A stretch of DNA of 64,000 bases from Candidatus Nomurabacteria bacterium. Its GTDB lineage: Bacteria > Patescibacteriota > Patescibacteriia > Magasanikbacterales > UBA922. Every line of letters begins with the position of its first letter. Position 1 is the first letter of the stretch. Location: positions 4,952 to 68,951 of the forward strand of contig JACKFN010000004.1 of the NCBI GenBank assembly GCA_020632445.1. Reading direction: 5' to 3'. The notes beneath the pieces were generated by a model. The model saw nothing but the letters and a program-made list of their open reading frames with translations, ran no database searches and was not told the DNA's origin. Position numbers and translations under genes: made by a program. Positions 1 through 64,000 of this stretch are shown here, one piece after another.

Positions 1-565
1 ATTGAATGGATCGGACATAAAATCCGTGATTGCGATGAGAAGTTTGGTGGCAAGTGGAAGTTCTGCATCAAAATCTTTGAATATTTCAAGGAGCTTTGGC
101 AAGACAACCGTAACCATAAGGATAGCAACACTCACGAGCGCAAGGATAATGACTGCCGGGTAGACCATAGCTCCCCGGATACTTGAAATCAAATCATGTT
201 GCTTGCGCATTTGTATCACAATTTGTTCGAGAGATTGTTCAAGTTGCCCGGCAACTTCACCTGAGGCGACCATTTTTACGTAAATTGGTGGGAAAGCCTT
301 TGGGTGTTTTTCCAGAACCTCACTGAGATTTTTTCCCTGTTCTATCTCTGATCGGATTTCAATGATGATGTTTTTGAATTTACGATTTTCGGTTTCCTTT
401 TCCAAAATATTTAATGCTTCGACCAAAGAAAGTCCGGCTTGAATCATTGTCCTCATGTGGTCGACAAAAAAAATCTTCTCAATGTATTTTATGCTACTGA
501 GGTGTTCTGCTACCCAGTTGTTTACTCTTTCCATGGCTGGAGAGAGATTTTTTTTGGGGGGCATA
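1..565 (-). CDS. pilC: Type IV pilus / type II secretion platform protein PilC/GspF family, N-terminal part (runs off the window edge)
   Basis: The minus-strand translation from an ATG at 563-565 reads MPPKKNLSPAMERVNNWVAEHLSSIKYIEKIFFVDHMRTMIQAGLSLVEALNILEKETEN...QLEQSLEQIVIQMRK, a typical T2SS-F domain. Its start sits right after the pilB stop at 566. Confidence 0.7.
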
Positions 566-2296
566 TTAGTCACGTGTTACACGGAGAACTTCTTCAATGG
601 TAGTGGTACCTTGCTTCGCTTTTATTATACCATCTTGAATGATGGTAACCATACCATTTTTGATAGCATGTTCTTTTATTTCATCGACGGTTGCTCTGGC
701 ATTGATCTTTTTTGCAAGTGCGTCATCGACTTCGAGTACTTCATAGATTCCGACTCTTCCTTTGTAACCGGTTTTTCCACATTTGCGACAACCCTCTCCT
801 CGGTAAAAAGTCATTGACTCAAGATTTTTTTCTTGGACTTTAAGAGCAACTCCGTTCTTTTGGAAGTGTTGGAGGAGCATTCGAGTGTCAGTGAGATGGA
901 GCAGCTCAGTGGTTTCATCTTTGTTGAGTTTATATTCGATACGACAGTTTTCGCAGATACGTCTGACCAGACGCTGTGCAACAATTACGTTGGCAGTGAA
1001 AGCAACCAAGAAAGGTGGAATGTCCATGTCCAAGAGTCTCGGTAGGGTAGTTGGGGCATCATTGGTATGCAGTGTGGAAAGTACGAGGTGTCCAGTCATG
1101 GCCGCATGGATGGCGATTTCTGCGGTTTCCTGGTCACGGATTTCTCCAACCATGATGATATCAGGATCTTGACGCAAAAAAGCACGTAGTCCCTTTGCAA
1201 AGGTGTATCCGACACGGTCATTGGTTTGTGACTGATTGATACCGGCAACATGATATTCAATAGGATCTTCAATGGTAGAGATGTTCACATTGGGCTTGTT
1301 GAGCATTCCGAGCACCGAATACAGGGTTGTTGTTTTACCACTTCCCGTAGGGCCGGTTACCAAGATAATTCCATGAGGCTTACTAATAGCCGCTTGAACA
1401 ATTTTCTTTGGCTCCGGTAAAAATCCAAGCTCTTCAAGCTCGAGTGGTTTTTCTCCCTCGTGCAAAAGACGAAGCACAATTTTTTCACCATCATACACGG
1501 GCATGATAGACACACGAAAGGAATACTTGTCTTCTTGGATTTGAATTTTAAATCGACCGTCTTGTGGAAGCATGTGTTCGTCGATTTTGAGGTTGGCAAG
1601 AATTTTGATTCTTGCGATGATTCCATTTTTTACGGTTTTGGGAAGGGTCATGACCTGGCGAAGCATTCCATCAACACGATAGCGAACAATGACTTCTTTT
1701 TCCGTCGGTTCGATGTGAATATCAGAGGATCCTTCATAGACGGCATGCTCCAAAACACTGTTTACGATATTGATGATCGGAAGTTCTTCTGCTGCTTTTT
1801 TGAGATCATCGCCCCCTTCTTCTCCTCCTTCAGTGAGTTGTTGAATATTGATTCCTTCTTGTTCAAGGTCTGCGTGGTACCTGCGAAGTGCGTCTTTGAT
1901 ATCTGTTGGAGTGGTAAGAAATACCTCAGGGACGAGTCCAAGCTTTCGTCTGATAAACTCTATCGTCTGGATGTCATCGGGATCGAGCATCGCCAAAGAG
2001 ATGCTTTCGCTGGTTTTGGCAAAGGCAATGATGTGGTGCGTTTGCGCTAGTGGTGCGGGAATCAGATTGAGGACTTCTTTTTTAATCTCTTGTCCTTTGA
2101 GTGGAACAAATTTTACTTTGAGTGCCTCTGCCAGCTTGCTATAGAGCTCTGTTTCGTCTACTATCCCTTCGTCAACCAAAAAAGTATCCAAGTCTTTTTT
2201 TTGCTTTTGTGCATCTTCAAGATTTTTTTTCAGGTCTGCTTCTGAAAGTTCAAAATCGGATTTGAGAATTTCTAAAAGCTCTTTTTCGTGAAACAT
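566..2296 (-). CDS. pilB: Type IV pilus assembly ATPase PilB / GspE family
   Basis: Walker A GPTGSGKTTTLYS, Asp box, a GEIRD-type motif and a C-terminal tetracysteine (CENC...CRKCGKTGY). The ORF was trimmed to the MFHEKELL start; the exact start is uncertain. Confidence 0.85.
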   Translation of the reverse strand: MFHEKELLEILKSDFELSEADLKKNLEDAQKQKKDLDTFLVDEGIVDETELYSKLAEALKVKFVPLKGQEIKKEVLNLIPAPLAQTHHIIAFAKTSESISLAMLDPDDIQTIEFIRRKLGLVPEVFLTTPTDIKDALRRYHADLEQEGINIQQLTEGGEEGGDDLKKAAEELPIINIVNSVLEHAVYEGSSDIHIEPTEKEVIVRYRVDGMLRQVMTLPKTVKNGIIARIKILANLKIDEHMLPQDGRFKIQIQEDKYSFRVSIMPVYDGEKIVLRLLHEGEKPLELEELGFLPEPKKIVQAAISKPHGIILVTGPTGSGKTTTLYSVLGMLNKPNVNISTIEDPIEYHVAGINQSQTNDRVGYTFAKGLRAFLRQDPDIIMVGEIRDQETAEIAIHAAMTGHLVLSTLHTNDAPTTLPRLLDMDIPPFLVAFTANVIVAQRLVRRICENCRIEYKLNKDETTELLHLTDTRMLLQHFQKNGVALKVQEKNLESMTFYRGEGCRKCGKTGYKGRVGIYEVLEVDDALAKKINARATVDEIKEHAIKNGMVTIIQDGIIKAKQGTTTIEEVLRVTRD

Positions 2297-2364
2297 AAAA
2301 ATGTTCGCTTTACACCTGGCAAGAAGTCCATTATAGTATAGCATAAAGTAACACTTCATCCTAT

Positions 2365-2709
2365 ATGAATGAGCAAATAAAATACTCTCGATTAACAAGA
2401 TTTGTGGCAGCAGGTTACTATTTTTTTGATTTGGGTGAATTACTCATTTTTCGCGAAAAGAATATGAGTGATTTGGAGCAAACATTTGTAAAGTTTCACC
2501 TAAACGAAAGTCTTAAGCTTTTGCCATTTTTATTGGTGGGGGGTTTGGGTCTTTTTTTTGGATTGGCACCAAATGAGTTTAATTTTGTGAGTCGTGATTT
2601 GGCTAGAAATGCGGGATTCATTTTTTTGGTCGTGTACGTACTGTTTGCTATTCGAGGTATGCGATGTGCCTGGAAAGGGAATATGAAGAAAATATATGAC
2701 TTTTCGTAG
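2365..2709 (+). CDS. hypothetical small membrane protein
   Basis: ORF with a hydrophobic segment (LLPFLLVGGLGLFFGL) and native AT-rich codon usage. No recognisable domain. Confidence 0.3.
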   Translation: MNEQIKYSRLTRFVAAGYYFFDLGELLIFREKNMSDLEQTFVKFHLNESLKLLPFLLVGGLGLFFGLAPNEFNFVSRDLARNAGFIFLVVYVLFAIRGMRCAWKGNMKKIYDFS

Positions 2710-2742
2710 GATGGTTACCACGTTAAATCGGAAAACTATTGT

Positions 2743-3027
2743 ATGAATGCTGAACATAGGTATGAACAGTTAGAAAAACGAATAGAGGCCATAGAGCAGC
2801 GGAATGCGCGTGTTGAGGCCGATAAGGCTTGGGAGACAAGCTTGTTTCGAAAGGTCTCGATCGTAGTCATTACTTATATTATTGCGGTATTGGTGATGAT
2901 GGCTCTCAAAATTGAAAGTCCTCTTGTGAGTGCTGTGATCCCAACAGTGGGCTTTTTTTTGTCTACGTTAACGCTTCCTGCCATCAAAAAGTGGTGGGTG
3001 GTACGAAAGAATGGGTTTTTTTCTTAA
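2743..3027 (+). CDS. hypothetical membrane protein with an N-terminal coiled-coil segment
   Basis: Sequence EQLEKRIEAIEQRNARVEAD followed by two predicted TM helices. Confidence 0.35.
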   Translation: MNAEHRYEQLEKRIEAIEQRNARVEADKAWETSLFRKVSIVVITYIIAVLVMMALKIESPLVSAVIPTVGFFLSTLTLPAIKKWWVVRKNGFFS

Positions 3028-3139
3028 TTTAAACAAATTTCCTTCCACATTCAGGCTTGACAGGGCCTGATTTTTTTGATATATTGCCACTACAGCGCAA
3101 AACGCCCGCGGGTCGATGTGGGCACAAGACAATATATTT

Positions 3140-3682
3140 ATGAATACATACGAACTTTTGTTCATCCTCCCAGGGACTATGACCGAAGAGGAGCAAAAGC
3201 CAGTTGCAGACAGGGTACAAGAAACCCTGGAGCAAAATGGTGCTTCAAATATTGAAGCAAAAAGTATGGGAAAGAGTCGACTTGCATACCCTATGAAGCA
3301 TATTCGTTATGGGTATTATCATGTGGTGCATTTCCAAGCAGAAGGAGCATCACTTCCAAAAATGCAAGAAAAGCTACGACTTATCCCAGAAATTCTTAGA
3401 TCTATGCTACAAGTTTTTGATGCCGAGCGTGCATCAAAGGAAGTAGAGCAGTACTTTGAAAAAGGTCCTGTCGCACATATTTCAAGAGAAAAAGAAGGTG
3501 GACGTTCACGAAAGCCAAGTCCTACCCGAAAAGAAACTTCTGAAAAGCCAGTTAAAGAAGAAGCTTCAGAAGAAAATAAAAAAGAAGAAACAGAAGAAGC
3601 TGCAGCACCAAATATCGACTTGAAGGAAATTGATAAGAAACTGGACGAAATCACTGGTGATGATGCCGCTAACAATGTTTAA
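3140..3682 (+). CDS. rpsF: 30S ribosomal protein S6 with an extended acidic/Lys-rich C-terminal tail
   Basis: MNTYELLFILPG...YGYYHVVHFQAEG is classic S6; rpsF-ssb-rpsR synteny. Confidence 0.85.
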   Translation: MNTYELLFILPGTMTEEEQKPVADRVQETLEQNGASNIEAKSMGKSRLAYPMKHIRYGYYHVVHFQAEGASLPKMQEKLRLIPEILRSMLQVFDAERASKEVEQYFEKGPVAHISREKEGGRSRKPSPTRKETSEKPVKEEASEENKKEETEEAAAPNIDLKEIDKKLDEITGDDAANNV

Positions 3683-3707
3683 TTCATAGTTATTTTTAAC
3701 ATATCCT

Positions 3708-4157
3708 ATGGACCTCAATCGAGCCACAGTCTTAGGAAGACTAACTCATGACCCCGAAGTTAGAACCACTCCCTCAGGCCAGACTGTTTGTACGCTCTCG
3801 GTTGCAACCAACCGTGCGTGGACAGATAATTCCGGTCAAAAGCAGGAAAAGAGTGAATTTCACAATTGCGTTCTCTGGGGAAAGCTCGCAGAGATTGCAG
3901 GTCAATACCTTAACAAAGGACGTCGTGCCTATATGGAAGGACGTCTCCAGACCAGAGATTGGACTGGGCAAGATGGTGTAAAGCGCTATCGAACGGAGAT
4001 CATTGTCGAAAACATGATCATGCTCGATGGGCCACGCGGTGATGGAAACAGCAGCCGCTCAAATGCCGTACCTATGCCACAGGCAGACGACTCACTTCCA
4101 GTGATTCAACAGTCTGGAGCAGAAGACGAAATTAAGGTAGAGGATATCCCATTCTAA
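3708..4157 (+). CDS. ssb: single-stranded DNA-binding protein
   Basis: OB-fold motifs (NRATVLGRLTHDPEVR, WHNCVLWGKLAE) and an acidic C-terminus ending in DIPF. Confidence 0.9.
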   Translation: MDLNRATVLGRLTHDPEVRTTPSGQTVCTLSVATNRAWTDNSGQKQEKSEFHNCVLWGKLAEIAGQYLNKGRRAYMEGRLQTRDWTGQDGVKRYRTEIIVENMIMLDGPRGDGNSSRSNAVPMPQADDSLPVIQQSGAEDEIKVEDIPF

Positions 4158-4163
4158 TGACCT

Positions 4164-4385
4164 ATGCCAAAGAAAAAAGTAGATGATAGGCCATGCTATT
4201 TCTGCGTAAAAAATACACAGCACATTGAATACAAAGATGTACAAACGCTCAGACGATTTGTATCATCATACTTCAAAATTGTGCCACGTCGCAGAAGTGG
4301 ACTGTGCGCAAAGCATCAACGTCATGTCGCTCGCGCTATTAAGCAAGCGAGAATTGCAGGACTCATTGCTTTTGTACCGAAATAA
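4164..4385 (+). CDS. rpsR: 30S ribosomal protein S18
   Basis: CYFCVKNTQHIEYKDVQTLRRFVSSYFKIVPRRRSGLCAKHQRHVARAIKQARIAGL. Confidence 0.9.
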   Translation: MPKKKVDDRPCYFCVKNTQHIEYKDVQTLRRFVSSYFKIVPRRRSGLCAKHQRHVARAIKQARIAGLIAFVPK

Positions 4386-4649
4386 TGGACTATTTGCAAA
4401 AAACCTCGGTGAAAGTCGGGGTTTTTTTGTTGGCGAATATTTCAACTTATTTAAGAAAAAGTTGAGCAAAAAATTGTGAGCTTCTCACATCAAGCAGAAA
4501 AATATTCATCAAAAATACCTATCACAAAATCGCCCTACGGGCTTTTGGGTTGTGACAAAAATCAGGAGGACCTGATTTTGCGCATTTTTTGATGGATATT
4601 TTTTTGTCTTGCTGCTTAAATGCTCACGATGAGGAGTGAGGTCCCTATG

Positions 4650-4678
4650 TTGACAAAACAGACAAAATGTGATATATT
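4650..4678 (+). promoter_or_regulatory. sigma70-type promoter for the high-GC cassette 4771..5853 (TTGACA - 17 nt - TATATT with TGTG extended -10)
   Basis: ttgacaaaacagacaaaatgtgatatatt. It is near-identical in architecture to the promoter at 34786. Confidence 0.5.
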
Positions 4679-4770
4679 TTTGCGTTAGCTTTTTGGCTGT
4701 GTTATGCGTTTATTTTGGAAAGATTCTGGGATAAACGCATTTCGCAGCATGGAGCTGCAAGGAGGACGAG

Positions 4771-5853
4771 ATGAACAGGCAGATCTGGCTCATGGTGGGC
4801 CTGATGCTGGTCGGTTGTGGGCAGGACATGGGCAGCGGCCATCAGGTCGACGAGACGCCCCCGGGTCTGGACAAGGCGGAGCAGGTCTACACCGAGCTGA
4901 CGGGCAAGACCGTCGGCCACCGCTGGCCCACGGTCGAGGAGATCGAGTACAGGCCTCAGGGGCCGAGGGAGCCCGAGCACCTCCTTCTGGAGGTGCAGCT
5001 GGACGAGAACTTCGAGTACGTCCAGGCGGACAACCTCGGCGTCGTACTGATCGACATGACGGCGAGCAAGGTCCCCACGTCCGCCTACCTGGCCTTCGTG
5101 CTGGCCCGCGATCGGTTCGTACACGAGGCCAAGCGCCAGATCGAGAACTGGAAGGGGGCGAGTCCCGAGCAGTGCTGGGAGGAGTTCCAGCGTGATCGGG
5201 AGAAGCTGCAGGCCCGCGGCGCGTGCCGGTACTTCTGCACCGGCGGGTGCGAGCTGGAGCAGATCGTCAAGGATCGTGAAAAGGCCGTCGAGGACGCGGG
5301 CTACGCCCCGTGGTCGGTGGATGCCTACTGGGAACTGCACGATGCCTACGTCAGCGCGGAGATCTTCACGCCTCTGCCGGGATGGTTCGTTGTGGGCGAG
5401 GATCCCGAGCGAACGCGTCAGGTGATGGCGCTCACGACCGAGTGGGAGCGTCGCTGCATCGAGTGGCAACTCGATCGTGGTGTCGTCAAGAGCCTCGCGC
5501 TCCTGTCGACCATGGCCAAGTACCGACGCTGGGCGCTCGAAGAGTTCGGACCCGAGCTGCGCTCCGAGCTGTTCAAGCGGTGGAGCGAGAGGACGTACGT
5601 TTCCGATGAGGAGATGTCCTGTGATCCCACGGCTCCGCACGCTGACGTGCGGTTCATGATGTCCTGGGAGGTCGCCTATGAGCTCGAGGAGCGTCAGGTC
5701 AGGGACTGGACCTGCGTGAACTTCTTCGAGCGCGAGGTGCAGGCTGACGTGTGCGGCATGCCGGTGCACTCGAGCTACGACTTCATGGATGAGCAGGTCA
5801 CGCAACAGAACCTGATTCACCTGTTCCCGTTCGAGGAACACCAGGACCTGTAG
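4771..5853 (+). CDS. high-GC (about 65%) putative lipoprotein of unknown function (compositionally foreign cassette)
   Basis: AGGAGG Shine-Dalgarno 6 nt before the ATG. Signal peptide with lipobox LVGCG. GC content far above the flanking DNA. The antisense ORF 4702..5841 is a high-GC artefact. Confidence 0.6.
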   Translation: MNRQIWLMVGLMLVGCGQDMGSGHQVDETPPGLDKAEQVYTELTGKTVGHRWPTVEEIEYRPQGPREPEHLLLEVQLDENFEYVQADNLGVVLIDMTASKVPTSAYLAFVLARDRFVHEAKRQIENWKGASPEQCWEEFQRDREKLQARGACRYFCTGGCELEQIVKDREKAVEDAGYAPWSVDAYWELHDAYVSAEIFTPLPGWFVVGEDPERTRQVMALTTEWERRCIEWQLDRGVVKSLALLSTMAKYRRWALEEFGPELRSELFKRWSERTYVSDEEMSCDPTAPHADVRFMMSWEVAYELEERQVRDWTCVNFFEREVQADVCGMPVHSSYDFMDEQVTQQNLIHLFPFEEHQDL

Positions 5854-5952
5854 TCACCACGGTCCGATCCACCCACCAACATACCCCACCCCCGGCGCGT
5901 TCCCACCACGCGCCAACCCCAATTATAGTTTTCATCTTGGAAGTTATTGAGG

Positions 5953-5985
5953 GAAAAGCACAGACATTGATCTGTGCTTTTTTTA
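5953..5985 (+). terminator. rho-independent terminator
   Basis: aaagcacagacattgatctgtgcttttttt: hairpin followed by a T-run. Confidence 0.6.
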
Positions 5986-6014
5986 TTGTATAATACATGC
6001 ACACATACAAAACT

Positions 6015-6479
6015 ATGACCATTGAATCAGCAAAAAATTACGAAAATCGCGTCGAGCGACAAGCAGAACACCGCGAATCCAAAGAAGGAGAAAAAGATCC
6101 CGAGCTTCAAGCTGCCGCGGCTATGGAGCGTGCCGAGCTTTTGGCAAAGGAAGTGAAAAATAGCAAAAAGCAGATGCAAAATATTGCGATCAATGTAGCC
6201 AATGTCAAAAATACTATTGCACAGCTGCGCGCCCAGCTCCAACTTGCTGCTAGTGACGATGATCCTCAATCAGTGCAGCAAGACAAGCAAGCACTCGAGG
6301 CGCTCAAAAAGAAAATTGCTCTTCATCAAGACGAGCTTATGAAAATGCGAGGAGATTTGATAAAACAACAAATGGAAGTGCTCAGTGAAGGAGGAACAGA
6401 CATGACACCTTCACAGCTCCAAGAACTGGCACAAAGACAGGTTGATGCGCTTATTGGCTCAGCGCATGATGATGAGTAA
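6015..6479 (+). CDS. hypothetical coiled-coil protein
   Basis: A TATAAT box sits just upstream. The product is a Glu/Lys/Gln-rich helical protein. Confidence 0.45.
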   Translation: MTIESAKNYENRVERQAEHRESKEGEKDPELQAAAAMERAELLAKEVKNSKKQMQNIAINVANVKNTIAQLRAQLQLAASDDDPQSVQQDKQALEALKKKIALHQDELMKMRGDLIKQQMEVLSEGGTDMTPSQLQELAQRQVDALIGSAHDDE

Positions 6480-6604
6480 AAATTGTGGTATACTAGGAAG
6501 GTAAAAATCGTTGCATTGCTACATGGTGAACATCTAGCAAATTTTTACGTATATACGTAGAATATAAAACCATTTGACCACATGGCAATGGAGCAATTAT
6601 TGGT

Positions 6605-8404
6605 ATGTACCCACGCCTGTCAAAATGTCACAAAGGAATTACTCTCATAGAAATTATTCTTGGAATAGGAATTTTTTTGCTTTTTGCCGTTGGAATTTTT
6701 AGTGGACTCAAGTTTATTTTCACAGTGGTGTATCAGTCTCGTGTTCGCATTTTGGAAACAGCTATTTTAAACGAACAAATTGAAATAGTACGGAACATGT
6801 CTTTTTATGATGTAGGTATCATCAATGGGTCTCCAGCTGGGAATTTGGAGGCGACAATAACGACCGTACGAAACGGAATATCATTTGATATCGTCCGTAC
6901 CGTGCGCAACATAGATGATGAGTATGATGGTACGATTGGTGGTGATCCAAACGATACATCACCGGCAGACTACAAGCTCGTAGAAATTTCTGTAAACTGT
7001 GTGAGCTGCCGGCAAAGAGTTCCACTGACTATGACGAGCTATATTGCCCCGAAGTATATAGAGGGAAACCCAGACAATGGTGCCTTGTTTATTCAAGTTT
7101 TTGATGCCCAGGCTCAGCCAGTAGCAGGTGCCACATTGGACATTGATGCCGTCATTGGCACCACAACCATAGATATCACGGACACGACCGATAACGAAGG
7201 ATACTTGCGAATAGTTGATCTGCCAGCTGGCGTCAACGAATATACTCTTGTCGCGACAAAGGCAGGATATACCACCGATCAAACAGAGTCATCAACAGAA
7301 GCATTGCCAAATCCCGTAAAACCATTTGCTTCCGTTGTAGCGCAAGATGTTACGGAAATAAGTTTGAGTATCGATAGGGTTTCTCAGATTAACCTCACGA
7401 CCAAAAATATTTTTTGTAACCCGCAAGGGTCTGTACAAGTGAACCGGCTTGGGACAAAGCTCAAAGGAACGGATCCGGAAACGCTCAAAGTCAACGACAA
7501 TATTGTTACCGATGGCAGTGGAGTATATGGCTATAGCAGTGTTATTTGGGATAGTTATGGTTTTCGAGCAACGGGGTATGATATTTTGGGAACGGTGCCT
7601 GCTATGCCACTTTCTGTCCTTCCCAATACGAGTAATGATATTGATTTGATTCTTGGTCCTGATAGCGATGATTCTTTGGTGGTGTATGTTTACGATAGTG
7701 TAACGAGCGAACCGATTTCTGATGCCACGGTAAGGCTCACAGATGGAGCTGCTTTTGATCAATCTTCACAAACGGGTGTGGGCTATATTCGACAAACAGA
7801 TTGGTCAGGAGGAAGTGGTCAAGAAAATATGCTCGACGATACGATGTATGATAGTGATAATGGTGGGGTGAATGTGATTTCGTCGGCTGGCAACATGATG
7901 CTTCAGTCTGTTGGGCCAGATTACGTGGCATCTGGCGAGCTTGTTTCTTCTGTATTTGATCTTGGTGTTGGTGTTAATTATCTGTATCTTGATTGGCAGC
8001 CAATAGCTCAGCCCGTAGCAACAGGAGAAAACTCACTGCGTATCCAGGTTGCGACAAGCGCCTCGTCGACACCGGCAACGTGGAATTTCTTGGGTCCTGA
8101 TGGTACAGATGCGACCTATTATGATCAGAATAATTTTGAAATTCACGCTGGACATGATAATGACCAATACTTTCGTTACAAAGTATACTTGTCTACCAAT
8201 ACGACGACGCAATCACCAACACTTTCTGACATTACCATGACATATACAACAGCATGTACTCCGCCAGGGCAGGTCTATTTTGGCAATCTCGTGAATGCCA
8301 CCGAGTATACGGCTACGGTATCAAAAGATGGTTACGAGACGTCAACACAAGCCGTAATTGTGAGTGGGGATATTGTCTTTGGTGTGTCACTCAATACTTT
8401 GTAA
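6605..8404 (+). CDS. type IV pilin-like protein (prepilin-type N-terminus, G|ITLIE with Glu at +5) with a large beta-rich C-terminal ectodomain
   Basis: KGITLIEIILGIGIFLLFAVGIF class-III signal / N-methylation motif, followed by about 550 aa of a Thr/Asp/Gly-rich extracellular region. Confidence 0.65.
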   Translation: MYPRLSKCHKGITLIEIILGIGIFLLFAVGIFSGLKFIFTVVYQSRVRILETAILNEQIEIVRNMSFYDVGIINGSPAGNLEATITTVRNGISFDIVRTVRNIDDEYDGTIGGDPNDTSPADYKLVEISVNCVSCRQRVPLTMTSYIAPKYIEGNPDNGALFIQVFDAQAQPVAGATLDIDAVIGTTTIDITDTTDNEGYLRIVDLPAGVNEYTLVATKAGYTTDQTESSTEALPNPVKPFASVVAQDVTEISLSIDRVSQINLTTKNIFCNPQGSVQVNRLGTKLKGTDPETLKVNDNIVTDGSGVYGYSSVIWDSYGFRATGYDILGTVPAMPLSVLPNTSNDIDLILGPDSDDSLVVYVYDSVTSEPISDATVRLTDGAAFDQSSQTGVGYIRQTDWSGGSGQENMLDDTMYDSDNGGVNVISSAGNMMLQSVGPDYVASGELVSSVFDLGVGVNYLYLDWQPIAQPVATGENSLRIQVATSASSTPATWNFLGPDGTDATYYDQNNFEIHAGHDNDQYFRYKVYLSTNTTTQSPTLSDITMTYTTACTPPGQVYFGNLVNATEYTATVSKDGYETSTQAVIVSGDIVFGVSLNTL

Positions 8405-8405
8405 T

Positions 8406-9008
8406 ATGGATAGGCGTGGAATAACACTTTTGGAAATAGTTATCTCAGTTGGCATCTTTGTTATGCTTACTTTTTCTATCGCTTATATACTTATTACTAC
8501 GCTCAAATCCAATGCCATTGTATGGGATCAGCTCCAAATTCAAAATGAAGGGAGAAAAGTTATTCAGCAAGTTGTAGATGAGGTCCGTCGGGCTGAAAGT
8601 TCCAGTATTGGAAGCTATGCCATTGCTACATCCTCAGCAAATGATTTGGTGTTTTATGCAAACATTGATGATGATGAGCTTCGGGAGAGAGTTCGATTTT
8701 GGCTTGATGGAACAGTGCTAAAAAGAAGTACGGTAAAGCCGTCTGGAGCTGACCTAGCGTACAACAACGCTAATGCATTTGTCGTTGAGCTTGCGCACAA
8801 TTTGACCAACGCTGCAGATGGTGAGGCGGTGTTTGAGTATTATGACGGTGACTATACTGGATCTGGTTCAGGATTAACCCAGCCGGTAAGTACGACCGCT
8901 GTCAGAGCGGTGAGAGTACAACTCAACTTTGAACGCGCCCCAGATAAGAGTCCGGAGCCATTGCGTGTGGAAGCATTTACGAGCATTCGAAATCTCAAAA
9001 CCAATTAA
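8406..9008 (+). CDS. type IV minor pilin / pseudopilin-like protein
   Basis: RRG|ITLLEIVISVGIFVM prepilin motif. The ATG at 8406 follows the upstream stop by 1 nt. Confidence 0.65.
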   Translation: MDRRGITLLEIVISVGIFVMLTFSIAYILITTLKSNAIVWDQLQIQNEGRKVIQQVVDEVRRAESSSIGSYAIATSSANDLVFYANIDDDELRERVRFWLDGTVLKRSTVKPSGADLAYNNANAFVVELAHNLTNAADGEAVFEYYDGDYTGSGSGLTQPVSTTAVRAVRVQLNFERAPDKSPEPLRVEAFTSIRNLKTN

Positions 9009-9013
9009 TTCAT

Positions 9014-10426
9014 ATGAAGTATTTCAAAAAACAATTTGCTCAGTTGGTGCATGATACCAAAGGAACCATGGTGGTTGTTATTTTGGTCTTTGGAGCAGTC
9101 GCAACCATGATCATTGCCAGTGGAATTTCAAGCTACGCGTACTTTGAGCATCGCGCCTCAAACAGAAAATACGATTCTGATTTAGCGCTGCATATTGCCG
9201 AAGCAGGTTTGAACTATTACAAGTGGCACTTGGCTCATAATCCAACGGACTACTATGACGGCAATGGCGGACCTTCAACGTCTACTGATCCGTATATCCA
9301 TGATTACTATGACAAAGACGGAAACGCTATCGGAAAGTTTGAGCTTTTGATAGAAGAGCCGGAGGTAGGGAGCACAGTTGTTGGTGTAGAATCCACCGGG
9401 TATACCAATTGGTCACCACACGTAAAGCGTACACTCTATGCACGGTATGGTTTTCCGAGTTTTGCTGATTATACGTTCTTGTCAAACGCCAACCTGTGGT
9501 TTAGTTTTTCCGCTATTGTTCATGGAGTAATCCATTCAAATGGAGGAATTCGTTTTGATGGTGAGACGGATTCTTGGGTAAAGAGTGCCAAAGAAACATA
9601 CAAGTACGAAAACCAGACACACAAGGGAGTTTGGGGTGGTGGTGGACCGAAGTCATTTTGGGTGTATCCTGTTCCACCTATTGATTTCGACTCAGTAAGT
9701 TCTGATTTGGCAGCTATCAGGGATGAAGCAGATGCTTCTGGTGTACATTTATTTTCTTCCGGTGCCGAAGGATATCACGTGGTGTTTTCTGGTGATACCT
9801 ACGACCTGTATCAGGTAGATACACGAGATTGCTATTATGGTGAGGGGCGTTGGAGGCACAAGTGGGGTGGTTGGTATTGGGACGGTGAAGTCTATTGTTT
9901 TGATATTGGAGATGAAACATTGATCAGTGAAGATAATGCTATCCCAGCAAGTGGCATGTTCTTTTCGGAAGATAACGTATGGGTGGAGGGGACCGTAGAT
10001 GGAAGAATTACCATTGGTGTGGGAAGGTTTCCTGTCCAAGAACCATATTTGAATATCATTATAAACAATAACTTAGTGTATAACGCCAAAAATGATGACG
10101 ACGTGGTTGGACTGATTGCACAGGGTGACATCATCGTCCCATACGAAACTCCAGATACCATGGAAATCAATGCCGCACTTCTCTCGCAGTATGGTTCAAA
10201 CTACCGTCCTTATTATGATGAAGATATGAAAGCAGAGCTTTCCATATTTGGTTCACAGATTTCGTACGAAGGTGGGGGATGGAAATACGTAAACGGATGG
10301 GGAAATGTCATTTCCGGATATGAGGATACGATCCACAGCTATGATGGAAATTTGAAGTACAATCCACCGCCAGGATTCCCGGTTGGAAATGTGCATGAGA
10401 TTCTCTCCTGGGAGGAAGTCGAGTAA
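9014..10426 (+). CDS. pilus-associated protein with an N-terminal TM anchor (PilX-like?)
   Basis: N-terminal hydrophobic helix GTMVVVILVFGAVATMIIASG with no Glu at +5. It is co-operonic with the two pilin genes. Confidence 0.4.
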   Translation: MKYFKKQFAQLVHDTKGTMVVVILVFGAVATMIIASGISSYAYFEHRASNRKYDSDLALHIAEAGLNYYKWHLAHNPTDYYDGNGGPSTSTDPYIHDYYDKDGNAIGKFELLIEEPEVGSTVVGVESTGYTNWSPHVKRTLYARYGFPSFADYTFLSNANLWFSFSAIVHGVIHSNGGIRFDGETDSWVKSAKETYKYENQTHKGVWGGGGPKSFWVYPVPPIDFDSVSSDLAAIRDEADASGVHLFSSGAEGYHVVFSGDTYDLYQVDTRDCYYGEGRWRHKWGGWYWDGEVYCFDIGDETLISEDNAIPASGMFFSEDNVWVEGTVDGRITIGVGRFPVQEPYLNIIINNNLVYNAKNDDDVVGLIAQGDIIVPYETPDTMEINAALLSQYGSNYRPYYDEDMKAELSIFGSQISYEGGGWKYVNGWGNVISGYEDTIHSYDGNLKYNPPPGFPVGNVHEILSWEEVE

Positions 10427-10506
10427 GGGCTATTTTCTTGAAAGCTTGTTGATATTTTGGTATAGTTTCTCACAAGAAAGCAGTTATTTACGCTAATTTT
10501 TTTACT

Positions 10507-11379
10507 ATGCAAAGCGTTCGAAAAGGAATTATTACGGTTGCAGGATTGGGTACTCGATTTTTGCCAGCTACCAAGGCCATGCCAAAAGAAATGCTTCCGG
10601 TGCTTGATAAGCCGGTTTTGCAGTATATTGTAGAAGAAATGGTCGAAAGTGGTATCAAAGAGATTATTTTTGTCACCAGTTCTCAAAAACGTCCGATTGA
10701 AGATCATTTTGACCGTGATAGAGATTTTGAAATTTTTTTGAAAAGCAAGGGAAAACTCAATCGGCTTCAACCACTCATTGATTTATGCGAGAAAGTACGA
10801 TTTTTTTATACAAGGCAGTCAGAGCCGCTCGGAAATGGACATGCCATGATGTGTGCCCGTGAGTTTGTTGGTGACGAACCATTTGCTTTTTCGGACGGAG
10901 ATTCTATTATTGACGGAGAAACACCAGTGGTCAAGCAACTCGTTAAGGTGTTTAACAAAAAACAGGCATCAGTCATCGGGGTACAGCGTATCGAAGATAA
11001 GAAAGCTATGATGAAGTATGGGAATGTCTATGGAACACCGGTTCGGGGTGAGTCAAGAACGTATCGCGTGAGTGAGTTTATTGAAAAACCGGCAATGTCA
11101 AAGGTATCACCACATGGGCTGATTGTGGGAGGAATGCGATACGTTTTCACCAAAGACATTTGGGCACATTTGGAAAAACAACGCGAAGGAAGAGATGGTG
11201 AGATATGGCTTGCAGACGCGGCCAATTCACTTGCCAAGAAAAAACCTTTTTTTGCCTATGAATACGATGGAATCTATTTTGATACCGGGGATAAACTCGC
11301 ACTGTTGAAAACAACACTTCATTTTGCCATGAAAGATAATGAAATGGCAGATGAAATTAAAAAATTTGTTTGTGGGTAA
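10507..11379 (+). CDS. galU: UTP--glucose-1-phosphate uridylyltransferase
   Basis: GIITVAGLGTRFLPATKAMPKEMLPVLDKPVLQYIVEE nucleotidyltransferase motif. Confidence 0.85.
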   Translation: MQSVRKGIITVAGLGTRFLPATKAMPKEMLPVLDKPVLQYIVEEMVESGIKEIIFVTSSQKRPIEDHFDRDRDFEIFLKSKGKLNRLQPLIDLCEKVRFFYTRQSEPLGNGHAMMCAREFVGDEPFAFSDGDSIIDGETPVVKQLVKVFNKKQASVIGVQRIEDKKAMMKYGNVYGTPVRGESRTYRVSEFIEKPAMSKVSPHGLIVGGMRYVFTKDIWAHLEKQREGRDGEIWLADAANSLAKKKPFFAYEYDGIYFDTGDKLALLKTTLHFAMKDNEMADEIKKFVCG

Positions 11380-12613
11380 AAGATTTTTACATTTTTTCGT
11401 ATTAAGTCTATTTATTGTAGTAGGTCTTTCGATGTATTTAGAAAATGCGTACGCCGCAGAGAAGCCAAGACTCATTGAGTGTGGTGTGCCAGGGGAGACG
11501 ACTCAATACACAGTCTGGTGGATGGGGGGAAAATATGAGAAAAGAGTTTGTCTCGATGTAAGGAAAGGTAAAACATCTTTAACGTATTGGGAGCTTTTTC
11601 GATCGGGGATATTTAGTGATCATGGTCCTTGGGAAGATGTGGATGCTTTCGTAAGTTACAGATGTGATGGGGCATTTTGGCGGAATCCTGGACTTCCTGA
11701 ATGGAGAAAGTTAAAGGATATTACTTTTCCACTAGAAGAAAAAATTGAAGTGGATGGAAAGAAGTGTGAATGGAGAGTTTTACTTGATACGGAAGATAGA
11801 CCAACATATATTTATTATGAGGGTGTGCAGTTGCCTTCTGAGGCAGAAGTTGCTGCTGCCGCGGGTTGTGAATGTAAAATTGAATATGCTGGGATTGGAG
11901 GAAATCCGGATCGCGGAGCTGTGTTTTTTGGTGGAGTTGCTAAGCTTCCATATGTTGATCATAACTCGATTCCCAAAAATCAGCTCTGTGGAGAAAGTAC
12001 CACCGTTACTATTGGTATAGGTCGATCAGGTCCTGCGAATGAATTGTTGAATTTAAGAAAGATTGCAGAGGCACAAGCGCTTGGTCGATCAAATTGTTGG
12101 CCAATGTATTTGAAAGAAAGTGCCGTTGCATCAAGGACTCTTCAGATCGATAATGAAGAACAGTGTAAGGCACTAGAGGGTGGACTTCAAAATTTTGCGG
12201 TCCCTGAATTTTCTATGAGACTCAATGGAATAGGAGAAGTGACAGTTCGAGGTGCATATCGTATTTTAATTAAAAGCTGTGAGATTGTTGGAAAACTTGA
12301 GAGTGCCCCTTCGGATAGTCAGCCAGTCGTTTCAGAAGTTCCTTTTTCAGTGCCAAGCCCATCTTCTCTGAACCGATTGGGGGATACCAATTTTCAGGGC
12401 CTTATTGGGAGGGCAATCAAGTTCGTTGTTCAGATGCTCGGATCCATTGCTTTTGTGATGTTTGTGTATGGGGGAATTTTGTTTATGTTTTCTGGTGGAA
12501 ATAGTAGCAAAGAATTGAAGGCCATTAAGACACTTGCTTATGGAGGTATAGGTGTACTGATTATACTTTCAAGTTATATTCTTGTTCAGTTTTTATTTAG
12601 TGCATTTTCATGA
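11339..12613 (+). CDS. T4SS-pilin-like (TrbC/VirB2-type) protein with a large N-terminal ectodomain
   Basis: Signal peptide. The C-terminal core LIGRAIKFVVQMLGSIAFVMFVYGGILFMFSGGNSSKELKAIKTLAYGGIGVLIILSSYILVQF is shared with 11 paralogs (helix - short polar loop - helix). Confidence 0.55.
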   Translation: MKWQMKLKNLFVGKRFLHFFVLSLFIVVGLSMYLENAYAAEKPRLIECGVPGETTQYTVWWMGGKYEKRVCLDVRKGKTSLTYWELFRSGIFSDHGPWEDVDAFVSYRCDGAFWRNPGLPEWRKLKDITFPLEEKIEVDGKKCEWRVLLDTEDRPTYIYYEGVQLPSEAEVAAAAGCECKIEYAGIGGNPDRGAVFFGGVAKLPYVDHNSIPKNQLCGESTTVTIGIGRSGPANELLNLRKIAEAQALGRSNCWPMYLKESAVASRTLQIDNEEQCKALEGGLQNFAVPEFSMRLNGIGEVTVRGAYRILIKSCEIVGKLESAPSDSQPVVSEVPFSVPSPSSLNRLGDTNFQGLIGRAIKFVVQMLGSIAFVMFVYGGILFMFSGGNSSKELKAIKTLAYGGIGVLIILSSYILVQFLFSAFS

Positions 12614-13431
12614 TGAAGAGATGTGGGCTTTGGTTTGTGTGTAGTTTACTCGGTGCATTTTTCGTGACTCCTCCGTTTGCCGTATCAAAGAATCTTTGTG
12701 AATGTTTTGTGGTTGTTGAGGGTGTTCAAGATCGATATGGAAACCCCGTCGGTAACCAGATTTGTAGATCAGAAGGACAGACCAAAGGAGTTTCTCAATT
12801 CGTCATAGAGCTTGGGTCTCTTTCAGGGGATACCGTACAGGTAAACTTAGAAGAAAAAATTACTCCATTGGTGAAAAATCTTTATGATGCAACCAATTAT
12901 GGGTCAAGAGCTTGTTTTCCAATTGAAGAGTCAAAGTATCGTCAGCATATAAACAAGTACATGATTGACGTAAGTAATGTGGATGTCTCTGAAGAATCTT
13001 GTGGGGATCAGTTGCATGGTCTAAGTGTAGCAGTACCGGTAAAAAGCACATCAAACGTAAATTACGATGGGTATTATGTGGCAAACCTTTCTTGTAAATA
13101 TGTTGTTAGAGAAGAAGATGGAAGTGAAGCAGTTATAATCCAAGAGGTTGGAGGGGGTTATAGGGAATTTCGTTTTCAGGACCAACTTTCCAAAGGCGTT
13201 GCCGGTTCTTTCCAGATGCTCATAGGAAAAGCGATTAAATTTGTAGTCGGAATGCTTGGATCTGTTGCGTTTATTATGTTTGTATATGGCGGAATTCTTT
13301 ATATGTCTTCGAGAGGAAATACTGACACGCAGAAAAAGGCGCTCCTTACATTGGCCTATGCAGGGATAGGAGTCGTAATTATTCTCTCAAGCTACATACT
13401 GGTGAAGTTTTTGTTTAGTGCATTTTCATAA
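12610..13431 (+). CDS. T4SS-pilin-like protein with an N-terminal ectodomain
   Basis: The C-terminal 90 aa are near-identical to the preceding gene (…FVYGGILYMSSRGNTDTQKKALLTLAYAGIGVVIILSSYILVKFLFSAFS). Confidence 0.55.
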   Translation: MMKRCGLWFVCSLLGAFFVTPPFAVSKNLCECFVVVEGVQDRYGNPVGNQICRSEGQTKGVSQFVIELGSLSGDTVQVNLEEKITPLVKNLYDATNYGSRACFPIEESKYRQHINKYMIDVSNVDVSEESCGDQLHGLSVAVPVKSTSNVNYDGYYVANLSCKYVVREEDGSEAVIIQEVGGGYREFRFQDQLSKGVAGSFQMLIGKAIKFVVGMLGSVAFIMFVYGGILYMSSRGNTDTQKKALLTLAYAGIGVVIILSSYILVKFLFSAFS

Positions 13432-14843
13432 TGCATGGTATAATAGGAGCAATTAAAAAACTTATGAAAAGGAAAATCATTGCCATATTTTCGCTTCTTG
13501 CTACCGTTCTTTTGACGGGCGGTCTTGGATGTAAGGGGTTGTCAGCCGACGAACAGGCGGCCATTCAGCCAATATCACTCACATACTGGACAGTATATGG
13601 TGATATTGATGAACTTCGGGCGCTTGCTGCAGAGTACAGCCAGCTGCGGACCTATGTCACTGTCAATATTCGTCAAATTCGGTATGATGAACTCGAAGAA
13701 AGATTGCTTACGGCGTTGGCTGATGATGTTCCACCGGATATTATCTCTATTCCAGCTGAATCTATCCCGCAGTATCTCAAGTGGCTCGAACCAATGCCAA
13801 GGCAGGTGAGTGTTTCCAACGTATACACCAAAGGGACCTATGCCAAGGAAACCGTCGTTGAGCGAGTGGTTCAGCCGATGCCAACCCTTCGTGAAATTGA
13901 AAGTACTTTTGTGCAGGCAGTCGTTGATGATGCGGTCATAGGTAATCAAGTATATGGTTTGCCACTTTCACTTGATACGCTGGCACTTTACTACAACAAA
14001 AATTTACTTGATCTTTCTGGTATTCCCACACCGCCACGAACATGGGATGACTTCCAAAAGGCTGTTGAACAGATTGTGCGTTATGATGTGAATGGAAATG
14101 TTACACAGGTTGGTGTTGGACTTGGGACAGGAAGCAATGTAAACAATGCTGCAGATATCCTTGCACTTTTGATGCTCCAAAATGGAGTAGAGCCAATTAA
14201 GGGAAACCGTGTGGCTTTTCACGCTGGAATGGAAAAAAATGTTTCACAAAACCATAAGACTTTTGAGTCGCTTCGTTTTTACACACAGTTTTCTGACAAA
14301 ACCAAAAAGGCATATACTTGGAACGAGAAACAAGAGCAAGCGCTTGATGCCTTCGTGCGTGGAAAGTCAGCATTTTACATAGGATATGCAAGGGATTTTG
14401 CGCAGATGTCACGCAGAGCGCAGGCGCTCAACCTAGAGGTTATTCCACTTCCTCAACTGAATCCAAATAGACCAACGAATGTAACGAGCTATTGGGTGGA
14501 AAGTGTTGTAGAAAAAAGTAACAAAGGAAATCATGCATGGGATTTTGTGAGATTTATGACCACGGAAAGAAACATTCGGAAGTACGTCGAGTCTACACGA
14601 CTTCCATCTCCAGTTAGGACACATGTTACTCTCTTTCAAGACGACGAAGTGCTCGGTCCATTTGCTCAGCAGGTACTCTTTGCCAAGACATGGTATTCTG
14701 GTCGTGACGCAGACAGAGCCAAGCGAGCATTTGCTGACTTGATAGAAGCATATCGCCTGCCTGGAGCAACAGATAAAAAGAAGCTTGAAAATGATGTAAA
14801 CGCTGTGAACTACGCGGCGCAGATCATCCAGCAGACATTGTAG
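13431..14843 (+). CDS. ABC transporter extracellular solute-binding lipoprotein (family 1, sugar-type)
   Basis: Lipobox LTGGLGC and a bipartite SBP-like sequence of about 450 aa. Confidence 0.65.
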   Translation: MHGIIGAIKKLMKRKIIAIFSLLATVLLTGGLGCKGLSADEQAAIQPISLTYWTVYGDIDELRALAAEYSQLRTYVTVNIRQIRYDELEERLLTALADDVPPDIISIPAESIPQYLKWLEPMPRQVSVSNVYTKGTYAKETVVERVVQPMPTLREIESTFVQAVVDDAVIGNQVYGLPLSLDTLALYYNKNLLDLSGIPTPPRTWDDFQKAVEQIVRYDVNGNVTQVGVGLGTGSNVNNAADILALLMLQNGVEPIKGNRVAFHAGMEKNVSQNHKTFESLRFYTQFSDKTKKAYTWNEKQEQALDAFVRGKSAFYIGYARDFAQMSRRAQALNLEVIPLPQLNPNRPTNVTSYWVESVVEKSNKGNHAWDFVRFMTTERNIRKYVESTRLPSPVRTHVTLFQDDEVLGPFAQQVLFAKTWYSGRDADRAKRAFADLIEAYRLPGATDKKKLENDVNAVNYAAQIIQQTL

Positions 14844-14861
14844 TTTCTTTGGATTATTACT

Positions 14862-15704
14862 ATGAAAAGATTCACGACCAAAAAAGTACTCTCAGCGGTG
14901 TTTCTGTTGCTCTTTTTTGTGATACCAACTGTAGCGGATGCTGCTGGACAATGTTTTTATTATAGTGTAAAGATTGACTACAGCAACGAAGGAAAGGCTA
15001 CCAAACAGTGTCGATCTGACATGACACAAGCAGAAAAGGATCGGTGTGAGCCGTTTACAGGCTGTGGATGTATTTTGGTGCTTGATGAGTCTCATGCGAG
15101 GTTACCTGGTGCCACTGCAAGGTGTATGGAAAACAAGGAAGGTGGATTGCAAGTGTGTGATAGTACGGGTGATATATCGACATGTAAAGATTATTTGAAT
15201 GCAGGAAGCGGTGCGCAGATAAATTCGATTGATGACTGTGTATCTATTTGTTCGACTCCGTTTGCTAATGGTTATGCGGCAGTAAAATGCACCTACTTTC
15301 GTCAGGGATTCAATTCGTGTGAAGACGTACTTGCCAAGTACCGTGCAGATTTGAACAAAGAAGAAACTTCCCCTGTTCCTGAAAGTCTCGAGCGAGGACA
15401 ACTGCGACTTCCAGACTGCGCTTACAGTAAAACCGGGTGCCGAAACATCAATGCACTTTTGGAACTGGTGATCAACATCGGCGACTGGATATTTGGATTT
15501 ATCGGTGGTGTGGCCCTTTTGGTGTTTGTCTATGGTGGGTTTGTCGTGGTAACATCATTTGGGAATGCTGAAAAAGTCAAAAAAGGATATAGTATTCTCG
15601 GAGCGGCGCTTATTGGTATGGCCATAGCGGTAAGTGCCTATTTACTCGTGGATTTCTTGCTTGATGCTCTTACGGTTAAGGAAGAGTTTAGAAGTGTAAG
15701 GTAA
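14862..15704 (+). CDS. T4SS-pilin-like protein with a Cys-rich N-terminal ectodomain
   Basis: 14 Cys in the ectodomain; the C-terminus carries the FVYGGFVVVTSFGNAEKVKKG...AYLLVDF core. Confidence 0.55.
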   Translation: MKRFTTKKVLSAVFLLLFFVIPTVADAAGQCFYYSVKIDYSNEGKATKQCRSDMTQAEKDRCEPFTGCGCILVLDESHARLPGATARCMENKEGGLQVCDSTGDISTCKDYLNAGSGAQINSIDDCVSICSTPFANGYAAVKCTYFRQGFNSCEDVLAKYRADLNKEETSPVPESLERGQLRLPDCAYSKTGCRNINALLELVINIGDWIFGFIGGVALLVFVYGGFVVVTSFGNAEKVKKGYSILGAALIGMAIAVSAYLLVDFLLDALTVKEEFRSVR

Positions 15705-15705
15705 T

Positions 15706-16437
15706 ATGAAGAAACAGATTTTGTATTTTGTGTATACTTTAGGAATTATCTGTGCAGTATTTTTTCCTATGGTCACATACGCCGAAATTGTTAAGTGTAC
15801 CTGTCGTGTAAATATTGTCCAGCCTGGTGATCTGTGTGTTGTAGAACATTCAGAGGTGTTTACCTTTGACACTGAGAATGGTGCAGTAGTTCCAATTGAT
15901 TTGCCATTAGACGGTTTTTTTGCAGATGCGGCAGATACACAAGCATGTATGAATGTCGCTCCTCCTTTTGATACCATATCTGGTGGGCAAACATTGCAAC
16001 TTGCTGTGGATAGCTGTAATGTAGATCAGGAGGAAGAAAAAGATGGGAATAGTTATACACTAAACTGCTTTTTCGAAGGACAAGATCCTGCCGCCGCGCC
16101 AGGCGCAGCAGCAGGCGCGCCAGGATCTGGCGCTGCTCCAGCCTCCGGTGGTGATGTCGGAAAAGAAGGAGAACTCCGCAAATTATCCCTTCCAAACCCT
16201 CTCCAAGAGGTAAATATCAACCGACTCATTGGGCGTATTATTGGACAGGCACTTGGCCTCCTTGGATCTATTTCACTTGCCGTGTTTGTGTATGGAGGAT
16301 TTATGTTTTTAACTTCTGCTGGTAACGATGATAAGGTCAAAAAAGGTACCAATGCCATGCTCTATGCCGCAGTCGGGGTATTCCTTGTTTTGGCAAGTTA
16401 TGTTATACTAAGGGAAGTATTTACTAAGGTATTTTAG
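15706..16437 (+). CDS. T4SS-pilin-like protein with a Cys-containing ectodomain and an Ala/Pro/Gly linker
   Basis: C-terminal core FVYGGFMFLTSAGNDDKVKKGTNAMLYAAVGVFLVLASY. Confidence 0.55.
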   Translation: MKKQILYFVYTLGIICAVFFPMVTYAEIVKCTCRVNIVQPGDLCVVEHSEVFTFDTENGAVVPIDLPLDGFFADAADTQACMNVAPPFDTISGGQTLQLAVDSCNVDQEEEKDGNSYTLNCFFEGQDPAAAPGAAAGAPGSGAAPASGGDVGKEGELRKLSLPNPLQEVNINRLIGRIIGQALGLLGSISLAVFVYGGFMFLTSAGNDDKVKKGTNAMLYAAVGVFLVLASYVILREVFTKVF

Positions 16438-16527
16438 GCCTGATTTTAGGTAAAGACATGGGATTCTTGACAAATTCGAGGCACCATGTCACTATATACC
16501 GTTATCTATCTAAACTTATGAAAGGGG

Positions 16528-16980
16528 GTGAGAAACATGCTTAGCAAATTGAGTAAGAAGGCAATGCTCGGATTCGGGGCTTTCCTCGTACTTGGAACAG
16601 CACTTGTTCCTGCTAGCGCAGGAGCTGCTGAAGTTGACGATGACGTTAACACTTTCTTTGGAGTATCATATGCACAAAAGTCAGGTCTTGGTAACCGTGA
16701 TGTGCGTGATACTATTGCCTCTATCATTCGTGTCGCTCTTTCACTTCTCGGTATTATTGCGCTCCTTATTATTCTCGCAGGTGGTTTCCAATGGATGACC
16801 GCAGGTGGTAATGATGATAAGGTTCAGGAAGCGAGAAAGCGTATGATTCAAGGTGTGATCGGTCTAGCGATCATCATGAGTGCATATGCAATCTCTATCT
16901 TTGTTATCGAACAGCTGTCAGAAGCAACCCAATCAGGTCAAGCTGATGCTGCAGATCTTGGTGCCGGTGACGAAGAATAA
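16528..16980 (+). CDS. T4SS-pilin-like protein (minimal form)
   Basis: Signal peptide plus LLGIIALLIILAGGFQWMTAGGNDDKVQEARKRMIQGVIGLAIIMSAYAI. Confidence 0.6.
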   Translation: MRNMLSKLSKKAMLGFGAFLVLGTALVPASAGAAEVDDDVNTFFGVSYAQKSGLGNRDVRDTIASIIRVALSLLGIIALLIILAGGFQWMTAGGNDDKVQEARKRMIQGVIGLAIIMSAYAISIFVIEQLSEATQSGQADAADLGAGDEE

Positions 16981-17034
16981 TATTTACCGGAGAGACGGGC
17001 GCACACTGGTGCGCCTCACTTTCTTGTAAACCCT

Positions 17035-17442
17035 ATGAAAAAACTCTCCCCATATATTTCTTTTGGGATCTTACTTCTTGTTTTGGCGGTTTTGTTTGCC
17101 CCTGATTTTGCGTTTGCTGGTGGACCAAATCTTGGTCTTGAGTTTGGGAGCAATACCGGACTGGGAAAATCAGATGTTCGTATTACAATAGCGCGAATTA
17201 TCAAGGTCGTGCTGAGCGTTCTGGGAATACTCACCCTTGTGCTCATCTTGTTTGCCGGATTCAAATGGATGACCGCTGGAGGAGATGAAAGCAATGTTGA
17301 CAGTGCAAAAATGATCATGAAAAATGCCGTCATTGGGCTGGCGATTGTGATGGTTTCCTACGCGCTTACAGACTTTATTCTGACGAATCTGTACAAGCAA
17401 ACCACTGGGTACGACTATCACGAGGAGGTATTTATACCGTAA
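17035..17442 (+). CDS. T4SS-pilin-like protein (minimal form)
   Basis: VLGILTLVLILFAGFKWMTAGGDESNVDSAKMIMKNAVIGLAIVMVSYAL. Confidence 0.6.
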   Translation: MKKLSPYISFGILLLVLAVLFAPDFAFAGGPNLGLEFGSNTGLGKSDVRITIARIIKVVLSVLGILTLVLILFAGFKWMTAGGDESNVDSAKMIMKNAVIGLAIVMVSYALTDFILTNLYKQTTGYDYHEEVFIP

Positions 17443-17538
17443 AAATAGATAAATTGAAAAATTGTTAAATGGTTACATTGAGGATCAATAAATAGCTATG
17501 CTATCATTTGTAATGGAATAGTGTAATCCTTTAGCAAT

Positions 17539-18486
17539 TTGTCAATTTCGCAATTTTCTTCTATGAACACAAAATTCAAAATACTTTTTCTTTCATTTAC
17601 GCTTACCATAGGAGTTTTGCTTGGTGCTGGTTATGCACTTGCCAACGATTATGGGCTTGGTGCTACCGCTGGAGCTGCCGGACTTACCAATTCAGCCGGT
17701 GGAAATGATGTGCCAACTATTCTTGGTAATGTTATTGGAACGGCACTATCAGTAGTATCTATTGTCTTTTTTATCCTCATGATTTATGGAGGATTCTTGT
17801 GGATGACTGCACACGGAAAAAGTGATCAGACAAGTAAAGCACTTGATACCATTATTGCTGCGGTGATAGGTATTATCATTGTACTTGGAGCGTATGCGCT
17901 TACCCAATTTGTGTTTGATAACATTGCTGGAGGTGGAGGCGCTGGCGGAGGTGTGGCACCTTCTGCGGCTGATCTTAAACCGAATGATACATCTTGCAAT
18001 ATTGATGCAGACTGTCAATCTGGTGCATGTGTTCTCTTTGCTGGAGCACCGACTAAGCTTTGTTCTGCGCCTGGTGCAATCGGAGAAGAATGCCAGGCAA
18101 ATAACCATTGTGTTACTGGAAATTGTCAGGGTGGCCAATGTGCAGATGGGGGGGCAGCGGCAGGCGCAGGCGCAGGCGCTGATGACCTAGCCGCACAAAG
18201 AAATCAGCTCAATGCAGAGCTTCAGGGAATGCTACAGCTTGTCGATGGTTTTGCTACTTGTATAGATGATGGTGATAACGTCGGCTGCGACGATGCTGAA
18301 GATGACTTCGGTGAACAGATAACTGAGCTTGGAACACTCATTGGCACGGCACAAGCGACGGATGATATTGCTCAAAAGGAGGCATCAAAGATACAGGTGC
18401 AAACTAAAATAGATGCAATGGCAGGGATGATGAGGAATGTGTGTGATCAAGATGTACTTAATTGTGCAGCGCGAGCAGGTAGGTAA
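17539..18486 (+). CDS. T4SS-pilin-like protein with a C-terminal Cys-rich extension
   Basis: Pilin core (IYGGFLWMTAHGKSDQ...GAYALTQF) followed by a Gly linker and CNIDADCQSGAC...CQANNHCVTGNCQGGQC. Confidence 0.55.
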   Translation: MSISQFSSMNTKFKILFLSFTLTIGVLLGAGYALANDYGLGATAGAAGLTNSAGGNDVPTILGNVIGTALSVVSIVFFILMIYGGFLWMTAHGKSDQTSKALDTIIAAVIGIIIVLGAYALTQFVFDNIAGGGGAGGGVAPSAADLKPNDTSCNIDADCQSGACVLFAGAPTKLCSAPGAIGEECQANNHCVTGNCQGGQCADGGAAAGAGAGADDLAAQRNQLNAELQGMLQLVDGFATCIDDGDNVGCDDAEDDFGEQITELGTLIGTAQATDDIAQKEASKIQVQTKIDAMAGMMRNVCDQDVLNCAARAGR

Positions 18487-18496
18487 AAAAGATTGT

Positions 18497-19273
18497 ATGC
18501 AGTTTCGTGTGAAAACAAAAACGTTTCTATTTTTAGTAGGGTGTTTAGCTCTTTCCATATTATTGTCCGTGCCGAGCTATGCCAAAAAATCCTTCGCCGA
18601 TCAGGGCGCAGCACTTGATACTGCCGTAAGCCGAACCGGAGTGAGTGGCGAAAACCTCACCAGTCTTCCTGCGTTTATTGGCAATGGGATACGAGCCGCC
18701 CTATCTCTTGTGGCGGTTATTTTCTTCATACTCATGTTTTATGGGGGAATGCGTTGGTTTACCTCTCGCGGAGAAGAAGATGCGGTCAAGCACGGGCGGG
18801 ATACCATATCTGCCGCACTCATTGGGCTTTTACTTGTCGTTGGAGCATACGCAGTTACGAATCTCGTACAAGATAGAATTATTAGCGGCAATCAGTCAGT
18901 TGGTGCTGGAGCAGGAGGGGATAGCGGAGGAGAGCCAGGAGCCCCGGGATGCTGTCTTGATGCTATCCAAGATGCAGGAGCGAACATTGGATTTTCTGGT
19001 GTAGACTTTGACCTCGGATTTTCTTTTGTATACGCAGCATATATTCGTGATAGACAGGGCTGTAGCACACGCCAAGCAGATGATGCTCTTGCTGGGGCTG
19101 AGGGGTCGTACTGGTTTTGGTTCCCGGAAACCGGTGGCGATATGAACAAGTGTAATGAAATTTTTATAACTTGCTTTGATGATGCTGTAGTTGGGCAAGA
19201 TAAAATTGCTGACAAAAATGCTTGCGCTCAAAATGTTATTCGGCAAAATGGCTGGCAAACTCCTACGAATTAG
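18497..19273 (+). CDS. T4SS-pilin-like protein with a C-terminal Cys-containing extension
   Basis: Core FYGGMRWFTSRGEEDAVKHGRDTISAALIGLLLVVGAYAV. The start was trimmed to MQFRV. Confidence 0.5.
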   Translation: MQFRVKTKTFLFLVGCLALSILLSVPSYAKKSFADQGAALDTAVSRTGVSGENLTSLPAFIGNGIRAALSLVAVIFFILMFYGGMRWFTSRGEEDAVKHGRDTISAALIGLLLVVGAYAVTNLVQDRIISGNQSVGAGAGGDSGGEPGAPGCCLDAIQDAGANIGFSGVDFDLGFSFVYAAYIRDRQGCSTRQADDALAGAEGSYWFWFPETGGDMNKCNEIFITCFDDAVVGQDKIADKNACAQNVIRQNGWQTPTN

Positions 19274-19285
19274 TAGAGCAAAATT

Positions 19286-19684
19286 TTGTATGCTATACTT
19301 GATCATATGAATATGAAAAAATTTGCAAAAAAAATAACTTCTTTTTTTATCGTGGCATTGCTTTTTGCCCCTACGATGGCCGGAGCGGTTGGTCTACAAA
19401 AGTCGGGTACGCTGCTTGGTCAAACGGCTTCTAAGACAGGAGTTGATACCAGTAAGCAGGTCGAAGATGTTGTTGGGGCCGGAATTCGAGCCGGGCTTAC
19501 CTTAGTGGGGCTAATTTTCCTTGTACTTATGGTCTATGCCGGGTATCTTTGGATGACAGCGCGTGGTGAAGAGTCACAGGTAGACAAAGCAAAAAAAATC
19601 GTCAGTACCTCTATCATTGGTCTTGTGCTGGTGGTAGGTGCGTATGCTATCACCTTCCTTATTACTTCTCGACTTGGGAGGTAA
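19286..19684 (+). CDS. T4SS-pilin-like protein (minimal form)
   Basis: VYAGYLWMTARGEESQVDKAKKIVSTSIIGLVLVVGAYAI. Confidence 0.6.
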   Translation: MYAILDHMNMKKFAKKITSFFIVALLFAPTMAGAVGLQKSGTLLGQTASKTGVDTSKQVEDVVGAGIRAGLTLVGLIFLVLMVYAGYLWMTARGEESQVDKAKKIVSTSIIGLVLVVGAYAITFLITSRLGR

Positions 19685-19722
19685 AGAAGACGGATAAATA
19701 GGACGTTTTAAATTGTTATACT

Positions 19723-20325
19723 ATGAAAAAATACCTCCTCATATTAGCTTTTGCTATAGGTGTGGCGCTTCCGTTTTCAGCTTCTGCTTTTGTTGATCTT
19801 GGAAAAGATCGCCTAACTGGTGGTGGAAGATCTGCAGGATATTCCGTAGATACTACCACAGAAACCACTTTTGCAGAGATTGTCGGTGAGGTTATCGCTG
19901 TCGCCCTTTCGCTCGTGGGTGCGATTTTTTTGGTTATTACGTTTTATGCAGGATTTCTGTGGATGACGGCACATGGAGACGAACAACAAGTCGACAAGTC
20001 AAAAAACATGATTCGTCAGTCTATGATTGGACTTGCGGTAGTACTGGGTGCTTACAGCATTACGAATTTTGTGGTTCCACGGCTCGTGGCAAAGACCACA
20101 GGTGGTGCTGCTTCTCAGGGCGGGGAACCTCTCAAACCGGGCGATACTCTTTGTTGTATAAAGACAGATGAAGGAACTGGAAACGAAGTATCACGACGCA
20201 TTGTGCAGGAAGTTTCGCAGTGTTATTCTAGTGGTTTTTTTGGAATTGGATCAGGTTGCTCTGATAATAATGTCGATGGTCATGAATGTCAGGCGATGGC
20301 AATGCCAGCAGAACAGTGTAAGTAA
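19723..20325 (+). CDS. T4SS-pilin-like protein with a short Cys-containing C-terminal extension
   Basis: FYAGFLWMTAHGDEQQVDKSKNMIRQSMIGLAVVLGAYSI. Confidence 0.55.
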   Translation: MKKYLLILAFAIGVALPFSASAFVDLGKDRLTGGGRSAGYSVDTTTETTFAEIVGEVIAVALSLVGAIFLVITFYAGFLWMTAHGDEQQVDKSKNMIRQSMIGLAVVLGAYSITNFVVPRLVAKTTGGAASQGGEPLKPGDTLCCIKTDEGTGNEVSRRIVQEVSQCYSSGFFGIGSGCSDNNVDGHECQAMAMPAEQCK

Positions 20326-20326
20326 T

Positions 20327-20938
20327 ATGAAAAAACTGAAGTACATTTTCATGGTTGCCATCTTTGGGATAAGCCTAGCACCGAGCGTGGCTTTTGCTGG
20401 AGTTGCCTCTGATCTCAACGCGCAACTTGGTGCAGGAGCCAAACGTGCTGAGTACGGAGAGGCGCAAGATCCAAGGAATTTGGTAGAAGAAGTGATTAAA
20501 GTCATCCTCGAGCTTACCGGGACTATATTTTTGGTGTTAATTATCATTGGTGGTTTTCATTTTTTTACCTCAGCGGGTGATGAAGAAAAAGCAACAAAGG
20601 GAAAGGCATATATTCGAAATTCCACCATTGGTCTTGCGGTGGTTTTGGCATCGTATAGCATTACGCTTTTTGTCGTTTCGCAGACACAGCAGGCGGTGAC
20701 TCCCGGGGGACCTGGTTCTGGTCCGCGAGATGTCGTTCCTCCAGGTACGGCTCCTGGCGAGATCGTTATGTGTTGTGATGTTGAATACCGTGGAATTCTT
20801 GTCGATGACTCAGAGACTTTTATTGTCCAGCAAGAAAGCGATTGTTACAGCCGATGTGATCGTCCAGGAGAAAATGGAGCCCCAACCACCTGTGTGGTTT
20901 CTCGTGTTACCAAAAATGAATGCGTAAATAGACACTAG
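20327..20938 (+). CDS. T4SS-pilin-like protein with a Cys-containing C-terminal extension
   Basis: The start was trimmed to MKKLKYIF right after the upstream stop. Core IIGGFHFFTSAGDEEKATKGKAYIRNSTIGLAVVLASYSI. Confidence 0.55.
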   Translation: MKKLKYIFMVAIFGISLAPSVAFAGVASDLNAQLGAGAKRAEYGEAQDPRNLVEEVIKVILELTGTIFLVLIIIGGFHFFTSAGDEEKATKGKAYIRNSTIGLAVVLASYSITLFVVSQTQQAVTPGGPGSGPRDVVPPGTAPGEIVMCCDVEYRGILVDDSETFIVQQESDCYSRCDRPGENGAPTTCVVSRVTKNECVNRH

Positions 20939-20945
20939 GGCCTTT

Positions 20946-21446
20946 ATGAAAGCACAAAAAAAACATAAATTCTACTTTGTACTTACACTTGTGATAATGG
21001 TAATTTTTTTGCTTCCCGAGGCTTCACATGCACTGAGCAGAGCCGTTGGCCAAACCAGTGCTGTTGCCGGCTCTCAAGGGGCAAATTTTGGTGAAGCTGC
21101 AGACCCACGCGTTGTCGTGGCAAAGGTTATCAAGAATATACTTGGGATCATGGGAATTGCTATGGTTGGTTTTTATGTCTATGCAGGCGTTCTTTGGACA
21201 TCTGCTGGCGGTAGCCAAGACCAGGTTGATAAAGCAAAAAAAATCATACGGTACAATGTTATCGGAACCATCATTATCTTTATGGCGTATAGCATTACGT
21301 ATTTTATATCTACTTCATTTTCTCGTGCGACAGTGGATAAACCTGAGGGGCAGTGGCAGATTGATATTGGCGAGGACCAAGATCGATTTGATAGGCCAAA
21401 TGTTTACCGGACACCAAGCAACGAAGCCTACTATAACACGAACTAA
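20946..21446 (+). CDS. T4SS-pilin-like protein
   Basis: VYAGVLWTSAGGSQDQVDKAKKIIRYNVIGTIIIFMAYSI. Confidence 0.55.
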   Translation: MKAQKKHKFYFVLTLVIMVIFLLPEASHALSRAVGQTSAVAGSQGANFGEAADPRVVVAKVIKNILGIMGIAMVGFYVYAGVLWTSAGGSQDQVDKAKKIIRYNVIGTIIIFMAYSITYFISTSFSRATVDKPEGQWQIDIGEDQDRFDRPNVYRTPSNEAYYNTN

Positions 21447-21478
21447 AAAACACCACGGTCCATTCGTGGTGTTTTTTT
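21445..21478. terminator. bidirectional rho-independent terminator
   Basis: aaaaaacaccacggtccattcgtggtgttttttt, between convergent genes. Confidence 0.6.
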
Positions 21479-22562
21479 ATCCTTCTATTATCATTTTCGA
21501 TGGACGCTTTTTGTAGGTAAGAGGGCTGTATAAAAAGTCTTTTTTGAGTATTTTTTCTATTGTATCTGCGAGGCTTTCTTTTTGTGAAATGTGCTTTCCC
21601 AAATGATGTTGCTCAATAAATTGGGCGTTGTCTATTTCCTGGCCAGGAATTGGCTCTATTGCCAAGAGAGGTTTTTGTAGTGTGATGCACTCGGATGTCG
21701 TAATTCCTCCAGGTTTAGAGATAACAACATCGCTGCATCGCATGAAATTTTGCATTTGATCCGTCCAGCCATGTGCTTGGTAATGGTGCTGTTTTGGGGC
21801 AAGGTTCTTTAAAGAAGCTTGGAGTTTTGCATTCTCTCCAGCGATGGCAACAATATTGCAGGGGTGTGAAATACCATCAATAGCTATACGGACATAATGA
21901 TCAAGAGGAATGAGTCCGTGACCACCAGCCAAAAAAAGGAGTGTTGGGAGATTATCTTTGAGGTTAAGCTGTTTTTGCAGGTCAGTGAGGCTATAGGTAT
22001 CATAAAATGCGCTTCGGATAGGGATGCCGGAGACAACTGTATTTGCTTTGGGGACAAACTTTTTGAGTTCATCGGAAGTCGATTCTGCAGCAACAAAATA
22101 GCGTCGCATGTTTGGGTGGGCCCAAAGGGCATGTACGCCATAATCAGTGAGAACAGCGTCAACGGGAATCGATATGCTACGATCTTTATTCATGTCTGAA
22201 AACACATGCGCTGGCAAAAAATGCGTAGCAATGATTCTGTCTGGTTTGTAGTCTGCTACAAAATCATTTAGCTTTTTAGCATGCATGATATGTACGAGTT
22301 TTGAAAGTTCACTGAGTCCTTTTGAGGCAGAAGGTCTATTCGCATTTTTGTATAAAAATCCCCAGAGCGTGGGGAAGCTTTTGATAAAAGATTCATAGGA
22401 GTTGGCAACCAGTTTTTTGGCTTTTCCACTTACCAGTTCCAGCAGGTCTATGTGTTTGGCGTCAATACCCTGGGCATGTGCCTCTTGTTCGAGTGCAACA
22501 GCGGCGCTTGTGTGGCCTGAGCCGGCTGAGACTGACAAAATAAGGATTCGTTCTTTTTTCAT
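21477..22562 (-). CDS. glycosyltransferase family 28 (MGDG synthase / UgtP-like diacylglycerol glycosyltransferase)
   Basis: N-terminus ILILSVSAGSGHTSAAVAL and a C-terminal GT-B fold with ISKPGGITTSE. Confidence 0.65.
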   Translation of the reverse strand: MKKERILILSVSAGSGHTSAAVALEQEAHAQGIDAKHIDLLELVSGKAKKLVANSYESFIKSFPTLWGFLYKNANRPSASKGLSELSKLVHIMHAKKLNDFVADYKPDRIIATHFLPAHVFSDMNKDRSISIPVDAVLTDYGVHALWAHPNMRRYFVAAESTSDELKKFVPKANTVVSGIPIRSAFYDTYSLTDLQKQLNLKDNLPTLLFLAGGHGLIPLDHYVRIAIDGISHPCNIVAIAGENAKLQASLKNLAPKQHHYQAHGWTDQMQNFMRCSDVVISKPGGITTSECITLQKPLLAIEPIPGQEIDNAQFIEQHHLGKHISQKESLADTIEKILKKDFLYSPLTYKKRPSKMIIEG

Positions 22563-22617
22563 ATACAGATAGTATACGTGAGAATGTTACTTGGCTCAAC
22601 AAAAAAACACGCACGGG

Positions 22618-22689
22618 GGTGACCAACGGGAATTGAACCCGTGATAAGGGTACCACAAACCCCTGTGTTACCACTACACCATGGCCACC
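22618..22689 (-). tRNA. tRNA-His (anticodon GTG) with encoded G-1 pairing to C73
   Basis: The reverse complement folds as a cloverleaf: acceptor GTGGCCA/TGGTCAC, anticodon loop TTGTGGT, T-arm ACGGG-TTCAATT-CCCGT, and an extra 5' G. Confidence 0.85.
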
Positions 22690-22828
22690 CCACTGCGTGC
22701 TTTAGGCGTGACGAGAGGTATTATAGGGGAAAATGGGAGGTTTGTCAAGAATAGACCGGTATGTAGGAGGATAAAAAATCCAGGCTTCAGCTGGATTTTT
22801 TGAGGAGATATTGATAAGTACCTATTGA

Positions 22829-23575
22829 CTATTTCCCTCCTGCCCTTTCAAAGGCTCGAAGAATCTCAAGTGGAACCGCAAATATGACCGTATTTGATTG
22901 GTCTGAAGAAAGGTCGTTGAGGGTGTTGAGCGTACGCAAATGAAGTGCTCCTGTTTGGCTGGCAAGCATTTCAGCAGCTTTTTGAAGATTTTCCGCCGCT
23001 ACAACCTCACCGCTTGATTTGATGATTACCGCACGTCTTTCACGTTCTGCTTCTGCCTGTTTTGCGATGACTCGTTGCATTTCGTCTGGCAGGATAACGT
23101 CTTTGAGTTCTACTGAATCAACAAGGATTCCCCATGGGTCGGTTGCCTTGTCGACAATGGTTTCAATCTTTTTTGCAGCAGCATCTCTGTTGGCAAGAAG
23201 CTCGTCGAGCTCCATTTCACCGACGACATTTCTCATGGTTGTCTGCGCAAGCTGAGAGACGGCAAACCAAAAGTTTTCGACTTCCAAAATAGCTTTTGAT
23301 GCATCAGCGACCTTGTAATAGATAACGGCGTTTATTTTACAAGAAACATTATCTTTGGTAATGGCTTCTTGAAAAGGAACATCTACGGCTTTGATACGCA
23401 TGTCCACTTTGGTCATGCTTTGTACTACCGGCAAGATGATGCGCCAACCTGGGTTGACGACTTTATGAAATTTTCCGAAAAAGAATTTTACTCCACGTTG
23501 GTATTCATTGACTTGGCGAATGGAGATCAAGAGAATGACCAAAATAATTATGAGGAGCGTTCCAAATGGTACCAT
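22829..23575 (-). CDS. SPFH/band-7 (stomatin/prohibitin-like) membrane protein
   Basis: N-terminal TM, then a PHB domain (YQRGVKFFFGKF...VDMRIKAVDVPFQEAITKDNV...ERERRA). Confidence 0.8.
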   Translation of the reverse strand: MVPFGTLLIIILVILLISIRQVNEYQRGVKFFFGKFHKVVNPGWRIILPVVQSMTKVDMRIKAVDVPFQEAITKDNVSCKINAVIYYKVADASKAILEVENFWFAVSQLAQTTMRNVVGEMELDELLANRDAAAKKIETIVDKATDPWGILVDSVELKDVILPDEMQRVIAKQAEAERERRAVIIKSSGEVVAAENLQKAAEMLASQTGALHLRTLNTLNDLSSDQSNTVIFAVPLEILRAFERAGGK

Positions 23576-23646
23576 AGGGATAGGTTAAGCTTTATATAAA
23601 TAGTATTTCAAAAAACAGGGAAGATTTCAAGCCAGGGTGGTGCTGG

Positions 23647-24270
23647 CTATTCGGTGTGGGTGTACAGGTGTGGCCACACGGCATAGCGGAGGTCAGCGTT
23701 TGTCTCCACCTCCATCTGAGCAGATAGAAAGACGGTTCGGTGGTCTGGGGGGAGTACACGCCTTATGCTCACCAGTGGTGAGCGTAGATAAGCGATAGGT
23801 TCTTCGATGACATTTCGTCCTCCGTTGGACGCATGGATCGCTGTGCCTTTCTCGGTCAGAAGTACCACATGTCCTACGGGGGGATCGACATGAGTCCAGC
23901 TGTGGTATCCCAGGGTGAAACCAAGATCGCCATCCTGAAATGGTTCGCCGTTTTTCAGCGCTTGGCCTTGCTGGCTTTGCTCTGCGCTAAAGCGAGGGAG
24001 CCAGACACCCATCTGGCTGTAAATCCACTTTACAAAACTCGAGCAGTCCACGAGCTCAGGGGCAAGGGAAGCACTGACATGCTTTACGTATTGACTCTGG
24101 CCGATTTGACCGCGTGCCATCTCGACGGGGTCGATTCGCTGCCAGGCGCATCCAATAGCCCCCAATGCCTCGTAGATCTGCCTGTCACTGAACTGTTTCC
24201 AGAAGTCGATATTTCGGTCGATCAGACATCGTCCTGCGCGAGCGTGAAAAAGCATAATTCCCCTGCGCAA
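23647..24270 (-). CDS. NlpC/P60 (C40) family peptidase, GC-elevated (about 55%)
   Basis: Catalytic Cys context DCSSFVKWIY plus downstream His (HVVLL). GC is clearly above the flanks. Lies between tRNA-His and tRNA-Arg. Confidence 0.6.
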   Translation of the reverse strand: MRRGIMLFHARAGRCLIDRNIDFWKQFSDRQIYEALGAIGCAWQRIDPVEMARGQIGQSQYVKHVSASLAPELVDCSSFVKWIYSQMGVWLPRFSAEQSQQGQALKNGEPFQDGDLGFTLGYHSWTHVDPPVGHVVLLTEKGTAIHASNGGRNVIEEPIAYLRSPLVSIRRVLPPDHRTVFLSAQMEVETNADLRYAVWPHLYTHTE

Positions 24271-24390
24271 TCGTGTTCCCCCAAAGGAGAAAGATGGTTG
24301 AGAGTTTGTTTTGCTTCGGCACTATTGAAGCAGAAACTCAGCAGGAAGTCAATGCAGAAAAAAAACAGCGTATTTTTGTGCTGTTTTTTA

Positions 24391-24465
24391 TGGTACCCCC
24401 GCTAGGAATCGAACCTAGAACCTCGGCTTAGAAGGCCAATGTTATATCCATTTAACTACAGGGGC
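24391..24465 (-). tRNA. tRNA-Arg (anticodon TCT), CCA encoded
   Basis: Reverse complement GCCCCTGTAGTTAAATGGATATAACATTGGCCTTCTAAGCCGAGGTTCTAGGTTCGATTCCTAGCGGGGGTACCA folds as a cloverleaf with anticodon loop CTTCTAA. Confidence 0.8.
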
Positions 24466-24565
24466 ATGAATTTTGCTTTAGCACTCGACATTGTCAGGGG
24501 CAAAGCATGGTGTTATCCATTTCCCGCCCAAGGCGGGTCCGCCTCGGGCGGAAACTACAGGGGCA
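24466..24565 (-). pseudogene. degenerate partial duplicate of the tRNA-Arg 5' half, interrupted by a 31-nt GC-rich double-hairpin insert
   Basis: GCCCCTGTAGTT[TCCGCCCGAGGCGGACCCGCCTTGGGCGGGA]AATGGATAAC… lies immediately 5' of the intact tRNA and does not fold as a tRNA. Confidence 0.35.
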
Positions 24566-24607
24566 TCTTGGGCAATGGGATCATTTTAGGGCAAAAGGAC
24601 CAAAAAG

Positions 24608-25558
24608 TCAAGGTGAGCCCTTCTTTCTGTGAAATTTTTTGTGAACTTTTTTGAGACCCTTATCTGTGATGTGAGTATATATCTGTGTGGTAGTAATAGA
24701 AGAATGACCAAGCATGGATTGCACGCTACGGATGTCAGCACCATTTCCTAGCAGATCAGTGGCAAAGGAGTGACGAAGTGTATGAGGGGTCACTGGTTTG
24801 GTGATACCGGCTGCTTTTGCCCATTTTTGAACAATGCGTTGCACGGAACGGGGCGTAAGGCTTCTTTCAGCGCTTCGATCGCTTGTGGTCCTTTTGTCGT
24901 GAGATACAAATAAACTTGAACAGATATCTTTGCGGGTACGCAAATACTTTTCTAAGGCACGCTTGGCATCCTCAGACAAAAAAGCAATGCGCCGTTTTCC
25001 ACCCTTTCCACTGACAGAAAATTCATCTCGCTTGAGGTTGATATCTTTTTTTTCAAGCTTTGCAAGTTCCGATACACGAAGGCCTGTACAAAAAAGCATT
25101 TCTAGTATGGCCTTGTCCCGAACGGGTATTAGTGGGTTCCCAACAGTTTTTTCCTTGAGGGGTGCTTCCAGAAGACGAAAGACCTCATCTTGCTCGAGGA
25201 AGGTTACCTCGCGATCTGGCATCTTCATCAGCTCGATTTTTTCTGGGGCAAGTGTTTTTACATCTCTTTTGGCCAGATACTTGAGAAAGGAGCGAAGGGC
25301 AATGAGGTGGTAGTTCTGTGTATTTTTTTTGAGTTCATCTCCGTGGACATCGATAAGACGGTTGAGCCACAAGCGGTATTTGCGAACATCTTCGCCGGTG
25401 ATGCTTTCGGGATTTTTGTCGCCAAACCATTCAATAAACCGCCTCAGGTAGAAATCATAATTTCGCAGTGTCTTCTGGCTGCGATTTTTTTCAATTTCAA
25501 GGTGTTCAAGAAATTGTACGAGATATTTTGAGAGTTTCATGTATATATTGTACGACAC
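24608..25558 (-). CDS. xerC: tyrosine site-specific recombinase, XerC/XerD family
   Basis: N-terminal SAM-like domain and a C-terminal catalytic domain with R…HTLRHSFATDLLGNGADIRSVQSMLGHSSITTTQIYTH. Confidence 0.85.
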   Translation of the reverse strand: MSYNIYMKLSKYLVQFLEHLEIEKNRSQKTLRNYDFYLRRFIEWFGDKNPESITGEDVRKYRLWLNRLIDVHGDELKKNTQNYHLIALRSFLKYLAKRDVKTLAPEKIELMKMPDREVTFLEQDEVFRLLEAPLKEKTVGNPLIPVRDKAILEMLFCTGLRVSELAKLEKKDINLKRDEFSVSGKGGKRRIAFLSEDAKRALEKYLRTRKDICSSLFVSHDKRTTSDRSAERSLTPRSVQRIVQKWAKAAGITKPVTPHTLRHSFATDLLGNGADIRSVQSMLGHSSITTTQIYTHITDKGLKKVHKKFHRKKGSP

Positions 25559-25625
25559 ATTTGCATTTCAATCAACGGTTCTTCATGATAAGTAAAATTT
25601 TGCTAAAATAGGTAAAATTTGCCTA

Positions 25626-25654
25626 TTGACAAAAGTACTTTTTTGTGCTATACT
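25626..25654 (+). promoter_or_regulatory. strong sigma70-type promoter (TTGACA - 17 nt - TATACT) with a roughly 260-nt leader before the next ORF
   Basis: ttgacaaaagtacttttttgtgctatact. Confidence 0.5.
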
Positions 25655-25913
25655 ATGTATGTGAGAAGTTCCAAAAGCGTGTTGTTATCGCCACGGAAAG
25701 TCTCGCACGCAAAAAAAGGTCGAAAACAGACCGAAAATAAAAACAAAAACAAAATATGCATAAGCAAAATAAGGGTGTAAAAGCACCTGCACAGTTTGAC
25801 TTTTCTTTAGTGTATCTCTATTTATTGACTGGTATAGTGATGTTTATATCAGTTTTTTTATTCATACCAAACCTGTCGTAGGAAAAGAGAAGAGACAAGC
25901 ATGGGCATATACG

Positions 25914-26414
25914 TTGCCAAAGGGAAGGTTTTTTATTACAATAGCGCATATGCCTCAATTTTCTTTAGTACTCCCAAATATTCGTTCTTGCCACAATGTT
26001 GGAGCCATGTTTCGTACGGCTGATGTATTTGGGTTTGAAAAACTTTATCTCGTTGGATATACAGCTCAGCCTCCAAAACCTCAGATCGATAAGGTTTCGC
26101 TTGGGGCAGAGCAGTGGGTCTCATGGGAGCACGCCGAGGATCTTGAAAAGCTGATAAGGGAGCTCCAAAAAGATGGAACAAAGGTGATAGCTCTTGAAAA
26201 GTCCGAGATGAGCACAGATATACGCGACTTTCAGATTCGGGAAGAAGAAAACATTGCTCTTGTGGTAGGCAATGAAGTAACCGGCGTTGCACCTGAGATT
26301 CAGCAGCTTTGCGATGGAGTTGTACATATTCCCATGTATGGGAAAAAGGAAAGCCTTAATGTCAGTATTGCCGCTGGTGTTGCTATGTACATACTCAAGC
26401 ATGCTCTAGGATGA
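25914..26414 (+). CDS. SpoU/TrmH-family RNA 2'-O-methyltransferase
   Basis: SPOUT motifs: LVLPNIRSCHNVGAMFRTADVFG, LVVGNEVTGV, SLNVSIAAGVAMY. Confidence 0.75.
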   Translation: MPKGRFFITIAHMPQFSLVLPNIRSCHNVGAMFRTADVFGFEKLYLVGYTAQPPKPQIDKVSLGAEQWVSWEHAEDLEKLIRELQKDGTKVIALEKSEMSTDIRDFQIREEENIALVVGNEVTGVAPEIQQLCDGVVHIPMYGKKESLNVSIAAGVAMYILKHALG

Positions 26415-26546
26415 GTGACAGACTCCGTAAAGCGGGGTTTTTCTTTGTTAAAGGGATTTGATATACTAGAAGTATCTTTAAGAGTGTTGTTCTACTGTAA
26501 ACTTTTTTGATTGTAGACTTTAGGTTTAGAATTTTACTGATGATTT

Positions 26547-27248
26547 ATGTCAGAAACTATTCATTATACATTGCATATTTTTGAGCGGCTTATACGTCAG
26601 ATGCCTCCACTAGTTCCTGAGAAGATCCAAAAGGACATGCACCGCGCATTTGAACAGATGAGGCATAATCCAAGTCTTCAGGAGCAAGATCTCGAGGATA
26701 CCATTGTTGTTTTTGGAAAAAAAGTTTGGCCATATCGTCAGGCCTTTTTGGAATTTTTTCGTGTTCACGAGGGACGGTTGGCAGAAAAAGCATTTCTCAA
26801 GAAAGCAAGTGCTGGCATTAAAAAGAAATACAAAGAGTTTCAGGCAGGAGGAGGCAATTTTCGTGATTTGTATTATGGAAGGCTGGCATTGTTTTTTACT
26901 TCAGAGCAGCGTAATGAAATTTGCGTTTTGCTAGTAGAGGTATACGAAGATGTGAGACGTCATGCCAAACAAGCCGTTCTCAGTAGCCAGCGAGTGCAAT
27001 ATGAAAAAAGAATTGAGGAGTTTAAAAAGGTTCTCAAAGATATCGAAAAGCAGATTGAGGGACTTCATATGATGGCAGATAATGAACAAGAGCATCCTGA
27101 GCTTGCAGAGGAAATTCGTCAACATATACGTGGGTTTGAGCATGGTATTGCATTGCTTGGTCCAAGTATTGATTATACGGCAGTATGCAATTCAGGTCTC
27201 CATTTCCAAATGAGAAAAGAACAAAAGAGAATGCTCAGTAATCGATAA
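26547..27248 (+). CDS. hypothetical alpha-helical protein
   Basis: Native composition, no recognisable domain; co-directional with the cluster below. Confidence 0.4.
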   Translation: MSETIHYTLHIFERLIRQMPPLVPEKIQKDMHRAFEQMRHNPSLQEQDLEDTIVVFGKKVWPYRQAFLEFFRVHEGRLAEKAFLKKASAGIKKKYKEFQAGGGNFRDLYYGRLALFFTSEQRNEICVLLVEVYEDVRRHAKQAVLSSQRVQYEKRIEEFKKVLKDIEKQIEGLHMMADNEQEHPELAEEIRQHIRGFEHGIALLGPSIDYTAVCNSGLHFQMRKEQKRMLSNR

Positions 27249-27250
27249 AT

Positions 27251-27910
27251 ATGGAAAACTATACCAAGAAATTGTTTCAAATTTTACTTGAGAGAAAACC
27301 TGTGGGGATGGACGAAGAAGTATTTGAAAAGGCAAGTGAGCAGTGCAAAAGTATCACGGATGAAGCTATGCCTGAACAGGTTGAAGCGTTCATGATAGAG
27401 TATGGACTTCATGCGTGGCCACTTTGGCAGGCAGAATATGAGCTTAAACAGGAGATAGGAGAAAATTTACAGCAAGAGCTTTTTTTGTCTGCGCTTCCTG
27501 ACGATGTAAGGCAGCGATGGATCGAGTTTCAGATGGAAGGGCATTCTTTTCGTGATGGCGATGCTTATGAGAAGGCTTTTAGCGCTGAGGAGGACGTGCT
27601 TATAGAAAAAGCCAGCGTCGAGGCGCAGGTACAAGCCCGTGAGCAGCTTCGAGCACTTTTGGCTGGAGAAAAGGCATCGGAGTATGAAGCGGCTGCTCAG
27701 AAATATTCCATTGAAAAAGAAGAGATACTCACCAAGCTCAAAGAGCTTGAAGGTCTCAAGAAAAAAGGAAAAAAATGGGCGAGCGAAATAGATCAGGTGG
27801 TTCTGGATACTCGGCGTGGATTTGCTGAAATCAATGAACGACCACAGGTGCAGGAGGTCCAAGGGAAGATCGATTTTTATGTGGGACAGATAGAAGCAGG
27901 AAACAAGTAA
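27251..27910 (+). CDS. hypothetical alpha-helical acidic protein
   Basis: As above; a 2-nt gap to the upstream gene. Confidence 0.4.
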   Translation: MENYTKKLFQILLERKPVGMDEEVFEKASEQCKSITDEAMPEQVEAFMIEYGLHAWPLWQAEYELKQEIGENLQQELFLSALPDDVRQRWIEFQMEGHSFRDGDAYEKAFSAEEDVLIEKASVEAQVQAREQLRALLAGEKASEYEAAAQKYSIEKEEILTKLKELEGLKKKGKKWASEIDQVVLDTRRGFAEINERPQVQEVQGKIDFYVGQIEAGNK

Positions 27911-27911
27911 T

Positions 27912-28436
27912 ATGAAAAAGGTTGCACTTATCGTGGCTGGAGAAGGTTTTCAGTCAAAGGAGTATCTTCCCATAAAAGAGCAGCTTGAAGCTGCAGGGGT
28001 TGTCGTGGTAACGGTCAGTGATGTATCAAGACAGGCAACTGATAATGAAGGGCGGGGATATCCAGTGGATCTAGTGCTCAGTGCAGTAGAGGCTCTGGCA
28101 TTTGATGGAGTTTTTTGGATAGGTGGTTCTGGTACACTTGAGCATCTGGATAATCAAGAGTCAAATAGAATCGCCAATGAGTGTATGCTTTTGCAAAAGT
28201 TCTATGGGGCCATTTGTATTGCTCCTCGTATTTTGGCTAAAGCACATGTGATGACAGGGAAGAAGGCAACCGGTTGGAATGGTGATAATGCACTCGCGCA
28301 GATATATGCCGAAAACAACGTTGAATATATTGCAAAACCGGTAGTTGTTGACGAGTATCTCATCACCGCAGATGGTCCAGGGAGTGCACAACGTTTTGGA
28401 AAAGCAATAGCCGATGTGTTTGCTGCAAAAGTATGA
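27912..28436 (+). CDS. DJ-1/PfpI family protein (class I glutamine amidotransferase-like)
   Basis: Nucleophile-elbow Cys in AICIAPRIL, VALIVAGEGF, and a typical length of about 170 aa. Confidence 0.7.
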   Translation: MKKVALIVAGEGFQSKEYLPIKEQLEAAGVVVVTVSDVSRQATDNEGRGYPVDLVLSAVEALAFDGVFWIGGSGTLEHLDNQESNRIANECMLLQKFYGAICIAPRILAKAHVMTGKKATGWNGDNALAQIYAENNVEYIAKPVVVDEYLITADGPGSAQRFGKAIADVFAAKV

Positions 28437-29341
28437 CACCCAAGAATGCGACCCCAAGCTTTTTAGGGCTTGATTTCTTAGTAGACAAAACAGGAAAGGT
28501 ATATTTCAACGAAATAAATTCTTTTCCTGGTTTTTTTATTTATCATCATGAGCGACTGCCAGAACTTTTTGATTTGATAACTGGTCTTGTGGATCATTAT
28601 GGAAAGGATATTGTTTTGATATATTCAAAGAAAAAGTTTTTTCAGTGGACCAAACAAAATTTGCGGTTTCGAAGGCTCAGTGAGCTCACCGATGGTCAAG
28701 CCCGTATGTGTATTGTGGAAGATCCAAACAATGTAGCATCAGATTTGAGAGATATTTTTGGTCAAAAAGTCAAACATGGGGTGATTTTCACGTCATCAAT
28801 TTCCATAAAAAAACAATTCCAAAAGCGGCGAGGTTTTTCAGTCATAAACAGTATTGAGCTTTCAGAGTTTGTGAGAGATAAATGGAAGGTACATGAATTT
28901 TTTGCAAAATATGCCCCAGAAATATGTCAGCCGAAAACATTTTTGCTCAGTCAAAAAATTGCTATTGGAAAATCAGGCCTGAAGCGATTGGTTCTCAAAC
29001 CTCGCTATGGTATGGGGGGTGAAGGAGTTATATTTACCACCAAGGGAAAGCTTGAGAGCGTTGCCAAACAAAAGGGGATAGTTCGCAGCCAGTATGATCA
29101 ATGGATTGTACAGGAGGTTATTGTCGCAAGGAGAGGATTAAAAGCACAGGAGTACTATGATGTACGCAGCTACCTCATGAACCTTCATTATGTCAACGCC
29201 TTTATGCGTACATCGACGAGTCAGGTCGTAGGTATATCACAAGGTGGTTGTATCAGAGCGCTGCCGAAAAAAGAAAAAGCTCCAATAGAAAAGGCATCTG
29301 CCTTGGTGGCAGATGCTCTCAAAAAGTACTTGGTGTACTAG
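28433..29341 (+). CDS. ATP-grasp domain protein (atypical; the ATP-grasp C-terminal Mg-binding motif EINSFPG occurs at the N-terminus)
   Basis: FLGLDFLVDKTGKVYFNEINSFPGF at residues 10-35, then KPRYGMGGEGVIF later. A 4-nt ATGA overlap with the upstream gene. Confidence 0.5.
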   Translation: MTPKNATPSFLGLDFLVDKTGKVYFNEINSFPGFFIYHHERLPELFDLITGLVDHYGKDIVLIYSKKKFFQWTKQNLRFRRLSELTDGQARMCIVEDPNNVASDLRDIFGQKVKHGVIFTSSISIKKQFQKRRGFSVINSIELSEFVRDKWKVHEFFAKYAPEICQPKTFLLSQKIAIGKSGLKRLVLKPRYGMGGEGVIFTTKGKLESVAKQKGIVRSQYDQWIVQEVIVARRGLKAQEYYDVRSYLMNLHYVNAFMRTSTSQVVGISQGGCIRALPKKEKAPIEKASALVADALKKYLVY

Positions 29342-30246
29342 CGGCGTGCACGTTTGGCGGCAAACTTGATGATTTCTCCGGCAACGTCTCTTCCTGTGGC
29401 CTTGGTGATTCCCTCAAGTCCTGGATTCGCATTTACTTCAAGGACCTTTGGTCCTTTTTTGGTACGCAAAATATCTACACCTGCCATATCGAGTCCGCAC
29501 GCCGCTACTGCTGCAAAGGCAATGTCTTTTTCCTTGCGAGTAAGTTCAGCAACGCGCACTCTGCCTCCGAGTTTAAAGTTGGATCGGAATTCACCACGTT
29601 TGGTTGCGACACGCTCCATGGCAGCAATAATACGCTTACCGAGAATAAATACACGGATATCTTTTCCTTTTGATTCTTTGACGTACTCCTGCACAATAAG
29701 TGGATTTGATCCTCCACTTTCTGTAAGCATTTCTACGATAGATCGCATTCCACGTTTGCTCTCGACAATGGCAACACCAAGGCCATGTGATCCTGAAATA
29801 TTTTTGAGTATTACTGGGTAAGTCCCGAAGTCCTTTACCACGTCTTCAATGTAGTCCGCACTTCGGACAACATAGGTTTTTGGCATGGGGACACCATTTT
29901 TTGCAAGTGTCTGAAGGGTATGGACTTTGTTTTTTGCCTTGATGACTCCTGAGTGTTTATTGACTACCTTAACGTTTGACATTTCAAACTGTTTGATCAG
30001 GCTTGCATGAATTTCGAGATCTTTGTGCAGAAAATTTGCACGCACAAGGAGTATTTTGGCTCTTGGTGGCTTACCATCGACTAGGATCTTGGGTTTTCCC
30101 GTAAATTTAAGTTGGCAATCGCGGGAATGGATAATTTCTATTTCATGCCCAAGCTTTTCAGCTGAATCACGAAGCATAGAGAGATCAGTTCTTACAGTTG
30201 AGCTGAGATTGCCTGCACTTCCGTAGACAAGAACGTGTATTTTCAT
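29338..30246 (-). CDS. rimK: RimK-family alpha-L-glutamate ligase (ATP-grasp)
   Basis: CGLDMAGVDILRTKKGPKVLEVNANPGLEGI and ILKNISGSHGLGVAIVES. Confidence 0.8.
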   Translation of the reverse strand: MKIHVLVYGSAGNLSSTVRTDLSMLRDSAEKLGHEIEIIHSRDCQLKFTGKPKILVDGKPPRAKILLVRANFLHKDLEIHASLIKQFEMSNVKVVNKHSGVIKAKNKVHTLQTLAKNGVPMPKTYVVRSADYIEDVVKDFGTYPVILKNISGSHGLGVAIVESKRGMRSIVEMLTESGGSNPLIVQEYVKESKGKDIRVFILGKRIIAAMERVATKRGEFRSNFKLGGRVRVAELTRKEKDIAFAAVAACGLDMAGVDILRTKKGPKVLEVNANPGLEGITKATGRDVAGEIIKFAAKRARR

Positions 30247-30977
30247 AGGAGTGTTTTGAGTGATTGAGCGATGAGCGCACCTGTGCGTTTGGCGTGCTCT
30301 TTGTCAGTTCGCAGTGATTTATCAATTTCTAATTGGAATGCCCAATCAGCTTTGTTAATGGTTTTGTGAGTTTGTATTCCCGTCCATCTGCTCCAAGCCG
30401 GAAAGTATCTACCGATCGTTACCTCTTTGTCGCTGACGGCTTTGAAAGTGTGTTCCAATTTTTTCCTTAGAAGAATTGCCATTTCGGGTGGCATGGTCAC
30501 TTCACCGTTGTTTTCTTTTACATTGGCGCTATCTTCAAATGCACGTATATGTGAATTATACCACGCACCCATACCAATATCTATACAACTGTCTTGGTTT
30601 TGCATTCCGTGAATATGGACAATGATAGCTCGCCCAAGATCGCTTTCGCGCACTTTTTTTTGCAGAGCAAAGATATCTTTGTAGAATGCTTTTAAGTCAG
30701 GATGTTTGTTTTGAAAGAGGTGCTTTCCCCCCTTTTGCCACCAGGTGAGACGGTTAAAGTTGCATACTCGCTCCGGGTACCTCTTTGCTTTTTTGTTGGT
30801 CTCTTTGAAATACTGTGTGTTAATCACGGCGCTAGCCTGAAGTTCCTGTGCCAGTGCGTAGGTGATGTACCTTGTAAAAGCATCGTCACCTGCAGCGTGC
30901 GGAGCGACAAAAATAAAGTTAGATGCTTTTTCGACCATGTATCCATAAGGACGTGATTGGTAGTTGGCTTTTTCCAT
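30243..30977 (-). CDS. putative amidohydrolase (N-formylglutamate amidohydrolase / zinc peptidase-like), co-operonic with rimK
   Basis: FVAPHAAGDD…IIVHIHGM motifs. Assignment is weak. Confidence 0.35.
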   Translation of the reverse strand: MEKANYQSRPYGYMVEKASNFIFVAPHAAGDDAFTRYITYALAQELQASAVINTQYFKETNKKAKRYPERVCNFNRLTWWQKGGKHLFQNKHPDLKAFYKDIFALQKKVRESDLGRAIIVHIHGMQNQDSCIDIGMGAWYNSHIRAFEDSANVKENNGEVTMPPEMAILLRKKLEHTFKAVSDKEVTIGRYFPAWSRWTGIQTHKTINKADWAFQLEIDKSLRTDKEHAKRTGALIAQSLKTLL

Positions 30978-31046
30978 ACAGCAGGCTAATAGTATAGCGG
31001 AAAAAGAAGAAAATGTCCAGACTTGGGTCGTATACGTAAACTGGAC

Positions 31047-32039
31047 TTATCGTAGTGGCTGTGGGAGGATTGAGGGATATTTTTTGAGCAGGCTCGATAT
31101 GCCGGCTCGAGAGAGAAGTCCGTTTTGTGCACCAAATTTTTGGATGACACCACCAGCGTTTGCTGTTGCCCAGCAAAGAGCTTCTTGGGGTGGCTTTTGG
31201 TATATGATCGCCGCAAGCAGTCCACTGGCAAACGCGTCCCCTGCACCAGTTTTTGCAAACGCCTGAATAGGAAAGGGTTTCATAAAAAAAGATTGACCGC
31301 TTGAGCGGAGGAAGGATCCTTTGGTCCCATCAGTGATAGCAACCTGAGCAATGCCAAGTTTTTCAAACTTTTTGAGAAGAAGAGGTATATCTCCTTTACT
31401 TTTGAGCATGGCTTGGGCTTCCTCCTTGTTGCAAATGAGTAGGTTTACATAGGGAAGGACTTCATGAACAAGAGACATGTTGTCTTTGAGCATGTGAGAC
31501 CCTGGATTGAAGGCAAGATTGCTGTGTTTATGTTTGCGCAAATAGGAAATAACCCCTTTTTGAATATTGGAACAATTTTGTCCGTGGGAAGTGTAGTAAA
31601 TCCACTGCGTTGGGGCAAGTTTTGGGAGCTTGTATTTTCTCTCTGGGTAGTAGGATAATATGGTTCTTTCAGCCTTGTAGTTAAGTACCACGCCATAGCG
31701 AGTTTCCCTTTTTTTCTCTTGTCTGAGATACGTGGTGTCAACGCCCGATTCTTGAAGTCGATACGCTACATAGTTTCCATTGATGTCATCTCCTATTTGG
31801 CTAACAATACCACAGCGAAGTCCGAGTTTGGCAATTCCAGAGGCAACATTTGCAGCATTACCACCGATGTCCTGACAGGAATTGGTAATGGCAATTTTCT
31901 CTGCATAGTTCAAACAGAGTTTTTCTGGTCGATGAGATGTTTTACCATAGGTAAGGTGTGCTTGGTCGATTTCTACATAGGTGTCGACCACGCAATCGCC
32001 AATACTTAGGACATCAAAGGTGTTTTTTTTTGTTGGCAT
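31047..32039 (-). CDS. PfkB-family carbohydrate kinase (ribokinase/fructokinase-like)
   Basis: DVLSIGDCVVDTY N-terminal and GAGDAFASGLLAAI C-terminal signatures. Confidence 0.8.
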   Translation of the reverse strand: MPTKKNTFDVLSIGDCVVDTYVEIDQAHLTYGKTSHRPEKLCLNYAEKIAITNSCQDIGGNAANVASGIAKLGLRCGIVSQIGDDINGNYVAYRLQESGVDTTYLRQEKKRETRYGVVLNYKAERTILSYYPERKYKLPKLAPTQWIYYTSHGQNCSNIQKGVISYLRKHKHSNLAFNPGSHMLKDNMSLVHEVLPYVNLLICNKEEAQAMLKSKGDIPLLLKKFEKLGIAQVAITDGTKGSFLRSSGQSFFMKPFPIQAFAKTGAGDAFASGLLAAIIYQKPPQEALCWATANAGGVIQKFGAQNGLLSRAGISSLLKKYPSILPQPLR

Positions 32040-32259
32040 AGGTATTTTTCAAGGTAGAGAGTTCCCAGAGACTTGCTGATATAAATAGTACTTGAAGGGG
32101 AATAAAGATAGGGTCTTTGAGAGAAATGCTATAGATGAGAAGTCCCAGTCCTCCAAAAACAAAGAGCCAGTCTTGTTGTTTTTCTGATTTTGCAAAGATG
32201 GCCCATGTTATGATGAGCAATCCTAGTATACCAAAAATTTTTGGTAGGGTGATAGTCAT
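32014..32259 (-). CDS. hypothetical small membrane protein (2 TM)
   Basis: Hydrophobic ORF in an operonic position. Confidence 0.3.
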   Translation of the reverse strand: MTITLPKIFGILGLLIITWAIFAKSEKQQDWLFVFGGLGLLIYSISLKDPIFIPLQVLFISASLWELSTLKNTYANKKKHL

Positions 32260-32262
32260 GGA

Positions 32263-32640
32263 CTAATCATTCAAATAGAAAAAATCCGTTGGGTCGTCTT
32301 TGTGAGTTTTTTCGATAAAAACACAATCAGTAACCATGTGCATTTCATGATAGATCATCGGATCAATTTTCCAGCTTGTTGGTGCTTCTGCATCAAATGC
32401 CTGTTCTTCTCCGTTGTCTAAATTTCTACAGATAAACCTGGCTTTTCCAGAAATAAGCACACCATGCTCCGGTGTTCTGCTTGGGGAGTTTCCCTTATGG
32501 TAGTGTTTTCCACCTACAATGCCTTGTTTGCGAAAAAATATTCCCACTCCTTGGGTTGCAAAGTTGGCAATAGCGATATTCCACCCTTTTTCAGTGATTC
32601 GCTTGGTATCATTTAGGTTTTCAAAAACAACTCCTTTCAT
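32263..32640 (-). CDS. cupin-fold protein (WxcM/FdtA-like sugar isomerase or RmlC-like)
   Basis: GGKHYHKGNSPSRTPEHGVLISGKARF. The start was trimmed to MKGVVF with a 4-nt gap to trxB. Confidence 0.45.
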   Translation of the reverse strand: MKGVVFENLNDTKRITEKGWNIAIANFATQGVGIFFRKQGIVGGKHYHKGNSPSRTPEHGVLISGKARFICRNLDNGEEQAFDAEAPTSWKIDPMIYHEMHMVTDCVFIEKTHKDDPTDFFYLND

Positions 32641-32641
32641 A

Positions 32642-33598
32642 CTACGATTTGGGATGCCATTTGTTGATATATTCAATGGCACTGAGCGCAGCAGTAGCTC
32701 CTTGACCGGCGGCAATGCTGATTTGTTTGTATTGGATGGAAGTGACATCTCCGGCTGCAAAGACGCCAGGGCAGCTGGTGCGGCAGTGCAGGTCAATTTC
32801 AAATTCTTTTTGAGAGTTTTTGTTTGCACAGTTTGTAAAGTCAGAATTTGGAATGACTCCAATATGAACCATGACACCATTTACATCAATGTATTGTTTT
32901 TCACCGGACGGTTCATCGATGTAGCAAAGCTTATTTACAAGGCCTTCTCCAAGGATTTCACAGGTCATGGCATTGTAGATGATTTCAATGTTATCGGTAG
33001 CTTTTACTTTGTCTACAAGGATGTTTTCTCCCTTTGGAAAGCCTCCTTTTACACTCGGGTCATCTGGATACTTGGTGATCAGATAGGCTTTTTGGGCAAT
33101 CGTCGAGAGCATAAGCGCAGATTCCAGCGCTGAGTTTCCAGCTCCGACCGTTGCGGTGATTTTGTTTCGAAACAGGGGCCCATCACATACTGTACAATAG
33201 GTAACACCTTTGCCTTTGAATTCTTTTTCGCCAGGAATATCAAGACTCCTTGGATGAATCCCGGTGGCAATGATGACGGTTTTGGTTTCGTAGGTTCTTT
33301 CTTCGCCAGAAAAGTTTTTGGCAACCACGACGTGATAATTTTCTACCTGTTTGATTTCTTGAACACGGAATCCTTCATCAATTTTGACGTTGTAATTCTT
33401 TACATGGTCATGGAAATTTTGTGCAAGTTCTACACCGGTGGTGTGAATGACTCCTGGCCAGTTTTCGACTTCTCCAGAGAGAGCAACTTCTCCACCAATG
33501 TCGTCACTCACAATCAAAAAGTTAAGATTTCGACGAGCAGCATATACAGCAGCGCTACATCCGGCAGCAGAGGCTCCAATAATCACAAGATCTAACAT
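32642..33598 (-). CDS. trxB: thioredoxin-disulfide reductase
   Basis: MLDLVIIGASAAGCSAAVYAARRN (FAD), CTVCDG redox CxxC, GAGNSALE (NADPH). Confidence 0.85.
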   Translation of the reverse strand: MLDLVIIGASAAGCSAAVYAARRNLNFLIVSDDIGGEVALSGEVENWPGVIHTTGVELAQNFHDHVKNYNVKIDEGFRVQEIKQVENYHVVVAKNFSGEERTYETKTVIIATGIHPRSLDIPGEKEFKGKGVTYCTVCDGPLFRNKITATVGAGNSALESALMLSTIAQKAYLITKYPDDPSVKGGFPKGENILVDKVKATDNIEIIYNAMTCEILGEGLVNKLCYIDEPSGEKQYIDVNGVMVHIGVIPNSDFTNCANKNSQKEFEIDLHCRTSCPGVFAAGDVTSIQYKQISIAAGQGATAALSAIEYINKWHPKS

Positions 33599-33611
33599 AA
33601 GGGCATTTCTT

Positions 33612-34253
33612 TTAAGAATTTTGTATAAGATTTTTAAGGTATTCAAAGTTGTCGGCAAAGGTATTCTTGTCATTCCATAGCGCGCTGCCAACACAAAAGT
33701 TTTGCACACCCACTGATTTAAGATCGGGGATGGTGTCGGGTCCCACATGACCATCAGCGGAAATTGGAACATCGGGGTTTTGCTTTGCAAAGTGTTCTAT
33801 TTTATCAAGCACTGATGGCAAAAAGGGTTGGCCCTGTTTTCCGGGGACGATGCACATGAATTGGACTGAGTCGATTTGATCAATAACCGGGTCAAGAACA
33901 AGAGATGGTGTTTCAATATTGAGACAGACGGAAATATGCTTGTCATAAGCGCTCATAATACGAACAGCAATTTCTATATCGTCAACGGCTTCGTAGTGGA
34001 AGATAATGCGTTTGAGACGTTCGATATTTTTCCAATTTTCGATTTCTTCGAGTGGGTTTTCGACCATCATGTGCAATTCAAAATCAACAGGACAGTTTTG
34101 GGCAATTATTGCGGAGTTATGCCATGTTTGATTGTCAACAAATTTTCCATCGGCAATGTCGATTTGTACAAAGTCTGTTGTCTTGGAGGCGATTTCAATT
34201 TGTTTTTCGAATGATTGTCGGTCGTAGGTGAGAATAGAAGGAATGAGTTTCAT
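33612..34253 (-). CDS. rpe: ribulose-phosphate 3-epimerase
   Basis: MKLIPSIL, IDIADGKFV, HMMVENP, ISADGHV motifs. Confidence 0.7.
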   Translation of the reverse strand: MKLIPSILTYDRQSFEKQIEIASKTTDFVQIDIADGKFVDNQTWHNSAIIAQNCPVDFELHMMVENPLEEIENWKNIERLKRIIFHYEAVDDIEIAVRIMSAYDKHISVCLNIETPSLVLDPVIDQIDSVQFMCIVPGKQGQPFLPSVLDKIEHFAKQNPDVPISADGHVGPDTIPDLKSVGVQNFCVGSALWNDKNTFADNFEYLKNLIQNS

Positions 34254-34256
34254 AAT

Positions 34257-34712
34257 CTAGCATTTTTCCATTTCTGATACTTTTTTGAGTCTTCTGACAT
34301 GTCTTTCTTCGTTACTAAAGTCAGTTTCAAGCCATTTTTTGACAATGGCCATGGCATGTTCCTCGGAGAGTCCTTTGGCAGCCAGTGCGAGGACATTGGT
34401 GTTGTCATCTGCCATCATGGTTTCGGCTGCCATGAGGTTGTAGCCGATGCCACAGCGAATACCATCTACTTTGTTGGCACCAATACAGACTCCTATGCCG
34501 TTTTTACAGATCACAATGCCTCGGCCACTCGTTTTGAGAACCTCTTGGGAGAGTGGGAGGACATAGTCTGGATAGTCGTCTGACTCGTCATATTCAAAAG
34601 GACCGATATCTTCTATGGAGAGGTTTAGTTCGTTTTCGATATATCGAATCAGACGTTTTTTGAGTTGGTATCCGCCATGATCGCTGGCAATGTAGAGGTT
34701 TCCTTGGAACAT
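34257..34712 (-). CDS. rpiB: ribose-5-phosphate isomerase B
   Basis: LYIASDHGGYQLKKRLIRY…GRGIVICKNGIGVCIGANK. Confidence 0.85.
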   Translation of the reverse strand: MFQGNLYIASDHGGYQLKKRLIRYIENELNLSIEDIGPFEYDESDDYPDYVLPLSQEVLKTSGRGIVICKNGIGVCIGANKVDGIRCGIGYNLMAAETMMADDNTNVLALAAKGLSEEHAMAIVKKWLETDFSNEERHVRRLKKVSEMEKC

Positions 34713-34785
34713 ATGAGCGTATTTTATGGGGGAAGTATACCACCATGGGTGAGTTGTTTCAAACTGGGGAAAAGGCTGTAATGTA

Positions 34786-34814
34786 TTGACAAAATTTGCG
34801 TTATGTGATATACA
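34786..34814 (+). promoter_or_regulatory. sigma70-type promoter (TTGACA - 17 nt - TATACA, TGTG extended -10)
   Basis: ttgacaaaatttgcgttatgtgatataca followed by AGGAGG and an ATG at 34849. Confidence 0.5.
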
Positions 34815-34848
34815 GAGAAGTCCGAAAACTGCCAACGAAGGAGGTATC

Positions 34849-35637
34849 ATGGGAATCTCGGTCACGATCAATAAGGGGAAGCATTCCCATCCGATTCCGG
34901 ATGGGGCCAAGGAACTCCTCGAGGAGTTCTTCGGGAGCGCCGGACTCGAGGGTGAGATTACCGTCCAGCAGGGGGCGGCGGTCAAGGGCACTGCCCACCT
35001 GCAGGGCTTGACTAATGTCTCCATTAAGGGGATCAGTGGTCGGTACGTGATCGTCCGGGTTCAGCCCGGCAACAACACCACTGGTCGTGAGTACCAGGTG
35101 GTGACCCCCAATAACCTCTCGCCGCAACTTCTGTTTCGACTGCTCAAGTCCACAGCCCAAGAGCTCAAGGAAGGTGGCAGCAACGGGACAGTTGTCGGTT
35201 TCGATGATCTGCAGGACCAGGAATCGCAGATTCTGCGGCAGATTCAGGAGTGCGATGATGAACTCAATGCCCTGACCGAGAAGATCGGGCAGCTGAAGGA
35301 GTTTGTTGAAGCGGATCGCTTGCCTCTGAGTCGGCTCGAGCAGAAGATCGAGCAGGTCAGACAGCAGATCACGGCGCTGCAGGAGGCCTTGGAAGGTCAC
35401 CGACGCGAGCGCAATGGACTCGAGGAGAAGTTCTCCAAGTCCCAAAGTGATCTAGCAATCGCGCAGCATGACTACGAGGAGGCCGTGCAGAAGAGAGATG
35501 CCTTGCTGGAACGGCAACATGCTCTGCAGCAACTGCGGGCTGACAGGATAGTCGAGATCGTGCTCGATGCGGCGCATAACCAGAGTGTCGATCCGAATGT
35601 TGTTCACGCCCGACTCGGAGATCTGATTCGGGACTGA
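34849..35637 (+). CDS. high-GC (about 60%) hypothetical protein with a C-terminal coiled coil (foreign cassette)
   Basis: AGGAGGtatcATG start. A coiled-coil heptad region (residues about 130-240) spelled entirely in GC-rich codons. Confidence 0.55.
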   Translation: MGISVTINKGKHSHPIPDGAKELLEEFFGSAGLEGEITVQQGAAVKGTAHLQGLTNVSIKGISGRYVIVRVQPGNNTTGREYQVVTPNNLSPQLLFRLLKSTAQELKEGGSNGTVVGFDDLQDQESQILRQIQECDDELNALTEKIGQLKEFVEADRLPLSRLEQKIEQVRQQITALQEALEGHRRERNGLEEKFSKSQSDLAIAQHDYEEAVQKRDALLERQHALQQLRADRIVEIVLDAAHNQSVDPNVVHARLGDLIRD

Positions 35638-35691
35638 GCTTTTTCCCACAAATGACCCACCACTCGATTTCCCATCGCTCGAGAAATTCCC

Positions 35692-35718
35692 AAAAAACTC
35701 CTCTTTGAGGAGTTTTTT
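35692..35718 (+). terminator. rho-independent terminator
   Basis: aaaaaactcctctttgaggagtttttt. Confidence 0.6.
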
Positions 35719-35725
35719 GGTCGTC

Positions 35726-35754
35726 TTGACAAGTCAAAAGGAATGTGGTATTTT
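35726..35754 (+). promoter_or_regulatory. sigma70-type promoter (TTGACA - 17 nt - TATTTT, TGTG extended -10)
   Basis: ttgacaagtcaaaaggaatgtggtatttt. Confidence 0.4.
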
Positions 35755-35849
35755 CAAATGTCAAATTTTTGGCAACATACAGAGAAATTTTCTTTGTATA
35801 ATGCCCAAAAGGCAGAGACAATTTTTCTATCGGCAACAGAGGGAAAACA

Positions 35850-37109
35850 TTGGGAAGAGAGCATCGTACTGGTAAGCGTAGGGGAGGCGTTCGGCACGCA
35901 CATAAGGCGCGTGCTGTCGTGCGGGCGAACTGGAACAGTCAGGTCGCGGCGCTCAGGGCCGCATACAAGTCCGGCGAGGTCGTGACCGCCGGTGATCTTG
36001 CCAAGCGATGCCCGGGGGCGTTCGAAAACGCCTACAGGGCAGGCGAGTTCCTGGTTCGGGCTCGTCAGCATGGACTGGTGGTCCAGGATGGAAAGCGGGT
36101 GCGTCTTGTCGGCGACGATGCTGGGTCAATGACTCAGGCCGGTGACGAGGACATCGGCACAATCACCAGGATCGGTGACATGGACATCATGGTCCGCACC
36201 TTCTTCGAGAGCAGGACCCCCGCTACGGCGGTTCAGTCCTTTGACCACAGGAGTCTTCAGAAAGAGGGTGGTGTTCTCGGTGGGTACACCTGGGGCGCAC
36301 TCGGGATGTTGTGCCGAGTGCTCAGCGATCGACAGCTCATCGAGCATCCGGTGGTGGAAGGCTTCTTCGGGAGAGGAAGTCGATGGGTGCTCAGTGAGGC
36401 TGGTCTTACGCATCTTCGTGAGATTCAACCCGGTCTTCTTCCAGAGCCTGAGCCTGAGCAGCAGGAACACATGGCTTCAGCCACGGTTGAGCTGGAGGAG
36501 GTCGAGGCCGCGCCAAGCGTGCCGGAGCCAGAGTCTGTCGCCGAGCCGGAACCAACCGTCGAGGTCGACACTCGTCCGGAGCCCCTCAAGCCACGCAGCA
36601 TCGATATGCGTCGATTCCGCCATGATCGCATCGTGCGCGAGCGGGTGCGTCAGGGGCTCCAAGATGCACTCGATGCATCGGGTGGGCGAAGCTGGCTCAC
36701 GCTCGGCAGGGCAGAGATGCTCGGCTTGGGTGAGGCGCTTGCTGAGCTCGAGTTCCTCGGGTGGAACCTTGTACCTGCGGGGGTACGTTCCCGTGCCTTG
36801 GGCTACTTGGCAGAGGATGGTCATATCGTGCGTCAGCGCCGAAGTGGCGTCTACGTCTACAGCCTGAAGGGGTACGAGCCTACGGCTAAGGTCGCGGCCT
36901 CTGCTGTTCCCGACAGAGCACTCGAACCCATCAAGTCCACAGCGGTCAAGTCTGGTGCTGTGTGCAAGCCTAAGCGTACACGACCTGCTGCGACTCCTGC
37001 AGTCGCTCAGCAGCAGGCAACTGAGCCAGACCTCGCAACGATCCTCCTGAACCTGTTCAGCCTGATGGCGGAGATCCCCGACGATCGTCTTCAGGTTCAC
37101 ATCAGCTGA
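35850..37109 (+). CDS. high-GC (about 65%) hypothetical protein with two winged-helix-like modules joined by an acidic Pro/Glu linker (foreign cassette)
   Basis: The frame opens at a TTG after GGGAAA, so the true start is uncertain. EPEPEQQE…PEPESVAEPEPTVE linker. Overlapping alternative-frame ORFs 36142..36867 and 36477..37157 are GC artefacts. Confidence 0.45.
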   Translation: MGREHRTGKRRGGVRHAHKARAVVRANWNSQVAALRAAYKSGEVVTAGDLAKRCPGAFENAYRAGEFLVRARQHGLVVQDGKRVRLVGDDAGSMTQAGDEDIGTITRIGDMDIMVRTFFESRTPATAVQSFDHRSLQKEGGVLGGYTWGALGMLCRVLSDRQLIEHPVVEGFFGRGSRWVLSEAGLTHLREIQPGLLPEPEPEQQEHMASATVELEEVEAAPSVPEPESVAEPEPTVEVDTRPEPLKPRSIDMRRFRHDRIVRERVRQGLQDALDASGGRSWLTLGRAEMLGLGEALAELEFLGWNLVPAGVRSRALGYLAEDGHIVRQRRSGVYVYSLKGYEPTAKVAASAVPDRALEPIKSTAVKSGAVCKPKRTRPAATPAVAQQQATEPDLATILLNLFSLMAEIPDDRLQVHIS

Positions 37110-37240
37110 CTTACCGACACCCCACCTCCGGTCGCACACCCACACGACCAACCCCAAAAAAGCATCTGCAAAAGGTGTTTTTTTGTTTGCAAAAATATAC
37201 CTACTATGTTTAAATCATTTTGGAAACGAGAGGAGTGCAC

Positions 37241-37843
37241 ATGCTGTATCCAACGGGTAGAATGCTTGAGATCCTCTTGAGGGAACTCTATTTACAGGTA
37301 CAAGGGCATATTCCGGGGTCAGTGACGGTAGAGCAGGCGCAGCAGGCTACCTGTTTGATGAGGCTCTATAGCTGCACCGTTATAGCAGATGTGTTCGCCT
37401 TGGCTGTGAGGCATGAGTTGCTTGTAGAGCAAACGCCTGAGCTTTATCTGTGGACCACAAAAGCAAAACAGGCGCTACGCGATTTTGAGCAGTTGAAGTC
37501 CAAGAGAGAAACAAAGAAGTCCGAGCCAAGAAGGGGAAGGCCGGCCATGCGACTTCCAAAAGGCTTTTTGCGAAGTCCAACCTTCGAGCTCGTTGCTGTT
37601 GAAACGGTCATTTTCCTCTTGGAGGATCCATTGGATCCTGGACAGTCTGTGGAGTACGGTGTACTGATTACCCGAATGGCGCAAGAGTTCGGATTTCAGC
37701 GTGACCTGGTCGTCGCCTCCTTTGGGAAAGGACTCTTTGACCTCGCTCGAAGGGGTGTATTGGTTCTGCTGGAGAACCCTACAAAGTGTTACTCTCTGAC
37801 AGATGATGTTCGTAAAGTAGTTGCCGCGCACGCTTGCCTTTAG
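37241..37843 (+). CDS. GC-elevated (about 55%) hypothetical protein (foreign cassette)
   Basis: GAGAGGAGtgcacATG start. Followed by the C-rich tail cctacccaccttcc. Confidence 0.5.
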   Translation: MLYPTGRMLEILLRELYLQVQGHIPGSVTVEQAQQATCLMRLYSCTVIADVFALAVRHELLVEQTPELYLWTTKAKQALRDFEQLKSKRETKKSEPRRGRPAMRLPKGFLRSPTFELVAVETVIFLLEDPLDPGQSVEYGVLITRMAQEFGFQRDLVVASFGKGLFDLARRGVLVLLENPTKCYSLTDDVRKVVAAHACL

Positions 37844-37914
37844 TTTCCTACCCACCTTCCAATTCAGTATTTTGACAGAAATCGTATTTTGAGAGAAAAT
37901 ACTCGCAGAAATAT

Positions 37915-38502
37915 ATGTCAAAACAACAGGGAAGTGTCGAAGTTATCTGTGGCAGCATGTTTTCCGGAAAAACCGAAGAGCTTATTCGTCGTTTGCGTCG
38001 GGCGCAGTATGCTAAGCAAAAGATTCAGGTTTTTAAACCTATACTGGATAACCGGTATGCAGGAGATGCGGTGGTTTCACATGAAGGGTTTACTATAGAA
38101 TGTATTGCGCTTGATCGCGCGCATCATATTTTGTATTTGCTGAGCCCTGATACTGACGTGGTCGGCATTGATGAAATTCAATTTTTTGAAGAAGATATTA
38201 TAGAAGTCGTGCAAGAGCTTGCCGATAGAGGCAAGCGGGTGCTCTGCGCTGGTCTTGATCAGGATTTTACTGCCAAGGGATTTGGTCCAATGCCACAGCT
38301 GCTTGCAATCGCTGAAAAGGTAGATAAAATACAGGCGATTTGTATGCAATGTGGTGACGACGCAAGTCGTACACACAAAATTGCAGGTTCAAGCAGTCAG
38401 GTAGAGGTGGGAGAAAAGGAATTGTATGAAGCCCGTTGCAGATCTTGTCACAAGGGGGCCGCAAAAAGCGAAAAACAAAAGCAATTTTCATTCATTGAGT
38501 AG
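37915..38502 (+). CDS. tdk: thymidine kinase
   Basis: VICGSMFSGKTEEL P-loop and a C-terminal zinc ribbon CMQCG…C. Confidence 0.9.
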   Translation: MSKQQGSVEVICGSMFSGKTEELIRRLRRAQYAKQKIQVFKPILDNRYAGDAVVSHEGFTIECIALDRAHHILYLLSPDTDVVGIDEIQFFEEDIIEVVQELADRGKRVLCAGLDQDFTAKGFGPMPQLLAIAEKVDKIQAICMQCGDDASRTHKIAGSSSQVEVGEKELYEARCRSCHKGAAKSEKQKQFSFIE

Positions 38503-38535
38503 CTTGACAGTTTTTGAAAAAGGGAGTAATGTAAC

Positions 38536-38745
38536 TATACAATTACACAGACTGTTGACTGGTTATCAGCCAGGAATCCGCCTTGGGCGGGGAGTCAAAG
38601 GAAGAAATCTCCATAGACCCTATGTGGTAAGTGGAGGAGAGTAAAACCTTTCGGGTACGCCCGTAACAGCTGTAAGTAAGCGCCACAGAGGAAGCAGGAT
38701 GGTACCGCCCGAAATTGGGTTCCTGCAGATAAGGCGTTTTTTTAT
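38536..38745 (+). promoter_or_regulatory. T-box riboswitch leader of ileS (putative Ile specifier)
   Basis: Promoter TTGACA-17-TAATGT at 38505-38533. T-box consensus-like AGGATGGTACCGCCCG at 38696-38711, followed by GGCG-TTTTTTT just before the ileS ATG. Confidence 0.5.
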
Positions 38746-38753
38746 TTTCACAT

Positions 38754-41753
38754 ATGTATAAAGCAAACGAATCAGAACAAGAAATACTCAAGTTCTGGGA
38801 TCAAGACAAAACATTTGAGCGCTCGGTAGGTGAGCGTCCAGCAGACAAGCCCTATGTTTTTTATGATGGGCCTCCTTTTGCCACAGGTTTGCCACACTAT
38901 GGTCACATTGTGGCCAGCACCATGAAAGATACGGTTCCACGCTATTGGACAATGAAAGGACATCGCGTCGAGCGCCGTTGGGGGTGGGATTGTCATGGGC
39001 TTCCGATTGAAAATATTGTGGAAAAAGAACTCAATCTTCCTGGAAAAAAGGAAATCGAAAATTTTGGGGTTGCACAGTTTAATGAGGCATGCAGGTCAAA
39101 GGTGCTCATGTACGCCGACGAATGGAAAAAAATCATTCATCGCATTGGGCGTTGGGTTGACATGGAAAATGATTATAAAACCATGGATGTGGATTTCATG
39201 GAGAGCGTGTGGTGGGTATTCAAACAGCTTTGGGATAAAGGATATGTATACGAAGGAAAAAAGCCTATGCATGTTTGTCCTCGATGTGCGACGCCACTCT
39301 CAAACTTTGAAGTCTCTCAAGGGTACAAGGATATCAAGGATATGTCAGTAACAGCAAAGTTTGTGATTAAAGATGCGGAAGAGCAAAAGAAAAAATGGAA
39401 TATTCCAGAAGGTGCCAAAGTATCTCTTTTAGCTTGGACCACAACACCGTGGACTCTTCCCGGAAATATTTTGGTCGCAGTAGGAAACGAGATTGATTAT
39501 GTTGTGGTTCCAGATTTTGTACAAAACGAACAAGGTGTCACATCTCTAGAATTTGTTATTTTGGCAAAAGATATATATCAGCAAGCATCTTTGGAAAAAC
39601 CTGAAAGTATCTTCACCCCCGAGCAACAGAAGCACTTCAAAAATACAGATCCACTGTTAACAATCAAAGGTTCTGATTTAGTTGGTCTTACCTATGAGCC
39701 GTTGTTTCCATACTTTACCCAAATGGAAGGCGCAGAAAATGGATTTCGTGTTTTACATGCAGATTTTGTAAACACTGACGAAGGGACCGGGCTTGTGCAT
39801 TTGGCCCCGGCATTTGGTACGGATGATTATGAAGTATTTCGTCAGGAAAATGTCCCATTTATTCAGCATGTGACGATTGATGGACGTTTTATCGATGAAG
39901 TGACGGATTTTGCTGGTGAAGAAGTCAAAGATCGCGATGATCACATGAAGGCAGATATTGAAATCGTCAAATACTTAGTAGGAAAAGGAACACTTTTTTC
40001 AAAGAAGAAGTATGAACACAGCTATCCTCATTGTTGGCGTTGTGATACTCCACTTTTGAACTATGCCACAAGTAGTTGGTTTGTGGAGGTTACGAAGATA
40101 AAAGATCAACTGCTTAAAAATAATCAGCAAATTAATTGGATTCCGGAGCATATTAAAGATGGCCGGTTTGGTCTGTGGCTTGAGGGTGCGCGCGACTGGG
40201 CCGTGTCGCGAAATCGATATTGGGGAACGCCACTTCCCGTATGGAAAAGCGAAGATGGTGAAGTATTGTGTATCGGAAGTGTCGCTGAGCTCGAGCAGTT
40301 TTCTGGAAAAAAAGTGACGGATCTGCACAAGCACATGATCGACGATATTGTTCTTGAAAAAGATGGAAAGAAGTATCACAAGATTCCCGAAGTCTTTGAT
40401 TGCTGGTTTGAATCTGGATCTATGCCGTATGCGCAGTTTCATTATCCATTTGAGAATAAAGAAAAGGTAGAGCAAGGCTTTCCTGCGCAGTTTATTGCCG
40501 AAGGGCAGGATCAGACGCGTGGGTGGTTTTATACCCTTCATGTTCTGGCAACAGCGCTTACCAGTGGTGAAGACTCTGCCATGCCAATGCAGGAGTCGAG
40601 TGGGGCATTTGCCAATTGTATCGTCAATGGAATGGTGCTTGCAGAAGATGGAAAGAAGATGAGTAAGCGTCTGCAAAATTATCCGGATCCGATGGAAGTG
40701 GTAGGCAAATACGGCGCTGACGCTATGCGATTTTATCTGGTGAGTTCTCCGGTTATGCACTCTGAAAGTTTAAACTTTTCAGAAGATGGTGTTCGTGAAG
40801 TTTTCAATAAACTCTGTAACACACTTTGGAATGTGGTGGAGTTTTATAGCACCTTCCAAAGTGGAAATGTGCAGGATTGGAAAGCTAGCGAGTCTGCGCT
40901 TGATACTTGGATTGTTGCACGATTGCACCAAACCATGCAAGAGGTCACAGAGAATATGGAAGTATACCGATTGGCCGCTGCAAGCCGCCCGCTTGTGGAT
41001 TTTGTACTCGATTTATCACAGTGGTATGTTCGTCGTAGTCGTGATCGGTTTAAGCTCGGTGATGAAGGAGACAAACAGGCTGCTATTAGCACACTTGGAT
41101 ATGTTTTGCGTGAATTTTCCAAGGTGCTAGCACCCTTTGCACCATTTTTGGCAGAAAAAATATGGCAACAAGTGATGCCGGGAGATTCGGTCCATTTACA
41201 AATGTGGCCAGAGTTTGAGGAAAGCAAAGTAGACAGGCAAATGCTCAAAGAAATGGGGCTTGCTCGAAAGGTTGTAGAGATGGGACTTTCAGCGCGTAAA
41301 GAGGCTGGAATAAAGGTTCGCCAGCCACTTGCGTATTTGCGGTATCAGGGTGATGCGTTTTCGCAGCAACTTGAGCAGATTATTGCCGATGAGCTTAATG
41401 TGCTTGAGGTGAAACATACTGAGCAGGTTCGAGAGCAAGATGGTAGGATAACAAGAGGGGACCAAGGTATAAAAGTTGGTCTGAGTGTTGAATTGACCGA
41501 AGAACTTGAAAAAGCTGGATTTGCAAGAGAGCTCGTTCGTGCCATAAACACCATGAGAAAGGAAAAAGGGTATACACTCGAGACGATGATATGTGTGACG
41601 TGGAGCAGTGAGGACGACTTTGTACAGTCAGTGTTTGAAATCCATGGTGAGGAAGTCAAAAGAACAACGCTTACCCGGGAATTTGCTCATGGTGCTGGTG
41701 AAAGCATAGAAATTGATGGAAGGTTGCTGCAACTCTCTGTGGAAAAGGCGTAA
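38754..41753 (+). CDS. ileS: isoleucine--tRNA ligase
   Basis: HYGH (PHYGH), KMSKR (KMSKRLQN), an editing domain, 999 aa. Confidence 0.95.
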   Translation: MYKANESEQEILKFWDQDKTFERSVGERPADKPYVFYDGPPFATGLPHYGHIVASTMKDTVPRYWTMKGHRVERRWGWDCHGLPIENIVEKELNLPGKKEIENFGVAQFNEACRSKVLMYADEWKKIIHRIGRWVDMENDYKTMDVDFMESVWWVFKQLWDKGYVYEGKKPMHVCPRCATPLSNFEVSQGYKDIKDMSVTAKFVIKDAEEQKKKWNIPEGAKVSLLAWTTTPWTLPGNILVAVGNEIDYVVVPDFVQNEQGVTSLEFVILAKDIYQQASLEKPESIFTPEQQKHFKNTDPLLTIKGSDLVGLTYEPLFPYFTQMEGAENGFRVLHADFVNTDEGTGLVHLAPAFGTDDYEVFRQENVPFIQHVTIDGRFIDEVTDFAGEEVKDRDDHMKADIEIVKYLVGKGTLFSKKKYEHSYPHCWRCDTPLLNYATSSWFVEVTKIKDQLLKNNQQINWIPEHIKDGRFGLWLEGARDWAVSRNRYWGTPLPVWKSEDGEVLCIGSVAELEQFSGKKVTDLHKHMIDDIVLEKDGKKYHKIPEVFDCWFESGSMPYAQFHYPFENKEKVEQGFPAQFIAEGQDQTRGWFYTLHVLATALTSGEDSAMPMQESSGAFANCIVNGMVLAEDGKKMSKRLQNYPDPMEVVGKYGADAMRFYLVSSPVMHSESLNFSEDGVREVFNKLCNTLWNVVEFYSTFQSGNVQDWKASESALDTWIVARLHQTMQEVTENMEVYRLAAASRPLVDFVLDLSQWYVRRSRDRFKLGDEGDKQAAISTLGYVLREFSKVLAPFAPFLAEKIWQQVMPGDSVHLQMWPEFEESKVDRQMLKEMGLARKVVEMGLSARKEAGIKVRQPLAYLRYQGDAFSQQLEQIIADELNVLEVKHTEQVREQDGRITRGDQGIKVGLSVELTEELEKAGFARELVRAINTMRKEKGYTLETMICVTWSSEDDFVQSVFEIHGEEVKRTTLTREFAHGAGESIEIDGRLLQLSVEKA

Positions 41754-41768
41754 ACAGATGCACAAAGG

Positions 41769-41798
41769 AAAAAATGCCCTCATTGGGCATTTTTTTTG
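41769..41798 (+). terminator. rho-independent terminator of ileS
   Basis: aaaaaatgccctcattgggcatttttttt. Confidence 0.65.
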
Positions 41799-41817
41799 CT
41801 ATAATATAACAAAATGC

Positions 41818-41846
41818 TTGACAAATGGCGGCATGTGTGGTAAGTT
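41818..41846 (+). promoter_or_regulatory. sigma70-type promoter (TTGACA - 17 nt - TAAGTT, TGTG extended -10)
   Basis: ttgacaaatggcggcatgtgtggtaagtt. Confidence 0.45.
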
Positions 41847-41859
41847 GCACTGTCAGATC

Positions 41860-41900
41860 AAAGGTCTTAGGCAAGGTAAAAAGCCTTGCCTAAGACCTTT
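41860..41900 (+). promoter_or_regulatory. perfect 17-bp stem / 7-nt loop hairpin in the 5' UTR of cassette 41916..42512 (operator or attenuator candidate)
   Basis: aaaggtcttaggcaagg taaaaag ccttgcctaagaccttt, ending 1 nt before the GAGAGGAG Shine-Dalgarno. Confidence 0.5.
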
Positions 41901-41915
41901 GAGAGGAGTGAGAAG

Positions 41916-42512
41916 GTGATAGAAAAGCTGTATACAGCTCGCCGTGTAGCCTTCCACGCGCGGAATGGCTTTACTCAGCGTCAACAAGAGATGCTCGTGC
42001 GGGATGGCTGTGAGCTCCACACGATCAAAGGCGGTCACCAGTTCGTGGTGATGCGCTACGACGTGGGTGAGTACACGGGTCTCCCAGTGTACGAGTTCAT
42101 GAAGGAAATGTCGGATCAAAAGGATGCTTTTTTTTCCGTTCACGTTTTGCCTGTAGAGCTTGATGGGTGGAACCAAGTGGCGGTCATCCCGGCGGGGAGT
42201 GACTACTATGCGTTTCATCTAACTACCATTCGATGGGTGCGGGGAACATACGTGTGCATCCATTTGGGCATCTGTGGAAAAAGTGGTGTGATCGTCCTCA
42301 ACTTGCATCAGCTCGAGCGAGTAGAGCAGATGCAGAAGGTAGAAGGGTTGTCTTTTGACGGGACGATCTATAGAGTTGCTACGCGACACATGCATTTTCC
42401 CGGATTCCGTGAGTTGTCCGAAGATCAACCGGACATGGGAGCCGCAGTGCTTGGATCGCTCAGTGATAGGATCGGTTCGGTACGCGCTCACGAACTGCTC
42501 GTCACTCGCTAA
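41916..42512 (+). CDS. high-GC (about 58%) hypothetical protein (foreign cassette)
   Basis: GTG start 7 nt after GAGAGGAG; no recognisable domain. Confidence 0.5.
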   Translation: MIEKLYTARRVAFHARNGFTQRQQEMLVRDGCELHTIKGGHQFVVMRYDVGEYTGLPVYEFMKEMSDQKDAFFSVHVLPVELDGWNQVAVIPAGSDYYAFHLTTIRWVRGTYVCIHLGICGKSGVIVLNLHQLERVEQMQKVEGLSFDGTIYRVATRHMHFPGFRELSEDQPDMGAAVLGSLSDRIGSVRAHELLVTR

Positions 42513-42686
42513 CAGAATCCCACCAAAAAAGGTAGTCAAAACCCTGCCACAAAGCTACCCTTCAAAAAAATTCCAAAAGTGTATATAATAGCGGTGTTAT
42601 TTGCTGATTGCATCAGAAAAACTGATGCAGCCAGGAAACCACACCAGCGACCGGGGGTCGCACTTGCGCCAGAGGAGGGCGCAACT

Positions 42687-42905
42687 ATGAAGAGGCATTT
42701 CCTGCAGCAGTCGGATCCCAACGGCGACAAGGACCCGCGTACACACGCCAAGCGTGCGTGGGTGGGGCTGACCAACGCCGGTGTTCCCGGTGTTCCCCTC
42801 GACTTCGCGAGCAACCTGCCCCTCGCCATGCACGAGGCGACGGTCGCGGGGCTGCTCACGCCGCGTGTCTTCCACAAGGGCGTGAGCCAGACCGCCAGCT
42901 TCTAG
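42687..42905 (+). CDS. small high-GC (about 65%) hypothetical protein, 72 aa (foreign cassette)
   Basis: Perfect TATAAT at 42584-42589, an 8-bp hairpin at 42609-42629, GAGGAGG 7 nt before the ATG. C-rich tail after the stop. Confidence 0.4.
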   Translation: MKRHFLQQSDPNGDKDPRTHAKRAWVGLTNAGVPGVPLDFASNLPLAMHEATVAGLLTPRVFHKGVSQTASF

Positions 42906-42960
42906 GCCTCCACACAACTCCCCCCTCGCGCCGCCGCGAGAACCCGCCTAGCGCCTCGAC

Positions 42961-43509
42961 TCACCTCGAGGCTTCTCCAACTCCAATGGTTTTTAAAATC
43001 GTATCCACGTGCACGTCATAGGCTTTGCTTGCAGGCAATAGGTGGTACGGTACTTGGTTTTTGAGAAAGAGATGGGCAATGAGTCTATCCATCATATCCC
43101 GGAATTCTTTATCAGTGCTGCGAATTCCATCAGCTTTCGCCTCGATCGAAAGTTTTTTTGTTTTAAAAACATAGTCATAGCTTGCCATATGCTCTGCTGC
43201 TGCGCGCTCAAAGTGCGAGATATCGAGCGGGCTGGTGATTCGGTACATGTAGGCAAAATTATCAAGTGCAGAGCGGTCGGTGATAAACACTTTATCGCTG
43301 TGGTCTATCTCAGTTTCTCGAGAAATTTGGTTGAGCAGAATCCATTTTTGCGCATCGAGAGTCGTCTGCTCATTGATAGGCATTGGGCACACCCTTGCCA
43401 GCTCCTCAAGGACGACAACGTGTTTTCCATGCGTTTCCAGTGCGGCCTGTAGGTGCGTGATGATAGATGTTTTTCCAGTGGAGTGGGTACCAATGATAGC
43501 GATTTTCAT
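42961..43509 (-). CDS. P-loop NTPase (AAA_28 / NadR-like small kinase family)
   Basis: MKIAIIGTHSTGKTS Walker A and DRS…; a GC-neutral native gene. Confidence 0.5.
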   Translation of the reverse strand: MKIAIIGTHSTGKTSIITHLQAALETHGKHVVVLEELARVCPMPINEQTTLDAQKWILLNQISRETEIDHSDKVFITDRSALDNFAYMYRITSPLDISHFERAAAEHMASYDYVFKTKKLSIEAKADGIRSTDKEFRDMMDRLIAHLFLKNQVPYHLLPASKAYDVHVDTILKTIGVGEASR

Positions 43510-43612
43510 GGAGAAGGGGTTGTTCAGGTCGATAATTGCCACAAGTATAGCATTTGACTCAAAGGCAAAGCAAACGTACAATAGGTATACTTATGTAGAT
43601 AAATTTTTGTAT

Positions 43613-45094
43613 ATGATTTCGTACAAAATCAAACAGCAAATCGAAAAGACAGATCTTTTGGTTTTGCCAATTTTTGAAGCAAAAAAGTTTTCAGGTCTGG
43701 CGAAGATGATTGATGAGCAGCTTAGTGGTCAGATAACCAAACTGTATGAAAGCAAGGAGTTTGAAGCAAAGCTCAAGCAAACAGCGCTCCTGTACACACA
43801 GGGTCAGGCCTACCAGCGGGTTTTGCTCATTGGATGTGGTGATATAAAGAATGTGAACAGCCGTCATCTCAAGCAGGTTCTTGGAATGGCGACCTTGCAG
43901 GCGCAGTCAAAAAAGATCAAAAAGTTGGAATTGGCACTTCCAAAAGAACTTTTCAAAAAGTTTGACCCTCAGATTCTCGGACAAGATATTTCGGCAGGTA
44001 TTGGAATGTCTGATTATGCCTTTGATACCTACAGAGAAAAGGATGCGAGAGTCGTTCACATATCGAGAGTTACACTTGTCACTGATTGCGACACCAAACA
44101 AAAAAAGGCTTTGGAAAAGGGATTGGAGGCTGGAGACAAAATTGCCCAGGCAGCCAACTTTATGCGTGAGCTTGGGAATACTCCTCCATCTGACATGACC
44201 CCAACCAGGCTTGGAAAGGAAGCTCAAACCATGGGACAGCTTCACAAAAATCTCAAGATCAAAGTGCTTGGACAGACCGAAATCGAAAAACTTAAAATGG
44301 GATCATTTCTTGCGGTGGCAAAGGGATCACACGAGGAGCCAAAGTTTATCATCATGGAGTTCATGAACGGAAAAAAGGGTGATAAACCAACCGTTTTAGT
44401 GGGAAAGGGTATCACCTTTGATTCTGGTGGACTTTCTATCAAGCCGGCGAATTTTATGAGCGACATGAAGTTTGATATGCTCGGAGCCGCCACGGTAATC
44501 GGATGTATGAATGCTCTTGCGAGGCTTGATGTCAAAAAGAATGTCGTTGGTCTGGTGCCAGCGTGTGAAAACATGCCAGGAGGAAGAGCCTATAGACCGG
44601 ATGACATCCTTACGGCTATGAATGGGAAGACTATTGAAGTCAAAAACACTGATGCCGAAGGGAGACTGATTTTGTGTGATGCTCTGTGCTATGCGAGTCG
44701 TTATGAGCCAAAGGAAGTGATTGATTTTGCAACACTTACCGGCGCTTGCGTTGTCGCGATTGGTGAAGAGCGTTGTGGACTTTTTTCAAAAGAAGAAAAA
44801 ATGGTGAGTGGACTGCTTGCAAGTGCTGAAAAAACCGGTGAACTTCTCTGGAGACTCCCATTAGGAGAAGAGTATAGTGAAATGATGAAGTCCATGGTGG
44901 CTGATTATAGCAATATCAGTGCTTCTCGCTACGCCGGTGCGAGTACTGCCGCTGCATTTTTGGAATTCTTCACAGACTATCCATGGGCTCACATTGATCT
45001 GTCGGGCTCATACACTTCCGGAAAGTCACATCCTTGGATGCACGTGGGAGCGAATGGATTTGGCGTACAGACTGTCGTTGATTATCTAGCATAA
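43613..45094 (+). CDS. pepA: leucyl aminopeptidase (M17)
   Basis: NTDAEGRLILCDAL, GKGITFDSGG, VGLVPACENM. Confidence 0.85.
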   Translation: MISYKIKQQIEKTDLLVLPIFEAKKFSGLAKMIDEQLSGQITKLYESKEFEAKLKQTALLYTQGQAYQRVLLIGCGDIKNVNSRHLKQVLGMATLQAQSKKIKKLELALPKELFKKFDPQILGQDISAGIGMSDYAFDTYREKDARVVHISRVTLVTDCDTKQKKALEKGLEAGDKIAQAANFMRELGNTPPSDMTPTRLGKEAQTMGQLHKNLKIKVLGQTEIEKLKMGSFLAVAKGSHEEPKFIIMEFMNGKKGDKPTVLVGKGITFDSGGLSIKPANFMSDMKFDMLGAATVIGCMNALARLDVKKNVVGLVPACENMPGGRAYRPDDILTAMNGKTIEVKNTDAEGRLILCDALCYASRYEPKEVIDFATLTGACVVAIGEERCGLFSKEEKMVSGLLASAEKTGELLWRLPLGEEYSEMMKSMVADYSNISASRYAGASTAAAFLEFFTDYPWAHIDLSGSYTSGKSHPWMHVGANGFGVQTVVDYLA

Positions 45095-45100
45095 AAAATT

Positions 45101-45478
45101 ATGATTCTTGAAATGGAGCATCCTGAAAGGGCAAAACAAAATCGTCTGAGTCAGTGCAAGGACCTTCAGGCAGGATTTGTGACCGGAGAGGTTATGAAAA
45201 ATGATGAAAAGCTTGCCGGTGCGCTCGAGAGTGTGCAACAAATGTTGAGTACCCTTCCTGATGCATCGACTTTGACAGATATTGGTGATGAGGAGCGGTT
45301 TGTTTTTGAAGACTTTGTACAGATTGTTGGGGATCATATTCGGGATATTGCTATGGGTAATGGAGGACAGAGTTTAAAAAATATTGAGACGGCGAGGGCG
45401 TTATGGCAAGAGCTTGCCATGCTGCAAGATGCGTATGATGATGCGGAAGTAAGTGACGATGTTAAAGACGCAGCTTAG
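45101..45478 (+). CDS. hypothetical acidic protein
   Basis: Native composition, no recognisable domain. Confidence 0.35.
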   Translation: MILEMEHPERAKQNRLSQCKDLQAGFVTGEVMKNDEKLAGALESVQQMLSTLPDASTLTDIGDEERFVFEDFVQIVGDHIRDIAMGNGGQSLKNIETARALWQELAMLQDAYDDAEVSDDVKDAA

Positions 45479-45480
45479 AT

Positions 45481-46056
45481 ATGATTGCTTTTATTCAAGG
45501 AACGGTACAGGAAAAGGGCAAAGAGAGTATATTGATCCTTACTAATTCTGGAGTTGGCTATGCTATCTTTATGTCGGTGCTCGATGTCGCTCAGATAGAA
45601 AAAGGAAGCACTGTTTCTCTCTATACGCATTTGAAGGTTTCAGAAAATGACATGCAGCTGTTTGGGTTTACAAGCTTTCAGCAGCAGGCATTTTTTGAGC
45701 TTCTTCTTTCCGTGAAGGGGGTTGGTCCAAAGGCGGCGCTGCGAATTTTGTCACTAGGATCACTCGAAGAAATACAAGGCGCCATTGCTCGCTCGGACGT
45801 CAAATATCTCACTGCGGTTCAAGGTATGGGGGGGAAGACGGCCGAACGGCTCGTGGTAGAATTGAAGTCAAAAGTTGGAGTGCTCGCTCAGTCGCATGAT
45901 GTGGATATCGATAGTGAAGCTATGGGAGAAGCTTTTGAAGCTTTGGTGAGTTTGGGGTATAATGGGAATGAGGTCCGTGAAGTTCTCAAGTCTCTTGATT
46001 TTTCACAAACTTCTGCGCATCTTATCAAACAAGCTCTCAAGCAATTGGGGCGTTAA
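45481..46056 (+). CDS. ruvA: Holliday junction branch migration complex subunit RuvA
   Basis: MIAFIQGTV…, HhH GVGPKAALRIL, and a C-terminal domain III. Confidence 0.85.
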   Translation: MIAFIQGTVQEKGKESILILTNSGVGYAIFMSVLDVAQIEKGSTVSLYTHLKVSENDMQLFGFTSFQQQAFFELLLSVKGVGPKAALRILSLGSLEEIQGAIARSDVKYLTAVQGMGGKTAERLVVELKSKVGVLAQSHDVDIDSEAMGEAFEALVSLGYNGNEVREVLKSLDFSQTSAHLIKQALKQLGR

Positions 46057-46065
46057 TACACACAC

Positions 46066-46549
46066 TATGGGACTACGCAAATGGTTTGGAAGAGAAAAAT
46101 CGCAAGTAAGTACACAAGAAACAGGGACCAGGTCACCAGAGCAAAGAGCGGGAATAGAATCTTCGCATTTTCCGTCAAATGAGTCTCCTTCATCAGCCCA
46201 GGTTATAGAGCAAGAGTATGGTGGATACAATCCAGAATCTGCAGCAGAGGGTATGGGCGCTGTAAGTGACGGACTTGAGCATGGGCAGTTTATGGTGCCA
46301 AATCCAGAAAAGAACGCCGAGAATCCATTTTTTTGGAAAGGGGTGGCTGCATCGCTTCAGACAGAAGGAATCTATGGAAATGGTGAGGCAGCACGGCTTG
46401 CGGTTGAAATTAATGGAATGGTAAACCAAGCCCAAAATAGAGATGGGGTAAAAACGGACGGAGCGAAAGTAGATTTTTCTGGACTTGATCAGCGAGTAGG
46501 TGAGGTACTCATGCATTCCGACACTGGTGGTTTAGAGAAAGTAGCATAA
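46066..46549 (+). CDS. hypothetical protein
   Basis: Ser/Glu-rich N-terminus; followed by the terminator at 46553-46590. Confidence 0.35.
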
Positions 46550-46552
46550 GAG

Positions 46553-46590
46553 AATTAAAAAAAAACCGGCACTCGCCGGTTTTTTTTATT
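46553..46590. terminator. bidirectional rho-independent terminator
   Basis: aaaaaaaaaccggcactcgccggtttttttt. Confidence 0.65.
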
Positions 46591-46600
46591 TCTCTCTGTT

Positions 46601-49081
46601 TTAGAGCAGTGCAATCGTTACCACTGCATCACTCTGAGCCTTGAATCTCATGATTCGAACCCCCTGCGTAGCGCGTCCGAGGGTAGAGACGCTATTAAGT
46701 GTTATGCGAACAACCTGACCTTTTTTGGAGATCATCATGATGTCTTTTTCTACGGTATTGTTGACGACGTTGGCGCTGACGATCTTTCCGGTTTTGTCGG
46801 TGATGTTCATGGTTTTGATACCACTTCCACCACGTCCTTGCACCTTGTATTCATTGAGGAGCGTTCGTTTTCCCAGACCATTTTCTGAGACAACGAGGAG
46901 CTCAAGAACCTTTTTGGAAATAAGTGACGGAGGAACTATGGCCATGCCAACGATCTTATCACTTGATTTCATCTTCATTCCTTTGACTCCTGATGCCGTT
47001 CTTCCCATGGCGCGTACTCCAGATTCTTTGAAGCGGATGGCTTGCCCCTGGGAAGTAATGAGCATGATGTCGTCGGTTCCAGTAGATGGTCGTACCCACT
47101 CGAGCTTGTCGTCATTTTTGAGTTTGAGGGCAATCAGTCCGGATCTTCGAACATTCGCAAAGTCTTCGAGCTTGGTTTTTTTGATGATACCGCTCTGGGT
47201 AACCATGACGAGGAATTTGTACTTAGAGACATCGTCCATAGAGAGCACTGACGATACATCCTCGTTTGGCGCAAGCTGCAGAAAGTTTACCAGTGCCTGC
47301 CCTTTTGCCGTGCGGCTTGCCACCGGGATGTCATAAGCTTTAAGTTGGAAAACTCGACCACGAGTGGTGAAGAACAGCATATTGTCATGCGTGTTGGTGG
47401 AGATGATCCGCTCGATGACATCTTCTTCTTTGGTGGTAAGTCCAATCACTCCTTTTCCACCGCGATTTTGTGTTTTGAAGGTGTCGACAGGCATACGTTT
47501 GATGTAGCCATCACGGGTCACAAAGATGATCGTTGGTTCATTGGGAATGAGATCTTCGGTAGAAAAGTCTTTGACTCCATGCGCAATGATCTTAGTTCGT
47601 CTCTCGTCAGCGTGTTTTTCACGGATTTCCTTGACTTCTGTTTTAATGAGTGAAAGAATTTTCTTTTCACTTCCGAGAAGTTCTTCGAGCTGCTTGATGA
47701 TAGCATGTTTTTCTTTGAGTTCGTCTTCGAGTTTTTTGCGCTCCATATTAGCAAGCTGCTGCAAACGCATTTCCAGGATTGCTTGGGCTTGTCTCTCGGT
47801 AAACTTGAATTTTTTCATCAGGTTTTCCTTGGCAACGTCTTTGTCCTTTGATTTTCTGATGGTATCAATAATGGCATCAATTTTGTCGAGTGCTTTTTTG
47901 AGACCTTCGAGGATGTGAGCTCGATCTTTTGCCTTATTCAAATCAAATTGCGCCCTGCGACGAACGACCTCTTGTCTGTGCTTGATAAACTCTTCCAGTA
48001 CGGTTTTGAGATTGAGGAGTCGTGGTTGGATACCATCAACCAGCGCAATAAGGTTGACATGGTAGGTGGTTTGCAAATCGGTAAGTTTGAAAAGACGATT
48101 GAGGACCTTTTTTGGGTAGGCGTCTTTTTTCAGCTCAATAACGACACGAACACCGTCTTTGTTGGATTCGTCGCGTAGGTCTTTGATACCATCGAGCTTT
48201 TTTTCTTGTACGAGGCTTGCGATTTTTTCAATGAGTTTGGCTTTGTTTACTTGGTAAGGTACCTCTGAGACGACAATTTTGAATTTGTCACCGGCGTCTT
48301 CTTGGATGTCGGTTTTGGCGCGAAGGACAATACCTCCACGACCCGTGGCATAGGCCTGGAGAATATCTTTTTTGTTGTAAATGATTCCTCCTGTTGGGAA
48401 ATCCGGCCCTTTGATGAATTCTGTTAGGTCTTCGACACTGCAACTTGGTTTTTCTATGAGGTGTTCTACGGCATCACAGATTTCTCCAAGGTTGTGTGGA
48501 GGAATATTGGTAGCCATACCGACCGCAATACCCATTTGACCGTTCAGTAAGAGGTTCGGAAGTTTGGATGGCAGTACGCGAGGTTCTTTTTGTGATCCAT
48601 CGTAGTTTGGAACAAGATCAACGGTGTCTTTTTCAATGTCTGAAAGCATCTCAACCGAAATACTTTTGAGTTTAGCTTCGGTGTAACGCATGGCAGCGGC
48701 AGAATCTCCATCCATTGAACCAAAGTTTCCCTGACCGTGTACAAGTGGAGTGCGCATGGAAAAATCTTGCGCCATACGGACCATGGAATCATAGATCGCC
48801 GCATCACCATGAGGATGGTATTTACCCATAACGTCACCAACAACACGTGCAGATTTGAGAAACTTTGAGTTAGGACGAAGTCCAAGGTTCCACATGGCAT
48901 AGAGGATGCGTCTATGGACGGGTTTGAGCCCGTCTCGGACATCTGGAAGTGCACGTGCAACAATAACACTCATGGCATAATCCAAATATGATGTGCGCAT
49001 TTCATCGACAATACGAATCGGTTCAACTCGGTCGACGATCTTCGGGAGGTTTTCTTCTTTTTCAGTTTTCTTTTTTGGCAT
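46601..49081 (-). CDS. gyrA: DNA gyrase subunit A
   Basis: AMRYTE (YTEAKL) active-site Tyr region, GyrA-box QRRGGKG-like, 826 aa. Confidence 0.95.
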
Positions 49082-49095
49082 AAAAAACGATTATG

Positions 49096-49800
49096 TCATT
49101 GCTGGTTTGTAGATGTCGCCGTGGTGGCGCTGGTACTTGTTGTTTGTGATGTTGATGTCGATGTCTGTGTAATGATTCCAGAGAGTGCATCTGCAATTTC
49201 TCGTTTTGCTTTGTCAATTTCGCTTTCTTCGTTTGGGTCACCCAAATTGTTTTGAGTATTCTTTGGTTCCAGAGCTGACAAATCGGACTGTGCCTGCTCA
49301 AAACTTTGCTGAGCAATTTCACCAAATCCAGGTGTTTGGCCGATGGTTTTCATAATCACCATTTTGAAGTTGTACATCCACAACCCCACAAGCATAATAA
49401 CAAAGATGCTGATGACGGCAAGTACGGCTCTGTTCTTTTTGGCTTCCAGATATTGGTCAAAATTTTGATTGAGCCTTTTTTTGTTGTCTGCGTAGGGATC
49501 AATTGGCTCGTACGGCTTTTGGGCGTATTCATTCACCAGTGATTCTACGGCAGAAATAGTAATTTGAATGTTCTCTTTTTGTTTTTTGTCGAGTTTTGGT
49601 TTTGACTTTGTCTTTTTTGCTTTGGTTGCAGAAGATTTCTTCTTTGCAGAAGAAGTCTTTTTTGTTGAAGCTTTTTTGGGAGTCTTTTTGGCTTTGCTTT
49701 TGGTCTGAACTTTCTTCTTTACCGTTTTTTTCTTTCCTTCCTTTTCGTCTGATTCTTTTTTGGCTTCTTTTTTTGGTTTTGGTGTCTTTTTGGCAGGCAT
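49096..49800 (-). CDS. hypothetical protein: histone-H1-like poly-Lys N-terminus, one TM helix, and a C-terminal Ser/Thr-rich tail
   Basis: MPAKKTPKPKKEAKKESDEKEGKKKTVKKK…, then AVLAVISIFVIMLVGLWMY, then …TSTSTSQTTSTSATTATS. Confidence 0.45.
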   Translation of the reverse strand: MPAKKTPKPKKEAKKESDEKEGKKKTVKKKVQTKSKAKKTPKKASTKKTSSAKKKSSATKAKKTKSKPKLDKKQKENIQITISAVESLVNEYAQKPYEPIDPYADNKKRLNQNFDQYLEAKKNRAVLAVISIFVIMLVGLWMYNFKMVIMKTIGQTPGFGEIAQQSFEQAQSDLSALEPKNTQNNLGDPNEESEIDKAKREIADALSGIITQTSTSTSQTTSTSATTATSTNQQ

Positions 49801-49810
49801 AGTGCTGTGT

Positions 49811-50425
49811 CTATTCTTTTTCGAGAACAAAAACAAGCATATCTTCCTGTGGAAGATCTTTTTTCTTGATAATGACCTTCTTTTCTGGGGCATCCGTCTT
49901 CATTCCAAGTTCTTTGAGAAATGCTGAAACGTCTGCTGCCTTGGGGTCATTGTCGCATTGGTACGCCATTGGGATAACGACTCTGGGTTCGATCATGTTG
50001 ACGATTTTGACGGCTTTTTGTGCATCGTAGCAACCGTTACCACCCACAGGAATAAACAGGACGTCAACTCCTGAGAGAATTTCCATTTGGGCATCATTTG
50101 GTTCCTGGCTGAGCATCCCAAGATGACCAAGACTCATGCCTTCGCTGTCGATACGGACAATGTTATTGCCCGGTTCATTTCCTTGGGCGGCATACATGAG
50201 TACTCCACTGGTTTCGCATTCACCAGCGGTTTCAAGTACAAATGGGTCTCCGGAAAGGGTGATAGAGTTGTCGCTTCCTCGGGTGTACAGGGCTATTTGG
50301 GGGGTAAGGCTACGAGGTGCTGAGCCTTTTGAGGGTTTGTAGGGATCAATAACAATATTTACGTCATTTGAGCCAGATTTGGCCTGCAGACGAATCGCAG
50401 TGTTTCCAAGCCATGAGATATGCAT
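49811..50425 (-). CDS. MBL-fold metal-dependent hydrolase (UPF0173-like)
   Basis: MHISWLGNTAIRL…VIDPY… pattern of small MBL-fold hydrolases. Confidence 0.5.
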   Translation of the reverse strand: MHISWLGNTAIRLQAKSGSNDVNIVIDPYKPSKGSAPRSLTPQIALYTRGSDNSITLSGDPFVLETAGECETSGVLMYAAQGNEPGNNIVRIDSEGMSLGHLGMLSQEPNDAQMEILSGVDVLFIPVGGNGCYDAQKAVKIVNMIEPRVVIPMAYQCDNDPKAADVSAFLKELGMKTDAPEKKVIIKKKDLPQEDMLVFVLEKE

Positions 50426-50649
50426 ATTTTCCTAAAGTCATGCTATTTAGCAGGTACATTATAGTACATTTCTTCTTCTCTATCAAGGGATGATGCATCC
50501 TCCATGCGTTACTTGACACGATCGATCTTTTCTGGTACTATAGAGCCATCTTAAGTAACTAACCCGAAATAGGGACTTTGGCGATTGCCAAGGTTAAATC
50601 CATAAAATAGGTTGCCTTAAGAGCAATTTTTTTTGTGGAAAAGGTGATT

Positions 50650-51807
50650 ATGACAACGCAAAACAAAGACTTTGCAACACTCCTCAAGGAGTACACCGCA
50701 AAGCTTCCTCATGTAGGAGATCTCATTGAAGGTACTATTGTCGCTGTAGAAAATGGTGCTGTTCGAATTGATATTGATGGACTTGCCACTGGTGTGGTTC
50801 GTGGTCCAGAGCTTTTTGCAGAATCAAAGGAATTCTCAGGAATTAAGGTTGGTCAAAAAGTGCATGCCACAGTAATCGAACAGGAAAACGAAAACGGTGA
50901 GCTTGAGCTTTCTTTTCGTGCTGCTGGATACCAACGTGTCTGGGATGCCATGATTGAAGCACGTGACTCTGGTGTGACCATTGATGCCAAGATTGTTGCT
51001 GCTAACAAGGGAGGACTCATGATGCAGGTAGACGCACTTTCTGGGTTTATGCCAGTATCACAGCTTGCCCCAGATCATTACCCACGTGTTCCTGGTGGAG
51101 ATAAGAATCGTATCCTCGAAGAATTGAAACTTTTGGTAGGACAGACTTTGCAAGTAAAAGTGCTTGATGCTATCCAAAAAGATGAAAAGCTCATTGTTTC
51201 AGAGAAGGCTGTTTGGGAAGACCAACAAAAAGCCGTTCTCGATAAGTACGGAATCGGAGACACTATTGAAGGAGAAGTGAGTGCGCTTACTTCATTTGGT
51301 GCCTTTGTAAAGTTTGGAGTTGGTCTTGAAGGGCTCGTACATATTTCTGAGATTGCTTGGCAACGTATTGAGCATCCAAAGGACGTTCTCAAGGTTGGAG
51401 ACAAGGTACAGGCTCAGATTATTGACCTCAACAAATCAAAGATTTATCTTTCTATCAAGCGTCTTGTGGACGATCCATGGAAGCAGGTAAAGGATAAGTA
51501 CAAGGTCAATGATGTGGTAGAGGGTGAAATCCACAAAGTAGAACCATTTGGTGTTATGGTAAAGCTTGATGAGCAGATTCATGGTTTGGCTCATATTTCT
51601 GAGCTTTCTGATAAACCAATCAAAGATGTCAAAGATTTGGAAGAAAAGTTTACGATTGGTTCTACGCATAAGTTTGCTATTGTGAGTATTGAACCAGCAG
51701 AACACCGGCTTGGTCTTCGTCTTGATGGAGTAAAGCCAAAGGCTCCAAAGGAAGAAAGGACAGAAGAGCCAAAGGCAAAGGAAGAAACAGCTGAGGCTTC
51801 AGAGTAA
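50650..51807 (+). CDS. rpsA: 30S ribosomal protein S1 (short 4-domain form)
   Basis: Repeated S1 domains (GDLIEGTIVAV…, GDTIEGEVSAL…, NDVVEGEIHKV…). AGGTGA Shine-Dalgarno before the ATG. Confidence 0.85.
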   Translation: MTTQNKDFATLLKEYTAKLPHVGDLIEGTIVAVENGAVRIDIDGLATGVVRGPELFAESKEFSGIKVGQKVHATVIEQENENGELELSFRAAGYQRVWDAMIEARDSGVTIDAKIVAANKGGLMMQVDALSGFMPVSQLAPDHYPRVPGGDKNRILEELKLLVGQTLQVKVLDAIQKDEKLIVSEKAVWEDQQKAVLDKYGIGDTIEGEVSALTSFGAFVKFGVGLEGLVHISEIAWQRIEHPKDVLKVGDKVQAQIIDLNKSKIYLSIKRLVDDPWKQVKDKYKVNDVVEGEIHKVEPFGVMVKLDEQIHGLAHISELSDKPIKDVKDLEEKFTIGSTHKFAIVSIEPAEHRLGLRLDGVKPKAPKEERTEEPKAKEETAEASE

Positions 51808-51821
51808 AGGATTGAAGTAAC

Positions 51822-51853
51822 AAAAAAAGCTTCTCGAAAGAGAAGCTTTTTTG
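51822..51853 (+). terminator. rho-independent terminator of rpsA
   Basis: aaaaaaagcttctcgaaagagaagcttttttg. Confidence 0.65.
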
Positions 51854-51918
51854 TTATTTGGATTGACAAAAAGGGGGTAATCATGTAAAAAGGTGAGGCG
51901 TGGCACGAGGAGGTGAAA

Positions 51919-53151
51919 GTGGACGCGAAAATGTACTGGAGCCTGGACCCCGACAACTGGGGCATGCAGCAGAAGATCGGTTACGTCCCGGTCGATGATC
52001 CGGATGCGGCGATGGCTGAGATCATGGTGTGGAACGTCCCCTACATGCGGGGCAAGATCACCATGGACAACAAGGGTTACTTCTACATCTACATTCATAG
52101 TCGGCTCCGGTGGTTCCGTGTTGGGCATGGTATCTTCGTGCTCTACCGGATGATCTGCCACATGCTCGATACCCACGCGCGGGAGATGCCGACGATTAAG
52201 CAGATCAGAAAGGCCCTTGACGGTCTGGACGTGGACTTTCAGGTCCTCGAGCCGCCGCAGACCGACCGTTTCGGTCAAGGCACGTACATTCGTGGTGTAC
52301 TTAGTGCACATCTGAGTGAGCTCGCGCGAGCAGTTGACTGCGACAAGGTCGAGGCACGCAAGTTGATCGTGCACATGCTCGGCGTGCATGGACTCGGCGA
52401 GGGACAGGAACTCAAGACGGTCGTCCTCACTTGCTTGAGCGAAGACGCACGGGAGTCGCTTCTCGATCGGCTCAGCAGCATCAGCTCCATGCATCCGCAT
52501 CTGTGCTACTATCGTGCGCAGGTGCGCCAGATGATCCTGCTGCTTGAGGATCTTCTGGATCAGGGAGTCGCAGCCGCCCAGTCCCTGATCCGCTACCTTG
52601 ATCCCAGCGCCGGACAGCCCGCCAACATCTTGGAGACCAAGATCAACGCAGTCGGTCGTTGGGTTTCAATGATGCGGATCAAGCCCTACTCGCATATCCC
52701 GGGGTACGCTGTCAGTGAGCTCGAGGAGCTCAGGCAGTTGGCTCGTGTCACTGGGAAGCAGGAAGAAGCTCTCGCGCTTGCGCGTCGAATCCACTCGGGG
52801 CTGTTGATCATGAAGATGCGTCGCAGTCTTGCGCTCTCGGCGATGCACGTCGACCATGGCAACAAGGCACTGAAGACGAAGGATGTGCGAGCCTCCAGCA
52901 AGCCGATGCGCCAGTCGCTTCTCAGGCGGATCATCGCATCCTTGGAGAGTACCTCCAGACAGTGTGCTCAAATCGATGAGACCGGCTTCTCCAACCCAGT
53001 GTGCGACCAGATTCGTGCCAATTTGTTGCAGGTGCTTTCACACCTGAAGCAGATTCTGTCACTACTGGAAACTGACGGTGATAGGGAGGAGATGGGGAGT
53101 CATTTCTCCATCGCCGCGGCGCACCTCAAGAATACGGCTCAGCTCATCTAG
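51919..53151 (+). CDS. high-GC (about 60%) hypothetical protein, about 410 aa (foreign cassette)
   Basis: Promoter TTGACA (51863)-17-TAAAAA. GAGGAGG 5 nt before the GTG at 51919. C-rich tail cccacctctgc…caccccaccggccgcc. Confidence 0.5.
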   Translation: MDAKMYWSLDPDNWGMQQKIGYVPVDDPDAAMAEIMVWNVPYMRGKITMDNKGYFYIYIHSRLRWFRVGHGIFVLYRMICHMLDTHAREMPTIKQIRKALDGLDVDFQVLEPPQTDRFGQGTYIRGVLSAHLSELARAVDCDKVEARKLIVHMLGVHGLGEGQELKTVVLTCLSEDARESLLDRLSSISSMHPHLCYYRAQVRQMILLLEDLLDQGVAAAQSLIRYLDPSAGQPANILETKINAVGRWVSMMRIKPYSHIPGYAVSELEELRQLARVTGKQEEALALARRIHSGLLIMKMRRSLALSAMHVDHGNKALKTKDVRASSKPMRQSLLRRIIASLESTSRQCAQIDETGFSNPVCDQIRANLLQVLSHLKQILSLLETDGDREEMGSHFSIAAAHLKNTAQLI

Positions 53152-53359
53152 CAAGCATTTCAGTCGATCCCACCTCTGCACAGCGGTCACCCCACCGGCC
53201 GCCAGAAGATTCCCTTGACTTTTGTGAAAAAAAAGTGTAATGTATTGCAGAAGCTTTTTCGCTTTTTTTGTTTTAAAATAATGGAACAAAGAAAGCGACG
53301 AAGCTGCGAGCATGGGCTCAAAGCGGGGATCGCGCGACTCAATGGGGAGAAGAGAGAAG

Positions 53360-53590
53360 ATGGAAGCAACGAGCGAGGCTCAGGTGCACTTCGGTCTGGA
53401 TCGCAGCACGGGGCGTCAGGTGGCGGTCCAGGGCGCCACCGGTCGTCAGGCGCCCAAGCTCACCGACAAGATCCCGGGCACCGACAAGGCCTCGGGCATC
53501 GACAAGATCAACCCGGTCCAGAACCACGGCTTCGCGACCAGCCTCGGCGACCTGTTCGGCCCCCAGCTCAGGGGCGTTCACACCTCCTGA
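53360..53590 (+). CDS. small high-GC hypothetical protein, 76 aa, with internal repeats (TGRQVAVQGATGRQAPK / PGTDKASGIDKINP)
   Basis: Promoter TTGACT (53215)-17-TAATGT. Purine-rich Shine-Dalgarno GGGGAGAAGAGAGAAG before the ATG. C-rich tail gcacccgccaccaccc. Confidence 0.35.
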   Translation: MEATSEAQVHFGLDRSTGRQVAVQGATGRQAPKLTDKIPGTDKASGIDKINPVQNHGFATSLGDLFGPQLRGVHTS

Positions 53591-53774
53591 TCCTGGCTGG
53601 ACTCGTTCCAGCACCCGCCACCACCCATGAGCGCAGCGCTCGTCTCGCCAACCAGGCCTGCACCACCGCGGGCCTGTCACATACATCTATAGAAGCATAC
53701 AAACATTTGAACATATAAACATGGTGCCGATAGGGCATTTTTTGTTTTTCAAAAAAGATTTTCTGTGTTATGCT

Positions 53775-54569
53775 ATGGGTAATGTAATTATACTCTCTAT
53801 GGCAACAAGACATTGGAAAGAATATCTTACTCGACTCGGTTTTTCGGACAATGAAGCCTCGTTATATCTTACTTCTCTCAAAGAGGGGCAGCTTTCTGTC
53901 CAAGAGCTTTCACGCAAGACCAAGCTCTCTCGTGTGACTGTGTATGCGGTTTTGGAATCACTGATGAAGCGAGGGTTAATTTCTACCGTCCAAAAAGGAA
54001 AAAAGAATTACTATGCAGCAGAACCACCAGAAAGATTGTTTACGGTGGCAAGTCAAGAAATTGGAAAACTTGAAGTCATGGTTGAGGAGATGAAACAAAA
54101 TGTCTCAGAACTTCGAGCGATTCAAAGTGGTGATAAACCAGTGGTAAAAATGTTTGAGGGAGAGGAAGCCATGCTTATCTTTCAAGAAAAGCTTTTGAGC
54201 GCACCGGTCAAAGAATTCTATGAGTTTGGAAATATCGATGCCATACGAAATGCACCGATTCTTGGTGAAGTAGCATCGGATTTTTTTGAAAGAATGGATA
54301 AAAAGAAAATTGTTCGTTATGGCATGTTTTCTTCAAAGGAAAAAGACCCTATTAGTAAAAGTGATTTTGAAAAGGTAAAGAAACTGGAAAACATTGATGA
54401 ATATTCGGGAAATGTTTCGGTGTTTGGAGACGAAGTCATTATTTCTGGTATGAGTGGAAAGTTTATTTCTGTATATATTCAAAACAAAGAAATTGCCGAC
54501 ACCGTAAGAGCTCTACTACGAAAGCTTTGGAAGGAAACTCCAGAGAAAGAGATTAAAAAAACACCTTAA
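53775..54569 (+). CDS. TrmB-family transcriptional regulator
   Basis: N-terminal wHTH LSVQELSRKTKLSRVTVYAVLESLMKRGLIS and a C-terminal TrmB-like sensor region. Confidence 0.6.
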   Translation: MGNVIILSMATRHWKEYLTRLGFSDNEASLYLTSLKEGQLSVQELSRKTKLSRVTVYAVLESLMKRGLISTVQKGKKNYYAAEPPERLFTVASQEIGKLEVMVEEMKQNVSELRAIQSGDKPVVKMFEGEEAMLIFQEKLLSAPVKEFYEFGNIDAIRNAPILGEVASDFFERMDKKKIVRYGMFSSKEKDPISKSDFEKVKKLENIDEYSGNVSVFGDEVIISGMSGKFISVYIQNKEIADTVRALLRKLWKETPEKEIKKTP

Positions 54570-54600
54570 GGGAGTTTCATTAGCAAAAGAATTTTTTTCA

Positions 54601-54624
54601 GGGGCCATGGACATGGCCCCTTTT
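54601..54624 (+). terminator. rho-independent terminator
   Basis: ggggccatggacatggcccctttt. Confidence 0.6.
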
Positions 54625-55130
54625 AGGTGGGGCGGTGGTCGTTTGGCGTTAGGGCTTGGGCGGCCCTCGCGCCTGGTATTGGATGTTCAGGGTCGTCTCC
54701 TCATTCGAGCGTCAGGGACGCCCGACAAGTTGCGCGCGAGAATTCGATCTCACGCGCCTTGTTGTCGTTAGCGGCCGGAGCCCATGGGAACCTCCAGGTG
54801 TGCTGCTCGGGGCAGCTCCCGGTGGGTCATGCCTCCCTGTCTTTTCGGTTTCCTTCACCACTGTTTTTGATCTGCAGGTCTGTCTTGCACAAACAGACTC
54901 TTCCGTGGCAGGAGATGCCAGGGTTACCACAGATCGTGGACTTGGGTTCAGGAATAGTGTCCTCAGTTGTTCAAAGCGGCTTGGAGCAGCCTCGTGTATG
55001 AGGACTCTTACCTTAGGAAGGCCTCAGGCTAGGTGCCGACTTGATTTTTCGGCTTCCTTGCCTAGCTTGACCCAATTGTCGTGCCGAGACTATCACGGGC
55101 CTGCTCGATGGCAGTCTTGGGCACGCAAGT
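54625..55130 (+). other. GC-rich (about 60%) non-coding block; no convincing ORF in any frame
   Basis: Stops interrupt all six frames. The composition matches the foreign cassettes. It could be a structured RNA or a decayed cassette. Confidence 0.3.
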
Positions 55131-55612
55131 GTGTGTTGGCCCGTAACAGGAGTAATATATCACAAAATACAATATTTGTCAAGTGCTACTATACACAATG
55201 CGGGCATGTGCATTCATAGAGAAAAAAAGTGCTTTTTTCGAAACATAGCTCATGTGAGAAGTCCATTATGTATAGAACTCCTTATCATTTTAGTTGTGTA
55301 AATTTAGGTAAAAAAATAAGTTATCCACAAAAAATGAATAACTACTCTTGACAAGCAAATAAATACATGATAAAACAATAAGGTAGTCAAAAAAGTAAAT
55401 TGATTCTTTACAAACAATCACCACGAACCCAAGGGGGTTTTAGCTAGGCTCCTTTGGCATATAGCGTTTCGTGGTGGTTGGGTTATATGTCAAAGAGTCG
55501 AGCAAAGTCCCTCTAAATAAGGGGCTTTTTGCTTTGCCTGATTTCGCATCAGGAAGTTCCCAATGTTTTGAAAGTTTTAAGATATCGGGAACCATCACCA
55601 TGGAGGGACACA

Positions 55613-55714
55613 GTGAAGTACGAGCTGAGCGTCATCATGACGCCGGTCGTGTTTACGCTGGTGCACCTGGCGCTCATCGCCGGGTTCTGCGCCAGTCTGA
55701 CCGGCCGCATCTGA
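55613..55714 (+). CDS. possible small hydrophobic peptide (33 aa, single TM), high GC
   Basis: GGAGGG 5 nt before the GTG. Product VKYELSVIMTPVVFTLVHLALIAGFCASLTGRI. An overlapping Arg-rich frame exists, so this is speculative. Confidence 0.2.
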   Translation: MKYELSVIMTPVVFTLVHLALIAGFCASLTGRI

Positions 55715-55739
55715 TCGAGACACCCCCCGTCCGATAACC

Positions 55740-56140
55740 AACCTTCAATAATACTGGGTCAACCAGTCTCCTCTTGCATATAATTGCAGCTACTGGCGTT
55801 GCTTCCAGCAGGAAGCGACCCGGGTGCTCGAGGTGTGACCGCCGCTGTCCAACCTTTGTTCAGGCTCCCGCCATTGCCTGAACCATTCCCCAATGCCTCT
55901 TAATTGAGAAGTATTGGGGAGTAACTTCTAGGAGAATGCTTCCCGCCCGATCGGGCTACCCATTGAGATGGTCCCTAGGTTCAAAATTCCTTGCCTCGGC
56001 AAGACTACCTCCTAGGCCTGACGCATAAGCAGCGTGAATGGTAGTGCGCTGCGCCCACCCTGGCTCGATTCCCCATCGAGCCCCTTGATTGCCTCTTTCT
56101 GTTTTCAGGAAGTGGCTCAAAGGAATAATTTTTCATAACA
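55740..56140 (+). other. GC-rich non-coding region dense in nested hairpins (candidate structured RNA)
   Basis: TGTTCAGGC…GCCTGAACA, CCCCAAT…ATTGGGG, GCCCGATCGGGC, TTGCCTCGGCAAG, GGCTCGAT…ATCGAGCC. Confidence 0.3.
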
Positions 56141-56143
56141 CCC

Positions 56144-56193
56144 ATGCTTGTCACGTTTTCTCTTCACTCTGGGCCCTATGGCTCAGCGATGAA
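56144..56193 (+). repeat. repeat R1 (50 bp), a copy of the leader/start region of the cassette at 57124
   Basis: atgcttgtcacgttttctcttcactctgggccctatggctcagcgatgaa matches 57079-57128 with 3 mismatches. Here the ATG is followed by an early stop (atgaatag). Confidence 0.7.
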
Positions 56194-56296
56194 TAGAAAA
56201 TGGTATGTTTTTACTTCCTAAAATGATTGGGGAGTTAGTTGGAGATCTCTCAGTGTGCCAAATATGACATAGTGAGGGATTAACCAAGGAGCTCCC

Positions 56297-56977
56297 ATGA
56301 ACGAGTATGAGCGAGTCATTCAGGCCGGTGCGGTGGCGACGATCGTCGACTCTCACGAGTCTGACGGCGTCAATGACGTCGTGGTGCGAGTGGCCAATGG
56401 TCATGGGAGCGTGCTGTTGCTCATGTTGCTCAGCGGCACCGGTGTGGTGTGCACACAGCGCATTATAGCCGATGAGCTGGCGCACCAGCGTGAGCGGATC
56501 CTCAGTCGTGGGATCCACGCTGGCAATGCCAGTGTGAGGATCATCGACCTGGCAGAGTTTCGTCGGCGCTTCCCATCAAAGCCGTGTACGGTGCGGGAAG
56601 GGATCGAGGCTCACAGGCATCGCCTGTACGAGTATGCCGATCTGCGGCGCGAGCGGGGTGGCTCGGACTGGCGAGGTGAGATGCCGCTGACGGTCGACCC
56701 TGCGGTCAAAGAGCTGCTCGCTGAAAACCCGTATCTCACGGGAATAATCGTGAGAGGGGTTTACGCCAAGCGCGGTGGTGCCGGGTATTCGGTGCGACTT
56801 GGCTTCGGCAAGGCGGTCAAGTTCTGGGAGGAACATTCGAGTTCGTGTTCGGGGTTGCCTGTCAGCGTGAGTGTTGAACTCGTCGATGATGAGCCTCACC
56901 CGAGCTGGATCTTGTCGCCTGCGCAGGCTAACGTGTTGCGTTGGTACCTTGCGGTGACAGACGAGTGTTGCTCCTGA
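56297..56977 (+). CDS. high-GC (about 62%) hypothetical protein, 226 aa (cassette J)
   Basis: GGAG Shine-Dalgarno and an ATG at 56297. Its N-terminal motif AGAVATIVDSHESDGVNDVVVRVANG resembles the C-terminus of cassette K. Confidence 0.5.
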   Translation: MNEYERVIQAGAVATIVDSHESDGVNDVVVRVANGHGSVLLLMLLSGTGVVCTQRIIADELAHQRERILSRGIHAGNASVRIIDLAEFRRRFPSKPCTVREGIEAHRHRLYEYADLRRERGGSDWRGEMPLTVDPAVKELLAENPYLTGIIVRGVYAKRGGAGYSVRLGFGKAVKFWEEHSSSCSGLPVSVSVELVDDEPHPSWILSPAQANVLRWYLAVTDECCS

Positions 56978-57010
56978 CGCAGTTACTCTGCCTACCAAAT
57001 ACGCCTACCT

Positions 57011-57037
57011 CAATCACCACATTCAAACAAAGTTTTT
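57011..57037 (+). repeat. trailer repeat T1 after cassette J
   Basis: caatcaccacattcaaacaaagttttt; a copy lies at 57517-57543 after cassette K. Confidence 0.65.
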
Positions 57038-57078
57038 GTCGTGACAAATATTTTGTTGGACTTGTTTCACCAGCATCT

Positions 57079-57128
57079 ATGCTTGTCACGTTTTCTTTTC
57101 ACTCTGGGCCCTGTGGCTCAGCGATGAA
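57079..57128 (+). repeat. repeat R2 (leader plus start codon of cassette K)
   Basis: See R1. Confidence 0.7.
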
Positions 57129-57507
57129 CGGAAAACGGAAAATTGCGATGGTTATCATTCGTTTTGTTCGAGGGTCTGAGACTCGTGACATGGCCGTGGA
57201 CTTGGTAACCCGTGATGAGGCACGGGAGATTCTGGTCACCGGCCACAAGGCTGGCTTTGACTGGAAGATCGAGTATCGGCTAGCGAGCGAGATTGAGGCA
57301 CACCTGTGGATGGCCGCAGATTTTACCGCGCGGATCCTTCGTGCTCTGATGCGTGGGCTCCCTGTGAGGTTTGACGGCGTAACCTGGTTTCGGCTCGATC
57401 AGGCGGGCGAGATCGAAGACGTGATCGTCAATTCTGGTGCCGTCGTCACCATCGAATCAGACGATGATAATGGCTTGGTTATTATCAGAGCAGGACAGAT
57501 CCACTGA
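57124..57507 (+). CDS. GC-elevated hypothetical protein, 127 aa (cassette K)
   Basis: The ATG lies inside repeat R2. Its C-terminus SGAVVTIESDDDNGLVIIRAGQ resembles J's N-terminal motif. Confidence 0.45.
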   Translation: MNGKRKIAMVIIRFVRGSETRDMAVDLVTRDEAREILVTGHKAGFDWKIEYRLASEIEAHLWMAADFTARILRALMRGLPVRFDGVTWFRLDQAGEIEDVIVNSGAVVTIESDDDNGLVIIRAGQIH

Positions 57508-57516
57508 TCCCACCTC

Positions 57517-57543
57517 CAATCACCACACTCAAACAAAGTTTTT
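57517..57543 (+). repeat. trailer repeat T2 after cassette K
   Basis: caatcaccacactcaaacaaagttttt. Confidence 0.65.
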
Positions 57544-57751
57544 AAAGCGTGAAGTTGAAGATTTTGTTTGAAGGTTATAAGTATGTTTTTCACCAAAAAA
57601 GAACTCAAAAATTTGGATCAGGAGCAGCTCTACGAAGTTCGTGAAGCCTACTTGACACATATGAAAAATCCACAGGCATCAAAGTTTCAGTTTTTGCAGC
57701 GCAAACCAGTTCTTGCTGACATGTCGCTTGTTGATGATATGATTTTGCAGT

Positions 57752-58072
57752 ATGCTGCATAAGGTAGCTACGCAAACCGTGGTGAATAAAATTCTCAAGC
57801 AAGATAGAAATTCATATTTTTTTGCTCTCATGCTCTGGAAAATGCTCAAATCATTTGAAGCAGATGAGGGCATATGTGAAAAAAATCATCATTATATTTC
57901 TAAACTCCTGAAAGACCATAATTTGGACCTTGCGGATGGTCAAGACACAAATTTAAAAATCAGCGCTGCAGAGAGTCTTTGGTTAATAATGGCACTACGC
58001 AAGGTGGAGTTTATTGGTGAAAGGGATTTTACTGCCTATTTTGTCTATATAGAAGAGCTTTTTGGGAAGTAG
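57752..58072 (+). CDS. hypothetical protein (native composition)
   Basis: ORF only. Confidence 0.3.
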   Translation: MLHKVATQTVVNKILKQDRNSYFFALMLWKMLKSFEADEGICEKNHHYISKLLKDHNLDLADGQDTNLKISAAESLWLIMALRKVEFIGERDFTAYFVYIEELFGK

Positions 58073-58215
58073 GTGGAAGAAAGGAAAATTTTTTTCTCTA
58101 TTTTTACAAAAAAACGACCGAAAATAGTTTGCATCAATAGCTTGACACAGGGCTATTTTTTGTATATACTGAGCCTACTTATTTGTATGAAATATTTGGT
58201 TAAATTACTGTTTTT

Positions 58216-60120
58216 ATGAAGAATCTTTTGAAAAATTTTGGGATCGTCTTTCTCTTTTTGATTGTCGTTGCTGCTCTTTTGAGCACCTCGGCAGGGGAGC
58301 AAAGCAAGCCTGAGCAAGGTAGCCTCAACCAGGTTGTTCAGCTTATCAATGAGGAAAAAGTAGAAAAAATTGAATCAAAGGGACAGACCCTCTTGCTCAC
58401 ACTAAAGCCAGAAGAAGAGGGAGGGGAAGCAAAGCAAATTGAGGTTAAGAAAGAACCAGGTCAAAGCTTCACGGAAATTGCCAGCAACCTAGGAGTAGAC
58501 AAGGAGAAACTTTCGAAGTTTGAATATGAAGTCACCGAGGAATCGGGTGCACGTTTTTGGATACTGAGCATTTTGCCATATATTTTCCCCGTGCTTTTGA
58601 TTATCGGACTTATCTATTTCATGAGTCGCCAGGTGCAAGGAGTGAATAACAAGGCCATGGGATTTGGTCAGTCTGGTGCCAAGCAGGCAAAACAAGATGA
58701 CAACAACAAAAAAACCTTCAAGGATGTCGCTGGATGCGCTGAAGCAAAAGAAGAATTGAATGAAGTGGTTGATTTTCTCAAAGACCCAAAAAAGTTTGCT
58801 GATGTTGGGGCAAAGATTCCAAAGGGTGTACTGCTTATGGGTGCTCCCGGAATTGGTAAGACGCTCTTGGCACGCGCTGTTGCCGGAGAAGCGGGTGTAC
58901 CGTTTTTCCACATTTCTGGATCTGAGTTTGTTGAAATGTTCGTAGGAGTAGGAGCAAGCCGTGTACGTGATTTGTTTAACAAAGCAAAAAAAGCTGCGCC
59001 AGCTATTATCTTTATTGATGAAATTGACGCTGTAGGACGAAAGCGTGGTGCCGGACTTGGTGGGTCACATGATGAACGTGAACAAACGTTAAACCAAATT
59101 TTGGTAGAGATGGATGGATTTGATCCACATATTGGGGTGATTGTGATTGGTGCTACCAACCGCCCAGACGTTTTGGATCAAGCACTTTTGCGTCCAGGAC
59201 GTTTTGATAGACGTATTGTGATCGATAAGCCGGATATCAAGGATCGTGAGGCAATACTCAAAGTTCATGCAAAAGGAAAGCCAATTGCAAAATCTGTTTC
59301 GATGCGTGACATCGCAGAGCGAACACCAGGGTTTACCGGTGCTGATCTTGATAACCTGCTGAATGAAGCAGCTATCATGAGTGTGAGAAAGTCCATGAAA
59401 GAAATCGATCAAGATTTGATTCGCGAAGCTATTGAAAAGGTGTTACTGGGTCCAGAAAAGCGTAGTCGTGTGATGAGTGACAAGGACAGAGAAATGACTG
59501 CATATCACGAAGCTGGACACGCGATTGTTGGACACTTTCTCAAGAACTGTGATCCTGTTCGCAAGGTGTCGATTATTGGTCGTGGAATGGCTGGAGGGTA
59601 TACGCTTTCGATGCCAACAGAAGATCTCAATTACAAAACTCTCGCACAGTTCAAAGATGAAATGGCTATGGCGATGGGAGGATATGTGGCTGAGCGTATG
59701 ATTTATGGTGATGACAACCTTTCAACAGGACCTTCATCCGACCTCAAAAAAGTGACTCAGCTCGCGACCGCTATGGTGAAGCAATATGGTATGAGTGACA
59801 AGGTTGGACCACGTACGTATGGTGACAATGAAGAGACCATTTTCTTGGCGCAGGAAATTCATGACAAGAAAAACTATAGTGAAAAGGTTGCGGAGATGAT
59901 TGATGAGGAAATCAATCGCGTTATTGCCGATGCCAAAGAAAAAGCAAAAGAGGTATTGCACGATAAGAAAGCGCAGATGGAGGATCTGGTAAAAGTTCTT
60001 CTCAAAAAAGAAACCGTAGAACATGAGGACTTTGTGGCTGTGATGGAAGGAAAGTTTGATATGGCAAGCCTGGATAGGGAAAAGGAAGTCCCAAAGCCAA
60101 ACAAAAGTGAGAAGAAGTAG
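58216..60120 (+). CDS. ftsH: ATP-dependent zinc metalloprotease FtsH
   Basis: Two N-terminal TM helices, AAA+ ([18 protein letters not shown]), SRH, HEAGHA zinc site. Confidence 0.95.
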
Positions 60121-60135
60121 TTGCAAAGTGTAAAA

Positions 60136-60165
60136 TAAAAAACTCCCCGCTTGGGGAGTTTTTTG
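60136..60165 (+). terminator. rho-independent terminator of ftsH
   Basis: aaaaaactccccgcttggggagttttttg. Confidence 0.65.
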
Positions 60166-60180
60166 ATGTACATTTTGCTT

Positions 60181-60714
60181 TTATGAAGATCGTTTTTTGA
60201 GTCCAAGATAATGATGAAGATTGTCTATATGCGTTTCGTGTCGATGTTGTTTGGATACAACCGCAGCAAGCTCAGTATCGTATTTTTTGTGAACTCCTAC
60301 AACATAGTCTGCATGTTCTAGAAGATTATTGTCGACGCGGTTGATTTCGGCTGTGAGACTTGATTCGATGCGGTTGATCTCGACTGTTAGGATTGATTCG
60401 ACTCGTTCGATTTCAGCCGTCAAGCTTGATTCGACGCGGTTGATTTCGGCCGTAAGCTCTTTTTTTACTTCTTGTAAATCATCTTTGGTGGCTGCATTGT
60501 CCTGTATAAAGCGTACTGTCTCATGGAGACTTTCAATTGATGCAGAATTTTGATCTACCTTATTACTGAGACCTTCGAACTCTGTTCTGAGGCCTTGGAA
60601 TTCTGTTTTGAGACCTTTGAATTCGTTGTTTAGACCAGAAAACTGGTCGGCAAGACCCTGGATCATGTTTGCCAGATCCAGCATAGTAGGCTGTTTTTGC
60701 ATAGTAGCATACAT
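60181..60714 (-). CDS. coiled-coil protein with tandem 11-aa repeats (SLTAEINRVES ×4) and 7-aa repeats (EFKGLKT)
   Basis: 33-bp tandem DNA repeats at about 60330-60460 on the coding strand. Confidence 0.5.
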   Translation of the reverse strand: MYATMQKQPTMLDLANMIQGLADQFSGLNNEFKGLKTEFQGLRTEFEGLSNKVDQNSASIESLHETVRFIQDNAATKDDLQEVKKELTAEINRVESSLTAEIERVESILTVEINRIESSLTAEINRVDNNLLEHADYVVGVHKKYDTELAAVVSKQHRHETHIDNLHHYLGLKKRSS

Positions 60715-60810
60715 AATATTCGGAAGGGTCTTACGAATAAGTATGCTTAGTATACCATTCTACTTTTCTTGTACAAGCAAAATTGTGGATAGCTTTTAGA
60801 ACAAATGTTC

Positions 60811-61908
60811 TTACAAATCCACTAGATTTCCATCTTTAACAATCTGAAGTTTAAATTTCGCATTTTCTAAGTCTCCATTGTCGTCAAACGAAATTTCAGG
60901 AAGGGAAACACCATCAGTGTATTCGAGATTTTTTAGATACTCAATCATGGCTTTGTGGTCAGTTCCTACTTGTTCGAATCCTTGAAGAGCAATGTTCATA
61001 GCATCATAGCCAAGTGGTGCTAGGATATTGACGGCGTCGACTGATGCGGTTGATTGTGTTTTAATCATTTGTTGAAATTCCTCTGGATTAGAAATCTTTC
61101 CTGAAGTAATCATAGTACCTTCGGCAATTGGTTGAGTATAAAAATCTTCTGACAAAAGGAAGTCTCCACCTATGGCAGGAAGTGAAATGCCAAGTTCTTG
61201 CATTTGTCGAAGAAGAGCAAGTCCACTTTCAGATCCTAGGGGGATATAAAGTACATCTGTTGCAGATTCTTTTATTTTGGTAAGAATGGTTCGAAAATCT
61301 TTTTCAGATGGATCTGTTGCTTGAACAAGTTCGATATTCCCACCAAGACGCTTGAATTCTTCAATAAAAATATCCTGGATGGCTTGACCCCAGTCATCTT
61401 GCCTGTAGATTACGGTGGCATTTTTTTTCTGAAGTTTTTCAAATGCGTATTGAGCAGCAAATTTTCCTTGAAGACCATCAGATGGGTAAATTCTAAAGAT
61501 GTTATTACCAAGGGTTGCTAATCCATTTGCCGAAGCTCCAGGAATAATTACAGGGACATTGCTTTTTGTGGTGAAAGGAAGACCTGCAGAGCCAGCGGCG
61601 GAACAGATAGGCCCAATGATAAGATCAACATTGTCGACATTAGTGAGTTTTTGAAATGCATTTGCTCCTGTTTTTCCATCACATCCGCTGTCTTCATAGA
61701 TAAGTCTTACTTTTACGTTTCCTGAATATTTTGACAATGCAAGTTCTATCCCAGCGCGAAGATTTTCGCCATAGCTTCCTGCATCCCCGGTTAGAGGTCC
61801 CGCGACACCTATGGTAACTGAGTTTGGTTGTGGTGTTTGTGGCTTACTACATCCCGCCATAAGCAGTGGTAGCATAAGAAATAGTCCCAAAACAATATGT
61901 TTCTTCAT
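60811..61908 (-). CDS. ABC transporter substrate-binding lipoprotein, branched-chain amino acid (LivJ/K-like, PBP type 1)
   Basis: Lipobox LMAGCS and SVTIGVAGPLTGDAGSYGENLRAGIELAL. Confidence 0.75.
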   Translation of the reverse strand: MKKHIVLGLFLMLPLLMAGCSKPQTPQPNSVTIGVAGPLTGDAGSYGENLRAGIELALSKYSGNVKVRLIYEDSGCDGKTGANAFQKLTNVDNVDLIIGPICSAAGSAGLPFTTKSNVPVIIPGASANGLATLGNNIFRIYPSDGLQGKFAAQYAFEKLQKKNATVIYRQDDWGQAIQDIFIEEFKRLGGNIELVQATDPSEKDFRTILTKIKESATDVLYIPLGSESGLALLRQMQELGISLPAIGGDFLLSEDFYTQPIAEGTMITSGKISNPEEFQQMIKTQSTASVDAVNILAPLGYDAMNIALQGFEQVGTDHKAMIEYLKNLEYTDGVSLPEISFDDNGDLENAKFKLQIVKDGNLVDL

Positions 61909-62067
61909 ACAATTGATTAATGAATATACTCAATAATAGCATGATGAGATAATTTGTCTTTTTTTAAACTAAAATACTGAAAAACATCTAAAAAATCTTT
62001 ACTTTTTTATCTTAATTGAGTATAATTATTTGAGTAATTTATTTGTCTAAAATAGTAGACAAAATAC

Positions 62068-62829
62068 ATGAAAACACTTATCAAAAAGCTCGAAGAGCTT
62101 GACTTTTCCGATAAAGAAGCAAGAGTTTATTTGGCTCTTTTAGAATTAGGTTATGCGAGCCCTGCCCAAATAGCTACAAAGGCTGGGATTAAAAGAACCA
62201 CTGTCTACAATGTCCTTCCAGAACTTCTTAAAAGAGGATTTATATCTAAAACGTTCGTCAAAGGAAAAAAGGTATTTTGGGTTGAAGATGTGAGAAAACT
62301 CAAGTTTGTTATTGACGAAAGACAGCAGAAGTTTGAACATCTTTTTCCACAGCTTGAAGCTTTACATAGCGTGCTTCCATCTAAGCCAAAGTTTCGTTAT
62401 TACGAAGGAGAAAATGGAATGAAGCAACTTCATATGTATGCTTTGGAAAAAACTATACCTGGAGATACTATTTATGAATATCTTGGGACCGTGGATTTTA
62501 AAAGGCTTTTTCCTGAGGAGTTTTATGATTTTTATCCAAAAGAAAGAACCAGAAGAAAAATTTCTGCACGTATAATAGCTCCTGACATTCCTGAGACCAG
62601 GGATATTGTGCAAAAAGACAAAAGGACGTTGCGTGAAACACGCCTTGCACCGAGAGATCAGCTTTTGTTTTCTGGTGATATGCAATTGTATCGGAATCAT
62701 GTAGCACTTATTTCTTATAAAGAAAACTTCATGGGAGTTGTTATTGAGAGTAAGGAAATTTATGAAATGCAAAAATGTGTTTTTGAGCTTTTATGGAACA
62801 CGCTTGCAGGTCCAACAGCAACACCCTAA
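62068..62829 (+). CDS. TrmB-family transcriptional regulator (second copy)
   Basis: N-terminal wHTH EARVYLALLELGYASPAQIATKAGIKRTTVYNVLPELLKRGFIS. Confidence 0.6.
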   Translation: MKTLIKKLEELDFSDKEARVYLALLELGYASPAQIATKAGIKRTTVYNVLPELLKRGFISKTFVKGKKVFWVEDVRKLKFVIDERQQKFEHLFPQLEALHSVLPSKPKFRYYEGENGMKQLHMYALEKTIPGDTIYEYLGTVDFKRLFPEEFYDFYPKERTRRKISARIIAPDIPETRDIVQKDKRTLRETRLAPRDQLLFSGDMQLYRNHVALISYKENFMGVVIESKEIYEMQKCVFELLWNTLAGPTATP

Positions 62830-62898
62830 TATTCATTGCGACCTCACCGAGCTCGTGGTATAATGTACCTAACACTAACGACCTAAACACATCTGCAT

Positions 62899-63867
62899 AT
62901 GAAAGATCGTCATTATTTCGATTCAATCAAATTCAGCTGGGAATTTGTAAAAACGCACAAGTTGTTTTGGGGTTTTGGACTTCTGGCTGCGATGCTTGGA
63001 CAAATGGGAGTAATGGAATTTTTGACCAAGATCATCAAGCTTGGAAGTGATGATGTCACTGTAAAATGGTTATTTCTTCCTGCATTTATAAGAAACTCTC
63101 ACGTGTTTGCCATGGGAGATTTTTCGGCTTCAATGAATGCGATTACCATTATTGCGCTTCTTTTGGTTCTGGCAATATTTGGTTTCCTTCTTTTTGCAGC
63201 GCTCAGTTCGCAGGGAGCGCTCATTCATGCCGTCGCACAAAATGTCCGCGGAGTAAAGGAACCCAATGTTGCTCGCGCTTGGCATGCAGGGGTAGGTCAT
63301 GCAGGGAGACTTTTCTGGATCAATCTTTTTCGAAAAGCTATTGTGCTTCTTGCTGGTATGGCGGTGAGCTTTATGCTGCTGTGGTGTGCGCTTGAGCTGA
63401 CAGCAATAAATCTTATACTTACTATTTTGGTGTTTGTGGTCGCTGCACTGCTCGGAATGATGGCAACGATTCTCGGAATCTATGCTGGAGGATACGTCGT
63501 AGTTGAAGAACTCAGTTTTGGACAGTCACTCGTTGCTGCTTGGAAGCTTTTTGCAAGTCATTGGCTTGTGTCTATTGAGATCGGTTTGCTTATTTTGATA
63601 CTGGAATTCCTTATGGTGTTTTTGGCTATCTGGGGAGTTGCGATGATGTTTCTTCCGGGTGTACTTATTTGGACGGTCTCTGTTTTGACTTTGTCTTCAA
63701 CACTTTGGGTAGCAGGAATGACAGTTTCCATGGTACTTTCAACCGTGTACGTTATCATCTTGGGCGCTGTGTTTACCATATTTACTACTGGAGTGTGGAC
63801 AACGCTTTTTATGAAAATGCACAAGGAGGGAATTGCCAGTCGAATCATGAGAGCCTTTGGTAAATAG
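62899..63867 (+). CDS. hypothetical polytopic membrane protein (6-7 TM)
   Basis: Multiple hydrophobic helices; no recognisable domain. Confidence 0.45.
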   Translation: MKDRHYFDSIKFSWEFVKTHKLFWGFGLLAAMLGQMGVMEFLTKIIKLGSDDVTVKWLFLPAFIRNSHVFAMGDFSASMNAITIIALLLVLAIFGFLLFAALSSQGALIHAVAQNVRGVKEPNVARAWHAGVGHAGRLFWINLFRKAIVLLAGMAVSFMLLWCALELTAINLILTILVFVVAALLGMMATILGIYAGGYVVVEELSFGQSLVAAWKLFASHWLVSIEIGLLILILEFLMVFLAIWGVAMMFLPGVLIWTVSVLTLSSTLWVAGMTVSMVLSTVYVIILGAVFTIFTTGVWTTLFMKMHKEGIASRIMRAFGK

Positions 63868-64000
63868 TATAACTAAGAGACTGTGTCTGATTTTCCTTCA
63901 CTCAATTCGCTGACCGGTGGATCATCTGGAAATTCTGCAGGTGGCGGTCTTAAGATTGCTAGTGATGAGATGGAAGAGAAGTTTCGTGAAAAAATGAAAA

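What the first reader, a model, noticed from the sequence alone, without database searches (positions are those of the whole stretch)
4650..57545. Genome-wide mosaic of single-gene, high-GC cassettes spliced into an AT-rich chromosome, all on the + strand
At least 11 protein-coding units are 55-65% GC while the surrounding native genes are about 40% GC. They start at about 4771, 34849, 35850, 37241, 41916, 42687, 51919, 53360, 55613, 56297 and 57124; in addition, 54625-56140 is GC-rich non-coding DNA. The composition switches at gene boundaries, not within genes. Each cassette has its own AT-rich sigma70-like promoter and usually a strong Shine-Dalgarno. Every one is co-oriented on the + strand regardless of its neighbours' orientation. 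None has a domain I can recognise. Several look like small wHTH, coiled-coil or lipoprotein proteins, the kind of content expected of accessory, defence or effector cargo rather than housekeeping genes. Ordinary horizontal transfer from an actinobacterial-type donor would not usually deliver single ORFs each with a host-optimised promoter and Shine-Dalgarno. This points to a systematic acquisition or expression mechanism, or to an engineered or synthetic origin. The polarity and the shared flanking signals are the novel part.
Basis: seen in the sequence. Interest (0 to 1): 0.85.

Follow-up and report, generated by a model that had tools for sequence, protein, structure and literature searches.

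The report
GC-rich orphan gene islets in Patescibacteria
A tiny-genome (Patescibacteria) bacterium carries about a dozen real, separately transcribed GC-rich genes of unknown function wedged between its AT-rich housekeeping genes. They are most likely horizontally acquired accessory genes, not an engineered or strand-polarised cassette system.

Summary
The GC-rich islands are real. A two-state HMM finds 10 segments (12.6% of the window, 56-68% GC against 42.7%), and their edges lie within about 85 nt of start and stop codons. Codon usage and dinucleotide signature are clearly non-native. Short-read assemblies from two runs reproduce 12 of the 13 units at 100% identity, so this is not a chimera.

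- **Strand.** The units are not all on the + strand. An NlpC/P60 gene (23647-24270) and a structured RNA unit (54601-55143) are on the - strand, and the strand bias matches that of native genes (P=0.18).
- **Non-coding block.** 54625-56140 is two structured-RNA-like units (fold z about -7), not one block.
- **Domains and donor.** One cassette has a known domain. Another (51913-53151) belongs to a family whose only named members are Patescibacteria, which argues against an actinobacterial donor.
- **Engineering.** No integron, phage, plasmid or vector signature was found.

My best reading is moron-like single-gene islets drawn from a GC-richer, largely unsampled gene pool.

Two things remain unexplained. 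A CCCACC motif follows the stop codon or 3' end in 9 of 14 units (1.9 expected). The 51913 family is also GC-elevated in relatives. Interest is moderate.

The parts
4650..5990 (+). Unit 1. Promoter-like site 4650-4678, 5'UTR hairpin, AGGAGG, ORF 4771-5853 (360 aa, predicted lipoprotein signal ...LVGC), C-rich tail with three CCCACC copies (5872, 5885, 5902), terminator hairpin about 5950-5985.
   Evidence: GC 0.641 and GC3 0.875. HMM segment 4743-5920. Promoter 11/12 plus TG. Only a self-hit among 5.8e9 proteins. No Pfam, PHROG, PADLOC, NCBIfam or PDB hit. The lipoprotein signal is my reading of the sequence.
23631..24340 (-). It has a C-rich tail (CACCACCC) after the stop.
   Evidence: GC 0.546 and GC3 0.587. 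Pfam PF00877 E=1.6e-11. Only a self-hit in the word-indexed search. Junctions reproduced in L172 and L173 at 100%.
34849..35690 (+). Unit: 262-aa protein with a C-terminal coiled coil, CCCACC 19 nt after the stop, then a terminator hairpin.
   Evidence: GC3 0.669. Only generic coiled-coil hits. NCBI H6758_03030, singleton cluster. Covered by L001 at 100%.
35726..37165 (+). Unit: promoter-like site 35726-35754, ORF 35850-37109 (419 aa; NCBI aa), Ala/Arg/Gly-rich, C-rich tail with CCCACCTCC.
   Evidence: GC 0.617; GC1/2/3 = 0.707/0.488/0.655. Only a self-hit. Promoter 10/12 plus TG. No relative in IMG/VR.
37241..37865 (+). Unit: 200-aa ORF, mildly GC-rich, CCCACC 8 nt after the stop.
   Evidence: GC 0.508 and GC3 0.543. 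No family hits. Its dinucleotide signature is closer to native.
41859..42530 (+). Unit: 18-bp perfect 5'UTR hairpin (about 41859-41901), Shine-Dalgarno, ORF 41916-42512 (198 aa), CCCACC 7 nt after the stop.
   Evidence: GC 0.525 and GC3 0.598. Sequence. It lies in the IleRS|M17-peptidase slot, which holds different GC-rich genes in relative L163.
42561..42972 (+). Unit: promoter-like site 42561-42589, ORF 42687-42905 (72 aa), C-rich tail.
   Evidence: HMM segment 42627-42972 at GC 0.679. GC3 0.725 for the longer 42579-42905 ORF call. Promoter 10/12.
51892..53203 (+). Unit: ORF 51913/51964-53151 (412/395 aa), a member of a family whose only named members are Patescibacteria. Small N-terminal beta domain plus long helical bundle. 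Tail has two CCCACC copies.
53295..53674 (+). Unit: 76-aa ORF 53360-53590 with its own TTGACT...TAATGT promoter-like site at about 53215-53243.
   Evidence: HMM segment at GC 0.671. GC3 0.839 for the longer 53312-53590 ORF call. Sequence.
54590..55182 (-). Structured-RNA-like unit on the - strand: promoter 55182->55154, about 540 nt with no ORF longer than 72 aa, CCCCACC just before a terminator hairpin at 54600-54625.
   Evidence: Promoter 11/12 plus TG, the best in the region. Fold z=-7.0 on the - strand against -2.4 on the + strand. ORF list. No Rfam family.
55613..56140 (+). 33-aa hydrophobic ORF (55613-55714) followed by about 430 nt of hairpin-rich GC-rich RNA-like sequence.
   Evidence: HMM segment 55586-56084. 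Fold z=-6.9 on the + strand against -2.7 on the - strand. No Rfam family.
56139..57037 (+). Unit: shared 5' leader (repeat D4, 56139-56203), ORF 56297-56977 (226 aa), shared 3' tail (repeat D8, 57011-57037).
   Evidence: GC 0.602 and GC3 0.70. Repeats D4 and D8. Covered by L174 and L175 at 100%.
57074..57543 (+). Unit: second copy of D4 (57074-57138), ORF 57124-57507 (127 aa; not similar to the 226-aa protein), second copy of D8 (57517-57543) preceded by CCCACCTCC.
   Evidence: D4 is 96% identical over 50 nt and D8 96% over 27 nt. No protein similarity between the two ORFs.

Best explanation
The window is chromosomal DNA of an uncultured Patescibacteria (CPR) bacterium. Its AT-rich housekeeping operons are interrupted by about 11 small, independently transcribed GC-rich accessory genes and two structured non-coding RNA genes.

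The protein-coding units are best explained as horizontally acquired or recombinationally exchanged single-gene islets. They resemble phage 'morons' in architecture but sit in a cellular chromosome. They appear to come from a GC-richer and largely unsampled gene pool that includes Patescibacteria-specific families. They landed in intergenic gaps, and the copies retained are those oriented with the local operon and replication direction. Each is expressed from an AT-rich sigma-70-type promoter and ends in a C-rich 3' tail followed by an intrinsic terminator.

Their content points to fast-evolving surface, host-interaction or regulatory accessory functions. It includes a lipoprotein, an NlpC/P60 cell-wall hydrolase, a coiled-coil protein, a helical-bundle protein and small proteins.

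Shown: composition, boundaries, reality of the junctions, orphan status, and membership of one unit in a family with Patescibacteria members. Inferred: transfer itself, the donor pool, activity of the promoters, and function.
For: - Sharp GC-rich segments coincide with gene bodies.
- Codon usage is non-native with no overlap. Dinucleotide signature is non-native: delta* 130 against 27.6 +/- 9.3. Coding units generally resemble each other more than they resemble native DNA.
- Flanks are housekeeping genes: SSB, S6, RpiB, TK, IleRS, M17 peptidase, GyrA, S1 and FtsH.
- The IleRS...M17-peptidase slot is conserved in relative L163 but holds different GC-rich genes there. One of them is a homologue of the 51913 protein, which in the window lies 10 kb away.
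- 51913-family members span a wide range of GC-linked amino-acid composition (GARP/FYMINK 0.59-2.21). One sits on a 58.5% GC contig, so GC-rich donors of this family plausibly exist.
- Proteins at 4771, 35850 and the NlpC/P60 unit return only themselves among 5.8e9 proteins. All cassette clusters at 90% identity contain only this genome.
- Moron definition: own promoter and terminator, and GC unlike the neighbours (PMC3594210).
Against: - No donor was identified for any unit. Two large proteins have no relatives at all.
- Acquired genes are usually AT-richer than their host genome, not GC-richer (established knowledge).
- The AT-rich promoter, 5'UTR and terminator around each GC-rich body are not what a simple fragment insertion from a GC-rich donor would give.
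- The 51913 family is also the highest-GC3 gene of its neighbourhood in L166, L167 and L171, and lies in conserved synteny in L166, L167 and L169. That fits a persistent gene-specific force better than recent transfer.
- The CCCACC tail shared by non-homologous units, including the RNA units, is unexplained by independent transfers unless the donors share it.
- Promoters and terminators are consensus matches only.
Confidence: 0.55

Rival explanations
1. In-situ, gene-specific GC enrichment. The units are native, fast-evolving accessory genes. Their transcribed bodies are driven GC-rich by a persistent local force. Candidates are GC-biased gene conversion in frequently recombining slots, selection on mRNA composition or stability, or a targeted mutational process. 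The promoters and terminators stay AT-rich.
For: - Composition changes just inside the promoter/terminator frame.
- The 51913 family is vertically placed (UvrC-X-UvrA) in L166, L167 and L169, yet has the top GC3 of its neighbourhood in L166 and L167.
- Its closest homologue, in L163, is also strongly GC-elevated (GC3 0.69 against 0.27-0.29) although the proteins share only 32% identity. A shared ancient transfer should have ameliorated by then.
- The 4771 gene has extreme GC3 (0.875) but near-native GC2 (0.39).
Against: - No known bacterial mechanism gives +0.3 to +0.5 GC3 in selected genes.
- The dinucleotide signature also differs.
- The 35850 gene shows GC1/GC2 typical of a very GC-rich genome with lagging GC3, the pattern expected for amelioration of a foreign gene.
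- GC3 elevation in L169 and L170 is weak or absent.
- 5'UTRs of up to 80 nt inside the transcripts remain AT-rich.
Confidence: 0.2
2. A dedicated cassette or regulon system. The shared C-rich CCCACC 3' tag, and the D4/D8 flanks of the last two units, mark units that are either inserted or exchanged by one recombination or retro-insertion mechanism, or co-regulated by one RNA-binding or termination factor such as Rho.
For: - CCCACC occurs in 9 of 14 tails of 50 nt, against 1.9 +/- 1.2 in composition-preserving shuffles. It is the top hexamer in an unbiased test (P<0.001). CCACC occurs in 11 of 14.
- Of the 13 + strand CCCACC sites in 64 kb, 10 lie within 55 nt after a cassette stop codon and an eleventh lies at the 3' end of the 55.7-kb RNA unit.
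- Native gene tails are not C-rich: 19% C against 41%.
- Two non-homologous ORFs share 96%-identical 5' and 3' flanks.
Against: - No integrase or attC-like structure, no target-site duplications, and no reverse transcriptase in the window.
- The motif was chosen after inspection, and I picked the RNA-unit tails by eye. Without them it is 7 of 12.
- The motif is mostly absent after homologous or GC-rich genes in other genomes: 2 of 11.
- C-rich, G-poor 3' regions could simply be Rho-utilisation-like sequence inherited from the donors.
Confidence: 0.1
3. Genes captured from a GC-rich host or prey organism (actinobacterial-type) or from its phages.
For: GC3 up to 0.875 and Ala/Arg/Gly-rich proteins. 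The units share a dinucleotide signature.
Against: - No homologue of the 4771, 35850 or NlpC/P60 proteins in 5.8e9 proteins, which include heavily sampled GC-rich bacteria.
- The only family found has named members only in Patescibacteria.
- No hits in phage, IMG/VR or plasmid collections, or in the viral fold library.
Confidence: 0.08
4. Artefact or engineering: chimeric assembly or binning, polishing error, or synthetic inserts.
For: None beyond the unusual composition. The 4771 island junctions were not covered by an independent contig that I could retrieve.
Against: - Independent short-read contigs from two runs match 22524-24665, 34291-42801 and 52501-59099 at 100% across native/GC-rich junctions.
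- Reading frames are intact with coding periodicity.
- One protein folds confidently and has natural homologues.
- No similarity to plasmids or phages.
Confidence: 0.02

Closest known systems
Phage 'morons' (Hendrix/Juhala concept; reviewed in PMC3594210)
   Same: A single gene inserted between conserved neighbours. It has its own promoter and terminator, GC content unlike the flanks, and accessory function.
   Different: Morons are defined in phage and prophage genomes. Here the backbone is a cellular chromosome of housekeeping genes with no phage genes. The units are GC-richer by 10-20 points and share a CCCACC 3' tail.
Horizontally transferred genes and genomic islands of Patescibacteria (PMC12455944)
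   Same: The same phylum. That paper reports many individually transferred genes, mostly exchanged within Patescibacteria, making up to 13% of genome length. Here about 12.6-15% of the window is compositionally atypical.
   Different: The density of single-gene units is high, and most are orphans. No donor was identified. One family is GC-elevated even where it is syntenic in relatives.
Integron gene cassettes
   Same: Short, mostly single-ORF units that are co-oriented, unrelated in content, and carry a recurrent 3' signal.
   Different: There is no IntI, attI or attC. The units are scattered rather than in an array, and each has its own promoter-like site.
GC-rich structured ncRNA genes in AT-rich genomes (the basis of GC-content/intergenic-region screens for new RNAs)
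   Same: The two non-coding units (54590-55150 on the - strand; 55715-56140 on the + strand) are GC-rich and strongly structured. The first has its own promoter and terminator.
   Different: They match no Rfam family. No homologues were found, so there is no covariation support.

Membership tests
Phage moron | [quoted passage not shown] | tested here: met
   HMM segments at 55.7-67.9% GC against 42.7%. GC3 0.54-0.875 against 0.27-0.47.
Phage moron | Own promoter and terminator (an independent transcription unit) | tested here: inconclusive
   Consensus promoter-like sites before units 4771, 35850, 42687 and the - strand RNA unit in the scans; others seen by eye. Terminator hairpins by eye and by scan. 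No transcript data.
Phage moron | An addition relative to related genomes at a conserved position | tested here: inconclusive
   The IleRS...M17 slot is conserved in L163 with different GC-rich content. No close relative (IleRS identity at most 60%) was available for strict presence/absence.
Phage moron | Located in a phage or prophage genome | tested here: not met
   Flanks are SSB, S6, IleRS, TK, GyrA, S1, FtsH and similar genes. No phage genes. No PHROG hits.
Integron cassette array | IntI-type integrase with attI and Pc adjacent to the array | tested here: not met
   The only recombinase is a 316-aa Xer-like tyrosine recombinase at 24608-25558 (-), beside tRNA-Arg and far from 12 of the 13 units.
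Integron cassette array | attC imperfect inverted repeat at the 3' end of each cassette | tested here: not met
   No shared inverted repeats. The tails are C-rich and unpaired, followed by ordinary terminators.
tRNA/integrase-bounded genomic island | Integrase next to a tRNA gene, with direct repeats bounding the island | tested here: inconclusive
   The arrangement recombinase - tRNA-Arg - NlpC/P60 - Band_7 - tRNA-His exists for one unit only. No flanking direct repeats were found.
Horizontally acquired gene (general) | Atypical composition: GC, codon usage and oligonucleotide signature | tested here: met
Horizontally acquired gene (general) | Identifiable donor lineage or phylogenetic incongruence | tested here: inconclusive
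   Three units have no relatives. The 51913-family tree is star-like.
Known RNA families (Rfam 15) | Covariance-model match for 54590-55150 or 55715-56140 | tested here: not met
   No gathering-level hit in the window except two tRNAs. No credible hit at E<=10 in 54400-57700.
Engineered or synthetic insert | Similarity to vectors, markers or plasmid parts; absence from environmental reads | tested here: not met
   No plasmid or phage similarity. Present at 100% identity in assemblies of two sequencing runs.

The most novel reading that the evidence does not exclude
The GC-rich units are not a random collection of transfers. They are a coherent class of fast-evolving accessory transcription units in this Patescibacteria lineage. 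Under this reading their high GC is actively maintained in a gene-specific way, as the 51913 family in relatives hints. They also carry a common CCCACC-containing C-rich 3' tag shared by coding and non-coding members. That tag would imply a dedicated regulatory, termination or exchange mechanism not yet described.
Probability: 0.12. Interest if true: 0.7.

Novelty: new variant of a known kind. Interest (0 to 1): 0.4.

Why it matters
Patescibacteria have tiny genomes and live as symbionts or parasites. Their strain-specific accessory genes are the likeliest determinants of host interaction, and most are uncharacterised.

This window shows that such genes can be picked out by composition alone. 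They behave as autonomous expression units between core operons, and at least one belongs to a fold-confident family whose named members are all Patescibacteria.

If the shared 3' motif and the persistent GC elevation hold genome-wide, they would point to a specific way in which these organisms regulate or exchange accessory genes. If not, this is a clear but ordinary case of mosaic horizontal acquisition.

The two structured RNA candidates are independent leads for new ncRNA classes.

Tried and rejected
- **Known RNA in 54.6-56.1 kb.** I suspected rRNA, tmRNA or RNase P. Rfam (gathering and E<=10) and ARAGORN found only two tRNAs elsewhere.
- **Paralogy among cassettes.** All-against-all BLASTP gave nothing below E=0.05.
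- **Phage origin.** PHROGs gave only coiled-coil noise. There was no tblastn or blastn hit in INPHARED, no IMG/VR relative for two proteins and no viral fold match.
- **Defence systems.** PADLOC gave only coiled-coil noise.
- **Solved structures by sequence.** Nothing.
- **Structure of the 4771 protein without an alignment.** pLDDT 36.5, unusable.
- **Close relatives for presence/absence.** Genome and metagenome scans with IleRS reached only 60% identity or less.
- **Target-site duplications or att-like motifs at island edges.** None, apart from one 11-nt T-rich repeat.
- **RNA structure as a general property of the cassettes.** Coding units have z between -2.5 and +1, similar to the single native gene (SSB, z -2.1) that the run reached before timing out.
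- **Homologues of the two RNA units in 2.5 Mb of fetched loci.** None.
- **CCCACC as an anti-Shine-Dalgarno mimic pairing with each unit's own SD.** Inspection showed no consistent complementarity.


Full report
**What the window is.** The 4771 protein is identical to NCBI 'hypothetical protein H6758_02845 [Candidatus Nomurabacteria bacterium]' on a 124,315-bp MAG contig. The other units are H6758_03030 to H6758_03130. The nearest IleRS relatives in 185,579 species genomes and in JGI metagenomes are Magasanikbacteria/Patescibacteria at no more than 60% identity, so the lineage is poorly sampled.

Native genes are ordinary housekeeping and CPR-typical genes. They include a T2SSE ATPase, S6, SSB, an array of T4SS_pilin-domain proteins, MGDG synthase, a Xer-like recombinase, SpoU, RimK, PfkB, thioredoxin-reductase-like, RpiB, TK, IleRS, M17 peptidase, RuvA, GyrA, S1, a TrmB-like regulator and FtsH. 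Cumulative GC skew rises across the whole window. I infer from this that the + strand is the leading strand throughout.

- A two-state HMM finds 10 GC-rich segments totalling 8,080 bp (12.6%), at 55.7-67.9% GC against 42.7% for the rest. Adding the two milder units (37241 and 41916) gives about 15%.
- Segment edges fall 21-65 nt before start codons and 0-84 nt after stop codons.
- The + strand ORFs show the coding pattern of high GC1, low GC2 and highest GC3. Examples are 0.657/0.391/0.875 for 4771 and 0.605/0.380/0.738 for 51913.
- A CAI-like index built on native usage separates cassettes (0.52-0.64) from native genes (0.68-0.80) completely.
- The pooled dinucleotide signature differs from native DNA by delta*=130, against 27.6 +/- 9.3 for native subsets. 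Most coding units are closer to each other than to native DNA.

So the refuting outcome of 'native-like codon usage' did not occur.

**Is it an assembly artefact?** No. Logan short-read contigs from two runs (SRR12358675 and SRR12358676) are 100% identical, without gaps, to window 22524-24665, 34291-42801 and 52501-59099. They cross the native/GC-rich junctions of 12 of the 13 units. Only the 4771 island was not independently recovered.

- *Polarity.* A GC-rich NlpC/P60 gene lies on the - strand at 23647-24270 (GC3 0.587; Pfam E=1.6e-11). The 54.6-55.15 kb GC-rich stretch is driven by the best promoter match of the region on the - strand (55182->55154, TTGACA-17-TATATT with TG). All + strand units sit within + strand gene blocks. 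The count is 11 of 13 units on + against 38 of 55 native genes, which is not significant (P=0.18).
- *The 'non-coding GC-rich DNA'.* It is two distinct units. 54590-55150 folds far better than shuffles on the - strand (z=-7.0) than on the + strand (z=-2.4) and has no ORF longer than 72 aa on that strand. 55715-56140 folds with z=-6.9 on the + strand against -2.7 on the - strand and follows a 33-aa hydrophobic ORF. Coding cassettes are not unusually structured, with z between -2.5 and +1. These two are therefore best read as structured-RNA genes, for which GC-richness in an AT-rich genome is expected. They match no Rfam family, and I found no homologues.

**Context of the 51913 family.** In three MAGs (L166, L167, L169) the homologue lies in conserved UvrC-X-UvrA synteny.

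In L163 the synteny with the window runs from the IleRS C-terminus to the M17 peptidase. There the homologue lies in that slot, with GC3 0.69 against 0.27-0.29 in the flanks. In the window the same slot holds the unrelated units 41916 and 42687 instead. So a conserved intergenic slot carries different GC-rich genes in two relatives, which is evidence for exchange.

The family member also has the highest GC3 of its neighbourhood in L166 (0.405 against about 0.29), L167 (0.583 against about 0.46) and L171. This is not so in L169 or L170. That modest but recurrent offset, in syntenic positions, is not easily explained by recent transfer. It keeps an in-situ, gene-specific explanation alive.

Family members span GARP/FYMINK ratios of 0.59-2.21, and one lies on a 58.5% GC contig. 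GC-rich versions therefore exist elsewhere.

**Orphan status.** The 4771 protein, the 35850 protein and even the NlpC/P60 protein return only themselves among 5.8e9 proteins in the word-indexed search. All cassette clusters at 90% identity contain only this genome's copies. There are no Pfam, PHROG, PADLOC, NCBIfam or PDB sequence hits apart from coiled-coil noise for 34849. A conventional, well-sampled GC-rich donor such as Actinobacteria is therefore unlikely.

**Anatomy and shared signals.** Typical unit: sigma-70-like promoter (often TG-extended), a 5'UTR that may contain a perfect hairpin, AGGAGG-type SD, GC-rich ORF, a C-rich/G-poor tail, then an A-tract/hairpin/T-tract terminator.
- The tails are 41% C and 16% G, against 19% and 22% after native genes.
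- CCCACC occurs in 9 of 14 tails (50 nt), against 1.9 +/- 1.2 in shuffles of the same tails. In an unbiased enumeration it is the top hexamer (P<0.001), and CCACC is in 11 of 14.
- Of the 13 + strand CCCACC sites in the window, 10 lie within 55 nt after a cassette stop codon and an eleventh lies at the 3' end of the 55.7-kb RNA unit. Only one lies inside the roughly 8 kb of cassette coding sequence.
- The - strand RNA unit also ends ...CCGCCCCACC before its terminator.
- Caveats: I noticed the motif before testing it, and I chose the two RNA tails by eye. Without them it is 7 of 12. The motif is mostly absent downstream of homologous or GC-rich genes in other genomes, appearing in 2 of 11.
- I cannot assign it a function. 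A Rho-utilisation-like element, a binding site for a C-rich-RNA-binding factor, or a donor-pool signature are all possible. These are inferences.
- The last two units share a 50-65-nt 5' leader (96% identity over 50 nt) and a 27-nt 3' tail (96%) around non-homologous ORFs. This suggests local duplication of an expression frame, or exchange of its content.

**Mobile-element hallmarks.** I found no transposase, phage gene, integron integrase or reverse transcriptase among the ORFs scanned. The single Xer-like tyrosine recombinase (24608-25558, - strand) sits next to tRNA-Arg and the NlpC/P60 unit. There are no bounding direct repeats and no similarity to plasmids or phages.

**Conclusion.** The best-supported reading (about 0.55) is a dense set of moron-like, single-gene accessory islets acquired or exchanged from a GC-richer, mostly unsampled pool that includes Patescibacteria-specific families, plus two structured ncRNA genes. 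This fits published evidence that individually transferred genes are common in Patescibacteria and come mostly from other Patescibacteria (PMC12455944). It also fits the moron concept (PMC3594210), although the phage-genome criterion of that concept is not met.

The main rival (about 0.2) is persistent gene-specific GC enrichment of native fast-evolving genes. A dedicated tag-based cassette or regulon mechanism (about 0.1) is not excluded. A host-derived actinobacterial origin, chimerism and engineering are unlikely.

Interest is moderate. The mosaic is real and unusually dense, and it is GC-rich rather than AT-rich. However, the features that made it look extraordinary (strict polarity, synthetic origin) do not hold.

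Noticed in passing
window 11339-21446 (+): An array of at least 11 consecutive genes carrying the T4SS_pilin domain (PF18895). The 65-nt repeat family D1 (12437, 13255, 16261) marks their conserved C-terminal segment. This looks like a large paralogous pilin-like family typical of CPR genomes.
   Followed up: partly
window 24608-25558 (-), 24391-24465 (-), 22615-22689 (-): A Xer-like tyrosine recombinase (Phage_integrase plus SAM-like N-terminal domain) lies directly upstream of tRNA-Arg. It is followed by the GC-rich NlpC/P60 gene, a Band_7 gene and tRNA-His. The layout is island-like, but no bounding repeats were found.
   Followed up: partly
window 55613-55714 (+): A 33-aa strongly hydrophobic ORF (VKYELSVIMTPVVFTLVHLALIAGFCASLTGRI) with a GGAGG site. 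It sits just upstream of the 430-nt structured region and resembles a small membrane peptide or type I toxin. It is not present as a called protein in the 15-billion-protein collection.
   Followed up: no
window 53721-54569 (+): A TrmB-family winged-helix regulator with unusually low GC (0.377, GC3 0.329) is embedded in the middle of the GC-rich cluster at 51.9-57.5 kb. It converges on the - strand RNA unit and shares a bidirectional terminator hairpin with it (54600-54625).
   Followed up: no
window 51841-51851 and 53249-53259: The 11-nt string AGAAGCTTTTT, the 3' half of the S1 terminator, recurs just after the 51913 unit. It could be a remnant duplication from insertion into the terminator, or chance in T-rich sequence.
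   Followed up: no
window 41859-41901 and 4716-4752: Perfect 5'UTR hairpins lie immediately upstream of the Shine-Dalgarno of units 41916 (18-bp stem) and 4771 (10-bp stem). They may be stabilisers or translational switches.
   Followed up: no
window 60332-60456 (inside the - strand ORF 60181-60714): Four tandem 33-nt repeats (73-92% identity to the reference copy), that is 11-aa repeats, in a 177-aa protein with no Pfam hit.
   Followed up: no
L007 8701-9650 and 15451-16450; L093 7901-9000; L163 1009-3322: Other Patescibacteria loci fetched with IleRS also contain isolated GC-rich genes, 10-20 points above background, next to housekeeping genes. Most CPR loci scanned (27 of 35, excluding the two contigs from the window's own genome) show none. 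The phenomenon is therefore recurrent but patchy in the phylum.
   Followed up: partly
window 42961-43581 (-): An AAA_28 ATPase gene between the GC-rich units and the M17 peptidase has mildly raised GC3 (0.507). It is replaced by an unrelated 177-aa GC-rich gene at the same position in L163.
   Followed up: partly

Follow-up and report, generated by a model that had tools for sequence, protein, structure and literature searches.

GC-rich orphan genes with strong Shine-Dalgarno sequences behind host-type promoters in a Parcubacteria chromosome

The 64,000 nucleotides analysed here (in the following, the window) carry short GC-rich blocks among native genes of other composition. A sequence-only reading had described uniform, maximal-strength promoters and Shine-Dalgarno (SD) sequences attached to foreign ORFs, and proposed a dedicated expression context, captured or delivered with the cassette, or design. 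This raises the question of whether the expression signals of these islands (c1-c10, Table 1) differ from those of native genes, and where they came from.

Promoters of island and native genes

The pattern TTGAC(A/T)-17 nt-TAnnnn is present at all six proposed sites (4650, 34786, 35726, 41818, 51863 and 53215). The extended -10 'TGTG(A/G)TA', also claimed for all of them, is found at the first four only; at 51863 (..ATCATG/TAAAAA) and 53215 (..AAAGTG/TAATGT) a poor -10 hexamer follows the TG immediately. An automated consensus scan reports 4650 and 35726, without 34786, 41818, 51863 and 53215. The strict pattern TTGACA-N14-TGnTA is far beyond chance: it occurs 9 times in the window, where 0.15 are expected from shuffles, and 9 was reached in 0/100 shuffles. 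Three of these matches precede native genes, four precede island ORFs and two lie in the island region at 54.6-57.5 kb.

The native genes rpsF and rpsA have the strict pattern, and ftsH, galU, rpiB and tRNA-His have looser variants. When each unit-leading gene is given its best upstream promoter score, the 10 island genes reach a median of 10.55 and the 36 native genes one of 10.35 (p=0.52). Since the same layout stands before native genes and the scores do not differ, the architecture (TTGACA, 17 nt, TGn-extended TATAnT) is the sigma-70-type consensus of the host and not a cassette device. Maximal strength holds for c1 only; c7 (9.6) and c8 (7.8) score below the native median. The promoters at 4650 and 34786, described as nearly superimposable, share 20/29 bases, which by eye belong chiefly to the -35 and the extended -10, the spacers looking unrelated, and native promoters are almost as close to 4650 (18/29 for 25626, 17/29 for 3057). 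Judged from their sequence, all of these sites are predicted to act as promoters.

Table 1. Features of the islands and native control promoters. Energies are in kcal/mol; 'duplex' is the SD-antiSD duplex energy.
Feature	Position	Strand	Properties
c1 promoter	4650..4678	+	TTGACA-N17-TATATT, TGTGA extended -10; PWM 15.9, joint top in window
c1 leader stem-loop, 5'-terminal	4686..4757	+	begins ~7 nt past -10 box; SD left unpaired; MFE -36, z -5.9, equalled by 0/200 shuffles
c1 SD AGGAGG	4760..4765	+	duplex -11.2
c1 ORF, 360 aa, orphan	4771..5853	+	GC 0.64, GC3 0.88; lipoprotein-type signal (..LVGC)
c1 3' segment, C-rich, G-poor	5854..5921	+	CCCACC three times; GC-rich block ends ~5921
c2 promoter	34786..34814	+	TTGACA-N17-TATACA with TGTGA; the native rpiB promoter (34762-34734, -) stands back to back with it
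c2 ORF, 262 aa, coiled-coil orphan	34849..35637	+	GC3 0.70; SD AGGAGG 34839, duplex -13.9
c2 3' flank	35656; 35692-35719	+	CCCACC; terminator-like inverted repeat (AAAAAACTCCTCTTTGAGGAGTTTTTTG), absent from the terminator scan's listing
c3 promoter	35726..35754	+	TTGACA-N17-TATTTT with TGTGG; score 14.0
c3 ORF, 419 aa, orphan	35850..37109	+	GC3 0.65; weak SD AGAGGG 35838; leader hairpin z -3.8; CCCACC at 37121
c4 ORF, 200 aa, orphan	37241..37843	+	GC3 0.54; SD GAGGAG 37230, duplex -11.4; weak promoter at 37187; CCCACC at 37851
c5 promoter	41818..41846	+	TTGACA-N17-TAAGTT with TGTGG; score 11.5; directly after ileS terminator
c5 leader stem-loop, perfect 20 bp	41858..41902	+	~5 nt from predicted 5' end; -35.4, z -8.0; followed by free SD GAGGAG (41903), duplex -11.7
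c5 ORF, 198 aa, orphan	41916..42512	+	GC3 0.59; CCCACC at 42519
c6 unit	42561..42905	+	promoter TTCAAA-N17-TATAAT 42561-42589; structured leader (-38.5, z -5.6) with SD GAGGAGG (42672) within hairpin loop, duplex -12.7; 72-aa ORF 42687-42905, GC3 0.86
c7 promoter	51863..51891	+	TTGACAAAAA..TG/TAAAAA; score 9.6; weak -10, both elements kept in L085
c7 ORF, 410 aa	51919..53151	+	GC3 0.74; SD GAGGAGG 51907, duplex -15.9; CCCACC at 53169 and 53191
c8 unit	53215..53590	+	promoter TTGACT-N17-TAATGT 53215-53243; 92-aa ORF 53312-53590, GC3 0.84, no clear SD
c8 leader stem-loop	53252-53305	+	z -6.3
GC-rich region, ~548 nt, highly structured, apparently non-coding	54600..55182	-	z -7.1; preceded by top-scoring promoter 55182-55154 (TTGACA-N17-TATATT with TGTGA); no Rfam match at E<=1; 3' end ..CCCACC + hairpin + T-run, by eye a putative terminator
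33-aa hydrophobic ORF unit	55348..55714	+	promoter 55348 TTGACA-N14-TGATA; long leader, SD GGAGGG at 55602; ORF 55613-55714, GC3 0.91
c9 + c10	56297..57507	+	c9 56297-56977, GC3 0.70, SD AAGGAG at 56286; c10 57079 or 57131 to 57507
Native rpsF promoter	3057..3085	+	TTGACA-N17-TATATT with TG; PWM 15.9, equal to c1
Native rpsA (S1) promoter	50513..50541	+	TTGACA-N17-TACTAT with TG
Native ftsH promoter	58142..58170	+	TTGACA-N17-TATACT
Native tRNA-His promoter	22720..22748	-	TTGACA-N17-TATAAT

Ribosome-binding sites and borders of the islands

Equal strength at native genes, as found for the promoters, does not extend to the ribosome-binding sites. The AGGAGG (4760, 34839) and GAGGAGG (42672, 51907) sequences noted earlier are indeed there, 4-8 nt from the start codon, and native genes mostly do without. 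SD-antiSD duplex energies have medians of -11.3 kcal/mol at 10 island starts and -0.4 at 54 native starts (Mann-Whitney p=2e-5); the native starts fall short even of internal ATGs (-0.4 versus -3.0 kcal/mol median, p=5e-7). Native start sites were compared by eye with the ortholog N-termini in two relatives (contigs L085 and L166, see below). The native genes are SD-less and often leaderless-looking, and strong ribosome-binding sites set the GC-rich orphan genes apart from them. One gene of native composition (16537) also has a strong SD.

The island ORFs are compositionally foreign, as the sequence-only reading had it, with GC3 of 0.54-0.88 versus 0.27-0.47 for natives, and each of them forms its own expression unit. 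The layout consists of a host-type promoter, often a 5'-terminal stem-loop, the SD, a GC-rich orphan ORF, a C-rich 3' segment usually containing CCCACC, and often a terminator. The c1 protein matches only itself in 5.8e9 clusters and 1.84e9 representatives, and has no match in Pfam, PHROG, NCBIfam or PADLOC. CCCACC is found in 7/10 island 3' flanks, where composition-preserving shuffles predict 1.57 (p<5e-5). Five leaders have a stem-loop that starts no more than about 5 nt from the predicted 5' end, with z from -3.8 to -8.0. A stem-loop near the 5' end is a layout known to stabilise mRNA, and these predicted hairpins may be functional.

The GC boundary lies close to the SD or start codon. Relative to the start codon, the 5' change point ranges from 85 nt upstream to 26 nt downstream, and wherever an island promoter was assigned it lies downstream of that promoter; on the 3' side, composition changes 18-91 nt past the stop in 7/9 ORFs. 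Because of the position of the 5' change point, delivery of the promoter with the cassette is disfavoured; the SD lies at or near the boundary and probably came along with the ORF.

The same sites in related organisms

The window is a natural Patescibacteria (Parcubacteria) chromosome of about 43% GC. The islands and their junctions, all or part of 9/10, were recovered in three independent Logan short-read contigs (runs SRR12358675/6), where c1-c6 and c7-c10 are jointly covered, in full or in part, by L001, L083 and L084; another contig, L002, adds coverage of part of this stretch from a second run. Their identity to the window is 99.9-100%. The host isoleucyl-tRNA synthetase (IleRS) has a best match of 59% among species-representative genomes, and the lineage is uncultured. 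The repeat listing and Pfam searches of 20 selected ORFs showed neither an integrase or transposase nor flanking direct repeats, and no phage or plasmid relatives were found. A tRNA adjoins only one possible extra island.

Contig L085, from another organism and another run and study, encodes an S1 protein 87% identical to that of the window and has, after rpsA, the single known homolog of c7 (54% identity). TTGACAAAAA, TGTAAAAA, GGAGG and the GTG start are conserved between the two, and the flanks have diverged. The c8 leader hairpin is kept in L085 with compensating changes, one double and two single. In L166 (IleRS 64%) the core gene order is kept, with other SD-led ORFs at rpiB/ileS and ileS/AAA28, one of them after TTGACA-N17-TGTGGTATAGT; in L167 (IleRS 63%) these two sites hold a thymidine kinase gene (GC3 0.85) and a GC-rich membrane ORF. 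At the intergenic sites that hold islands in the window, relatives have GC-rich, SD-led genes that are different or diverged. Their core genes are SD-less too, and their accessory ORFs are SD-led.

The four-fold GC of the c7 orthologs is 0.73 and 0.60, versus 0.21/0.11 for the flanking S1 gene and 0.40/0.27 for the beta-lactamase-fold gene. Neutral divergence between the two hosts is, as a rough estimate, 0.7-1.0 substitutions per site, and a back-of-envelope amelioration model for the pair needs an ancestral GC4 above 100%. High four-fold GC persists despite this divergence: either GC-richness has been maintained in the pair or alleles have been replaced after the split.

Origin of the units

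We consider it probable that these are horizontally acquired genes with their own SD, expressed from recipient-type promoters. Short foreign GC-rich blocks would have been acquired at intergenic hot spots between the conserved core operons of this Parcubacteria genome, each made up of an SD, a single orphan ORF and a C-rich 3' flank of roughly 20-90 nt that usually includes CCCACC. An AT-rich promoter of the recipient type, either captured or evolved at the site, would drive each block as a separate unit, and terminator-like hairpins may close several of these units. The most likely origin of the SD is an SD-using donor that supplied it together with the ORF. Transfer, its direction and the donor are what we infer from the sequence. 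In Patescibacteria, both genomic islands and gene transfer are frequent (PMC12455944). AT-rich promoters are expected in any genome, so composition alone is no proof of recipient origin.

Alternatively, the whole unit from promoter to terminator, leader hairpin, SD, ORF and CCCACC segment included, is a mobile, moron-like expression cassette that circulates among related Patescibacteria, for instance by natural transformation and recombination via the conserved flanking core genes. We regard this as rather unlikely. The units are self-contained, monocistronic and unlike their neighbours in composition, promoter, SD and ORF of c7 were inherited as one block in L085, and pilB (type IV pilus ATPase, as annotated in the sequence-only reading) would fit competence. 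Yet the GC-rich block includes neither the promoter nor most of the leader, and same-site content is completely different between relatives, with no phage or plasmid relative found. CCCACC hints at a common 3' end, but the only repeat family linking promoters, hairpins or flanks is that of c9 and c10, which have a common 65-nt 5' repeat (56139/57074, 89%) and, by eye, similar 3' flanks (..AATCACCACAyTCAAACAAAGTTTTT). In favour of the mobile unit, every TTGACA island promoter by eye continues with A (TTGACAA), as do about half of the native ones; against it, promoter identity is, again by eye, mostly limited to consensus elements.

That the GC-rich, SD-led genes form a maintained class, with high GC3, strong mRNA structure and SD kept by selection because translation or stabilisation of their mRNAs differs from that of SD-less core mRNAs, appears improbable. 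The c7 orthologs keep a high GC3 though neutral sites should have largely equilibrated, GGAGG is kept in both leaders, several relatives likewise have SD-led accessory genes beside SD-less core genes, and the native-composition gene 16537 has a strong SD. Island coding regions also fold somewhat better than their own shuffles (median z about -2, versus about 0 for natives, p=0.037). Against this, persistence is seen in one ortholog pair with a rough divergence estimate, the GC3 range of the islands looks like an age series approaching host composition, and unrelated orphans with rapid turnover between relatives are better explained by transient imports. A chimeric low-GC/high-GC assembly, or an engineered construct with standardised parts, would account for composition shifts near ORF boundaries, near-consensus signals and ORFs without homologs, and is rejected as extremely unlikely. 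Three Logan contigs from two runs reproduce those junctions that they cover, and the diverged c7 ortholog stands in the same context in a different organism and study, where promoter, SD and the adjacent leader hairpin are shared as well. Moreover, the relatives' GC-rich ORFs show the coding periodicity GC3 > GC1 > GC2, GC3 of those in the window is well above their overall GC, c1 has a plausible lipobox, the host belongs to an uncultured lineage, and promoter spacers and hairpins all differ by eye, which argues against standard parts.

Only 48% of Parcubacteria 16S rRNAs were found to contain an anti-SD motif (PMC9297842). If this lineage were without anti-SD, the island SDs would be relics; the conserved SD in the two c7 sequences argues against this, and the SDs may function in this host. 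The shared promoter architecture thus says nothing special about the cassettes; it is the unit behind the promoter that is special. An SD brought in by the ORF would explain why it marks island genes in an SD-less or leaderless genome.

Composition and boundaries of the islands

The islands are short blocks of 55-66% GC inside a window of about 43% GC overall, and they carry ten orphan ORFs (c1 to c10, Table). GC at the third codon position (GC3) is 0.54-0.88 in these ORFs compared with 0.27-0.47 in the native genes, i.e. the genes of host composition, and the islands thus deviate from the composition of the host. Two of the island proteins are deposited at NCBI as hypothetical proteins (H6758_02845 and H6758_03110, from a 124-kb contig of the 'Candidatus Nomurabacteria bacterium' metagenome-assembled genome). 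Four Logan short-read contigs, from runs SRR12358675 and SRR12358676, agree with the window at 99.9-100% identity. Three of them span island junctions, with the rpsA/c7 junction lying outside this coverage: L083 spans those of c1, L001 reaches from c2 to the first part of c6, and L084 from the end of c7 through c10. The fourth, L002 from the second run, extends over tdk-ileS and part of both c4 and c5. The window has a natural sequence, and its islands did not arise by chimeric assembly; the idea of the sequence-only reading that the cassettes might be the product of design is rejected.

Table. Coordinates of island ORFs and of other features in the window, with the minimum free energy (MFE, kcal/mol) and z-score of predicted leader hairpins. 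The looser promoter layouts, found by weight-matrix scoring, and the native starts are examples.
Feature	Position	Strand	Hairpin MFE	Hairpin z
c1, ORF	4771-5853	+	-36.0	-5.9
c2, ORF	34849-35637
c3, ORF	35850-37109		-21.6	-3.8
c4, ORF	37241-37843
c5, ORF	41916-42512		-35.4	-8.0
c6, ORF	42687-42905		-38.5	-5.6
c7, ORF	51919-53151
c8, ORF	53312-53590		-27.2	-6.3
c9, ORF	56297-56977
c10, ORF	about 57079-57507
Antisense ORF at c1 (L083 annotation)	4702-5841	-
Candidate extra island gene	23647-24255	-
Strict promoter, rpsF	3057
Strict promoter, rpsA	50513
Looser promoter layout, ftsH	58142
Looser promoter layout, galU	10438
Looser promoter layout, pepA	43554
Looser promoter layout, rpiB	34762	-
Looser promoter layout, tRNA-His	22748	-
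Looser promoter layout, beta-lactamase-fold gene	50486	-
Native start without SD	25950
Native start without SD	25540	-
Native start without SD	37915
Native start without SD	30977	-
Native start without SD	22562	-
Probable leaderless small-protein gene	25626-25780	+
IleRS	38754-41753
CCCACC tracts (p<5e-5)	2-50 nt past stops 5853, 35637, 37109, 37843, 42512, 53151, 57507
CCCACC, structured-region copy	54626-54631	-
Structured stretch	54600-55147	-
Structured stretch with promoter	54600-55182	-
Unit with hydrophobic 33-aa ORF	55348-55714	+
c9/c10 upstream repeat	56139-56203 and 57074-57138
Small paralogous ORFs	11300-21450	+
Tandem 33-nt repeats	60332-60456, within ORF 60181-60714	-

Island borders were determined by a two-state change-point analysis and are sharp. 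The 5' change point in GC is found between 85 nt upstream and 26 nt downstream of the start codon, and in c4 it falls where the c3 block ends on its 3' side. Without exception it is located 3' of the promoter, where the promoters begin 54-126 nt before the start codon (c9 is without an assigned promoter), and the promoters and most of the leader sequence are therefore recipient-like. The Shine-Dalgarno sequence (SD) is at or near the border, and in c1, c6 and c7 it falls within the GC-rich block. The 3' change point comes 18-91 nt after the stop codon in seven of nine ORFs, the exceptions being c9 (+4) and c5 (+115), the latter representing the rise into c6.

Pfam, PHROG, NCBIfam and PADLOC gave no assignment for the island proteins besides coiled-coil noise for c2. 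An all-against-all BLASTP of the island proteins of the window and its relatives revealed no paralogy, except for one pair in a contig from a more distant member of the Patescibacteria (L088). A lipoprotein-type signal (..LVGC) is present at the N-terminus of c1, for which the structure model was unusable (pLDDT 36). The model of c7 (pLDDT 58) is predicted with confidence only at the C-terminal helical bundle and had no significant fold match in the PDB.

The gene caller behind the Logan annotation of L083 chose an antisense ORF of 379 amino acids over c1. The GC3 of this ORF is 0.64 compared with 0.88 for c1 on the plus strand, and the call is an example of the miscalling of genes in GC-rich islands. 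One more gene that is moderately rich in GC (GC 0.55, GC3 0.59) adjoins tRNA-Arg. Its promoter reads TTGACT-N17-TTCAAT and its SD is weak, and it may represent an older island, absent from the list of the sequence-only reading.

Promoters and Shine-Dalgarno sequences

Six promoters of the form TTGAC(A/T)-N17-TAnnnn, all with a TGTG(A/G)TA extended -10, had seemed to belong specifically to the cassettes. The two boxes and the 17-nt spacer are present at all six sites (4650, 34786, 35726, 41818, 51863 and 53215), while the extended -10 is found only at the first four. At 51863 and 53215 the TG directly abuts a poor -10 hexamer (TAAAAA and TAATGT, respectively), which is not the canonical register; the -10 hexamers of 41818, 51863 and 53215 are weak. 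A consensus promoter scan lists 4650 and 35726, and the other four are absent from it. The pair 4650 and 34786, described as nearly superimposable, has 20 of 29 bases in common, mostly within the consensus elements as judged by eye; 4650 also agrees with two native promoters, 25626 (18 of 29 bases) and 3057 (17 of 29). These promoters have the sigma-70 arrangement of a -35 near TTGACA, a -10 near TATAAT and a spacer of 17 +/- 1 nt.

A strict pattern, TTGACA-N14-TGnTA, occurs nine times in the window where 0.15 matches are expected, and none of 100 shuffles reached nine. Each match was checked against the gene map; all are intergenic and upstream of a gene or structured RNA, and three stand at native genes or in native-composition DNA (rpsF, rpsA and 25626). 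Looser forms of the same layout precede further genes (Table). A weight matrix covering -35, spacer, TG and -10 was applied to every gene preceded by 55 nt or more of intergenic DNA. The best promoter score had a median of 10.55 for islands (n=10) and 10.35 for natives (n=36; Mann-Whitney p=0.52). The promoter of rpsF scores 15.9, the same as that of c1, and c7 and c8 fall under the native median. An equal distribution of strength among native genes had been named beforehand as the outcome speaking against a dedicated class, and for the promoters this is what was found; with the strict pattern also at rpsF, rpsA and 25626, the class is abandoned.

Judged from the sequence, the promoter architecture is the predicted housekeeping consensus of the organism, real but ordinary and not specific to cassettes. 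It shares with the sigma-70/SigA extended -10 promoters of Firmicutes and E. coli the TTGACA, the 17-nt spacer, the TG one base before a TATAAT-like hexamer and the location 25-125 nt 5' of start codons. Nothing is unusual in comparison with these, and local character is limited to a frequent TGTG(A/G)TATA and an A that often follows TTGACA. In L085, a contig carrying the corresponding locus of a relative, the -35 and -10 of the c7 promoter are kept in diverged flanks, and this conservation gives indirect support to a predicted transcription start about 7 nt 3' of the -10.

The SD part of the earlier observation is real and informative. AGGAGG is present at 4760 and 34839, and GAGGAGG at 42672 and 51907. 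The duplex of positions -20 to -3 with CACCUCCUUUC has a median energy of -11.3 kcal/mol for islands (n=10) and -0.4 for natives (n=54; p=2e-5), confirming that most native genes lack a strong SD. With a GGAGG-like core 4-9 nt before the start codon as the criterion for SD-led initiation, a match of at least 5 nt is found in 7/10 island genes and 2/54 natives, and 16537 is the sole gene of native composition with a strong SD. The median for 316 internal in-frame ATGs of native genes is -3.0 kcal/mol; native starts are weaker (p=5e-7), which means that SD-like sequence is depleted before native genes. Several of the native starts were matched by eye to the N-termini of orthologs (IleRS, S1, AAA28 ATPase, beta-lactamase-fold protein, GyrA, RuvA and Rpe).

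Many native -10 boxes are located 6-14 nt from the ATG, as for spoU, tdk, 25540 (-) and 30977 (-). The arrangement suggests that leaderless or very-short-leader mRNAs are widespread in this lineage. At 25626 a consensus promoter (TTGACA-N17-TATACT with TGTGC) is directly followed by the ATG of a small and very basic ORF, probably a leaderless small-protein gene missed by simple ORF listing. SD-independent translation is known from lineages with a missing or occluded anti-SD (16S CCUCC), among them the Bacteroidetes. No 16S gene is located within the window or the relatives' loci examined. Among the 16S rRNAs of Parcubacteria, no more than 48% were found to contain the anti-SD motif, and it is supposed that those lineages do not form SD helices (PMC9297842); the depletion before native genes fits this published scarcity. 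The window resembles such SD-independent lineages in its SD-less core genes and in the depletion of SD-like sequence before native starts, and it differs from them in a minority class of strong SDs that coincides with foreign composition (PMC9297842).

Leader hairpins, 3' segments and neighbouring elements

Five leaders have very stable stem-loops (Table) starting within about 5 nt of the transcript 5' end, as predicted from the position of the -10. In the predicted folds the SD is either free or within the hairpin loop. Known 5'-terminal stabiliser stem-loops are those of the E. coli ompA leader and the B. subtilis aprE and ermC leaders, and a 5' mRNA stabiliser is a stable stem-loop that leaves at most about 4-5 nt unpaired at the very start of the transcript. 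The island hairpins are similar to these in their closeness to the predicted 5' end and in the accessible SD that follows. They differ in that they share no sequence relationship with one another or with the known stabilisers, and in that the function is only predicted; several of them probably stabilise the mRNA.

The 50 nt after island stops consist of 41% C and 14% G, compared with 19% and 21% after native stops (p=4e-6). CCCACC is present in 10 copies distributed over seven of the ten island 3' flanks, where composition-preserving shuffles average 1.76 copies and 0/20,000 reach 10; of 13 plus-strand copies in the whole window, 10 sit in these flanks. Two CCCCACC copies are found 3' of the c7 ortholog in L085. 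A reasonable guess is that the C-rich tract is a Rho-loading site. The segment was also considered as a mimic of the anti-SD that would pair with the SD of its own gene, which was rejected as a general explanation, as CCCACC is complementary to GGUGGG and not to GGAGG, and only c3, c4, c7 and c10 extend to a CCACCTCC-like sequence. By eye, a terminator-like hairpin with a T-run follows c1, c2, c3 and c8, that of c8 being listed in the terminator scan. The stereotyped unit is broader than first described, comprising promoter and SD and often also a 5' hairpin, a C-rich tail with CCCACC and a terminator.

One of the joint top-scoring promoters (TTGACAAATATTGTATTTTGTGATATATT) faces a stretch of about 548 nt and 57% GC without a convincing ORF. 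The stretch folds at -223.5 kcal/mol compared with -178 +/- 6.4 for shuffles (z -7.1), and ends in CCCACC with a hairpin and T-run, read as a terminator. It is a candidate either for a large structured RNA or for an island gene that has decayed. Rfam recognised only two tRNAs in the window, and nothing in 54.4-56.4 kb at E<=1. A divergent promoter on the plus strand is followed by a leader of about 230 nt, the SD GGAGGG and a strongly hydrophobic ORF of 33 amino acids (VKYELSVIMTPVVFTLVHLALIAGFCASLTGRI, GC3 0.91), a layout similar to that of the small membrane toxins of type I toxin-antitoxin systems.

Upstream of c9 and c10 a repeat of 65 nt is 89% identical between its two copies, and the copy before c9 encodes just a truncated 25-aa version of the c10 N-terminus. 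A similar stretch of about 30 nt, found by eye, lies in the 3' flanks past 56977 (c9) and 57507 (c10). The repeats are a remnant of a local tandem duplication. Elsewhere in the window, a run of small paralogous ORFs, including 16537, has the repeats D1, D2, D4, D5 and D14 in common, and as a guess from the sequence their N-termini could be hydrophobic and pilin-like. Four tandem repeats of 33 nt (11 codons) are situated within a single minus-strand ORF.

Turnover among relatives and origin of the islands

IleRS has its best matches, at 59-64% identity, in Candidatus Magasanikbacteria and other Patescibacteria proteins. In species-representative genomes and JGI metagenomes the best match was 59-60%, and the informative relatives were found solely by exact-protein look-ups in Logan and ENA contigs. 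L085, from a different run, encodes an S1 that is 87% and a beta-lactamase-fold protein that is 71% identical to those of the window, in the same order: beta-lactamase-fold gene, rpsA, c7 ortholog and a small GC-rich ORF. The c7 ortholog has 54% amino acid identity over 410 codons without a frameshift, and a GC3 of 0.61 in a host with a GC3 of about 0.28. In the spacer between rpsA and c7, TTGACAAAAA, TGTAAAAA, GGAGG and the GTG start are kept, and the upstream terminator sequence differs. Between c7 and c8 conservation extends to the -35 box and to the two arms of the leader hairpin, around a variable loop; in L085 the hairpin differs by one double and two single compensating changes.

In L166 (IleRS 64%) the core genes stand in the same order, rpe-rpiB-ileS-AAA28-pepA-ruvA-gyrA-beta-lactamase-fold gene. 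Its rpiB/ileS site contains a different ORF of 130 amino acids after TTGACA-N17-TGTGGTATAGT and AGGAGG, and an SD-led ORF of 54 amino acids is found 3' of ileS. L167 (IleRS 63%, host GC about 0.40) has a thymidine kinase at rpiB/ileS and a GC-rich membrane ORF at ileS/AAA28. This kinase (3226-3789, GC 0.63, GC3 0.85) is 45% identical to the low-GC tdk product of the window, and its P-loop reads MFSRKS in place of MFSGKT. Small GC-rich, SD-led ORFs also adjoin SD-less core genes in two contigs from more distant Patescibacteria (L088 and L007). Since the window, L166 and L167 each have other genes at rpiB/ileS and ileS/AAA28, these sites are hot spots with rapid turnover. The division into accessory genes with an SD and core genes without one is characteristic of the clade.

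The simplest account, which we hold to be fairly probable, is the horizontal acquisition of GC-rich blocks run on recipient-type promoters. Short blocks of SD, ORF and C-rich tail would have been acquired from SD-using donors and would be expressed from promoters of the recipient type, either captured or evolved in place; several of the acquired units would carry leader hairpins that are probably mRNA-stabilising. A moron-like unit delivered whole, with its promoter, would agree with the CCCACC tail common to the islands and with the inheritance of the c7 unit as a block, but is made unlikely by the position of the GC border and by promoters and hairpins that have no sequence family in common. 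The donor search with c1 found only itself, with no homolog among 1.84 billion representative proteins, and that with c7 found one homolog only, in the sister lineage. No close relatives of c2, c3 and c9 were present among viral contigs, and the DNA of c1 had no match among plasmids. There are no flanking direct repeats and no recombinase in a Pfam scan of 20 selected ORFs, and the only island candidate with a tRNA as neighbour is the extra one beside tRNA-Arg. A diversity-generating retroelement was considered and rejected, there being no template/variable repeat pair in the window.

The unit recurs at syntenic hot spots of the relatives, and we regard it as a further form of known islet- or moron-like acquisitions, set in a host that is unusual in being SD-less. 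In Patescibacteria, genomic islands and gene transfer have been documented as common (PMC12455944). The islands of the window are similar to those islands and islets in being compositionally deviant and variable among relatives at conserved sites. They differ in their size of 0.2-3 kb, in having no mobility genes, direct repeats or detectable donor, in genes each with its own consensus promoter, SD and 5' hairpin, and in a GC3 that stays high in one diverged ortholog pair (window and L085). The closest named concept for the single-gene units is the phage moron, an independent promoter-ORF-terminator unit of deviant composition (PMC3594210). The units of the window likewise have their own promoter, usually a terminator-like hairpin, and deviant composition (PMC3594210), but their neighbours are core chromosomal genes (rpsF-ssb, rpiB, tdk, ileS, pepA and rpsA) without prophage context; a PHROG search of the island proteins gave no meaningful matches. 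Integron cassettes are similar in being single, promoter-independent-looking ORFs of foreign composition with a short 3' feature in common. Unlike these, the units of the window each have their own promoter and are scattered over 53 kb, not arrayed, and at their 3' ends they share only CCCACC, which lacks the inverted-repeat form of attC. The repeat search of the window and the Pfam scan of 20 selected ORFs revealed neither inverted repeats resembling attC nor intI or Pc.

The persistence of GC in c7 is relevant to a different reading, in which the orphan genes are actively kept as they are. GC at four-fold sites is 0.73 for c7 in the window and 0.60 in L085 (2558-3790), compared with 0.21/0.11 and 0.40/0.27 (window/L085) for the flanking core genes, and the core four-fold sites of the two hosts differ at 47-56% of positions. 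A simple equilibrium-resampling model, applied by hand to this one ortholog pair and giving a rough estimate, has 45-60% of the initial GC excess lost per lineage, so that an ancestral four-fold GC above 1 would be needed. As this is more GC than simple amelioration allows, either the c7 alleles were replaced after the split or the high GC3 is maintained. On 300-nt segments, island coding regions also fold slightly better than dinucleotide shuffles (median z about -2 compared with about 0 for natives, p=0.037). Together these two observations lead to the reading that a set of orphan genes with rapid turnover is kept GC-rich, strongly structured and SD-led by maintenance, as a separately controlled expression channel in a clade with an SD-less core, which we regard as very doubtful. 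If it were true, the promoter, the frequent 5' stabiliser hairpin and the mostly present CCCACC would be maintained signals and not relics. One possibility would then be that SD-dependent translation is selective, by a ribosome that as a rule has its anti-SD occluded or leaves it unused. More extreme would be genes tuned for expression in the GC-rich, SD-using bacterial host of a presumed episymbiont.

For an uncultured lineage of Patescibacteria the analysis provides a usable promoter consensus, TTGACA-N17-TGTGrTATAnT, on which acquired genes would also run. A strong SD together with a high GC3 marks the accessory genes in a genome with SD-less or leaderless natives, and the same is seen at the syntenic hot spots of relatives. 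This dichotomy offers an easy way of recognising recent imports in these genomes from their sequence. The islands are furthermore a natural test of whether the Parcubacteria ribosome still pairs with the SD, a point left open in previous work (PMC9297842), and the persistent GC3 of the c7 pair bears on the adaptation of foreign genes, and their resistance to it, in streamlined symbionts.

Follow-up and report, generated by a model that had tools for sequence, protein, structure and literature searches.

What function, if any, is served by the C-rich tract that follows the stop codon of one otherwise unrelated high-GC unit after another in a single bacterial chromosome? The window analysed, 64,000 nucleotides in all, is natural CPR (Patescibacteria) chromosome of ~43% GC from an NCBI metagenome-assembled genome named Ca. 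Nomurabacteria. It holds at least 12 high-GC ORFan units with their own promoters, whose GC3 is 0.54-0.91 compared with 0.35-0.47 in native genes. The GC-rich stretch of a unit begins near its start codon and takes in the whole tail, and the promoters and most 5′UTRs are host-like in composition. The cassette ORFs have A3 of 0.01-0.10, C3+G3 of up to 0.9 and the order GC3>GC1>GC2. Homologs are scarce: c1 has none among 5.8e9 proteins and matched no Pfam, PHROG or PADLOC family, c3 has none among 1.84e9 cluster representatives, and the homolog of c7 is known solely from a CPR relative. Rather than a site of DNA recombination, the tail is most likely a landing pad for protein on the RNA, past the stop codon.

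High-GC units and their 3′ tails

The units, several of them in small arrays (c2-c3-c4, c5-c6, c7-c8 and the group at 54601-57543), are as follows.

c1, 4771-5853, plus strand: 360-aa lipoprotein-like ORFan, GC 64%, GC3 0.88, promoter 4650-4677. Tail 5854-5927 with boxes CCACCCACC (5869-5877) and CCCCACCCCC (5884-5893); hairpin 5894-5914, GGCGCG-TTCCCACCA-CGCGCC, then AACCCCAA; classic terminator 5954-5984. C is 48% and G 12% over 83 nt.
c2, 34849-35637, plus strand: 262-aa coiled-coil ORFan, GC3 0.70, promoter 34786-34813. Tail 35638-35691 with TCCCAC (35644-35649) and CCCACCAC (35656-35663); hairpin 35663-35683, loop TTTCCCATCGC; terminator 35692-35718.
c3, 35850-37109, plus strand: 419-aa ORFan, GC 62%, promoter 35726-35754. 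Tail 37110-37157 with CACCCCACCTCC (37118-37129); hairpin 37130-37149, GGTCG-CACACCCACA-CGACC, then AACCCCAA; terminator-like hairpin 37156-37184.
c4, 37241-37843, plus strand: 200-aa ORFan with the most host-like composition (GC3 0.54). Tail 37844-37865, a short C-rich TTTCCTACCCACCTTCCAAT with zero G in 22 nt, box 37851-37856, adjoining the thymidine-kinase promoter.
c5, 41916-42512, plus strand: 198-aa ORFan, promoter 41818-41846, with a perfect 5′UTR hairpin immediately 5′ of the RBS. Tail 42513-42574, A/C-rich and G-poor, CCCACC 42519-42524, continuing into the c6 promoter.
c6, 42687-42905, plus strand: 72-aa ORFan, GC3 0.86. Tail 42906-43008, C-rich (CCTCCACACAACTCCCCCC), exact CCCACC absent; two GC hairpins, 42925-42940 and 42953-42972, the second with loop CTCACC.
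c7, 51913-53151, plus strand: 412-aa ORFan directly 3′ of the S1 gene, GC3 0.74, promoter 51863-51891. Tail 53152-53214 with single-stranded box GATCCCACCTC, CCCACC 53169-53174; hairpin 53183-53202, GCGGTC-ACCCCACC-GGCCGC.
c8, 53312-53590, plus strand: 92-aa ORFan, GC3 0.84-0.85, promoter 53215-53245. Tail 53591-53690 with CACCCGCCACCACCC (53612-53626) flanked by hairpins, including 53654-53675 with loop ACCACC.
High-GC unit, 54601-55182, minus strand: promoter 55182-55154, long leader, 20-codon ORF 54830-54768. Tail 54644-54621, in the sense reading AAACGACCACCGCCCCACCTAAAA; terminator 54620-54601.
c11, 55613-55714, plus strand: ORF for a 33-aa hydrophobic peptide, GC3 0.91. Tail 55715-55750, GACACCCCCCGTCCGATAACCAACCTTCAAT.
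Non-coding high-GC unit, 55760-56095, plus strand: no ORF of at least 60 aa and no Rfam match; ends GCGCCCACCCTGG, box 56054-56059; hairpin 56062-56082, GGCTCGA-TTCCCCA-TCGAGCC.
c9, 56297-56977, plus strand: 226-aa ORFan, GC3 0.70. Tail 56978-57037, CCTACC...CCTACCTCAATCACCACA, with a 27-nt block (57011-57037) 96% identical to the c10 tail.
c10, 57124-57507, plus strand: 127-aa ORFan, GC3 0.60. Tail 57508-57543, TCCCACCTCCAATCACCACACTCAAACAAAG, box 57509-57514.
NlpC/P60 gene, 23647-24270, minus strand: moderately high GC, GC3 0.59. Tail 23610-23646 with hairpin CCAG-CACCACC-CTGG (23646-23632), then a T-rich run.

All nine C-rich examples quoted in the initial annotation are present, within ~10 nt of where it placed them. 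Five units are added to its list: c5 (box 42519), c11, the non-coding unit ending at ~56095 (box 56054) and the two on the minus strand (tails 54621-54660 and 23610-23646). Its claim that every cassette has the shared motif was slightly too strong, since the tails of c6, c9 and c11, though C-rich, have variants only (CCTCCACAC in c6, CCTACC twice and CACCAC in c9, CACCCCCC in c11). Its proposal that cassettes lack the hairpin and T-run terminators of native genes does not hold, as in c1, c2, c3 and the 54601-55182 unit the tail is followed by a classic terminator.

Enrichment, strand and position of the motif, and its conservation in one ortholog

In the 60 nt past the stop, 12 cassettes have a median (C-G)/nt of +0.23 and 55 native genes one of -0.03 (Mann-Whitney p=2e-7). 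The plus strand has 12 tracts of 30 nt with C>=45% and G<=10%, of which nine immediately follow cassette stops. The excess of C over G in tails amounts to 10-30 bases over 22-158 nt (22-130 nt once c11 and the NlpC/P60 gene are set aside), compared with a native median of 4. Ten of the 11 plus-strand cassette tails have C of 28-52% and G of 0-19% over 22-130 nt, typically ~55-85 nt, the exception being c11, with G of 23% over 158 nt. The enrichment over native 3′ flanks that the initial annotation expected is borne out both for the pentamers CCACC, CACCC or CCCAC (10/12 cassette flanks vs 3/55 native; Fisher p=7e-8) and for a sharper core, CCCACC (7/12 vs 0/55; p=9e-7). Base composition of the tails is insufficient to explain the hexamer, because it occurs in 8/13 tails and dinucleotide-preserving shuffles of those same tails average 2.0, with none of 2000 reaching 8. 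The window as a whole, both strands included, has 31 CCCACC (21 expected), 12 of them sense-oriented in cassette tails.

A tail is typically C-rich, G-poor and mostly unpaired, with one to four CCCAC(C) boxes at ~12-21 nt spacing, the first 0-22 nt past the stop codon and one often in the loop of a short GC hairpin. Beyond the short boxes, and apart from c9 and c10, there is no alignable common sequence. Stems vary between cassettes and loops stay C-rich (TCCCACC, CACACCCACA, ACCCCACC, ACCACC, TCCCC, CACCACC). This is the reverse of REP/BIME elements, with conserved stems and unconserved loops, which the tails resemble in being GC-rich hairpins in 3′ untranslated regions near stop codons; the tail elements also differ in not being scattered over native intergenic regions. 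No Rfam family matched the tails. The motif is on the transcribed strand throughout, the two minus-strand units included, and it follows the direction of transcription, since the 54601-55182 unit has it on its own sense strand.

Comparison with relatives is also pertinent. The ortholog of c7, P0002 in relative L083, is in the same position (54% protein identity) and is the sole orthologous cassette with a tail match: both CCCACC boxes are kept with changed spacer lengths, in a lineage in which the adjacent S1 gene has seen extensive turnover at synonymous positions (the same codon is used for 57% of conserved residues). Its stem differs only by U-G to C-G and C-G to U-G switches, with pairing kept in the sense RNA only, and change through wobble pairs alone therefore points to sense-strand RNA; the c8 hairpin at 53654-53675 likewise depends on a U-G pair. 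That c7 and c8 together occupy the same site 3′ of the S1 gene in a relative with just 87% identity in the S1 protein argues that these cassettes are old and stable rather than mobile. For the L083 ortholog of c8, the 100 nt of sequence covered contain no C-rich tail. A Magasanikbacteria-like relative, L086, has a high-GC small-peptide unit with a C-rich tail, in which CCCAC occurs both at +0 and within the loop of a hairpin.

Candidate roles for the tail

That each tail is a functional sense-strand RNA element in the 3′UTR of its cassette transcript, with rut-like loading of Rho as the best candidate mechanism, is the reading tentatively preferred here. Motif enrichment, strand specificity, the boxes kept in the c7 ortholog, the C-rich loops and the L086 tail all favour an RNA platform, as does the location of the first box where ribosome release exposes RNA. 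Bias of C over G matches a rut-like bubble, and between c4, c5, c7 or c9 and the promoter that comes next there is no intrinsic terminator. According to a 2025 review (PMC12360218), rut sites fall in regions with a C>G bias and weak structure, and A and C are favoured in the RNA segments bound at the Rho primary site. The tails resemble rut sites at gene ends in being C>G-biased, A/C-rich, largely unpaired RNA of tens of nucleotides right after a stop, in having a dispensable hairpin that interrupts C-rich patches, and in coexisting with an intrinsic terminator in one 3′UTR, as described in a preprint (10.1101/2022.07.21.500918) and in the same review.

The suggestion of a rut-like element, raised initially as an alternative, fits the composition, position and length of most tails. 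However, the sharp hexamer and its display in conserved hairpin loops are unlike rut sites and left unexplained by rut function, because the sequence specificity of Rho is weak; lambda tR1, with its rutA-boxB-rutB, exemplifies a rut site at a gene end. Also against it, the c4 and c10 tails are just 22-27 nt, under the usual rut footprint, the terminators already 3′ of the tail in c1, c2, c3 and the 54601-55182 unit are strong, and only high-GC ORFan units have such tails, the genome's native genes having none. The missing tail of the c8 ortholog counts in the same direction. A rho gene was not found among the scanned window ORFs or the other loci examined, which says little either way.

Weighing the alternatives

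A different type of RNA function, in our view unlikely, is that of a C-rich regulatory seed, with unpaired CCCAC(C), UCCC or CACCUCC boxes pairing with G-rich SD-like sequences, either in cis, the tail closing the cassette's own RBS as does the icaR 3′UTR of S. aureus, or in trans, from a 3′UTR processed to a small RNA. Analogues are the UCCC loops of staphylococcal RNAIII and Rsa RNAs, the C-rich regions of RoxS/RsaE, and 6C RNA. Like these Gram-positive RNAs (UCCC or CRR seeds) and icaR, the tails lie in 3′UTRs and have multiple C-rich boxes left unpaired, whether in loops or in single-stranded stretches, some of them identical to the anti-SD sequence CACCUCC; the boxes are often just 5′ of a terminator hairpin, the usual build of a 3′UTR-derived small RNA. 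UCCC is present in most tails, and five have CACCTCC, CACCTC or CACCTT, resembling the 16S rRNA 3′ end (anti-SD), and pair with AAGGAGGUGA at -10.9 to -14.3 kcal/mol. The window's only non-coding sense-strand G-rich complement, CGUGGUGGUUG (55470-55480), matches CAAUCACCAC in the tails of c9 and c10 and is part of an RNA of very high stability (z=-6.1). Yet tails pair with their own RBS at -14.2 kcal/mol, no improvement on the RBS of other cassettes (-13.8) or on shuffled tails (-13.9; p=0.33), and with the whole 5′ region the mean z is -0.13. Further, the invariant CCCACC complements GGUGGG, which is not an SD, rather than GGAGG, and window-wide no GGUGGG is near any start codon or in any 5′UTR.

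It is similarly improbable that the tail is inherited baggage with no working signal in the present organism, whether a decaying native 3′ region of high-GC donor genes (U-less GC hairpin terminators, C-rich rut-type flanks) or a shared 3′ module spread with duplicated expression slots that received new ORFs. The cassette ORFs do resemble high-GC bacterial genes in codon-position composition, and the compositional boundaries of the units are as a donor origin would have them. Tail strength, as C-excess, rises with ORF GC3 (Spearman 0.70, p=0.017), a correlation compatible with passively decaying donor-derived sequence and so counted against rut function, and the most host-like cassettes, c4, c5 and c10, retain one box. 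For spread of a module, c1 and c3 share their ending hairpin and AACCCCAA, and the unrelated ORFs of c9 and c10 lie between the 27-nt 3′ block and a common 65-nt 5′ block (56139-56203 and 57074-57138), the c9 copy of which retains a truncated c10 ORF start. Against this, the c7 boxes survive where S1 synonymous sites largely have not, the frequency of the hexamer far exceeds what tail composition would give, no donor is known, and tails other than those of c9 and c10 do not align.

A DNA-level recombination or capture site (attC-like, the end of a transposon or retroelement, or a homology arm for swapping ORFs in and out of expression slots), the initial annotation's preference, is very unlikely: 0/13 tails have the attC core pair RYYYAAC...GTTRRRY, the tail hairpins are 13-29 nt with unconserved stems, some reliant on G-U pairs workable only in sense-strand RNA, the units lack target-site duplications, boundary repeats or flanking direct repeats, their neighbourhoods yielded no integron integrase, no transposase and no reverse transcriptase, and same-strain Logan contigs are 100% identical with zero junction variants. 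The sole recombinase, XerC/D-like and of the tyrosine type (24608-25558), is ~10-30 kb from all units but one, and c7-c8 were inherited vertically in synteny across deep divergence. Such a site would suit hairpin-bearing tails that mark the 3′ boundary of unrelated single-gene units in small arrays, the conserved flanks of c9 and c10, and a slot 3′ of a TrmB-like gene that has different promoter-driven units across five relatives. Integron cassettes with attC are likewise short arrays of single promoter-distal ORFs of unrelated function, each with a structured 3′ element; but the units here lack R′′/R′ core sites, a long imperfect palindrome and IntI/attI/Pc, and each has its own promoter, often its own terminator, and stability across lineages.

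For the RNA platform preferred here, departure of the ribosome at the stop codon would expose single-stranded C-rich or A/C-rich RNA for protein loading, with termination factor Rho the best candidate for the loading protein and the tail its putative rut-like site. We infer that function at the RNA level, and Rho as its mechanism, would allow the tail, alone or, in several units, jointly with a downstream intrinsic terminator, to terminate transcripts from the strong cassette promoters, or insulate against them, ahead of the next promoter or housekeeping gene.

C-rich tails 3′ of the high-GC cassettes

A C-rich, G-poor tract (the tail) follows the stop codons of the high-GC cassettes. This 3′ element is real, strand-specific and non-random, and in one case evolutionary conservation is seen. 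The cassettes, c1 to c11, are foreign-looking units of 51-66% GC interspersed among native genes. Ten of them, c1 to c10, have ORFs of 72-419 aa, and the smaller or less typical units are as follows.

55613-55714, + strand: c11, a 33-aa hydrophobic ORF with GC3 of 0.91
55760-56095, + strand: non-coding unit, high in GC but lacking a long ORF
54601-55182, − strand: minus-strand unit whose sole ORF has 20 codons
23647-24270, − strand: NlpC/P60 gene, moderately GC-rich

The initial annotation had described CCACC and CACCC units after the stop of every cassette, and the tracts it quoted are present to within about 10 nt. Nine of the 12 plus-strand 30-nt tracts with C of at least 45% and G of at most 10% lie directly 3′ of cassette stops. 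Over the 60 nt past the stop, median C−G per nt is +0.23 for 12 cassettes versus −0.03 for 55 native genes, i.e. those of host composition (p=2e-7), and the pentamers are present in 10/12 versus 3/55 flanks (p=7e-8). A sharper core, CCCACC, is found in 7/12 versus 0/55 (p=9e-7). C-richness alone cannot account for this hexamer, since 8 of 13 tails have it and dinucleotide-preserving shuffles fall far below that (mean 2.0 of 13, with none of 2000 reaching 8). On both strands of the window together it occurs 31 times, with 21 expected, and 12 of the 31 are within tails in sense orientation. The two minus-strand units have it on the minus strand, so that it tracks transcription and not the chromosome strand. 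That every cassette is involved holds for C-richness, c6, c9 and c11 included, and not for the box (CCCACC or CCCAC(C)), of which these three have only variants; c5, c11, the non-coding unit and the two minus-strand units had been overlooked. The tail had also been thought to stand in place of a terminator. Since a classic hairpin-plus-T-run terminator follows the tail of c1, c2, c3 and the 54601-55182 unit, the tail is no substitute for one.

The first box starts 0-22 nt 3′ of the stop codon, with two to four boxes per long tail at a spacing of about 12-21 nt. Tail length runs from 22 to about 130 nt, and the C−G excess is 10-30 across 22-158 nt; about 9 of 12 tails span at least 55 nt, with those of c4 and c10 being only 22-27 nt. 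The proximal tail is predicted to be unpaired, but between one and three short GC hairpins (−3 to −15 kcal/mol) occur in most of the long tails. Repeatedly, a single-stranded box precedes a short GC hairpin whose loop holds a second C-rich box.

Tail hairpins (5′ arm, loop, 3′ arm)
c1: GGCGCG-TTCCCACCA-CGCGCC
c2: CTCGA-TTTCCCATCGC-TCGAG
c3: GGTCG-CACACCCACA-CGACC
c7: GCGGTC-ACCCCACC-GGCCGC
c8: GGCCTGC-ACCACC-GCGGGCC
Non-coding unit: GGCTCGA-TTCCCCA-TCGAGCC
NlpC/P60 gene: CCAG-CACCACC-CTGG

The loops are similar and the stems all different (GGCGCG, GGTCG, GCGGTC, GGCCTGC, CTCGA, CCAG), with AACCCCAA coming next after the hairpin in both c1 and c3. In REP/BIME, by contrast, a conserved palindromic stem is repeated across intergenic regions, and none of the 55 native flanks has CCCACC. 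Three other identities were rejected. Read-through of the ORF into the tail is contradicted by an in-frame stop after five codons in c2, and C-rich sequence is open in any frame. An antisense G-quadruplex is not general, as only c1 and c3 have enough G-runs. A Chi-like or uptake sequence fails in that the motif is not dispersed over native DNA and is on the C-rich (lagging-type) strand.

The cassettes, their chromosome and their relatives

The window, of ~43% GC, is a bacterial chromosome segment of natural origin. Its housekeeping genes encode IleRS, GyrA, FtsH, ribosomal proteins S1 and S6, SSB and thymidine kinase, and a type IV pilus ATPase, T4SS-pilin-like proteins, an XerC/D-like recombinase and two tRNAs are also present. 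A T4SS-pilin (TrbC/VirB2-like) domain sits at the C- or N-terminus of three of the proteins (11339-13431 and 17539-18486, +), near a solute-binding protein and the type IV pilus ATPase (566-2398). The IleRS has at most 59% identity to that of any species-representative genome, the nearest being a Candidatus Magasanikbacteria MAG. In the NCBI MAG of Candidatus Nomurabacteria bacterium the cassette proteins are entered as hypothetical, under H6758_02845 to H6758_03130, on a 124,315-bp contig, and independent Logan assemblies of two SRA sequencing runs match 8.5 kb and 5.2 kb of the window at 100% identity, cassettes included; an engineered construct and an assembly chimera are thereby ruled out. 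Comparison of 24 kb with phage records for phage or plasmid origin gave no match, and neither relatives of c7 and c3 nor the flank blocks of c9 and c10 were found in IMG/VR.

GC3 is 0.54-0.91 in the cassettes versus 0.35-0.47 in native genes. With GC3>GC1>GC2 and third-position A down to 1-10%, the cassette ORFs are genuinely protein-coding and use codons as a high-GC bacterium does. Each cassette has its own TTGACA-N17-(TG)TATAAT-type promoter within AT-rich host-like DNA and a strong Shine-Dalgarno, often with a 5′UTR hairpin. In most, this hairpin is long and near-perfect, between promoter and RBS (41853-41900, 42600-42632, 53245-53310, 4700-4760); that of c5, CAAAGGTCTTAGGCAAGG-TAAAAA-GCCTTGCCTAAGACCTTTG, is immediately 5′ of its RBS.

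The c1-c10 proteins are mutually unrelated, and comparison of the ten with Pfam, PHROGs and PADLOC gave nothing beyond coiled-coil noise for c2, the only hit toward a defence-system protein, and a marginal PHROG for c10 (E 0.001). No homolog of c1 was found among 5.8 billion proteins or of c3 among 1.84 billion cluster representatives, and c7 yielded a single one. The predicted structure of c7 (mean pLDDT 57.9) was too poor for a fold search. The strongly hydrophobic c11 peptide, VKYELSVIMTPVVFTLVHLALIAGFCASLTGRI, is encoded behind a structured leader and looks like a small membrane peptide of the type I toxin kind.

The c7 homolog (53-54% identity) is on L083, a 4.3-kb Logan contig, after the S1 gene and before a c8 homolog, an order which is that of the window. 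S1 is 87% identical as protein with identical codons at 57% of conserved residues, so the two lineages are well separated. GC3 in window and L083 is 0.74 and 0.62 for c7, and 0.35 and 0.28 for S1. Since synteny and high GC are kept across separated lineages, the cassettes are old and vertically inherited, not recent insertions or mobile elements. Cassette ORF GC3 is about 0.35 above native in both lineages (window 4771-57507; L083 2558-4176), and, at 54% and 34% identity, the proteins are fast-evolving. The genes either ameliorate very slowly or are kept GC-rich by something.

L083 retains both CCCACC boxes of the c7 tail, with spacers changed in length and sequence. The hairpin GCGGUC/GGCCGC has become GCGGCU/GGCCGU, a set of U-G/C-G switches that leaves the sense RNA paired where the opposite strand would have C-A mismatches. 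For c8 the promoter and 5′UTR hairpin are conserved, but the L083 homolog shows no C-rich tail within the 100 nt up to the contig end. Scans of JGI metagenomes with a c7 profile and with the conserved tail-promoter junction returned nothing, and searching outward from the window's edge genes recovered only a 3.5-kb contig.

More distant Magasanikbacteria-like relatives have in common a TrmB-like gene (about 40-47% identity). The slot 3′ of this TrmB/BlaI-like gene has, in every relative examined, a convergent, promoter-driven and mostly high-GC unit whose content differs.

Units in the TrmB slot
Window, 54601-55182, − strand: the minus-strand unit
L086 (locus of a relative), 1480-2120: encodes a 40-aa Gly-rich peptide, MTRTNKSAFFVFGKGQPCDIGAGGGKGQANEIGAGGGKGK
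L087 (likewise), 10740-11330: encodes a 23-aa Gly-rich peptide, MSTFSPCSCDNDGGFGGGKGGGK
L089, L090 and L091 (likewise): units downstream of the TrmB-like gene

The L086 tail has CCCAC at +0 and within the hairpin loop GGCGC-AUUUUCCCAC-GCGCC, that of L087 contains CACCAC and CACCUCC, and those of L089-L091 are not clearly C-rich. Among the CPR loci compared, CCCAC-type tails are present in L086 only, with L087 and L091 in part. High-GC promoter-driven units are found elsewhere in Patescibacteria, in loci L007, L024, L087 and L091. Those of L007 (8700-9600, 15420-16260) and L024 (1076-1864, 16494-17273) are in low-GC genomes and lack CCCACC tails; in L024 the tail CCTTGTAACCTTAACCCCTCACC is common to two paralogous genes and runs into the terminator.

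Readings of the tail

The evidence points to tail function at the level of the sense RNA. A rut-like protein landing pad is ranked first, a C-rich regulatory seed and a relic follow at equal standing, and a DNA recombination site is last. The rut-like pad, which the initial annotation had offered as its second option, is a candidate mechanism to be held tentatively, as possible rather than probable. Composition, position after the stop, a typical length of 55-85 nt and A/C-rich patches fit it, and the tails show what rut sites have in the nascent RNA, some 60-80 nt that are poor in G and biased to C over G. The sharp hexamer fits poorly, as Rho is not known to require a defined one, and two tails are too short. 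The lambda tR1 rut site has two C-rich parts with a hairpin between, and the tails are alike in having C-rich parts interrupted by a hairpin. From c4, c5, c7 and c9 the next promoter is reached without an intervening intrinsic terminator. According to a recent review, rut sites have more C than G and little structure, and the segments bound by the Rho primary site favor A and C (PMC12360218); a preprint reports joint action of intrinsic and Rho-dependent termination in 3′UTRs (10.1101/2022.07.21.500918). Rho itself was not found among the ORFs scanned in the window, 64 kb of the MAG, nor by tblastn in the compared loci, and a literature search found no statement on Rho in Patescibacteria.

That the tail is a C-rich regulatory seed is unlikely. 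Unpaired C-rich motifs are present in its loops and single strands, as in C-rich regulatory RNAs. However, duplexes of tail with RBS are no stronger for the unit's own RBS (−14.2 kcal/mol) than for non-cognate ones (−13.8) or with shuffled tails (−13.9; p=0.33), tail versus the whole 5′ region of its own unit gives a mean z of −0.13, and GGUGGG, the complement of CCCACC, is in no 5′UTR of the window or near start codons. UCCC/CRR and icaR-type 3′UTR RNAs have specific RBS complementarity, whereas the cassette tails show none beyond the shuffled level for their own RBS. In an Rfam 15 scan of the window the two tRNAs alone reach gathering score, and even at E<=10 no match falls on a C-rich tail tract. 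Between a promoter at ~55347 and c11 there is a very stable structured RNA (55385-55535, +; MFE −55.9 kcal/mol, z=−6.1), in whose main stem CAAUCACCACG (55412-55422) pairs with CGUGGUGGUUG (55470-55480); apart from its G-rich arm, the window has no non-coding G-rich sequence in sense orientation that is complementary to the tails. The 10-mer CAATCACCAC recurs in the c9 and c10 tails.

Equally improbable is the relic reading, in which the tail is left over from the donor or from a shared 3′ module. Tail C excess increases with ORF GC3 (Spearman 0.70, p=0.017), and c4, c5 and c10, the most host-like cassettes, keep only the stop-nearest box.

A more speculative proposal, with little probability attached to it, is that CCCACC tails are the 3′ tags of a dedicated CPR-lineage system by which foreign single genes are captured, expressed and controlled. 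The ORF-plus-tail units would originate in a high-GC source not yet sampled, perhaps the host, and pre-existing expression slots would provide native promoter, 5′UTR hairpin and terminator. The tail would be recognized by a lineage-specific RNA-binding factor or a G-rich partner RNA, for which the 55385-55535 structured RNA, with its arm complementary to the c9 and c10 tails, is a candidate, and all the orphan genes might thereby form a single regulon. 

The shared blocks of c9 and c10, a 5′ one of 65 nt at 89% identity (56139-56203 and 57074-57138) and a 3′ one of 27 nt at 96% (57011-57037 and 57517-57543), enclose unrelated ORFs. The ATG of the c9 copy opens only a 10-codon ORF (MNRKWYVFTS) resembling, in truncated form, the c10 start (MNGKRK...). 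This suggests that one ORF was swapped for another within a duplicated expression slot.

The c9/c10 blocks keep alive a weak form of the initial annotation's leading suggestion, a DNA recombination site of attC type, which is otherwise very unlikely: no attC pair of R″ (RYYYAAC) and R′ (GTTRRRY) 40-150 nt apart is in any of 13 cassette 3′ regions (−30 to +200), units lack other boundary repeats, no integron integrase, transposase or reverse transcriptase is among the window ORFs scanned, same-strain contigs are identical at the junctions, and, where integrons have attI and a common promoter serving a promoterless array whose content varies among close relatives, the cassettes have individual TTGACA-N17-TATAAT-type promoters and, in a small sample, the c7-c8 order is kept in L083. 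The sole tyrosine recombinase is the XerC/D-like one (24608-25558). Its region (24391-25558, −) adjoins tRNA-Arg(TCT) and the NlpC/P60 gene and may mark the border of a small integrated element.

Significance for CPR bacteria

CPR bacteria are ultra-small symbionts, and most of their lineage-specific genes lack an assigned function. Here about a dozen fast-evolving, foreign-looking orphan genes share one 3′ RNA signal, and each has a strong promoter of its own. A working signal would be a tag by which to search for a co-regulated gene set with a probable role in host interaction, and a first concrete, testable CPR case of insulation or control of acquired genes, be it through Rho-type termination or a C-rich regulatory RNA. 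It would also give a handle on the long-term GC-richness of orphan genes. Were it just a rut-like flank, it would still be a clean, natural, sequence-defined Rho-type element from an unstudied phylum. The larger puzzle, beyond the tail, is the long retention in a CPR genome of a dozen GC-rich orphan genes, each with a strong promoter.
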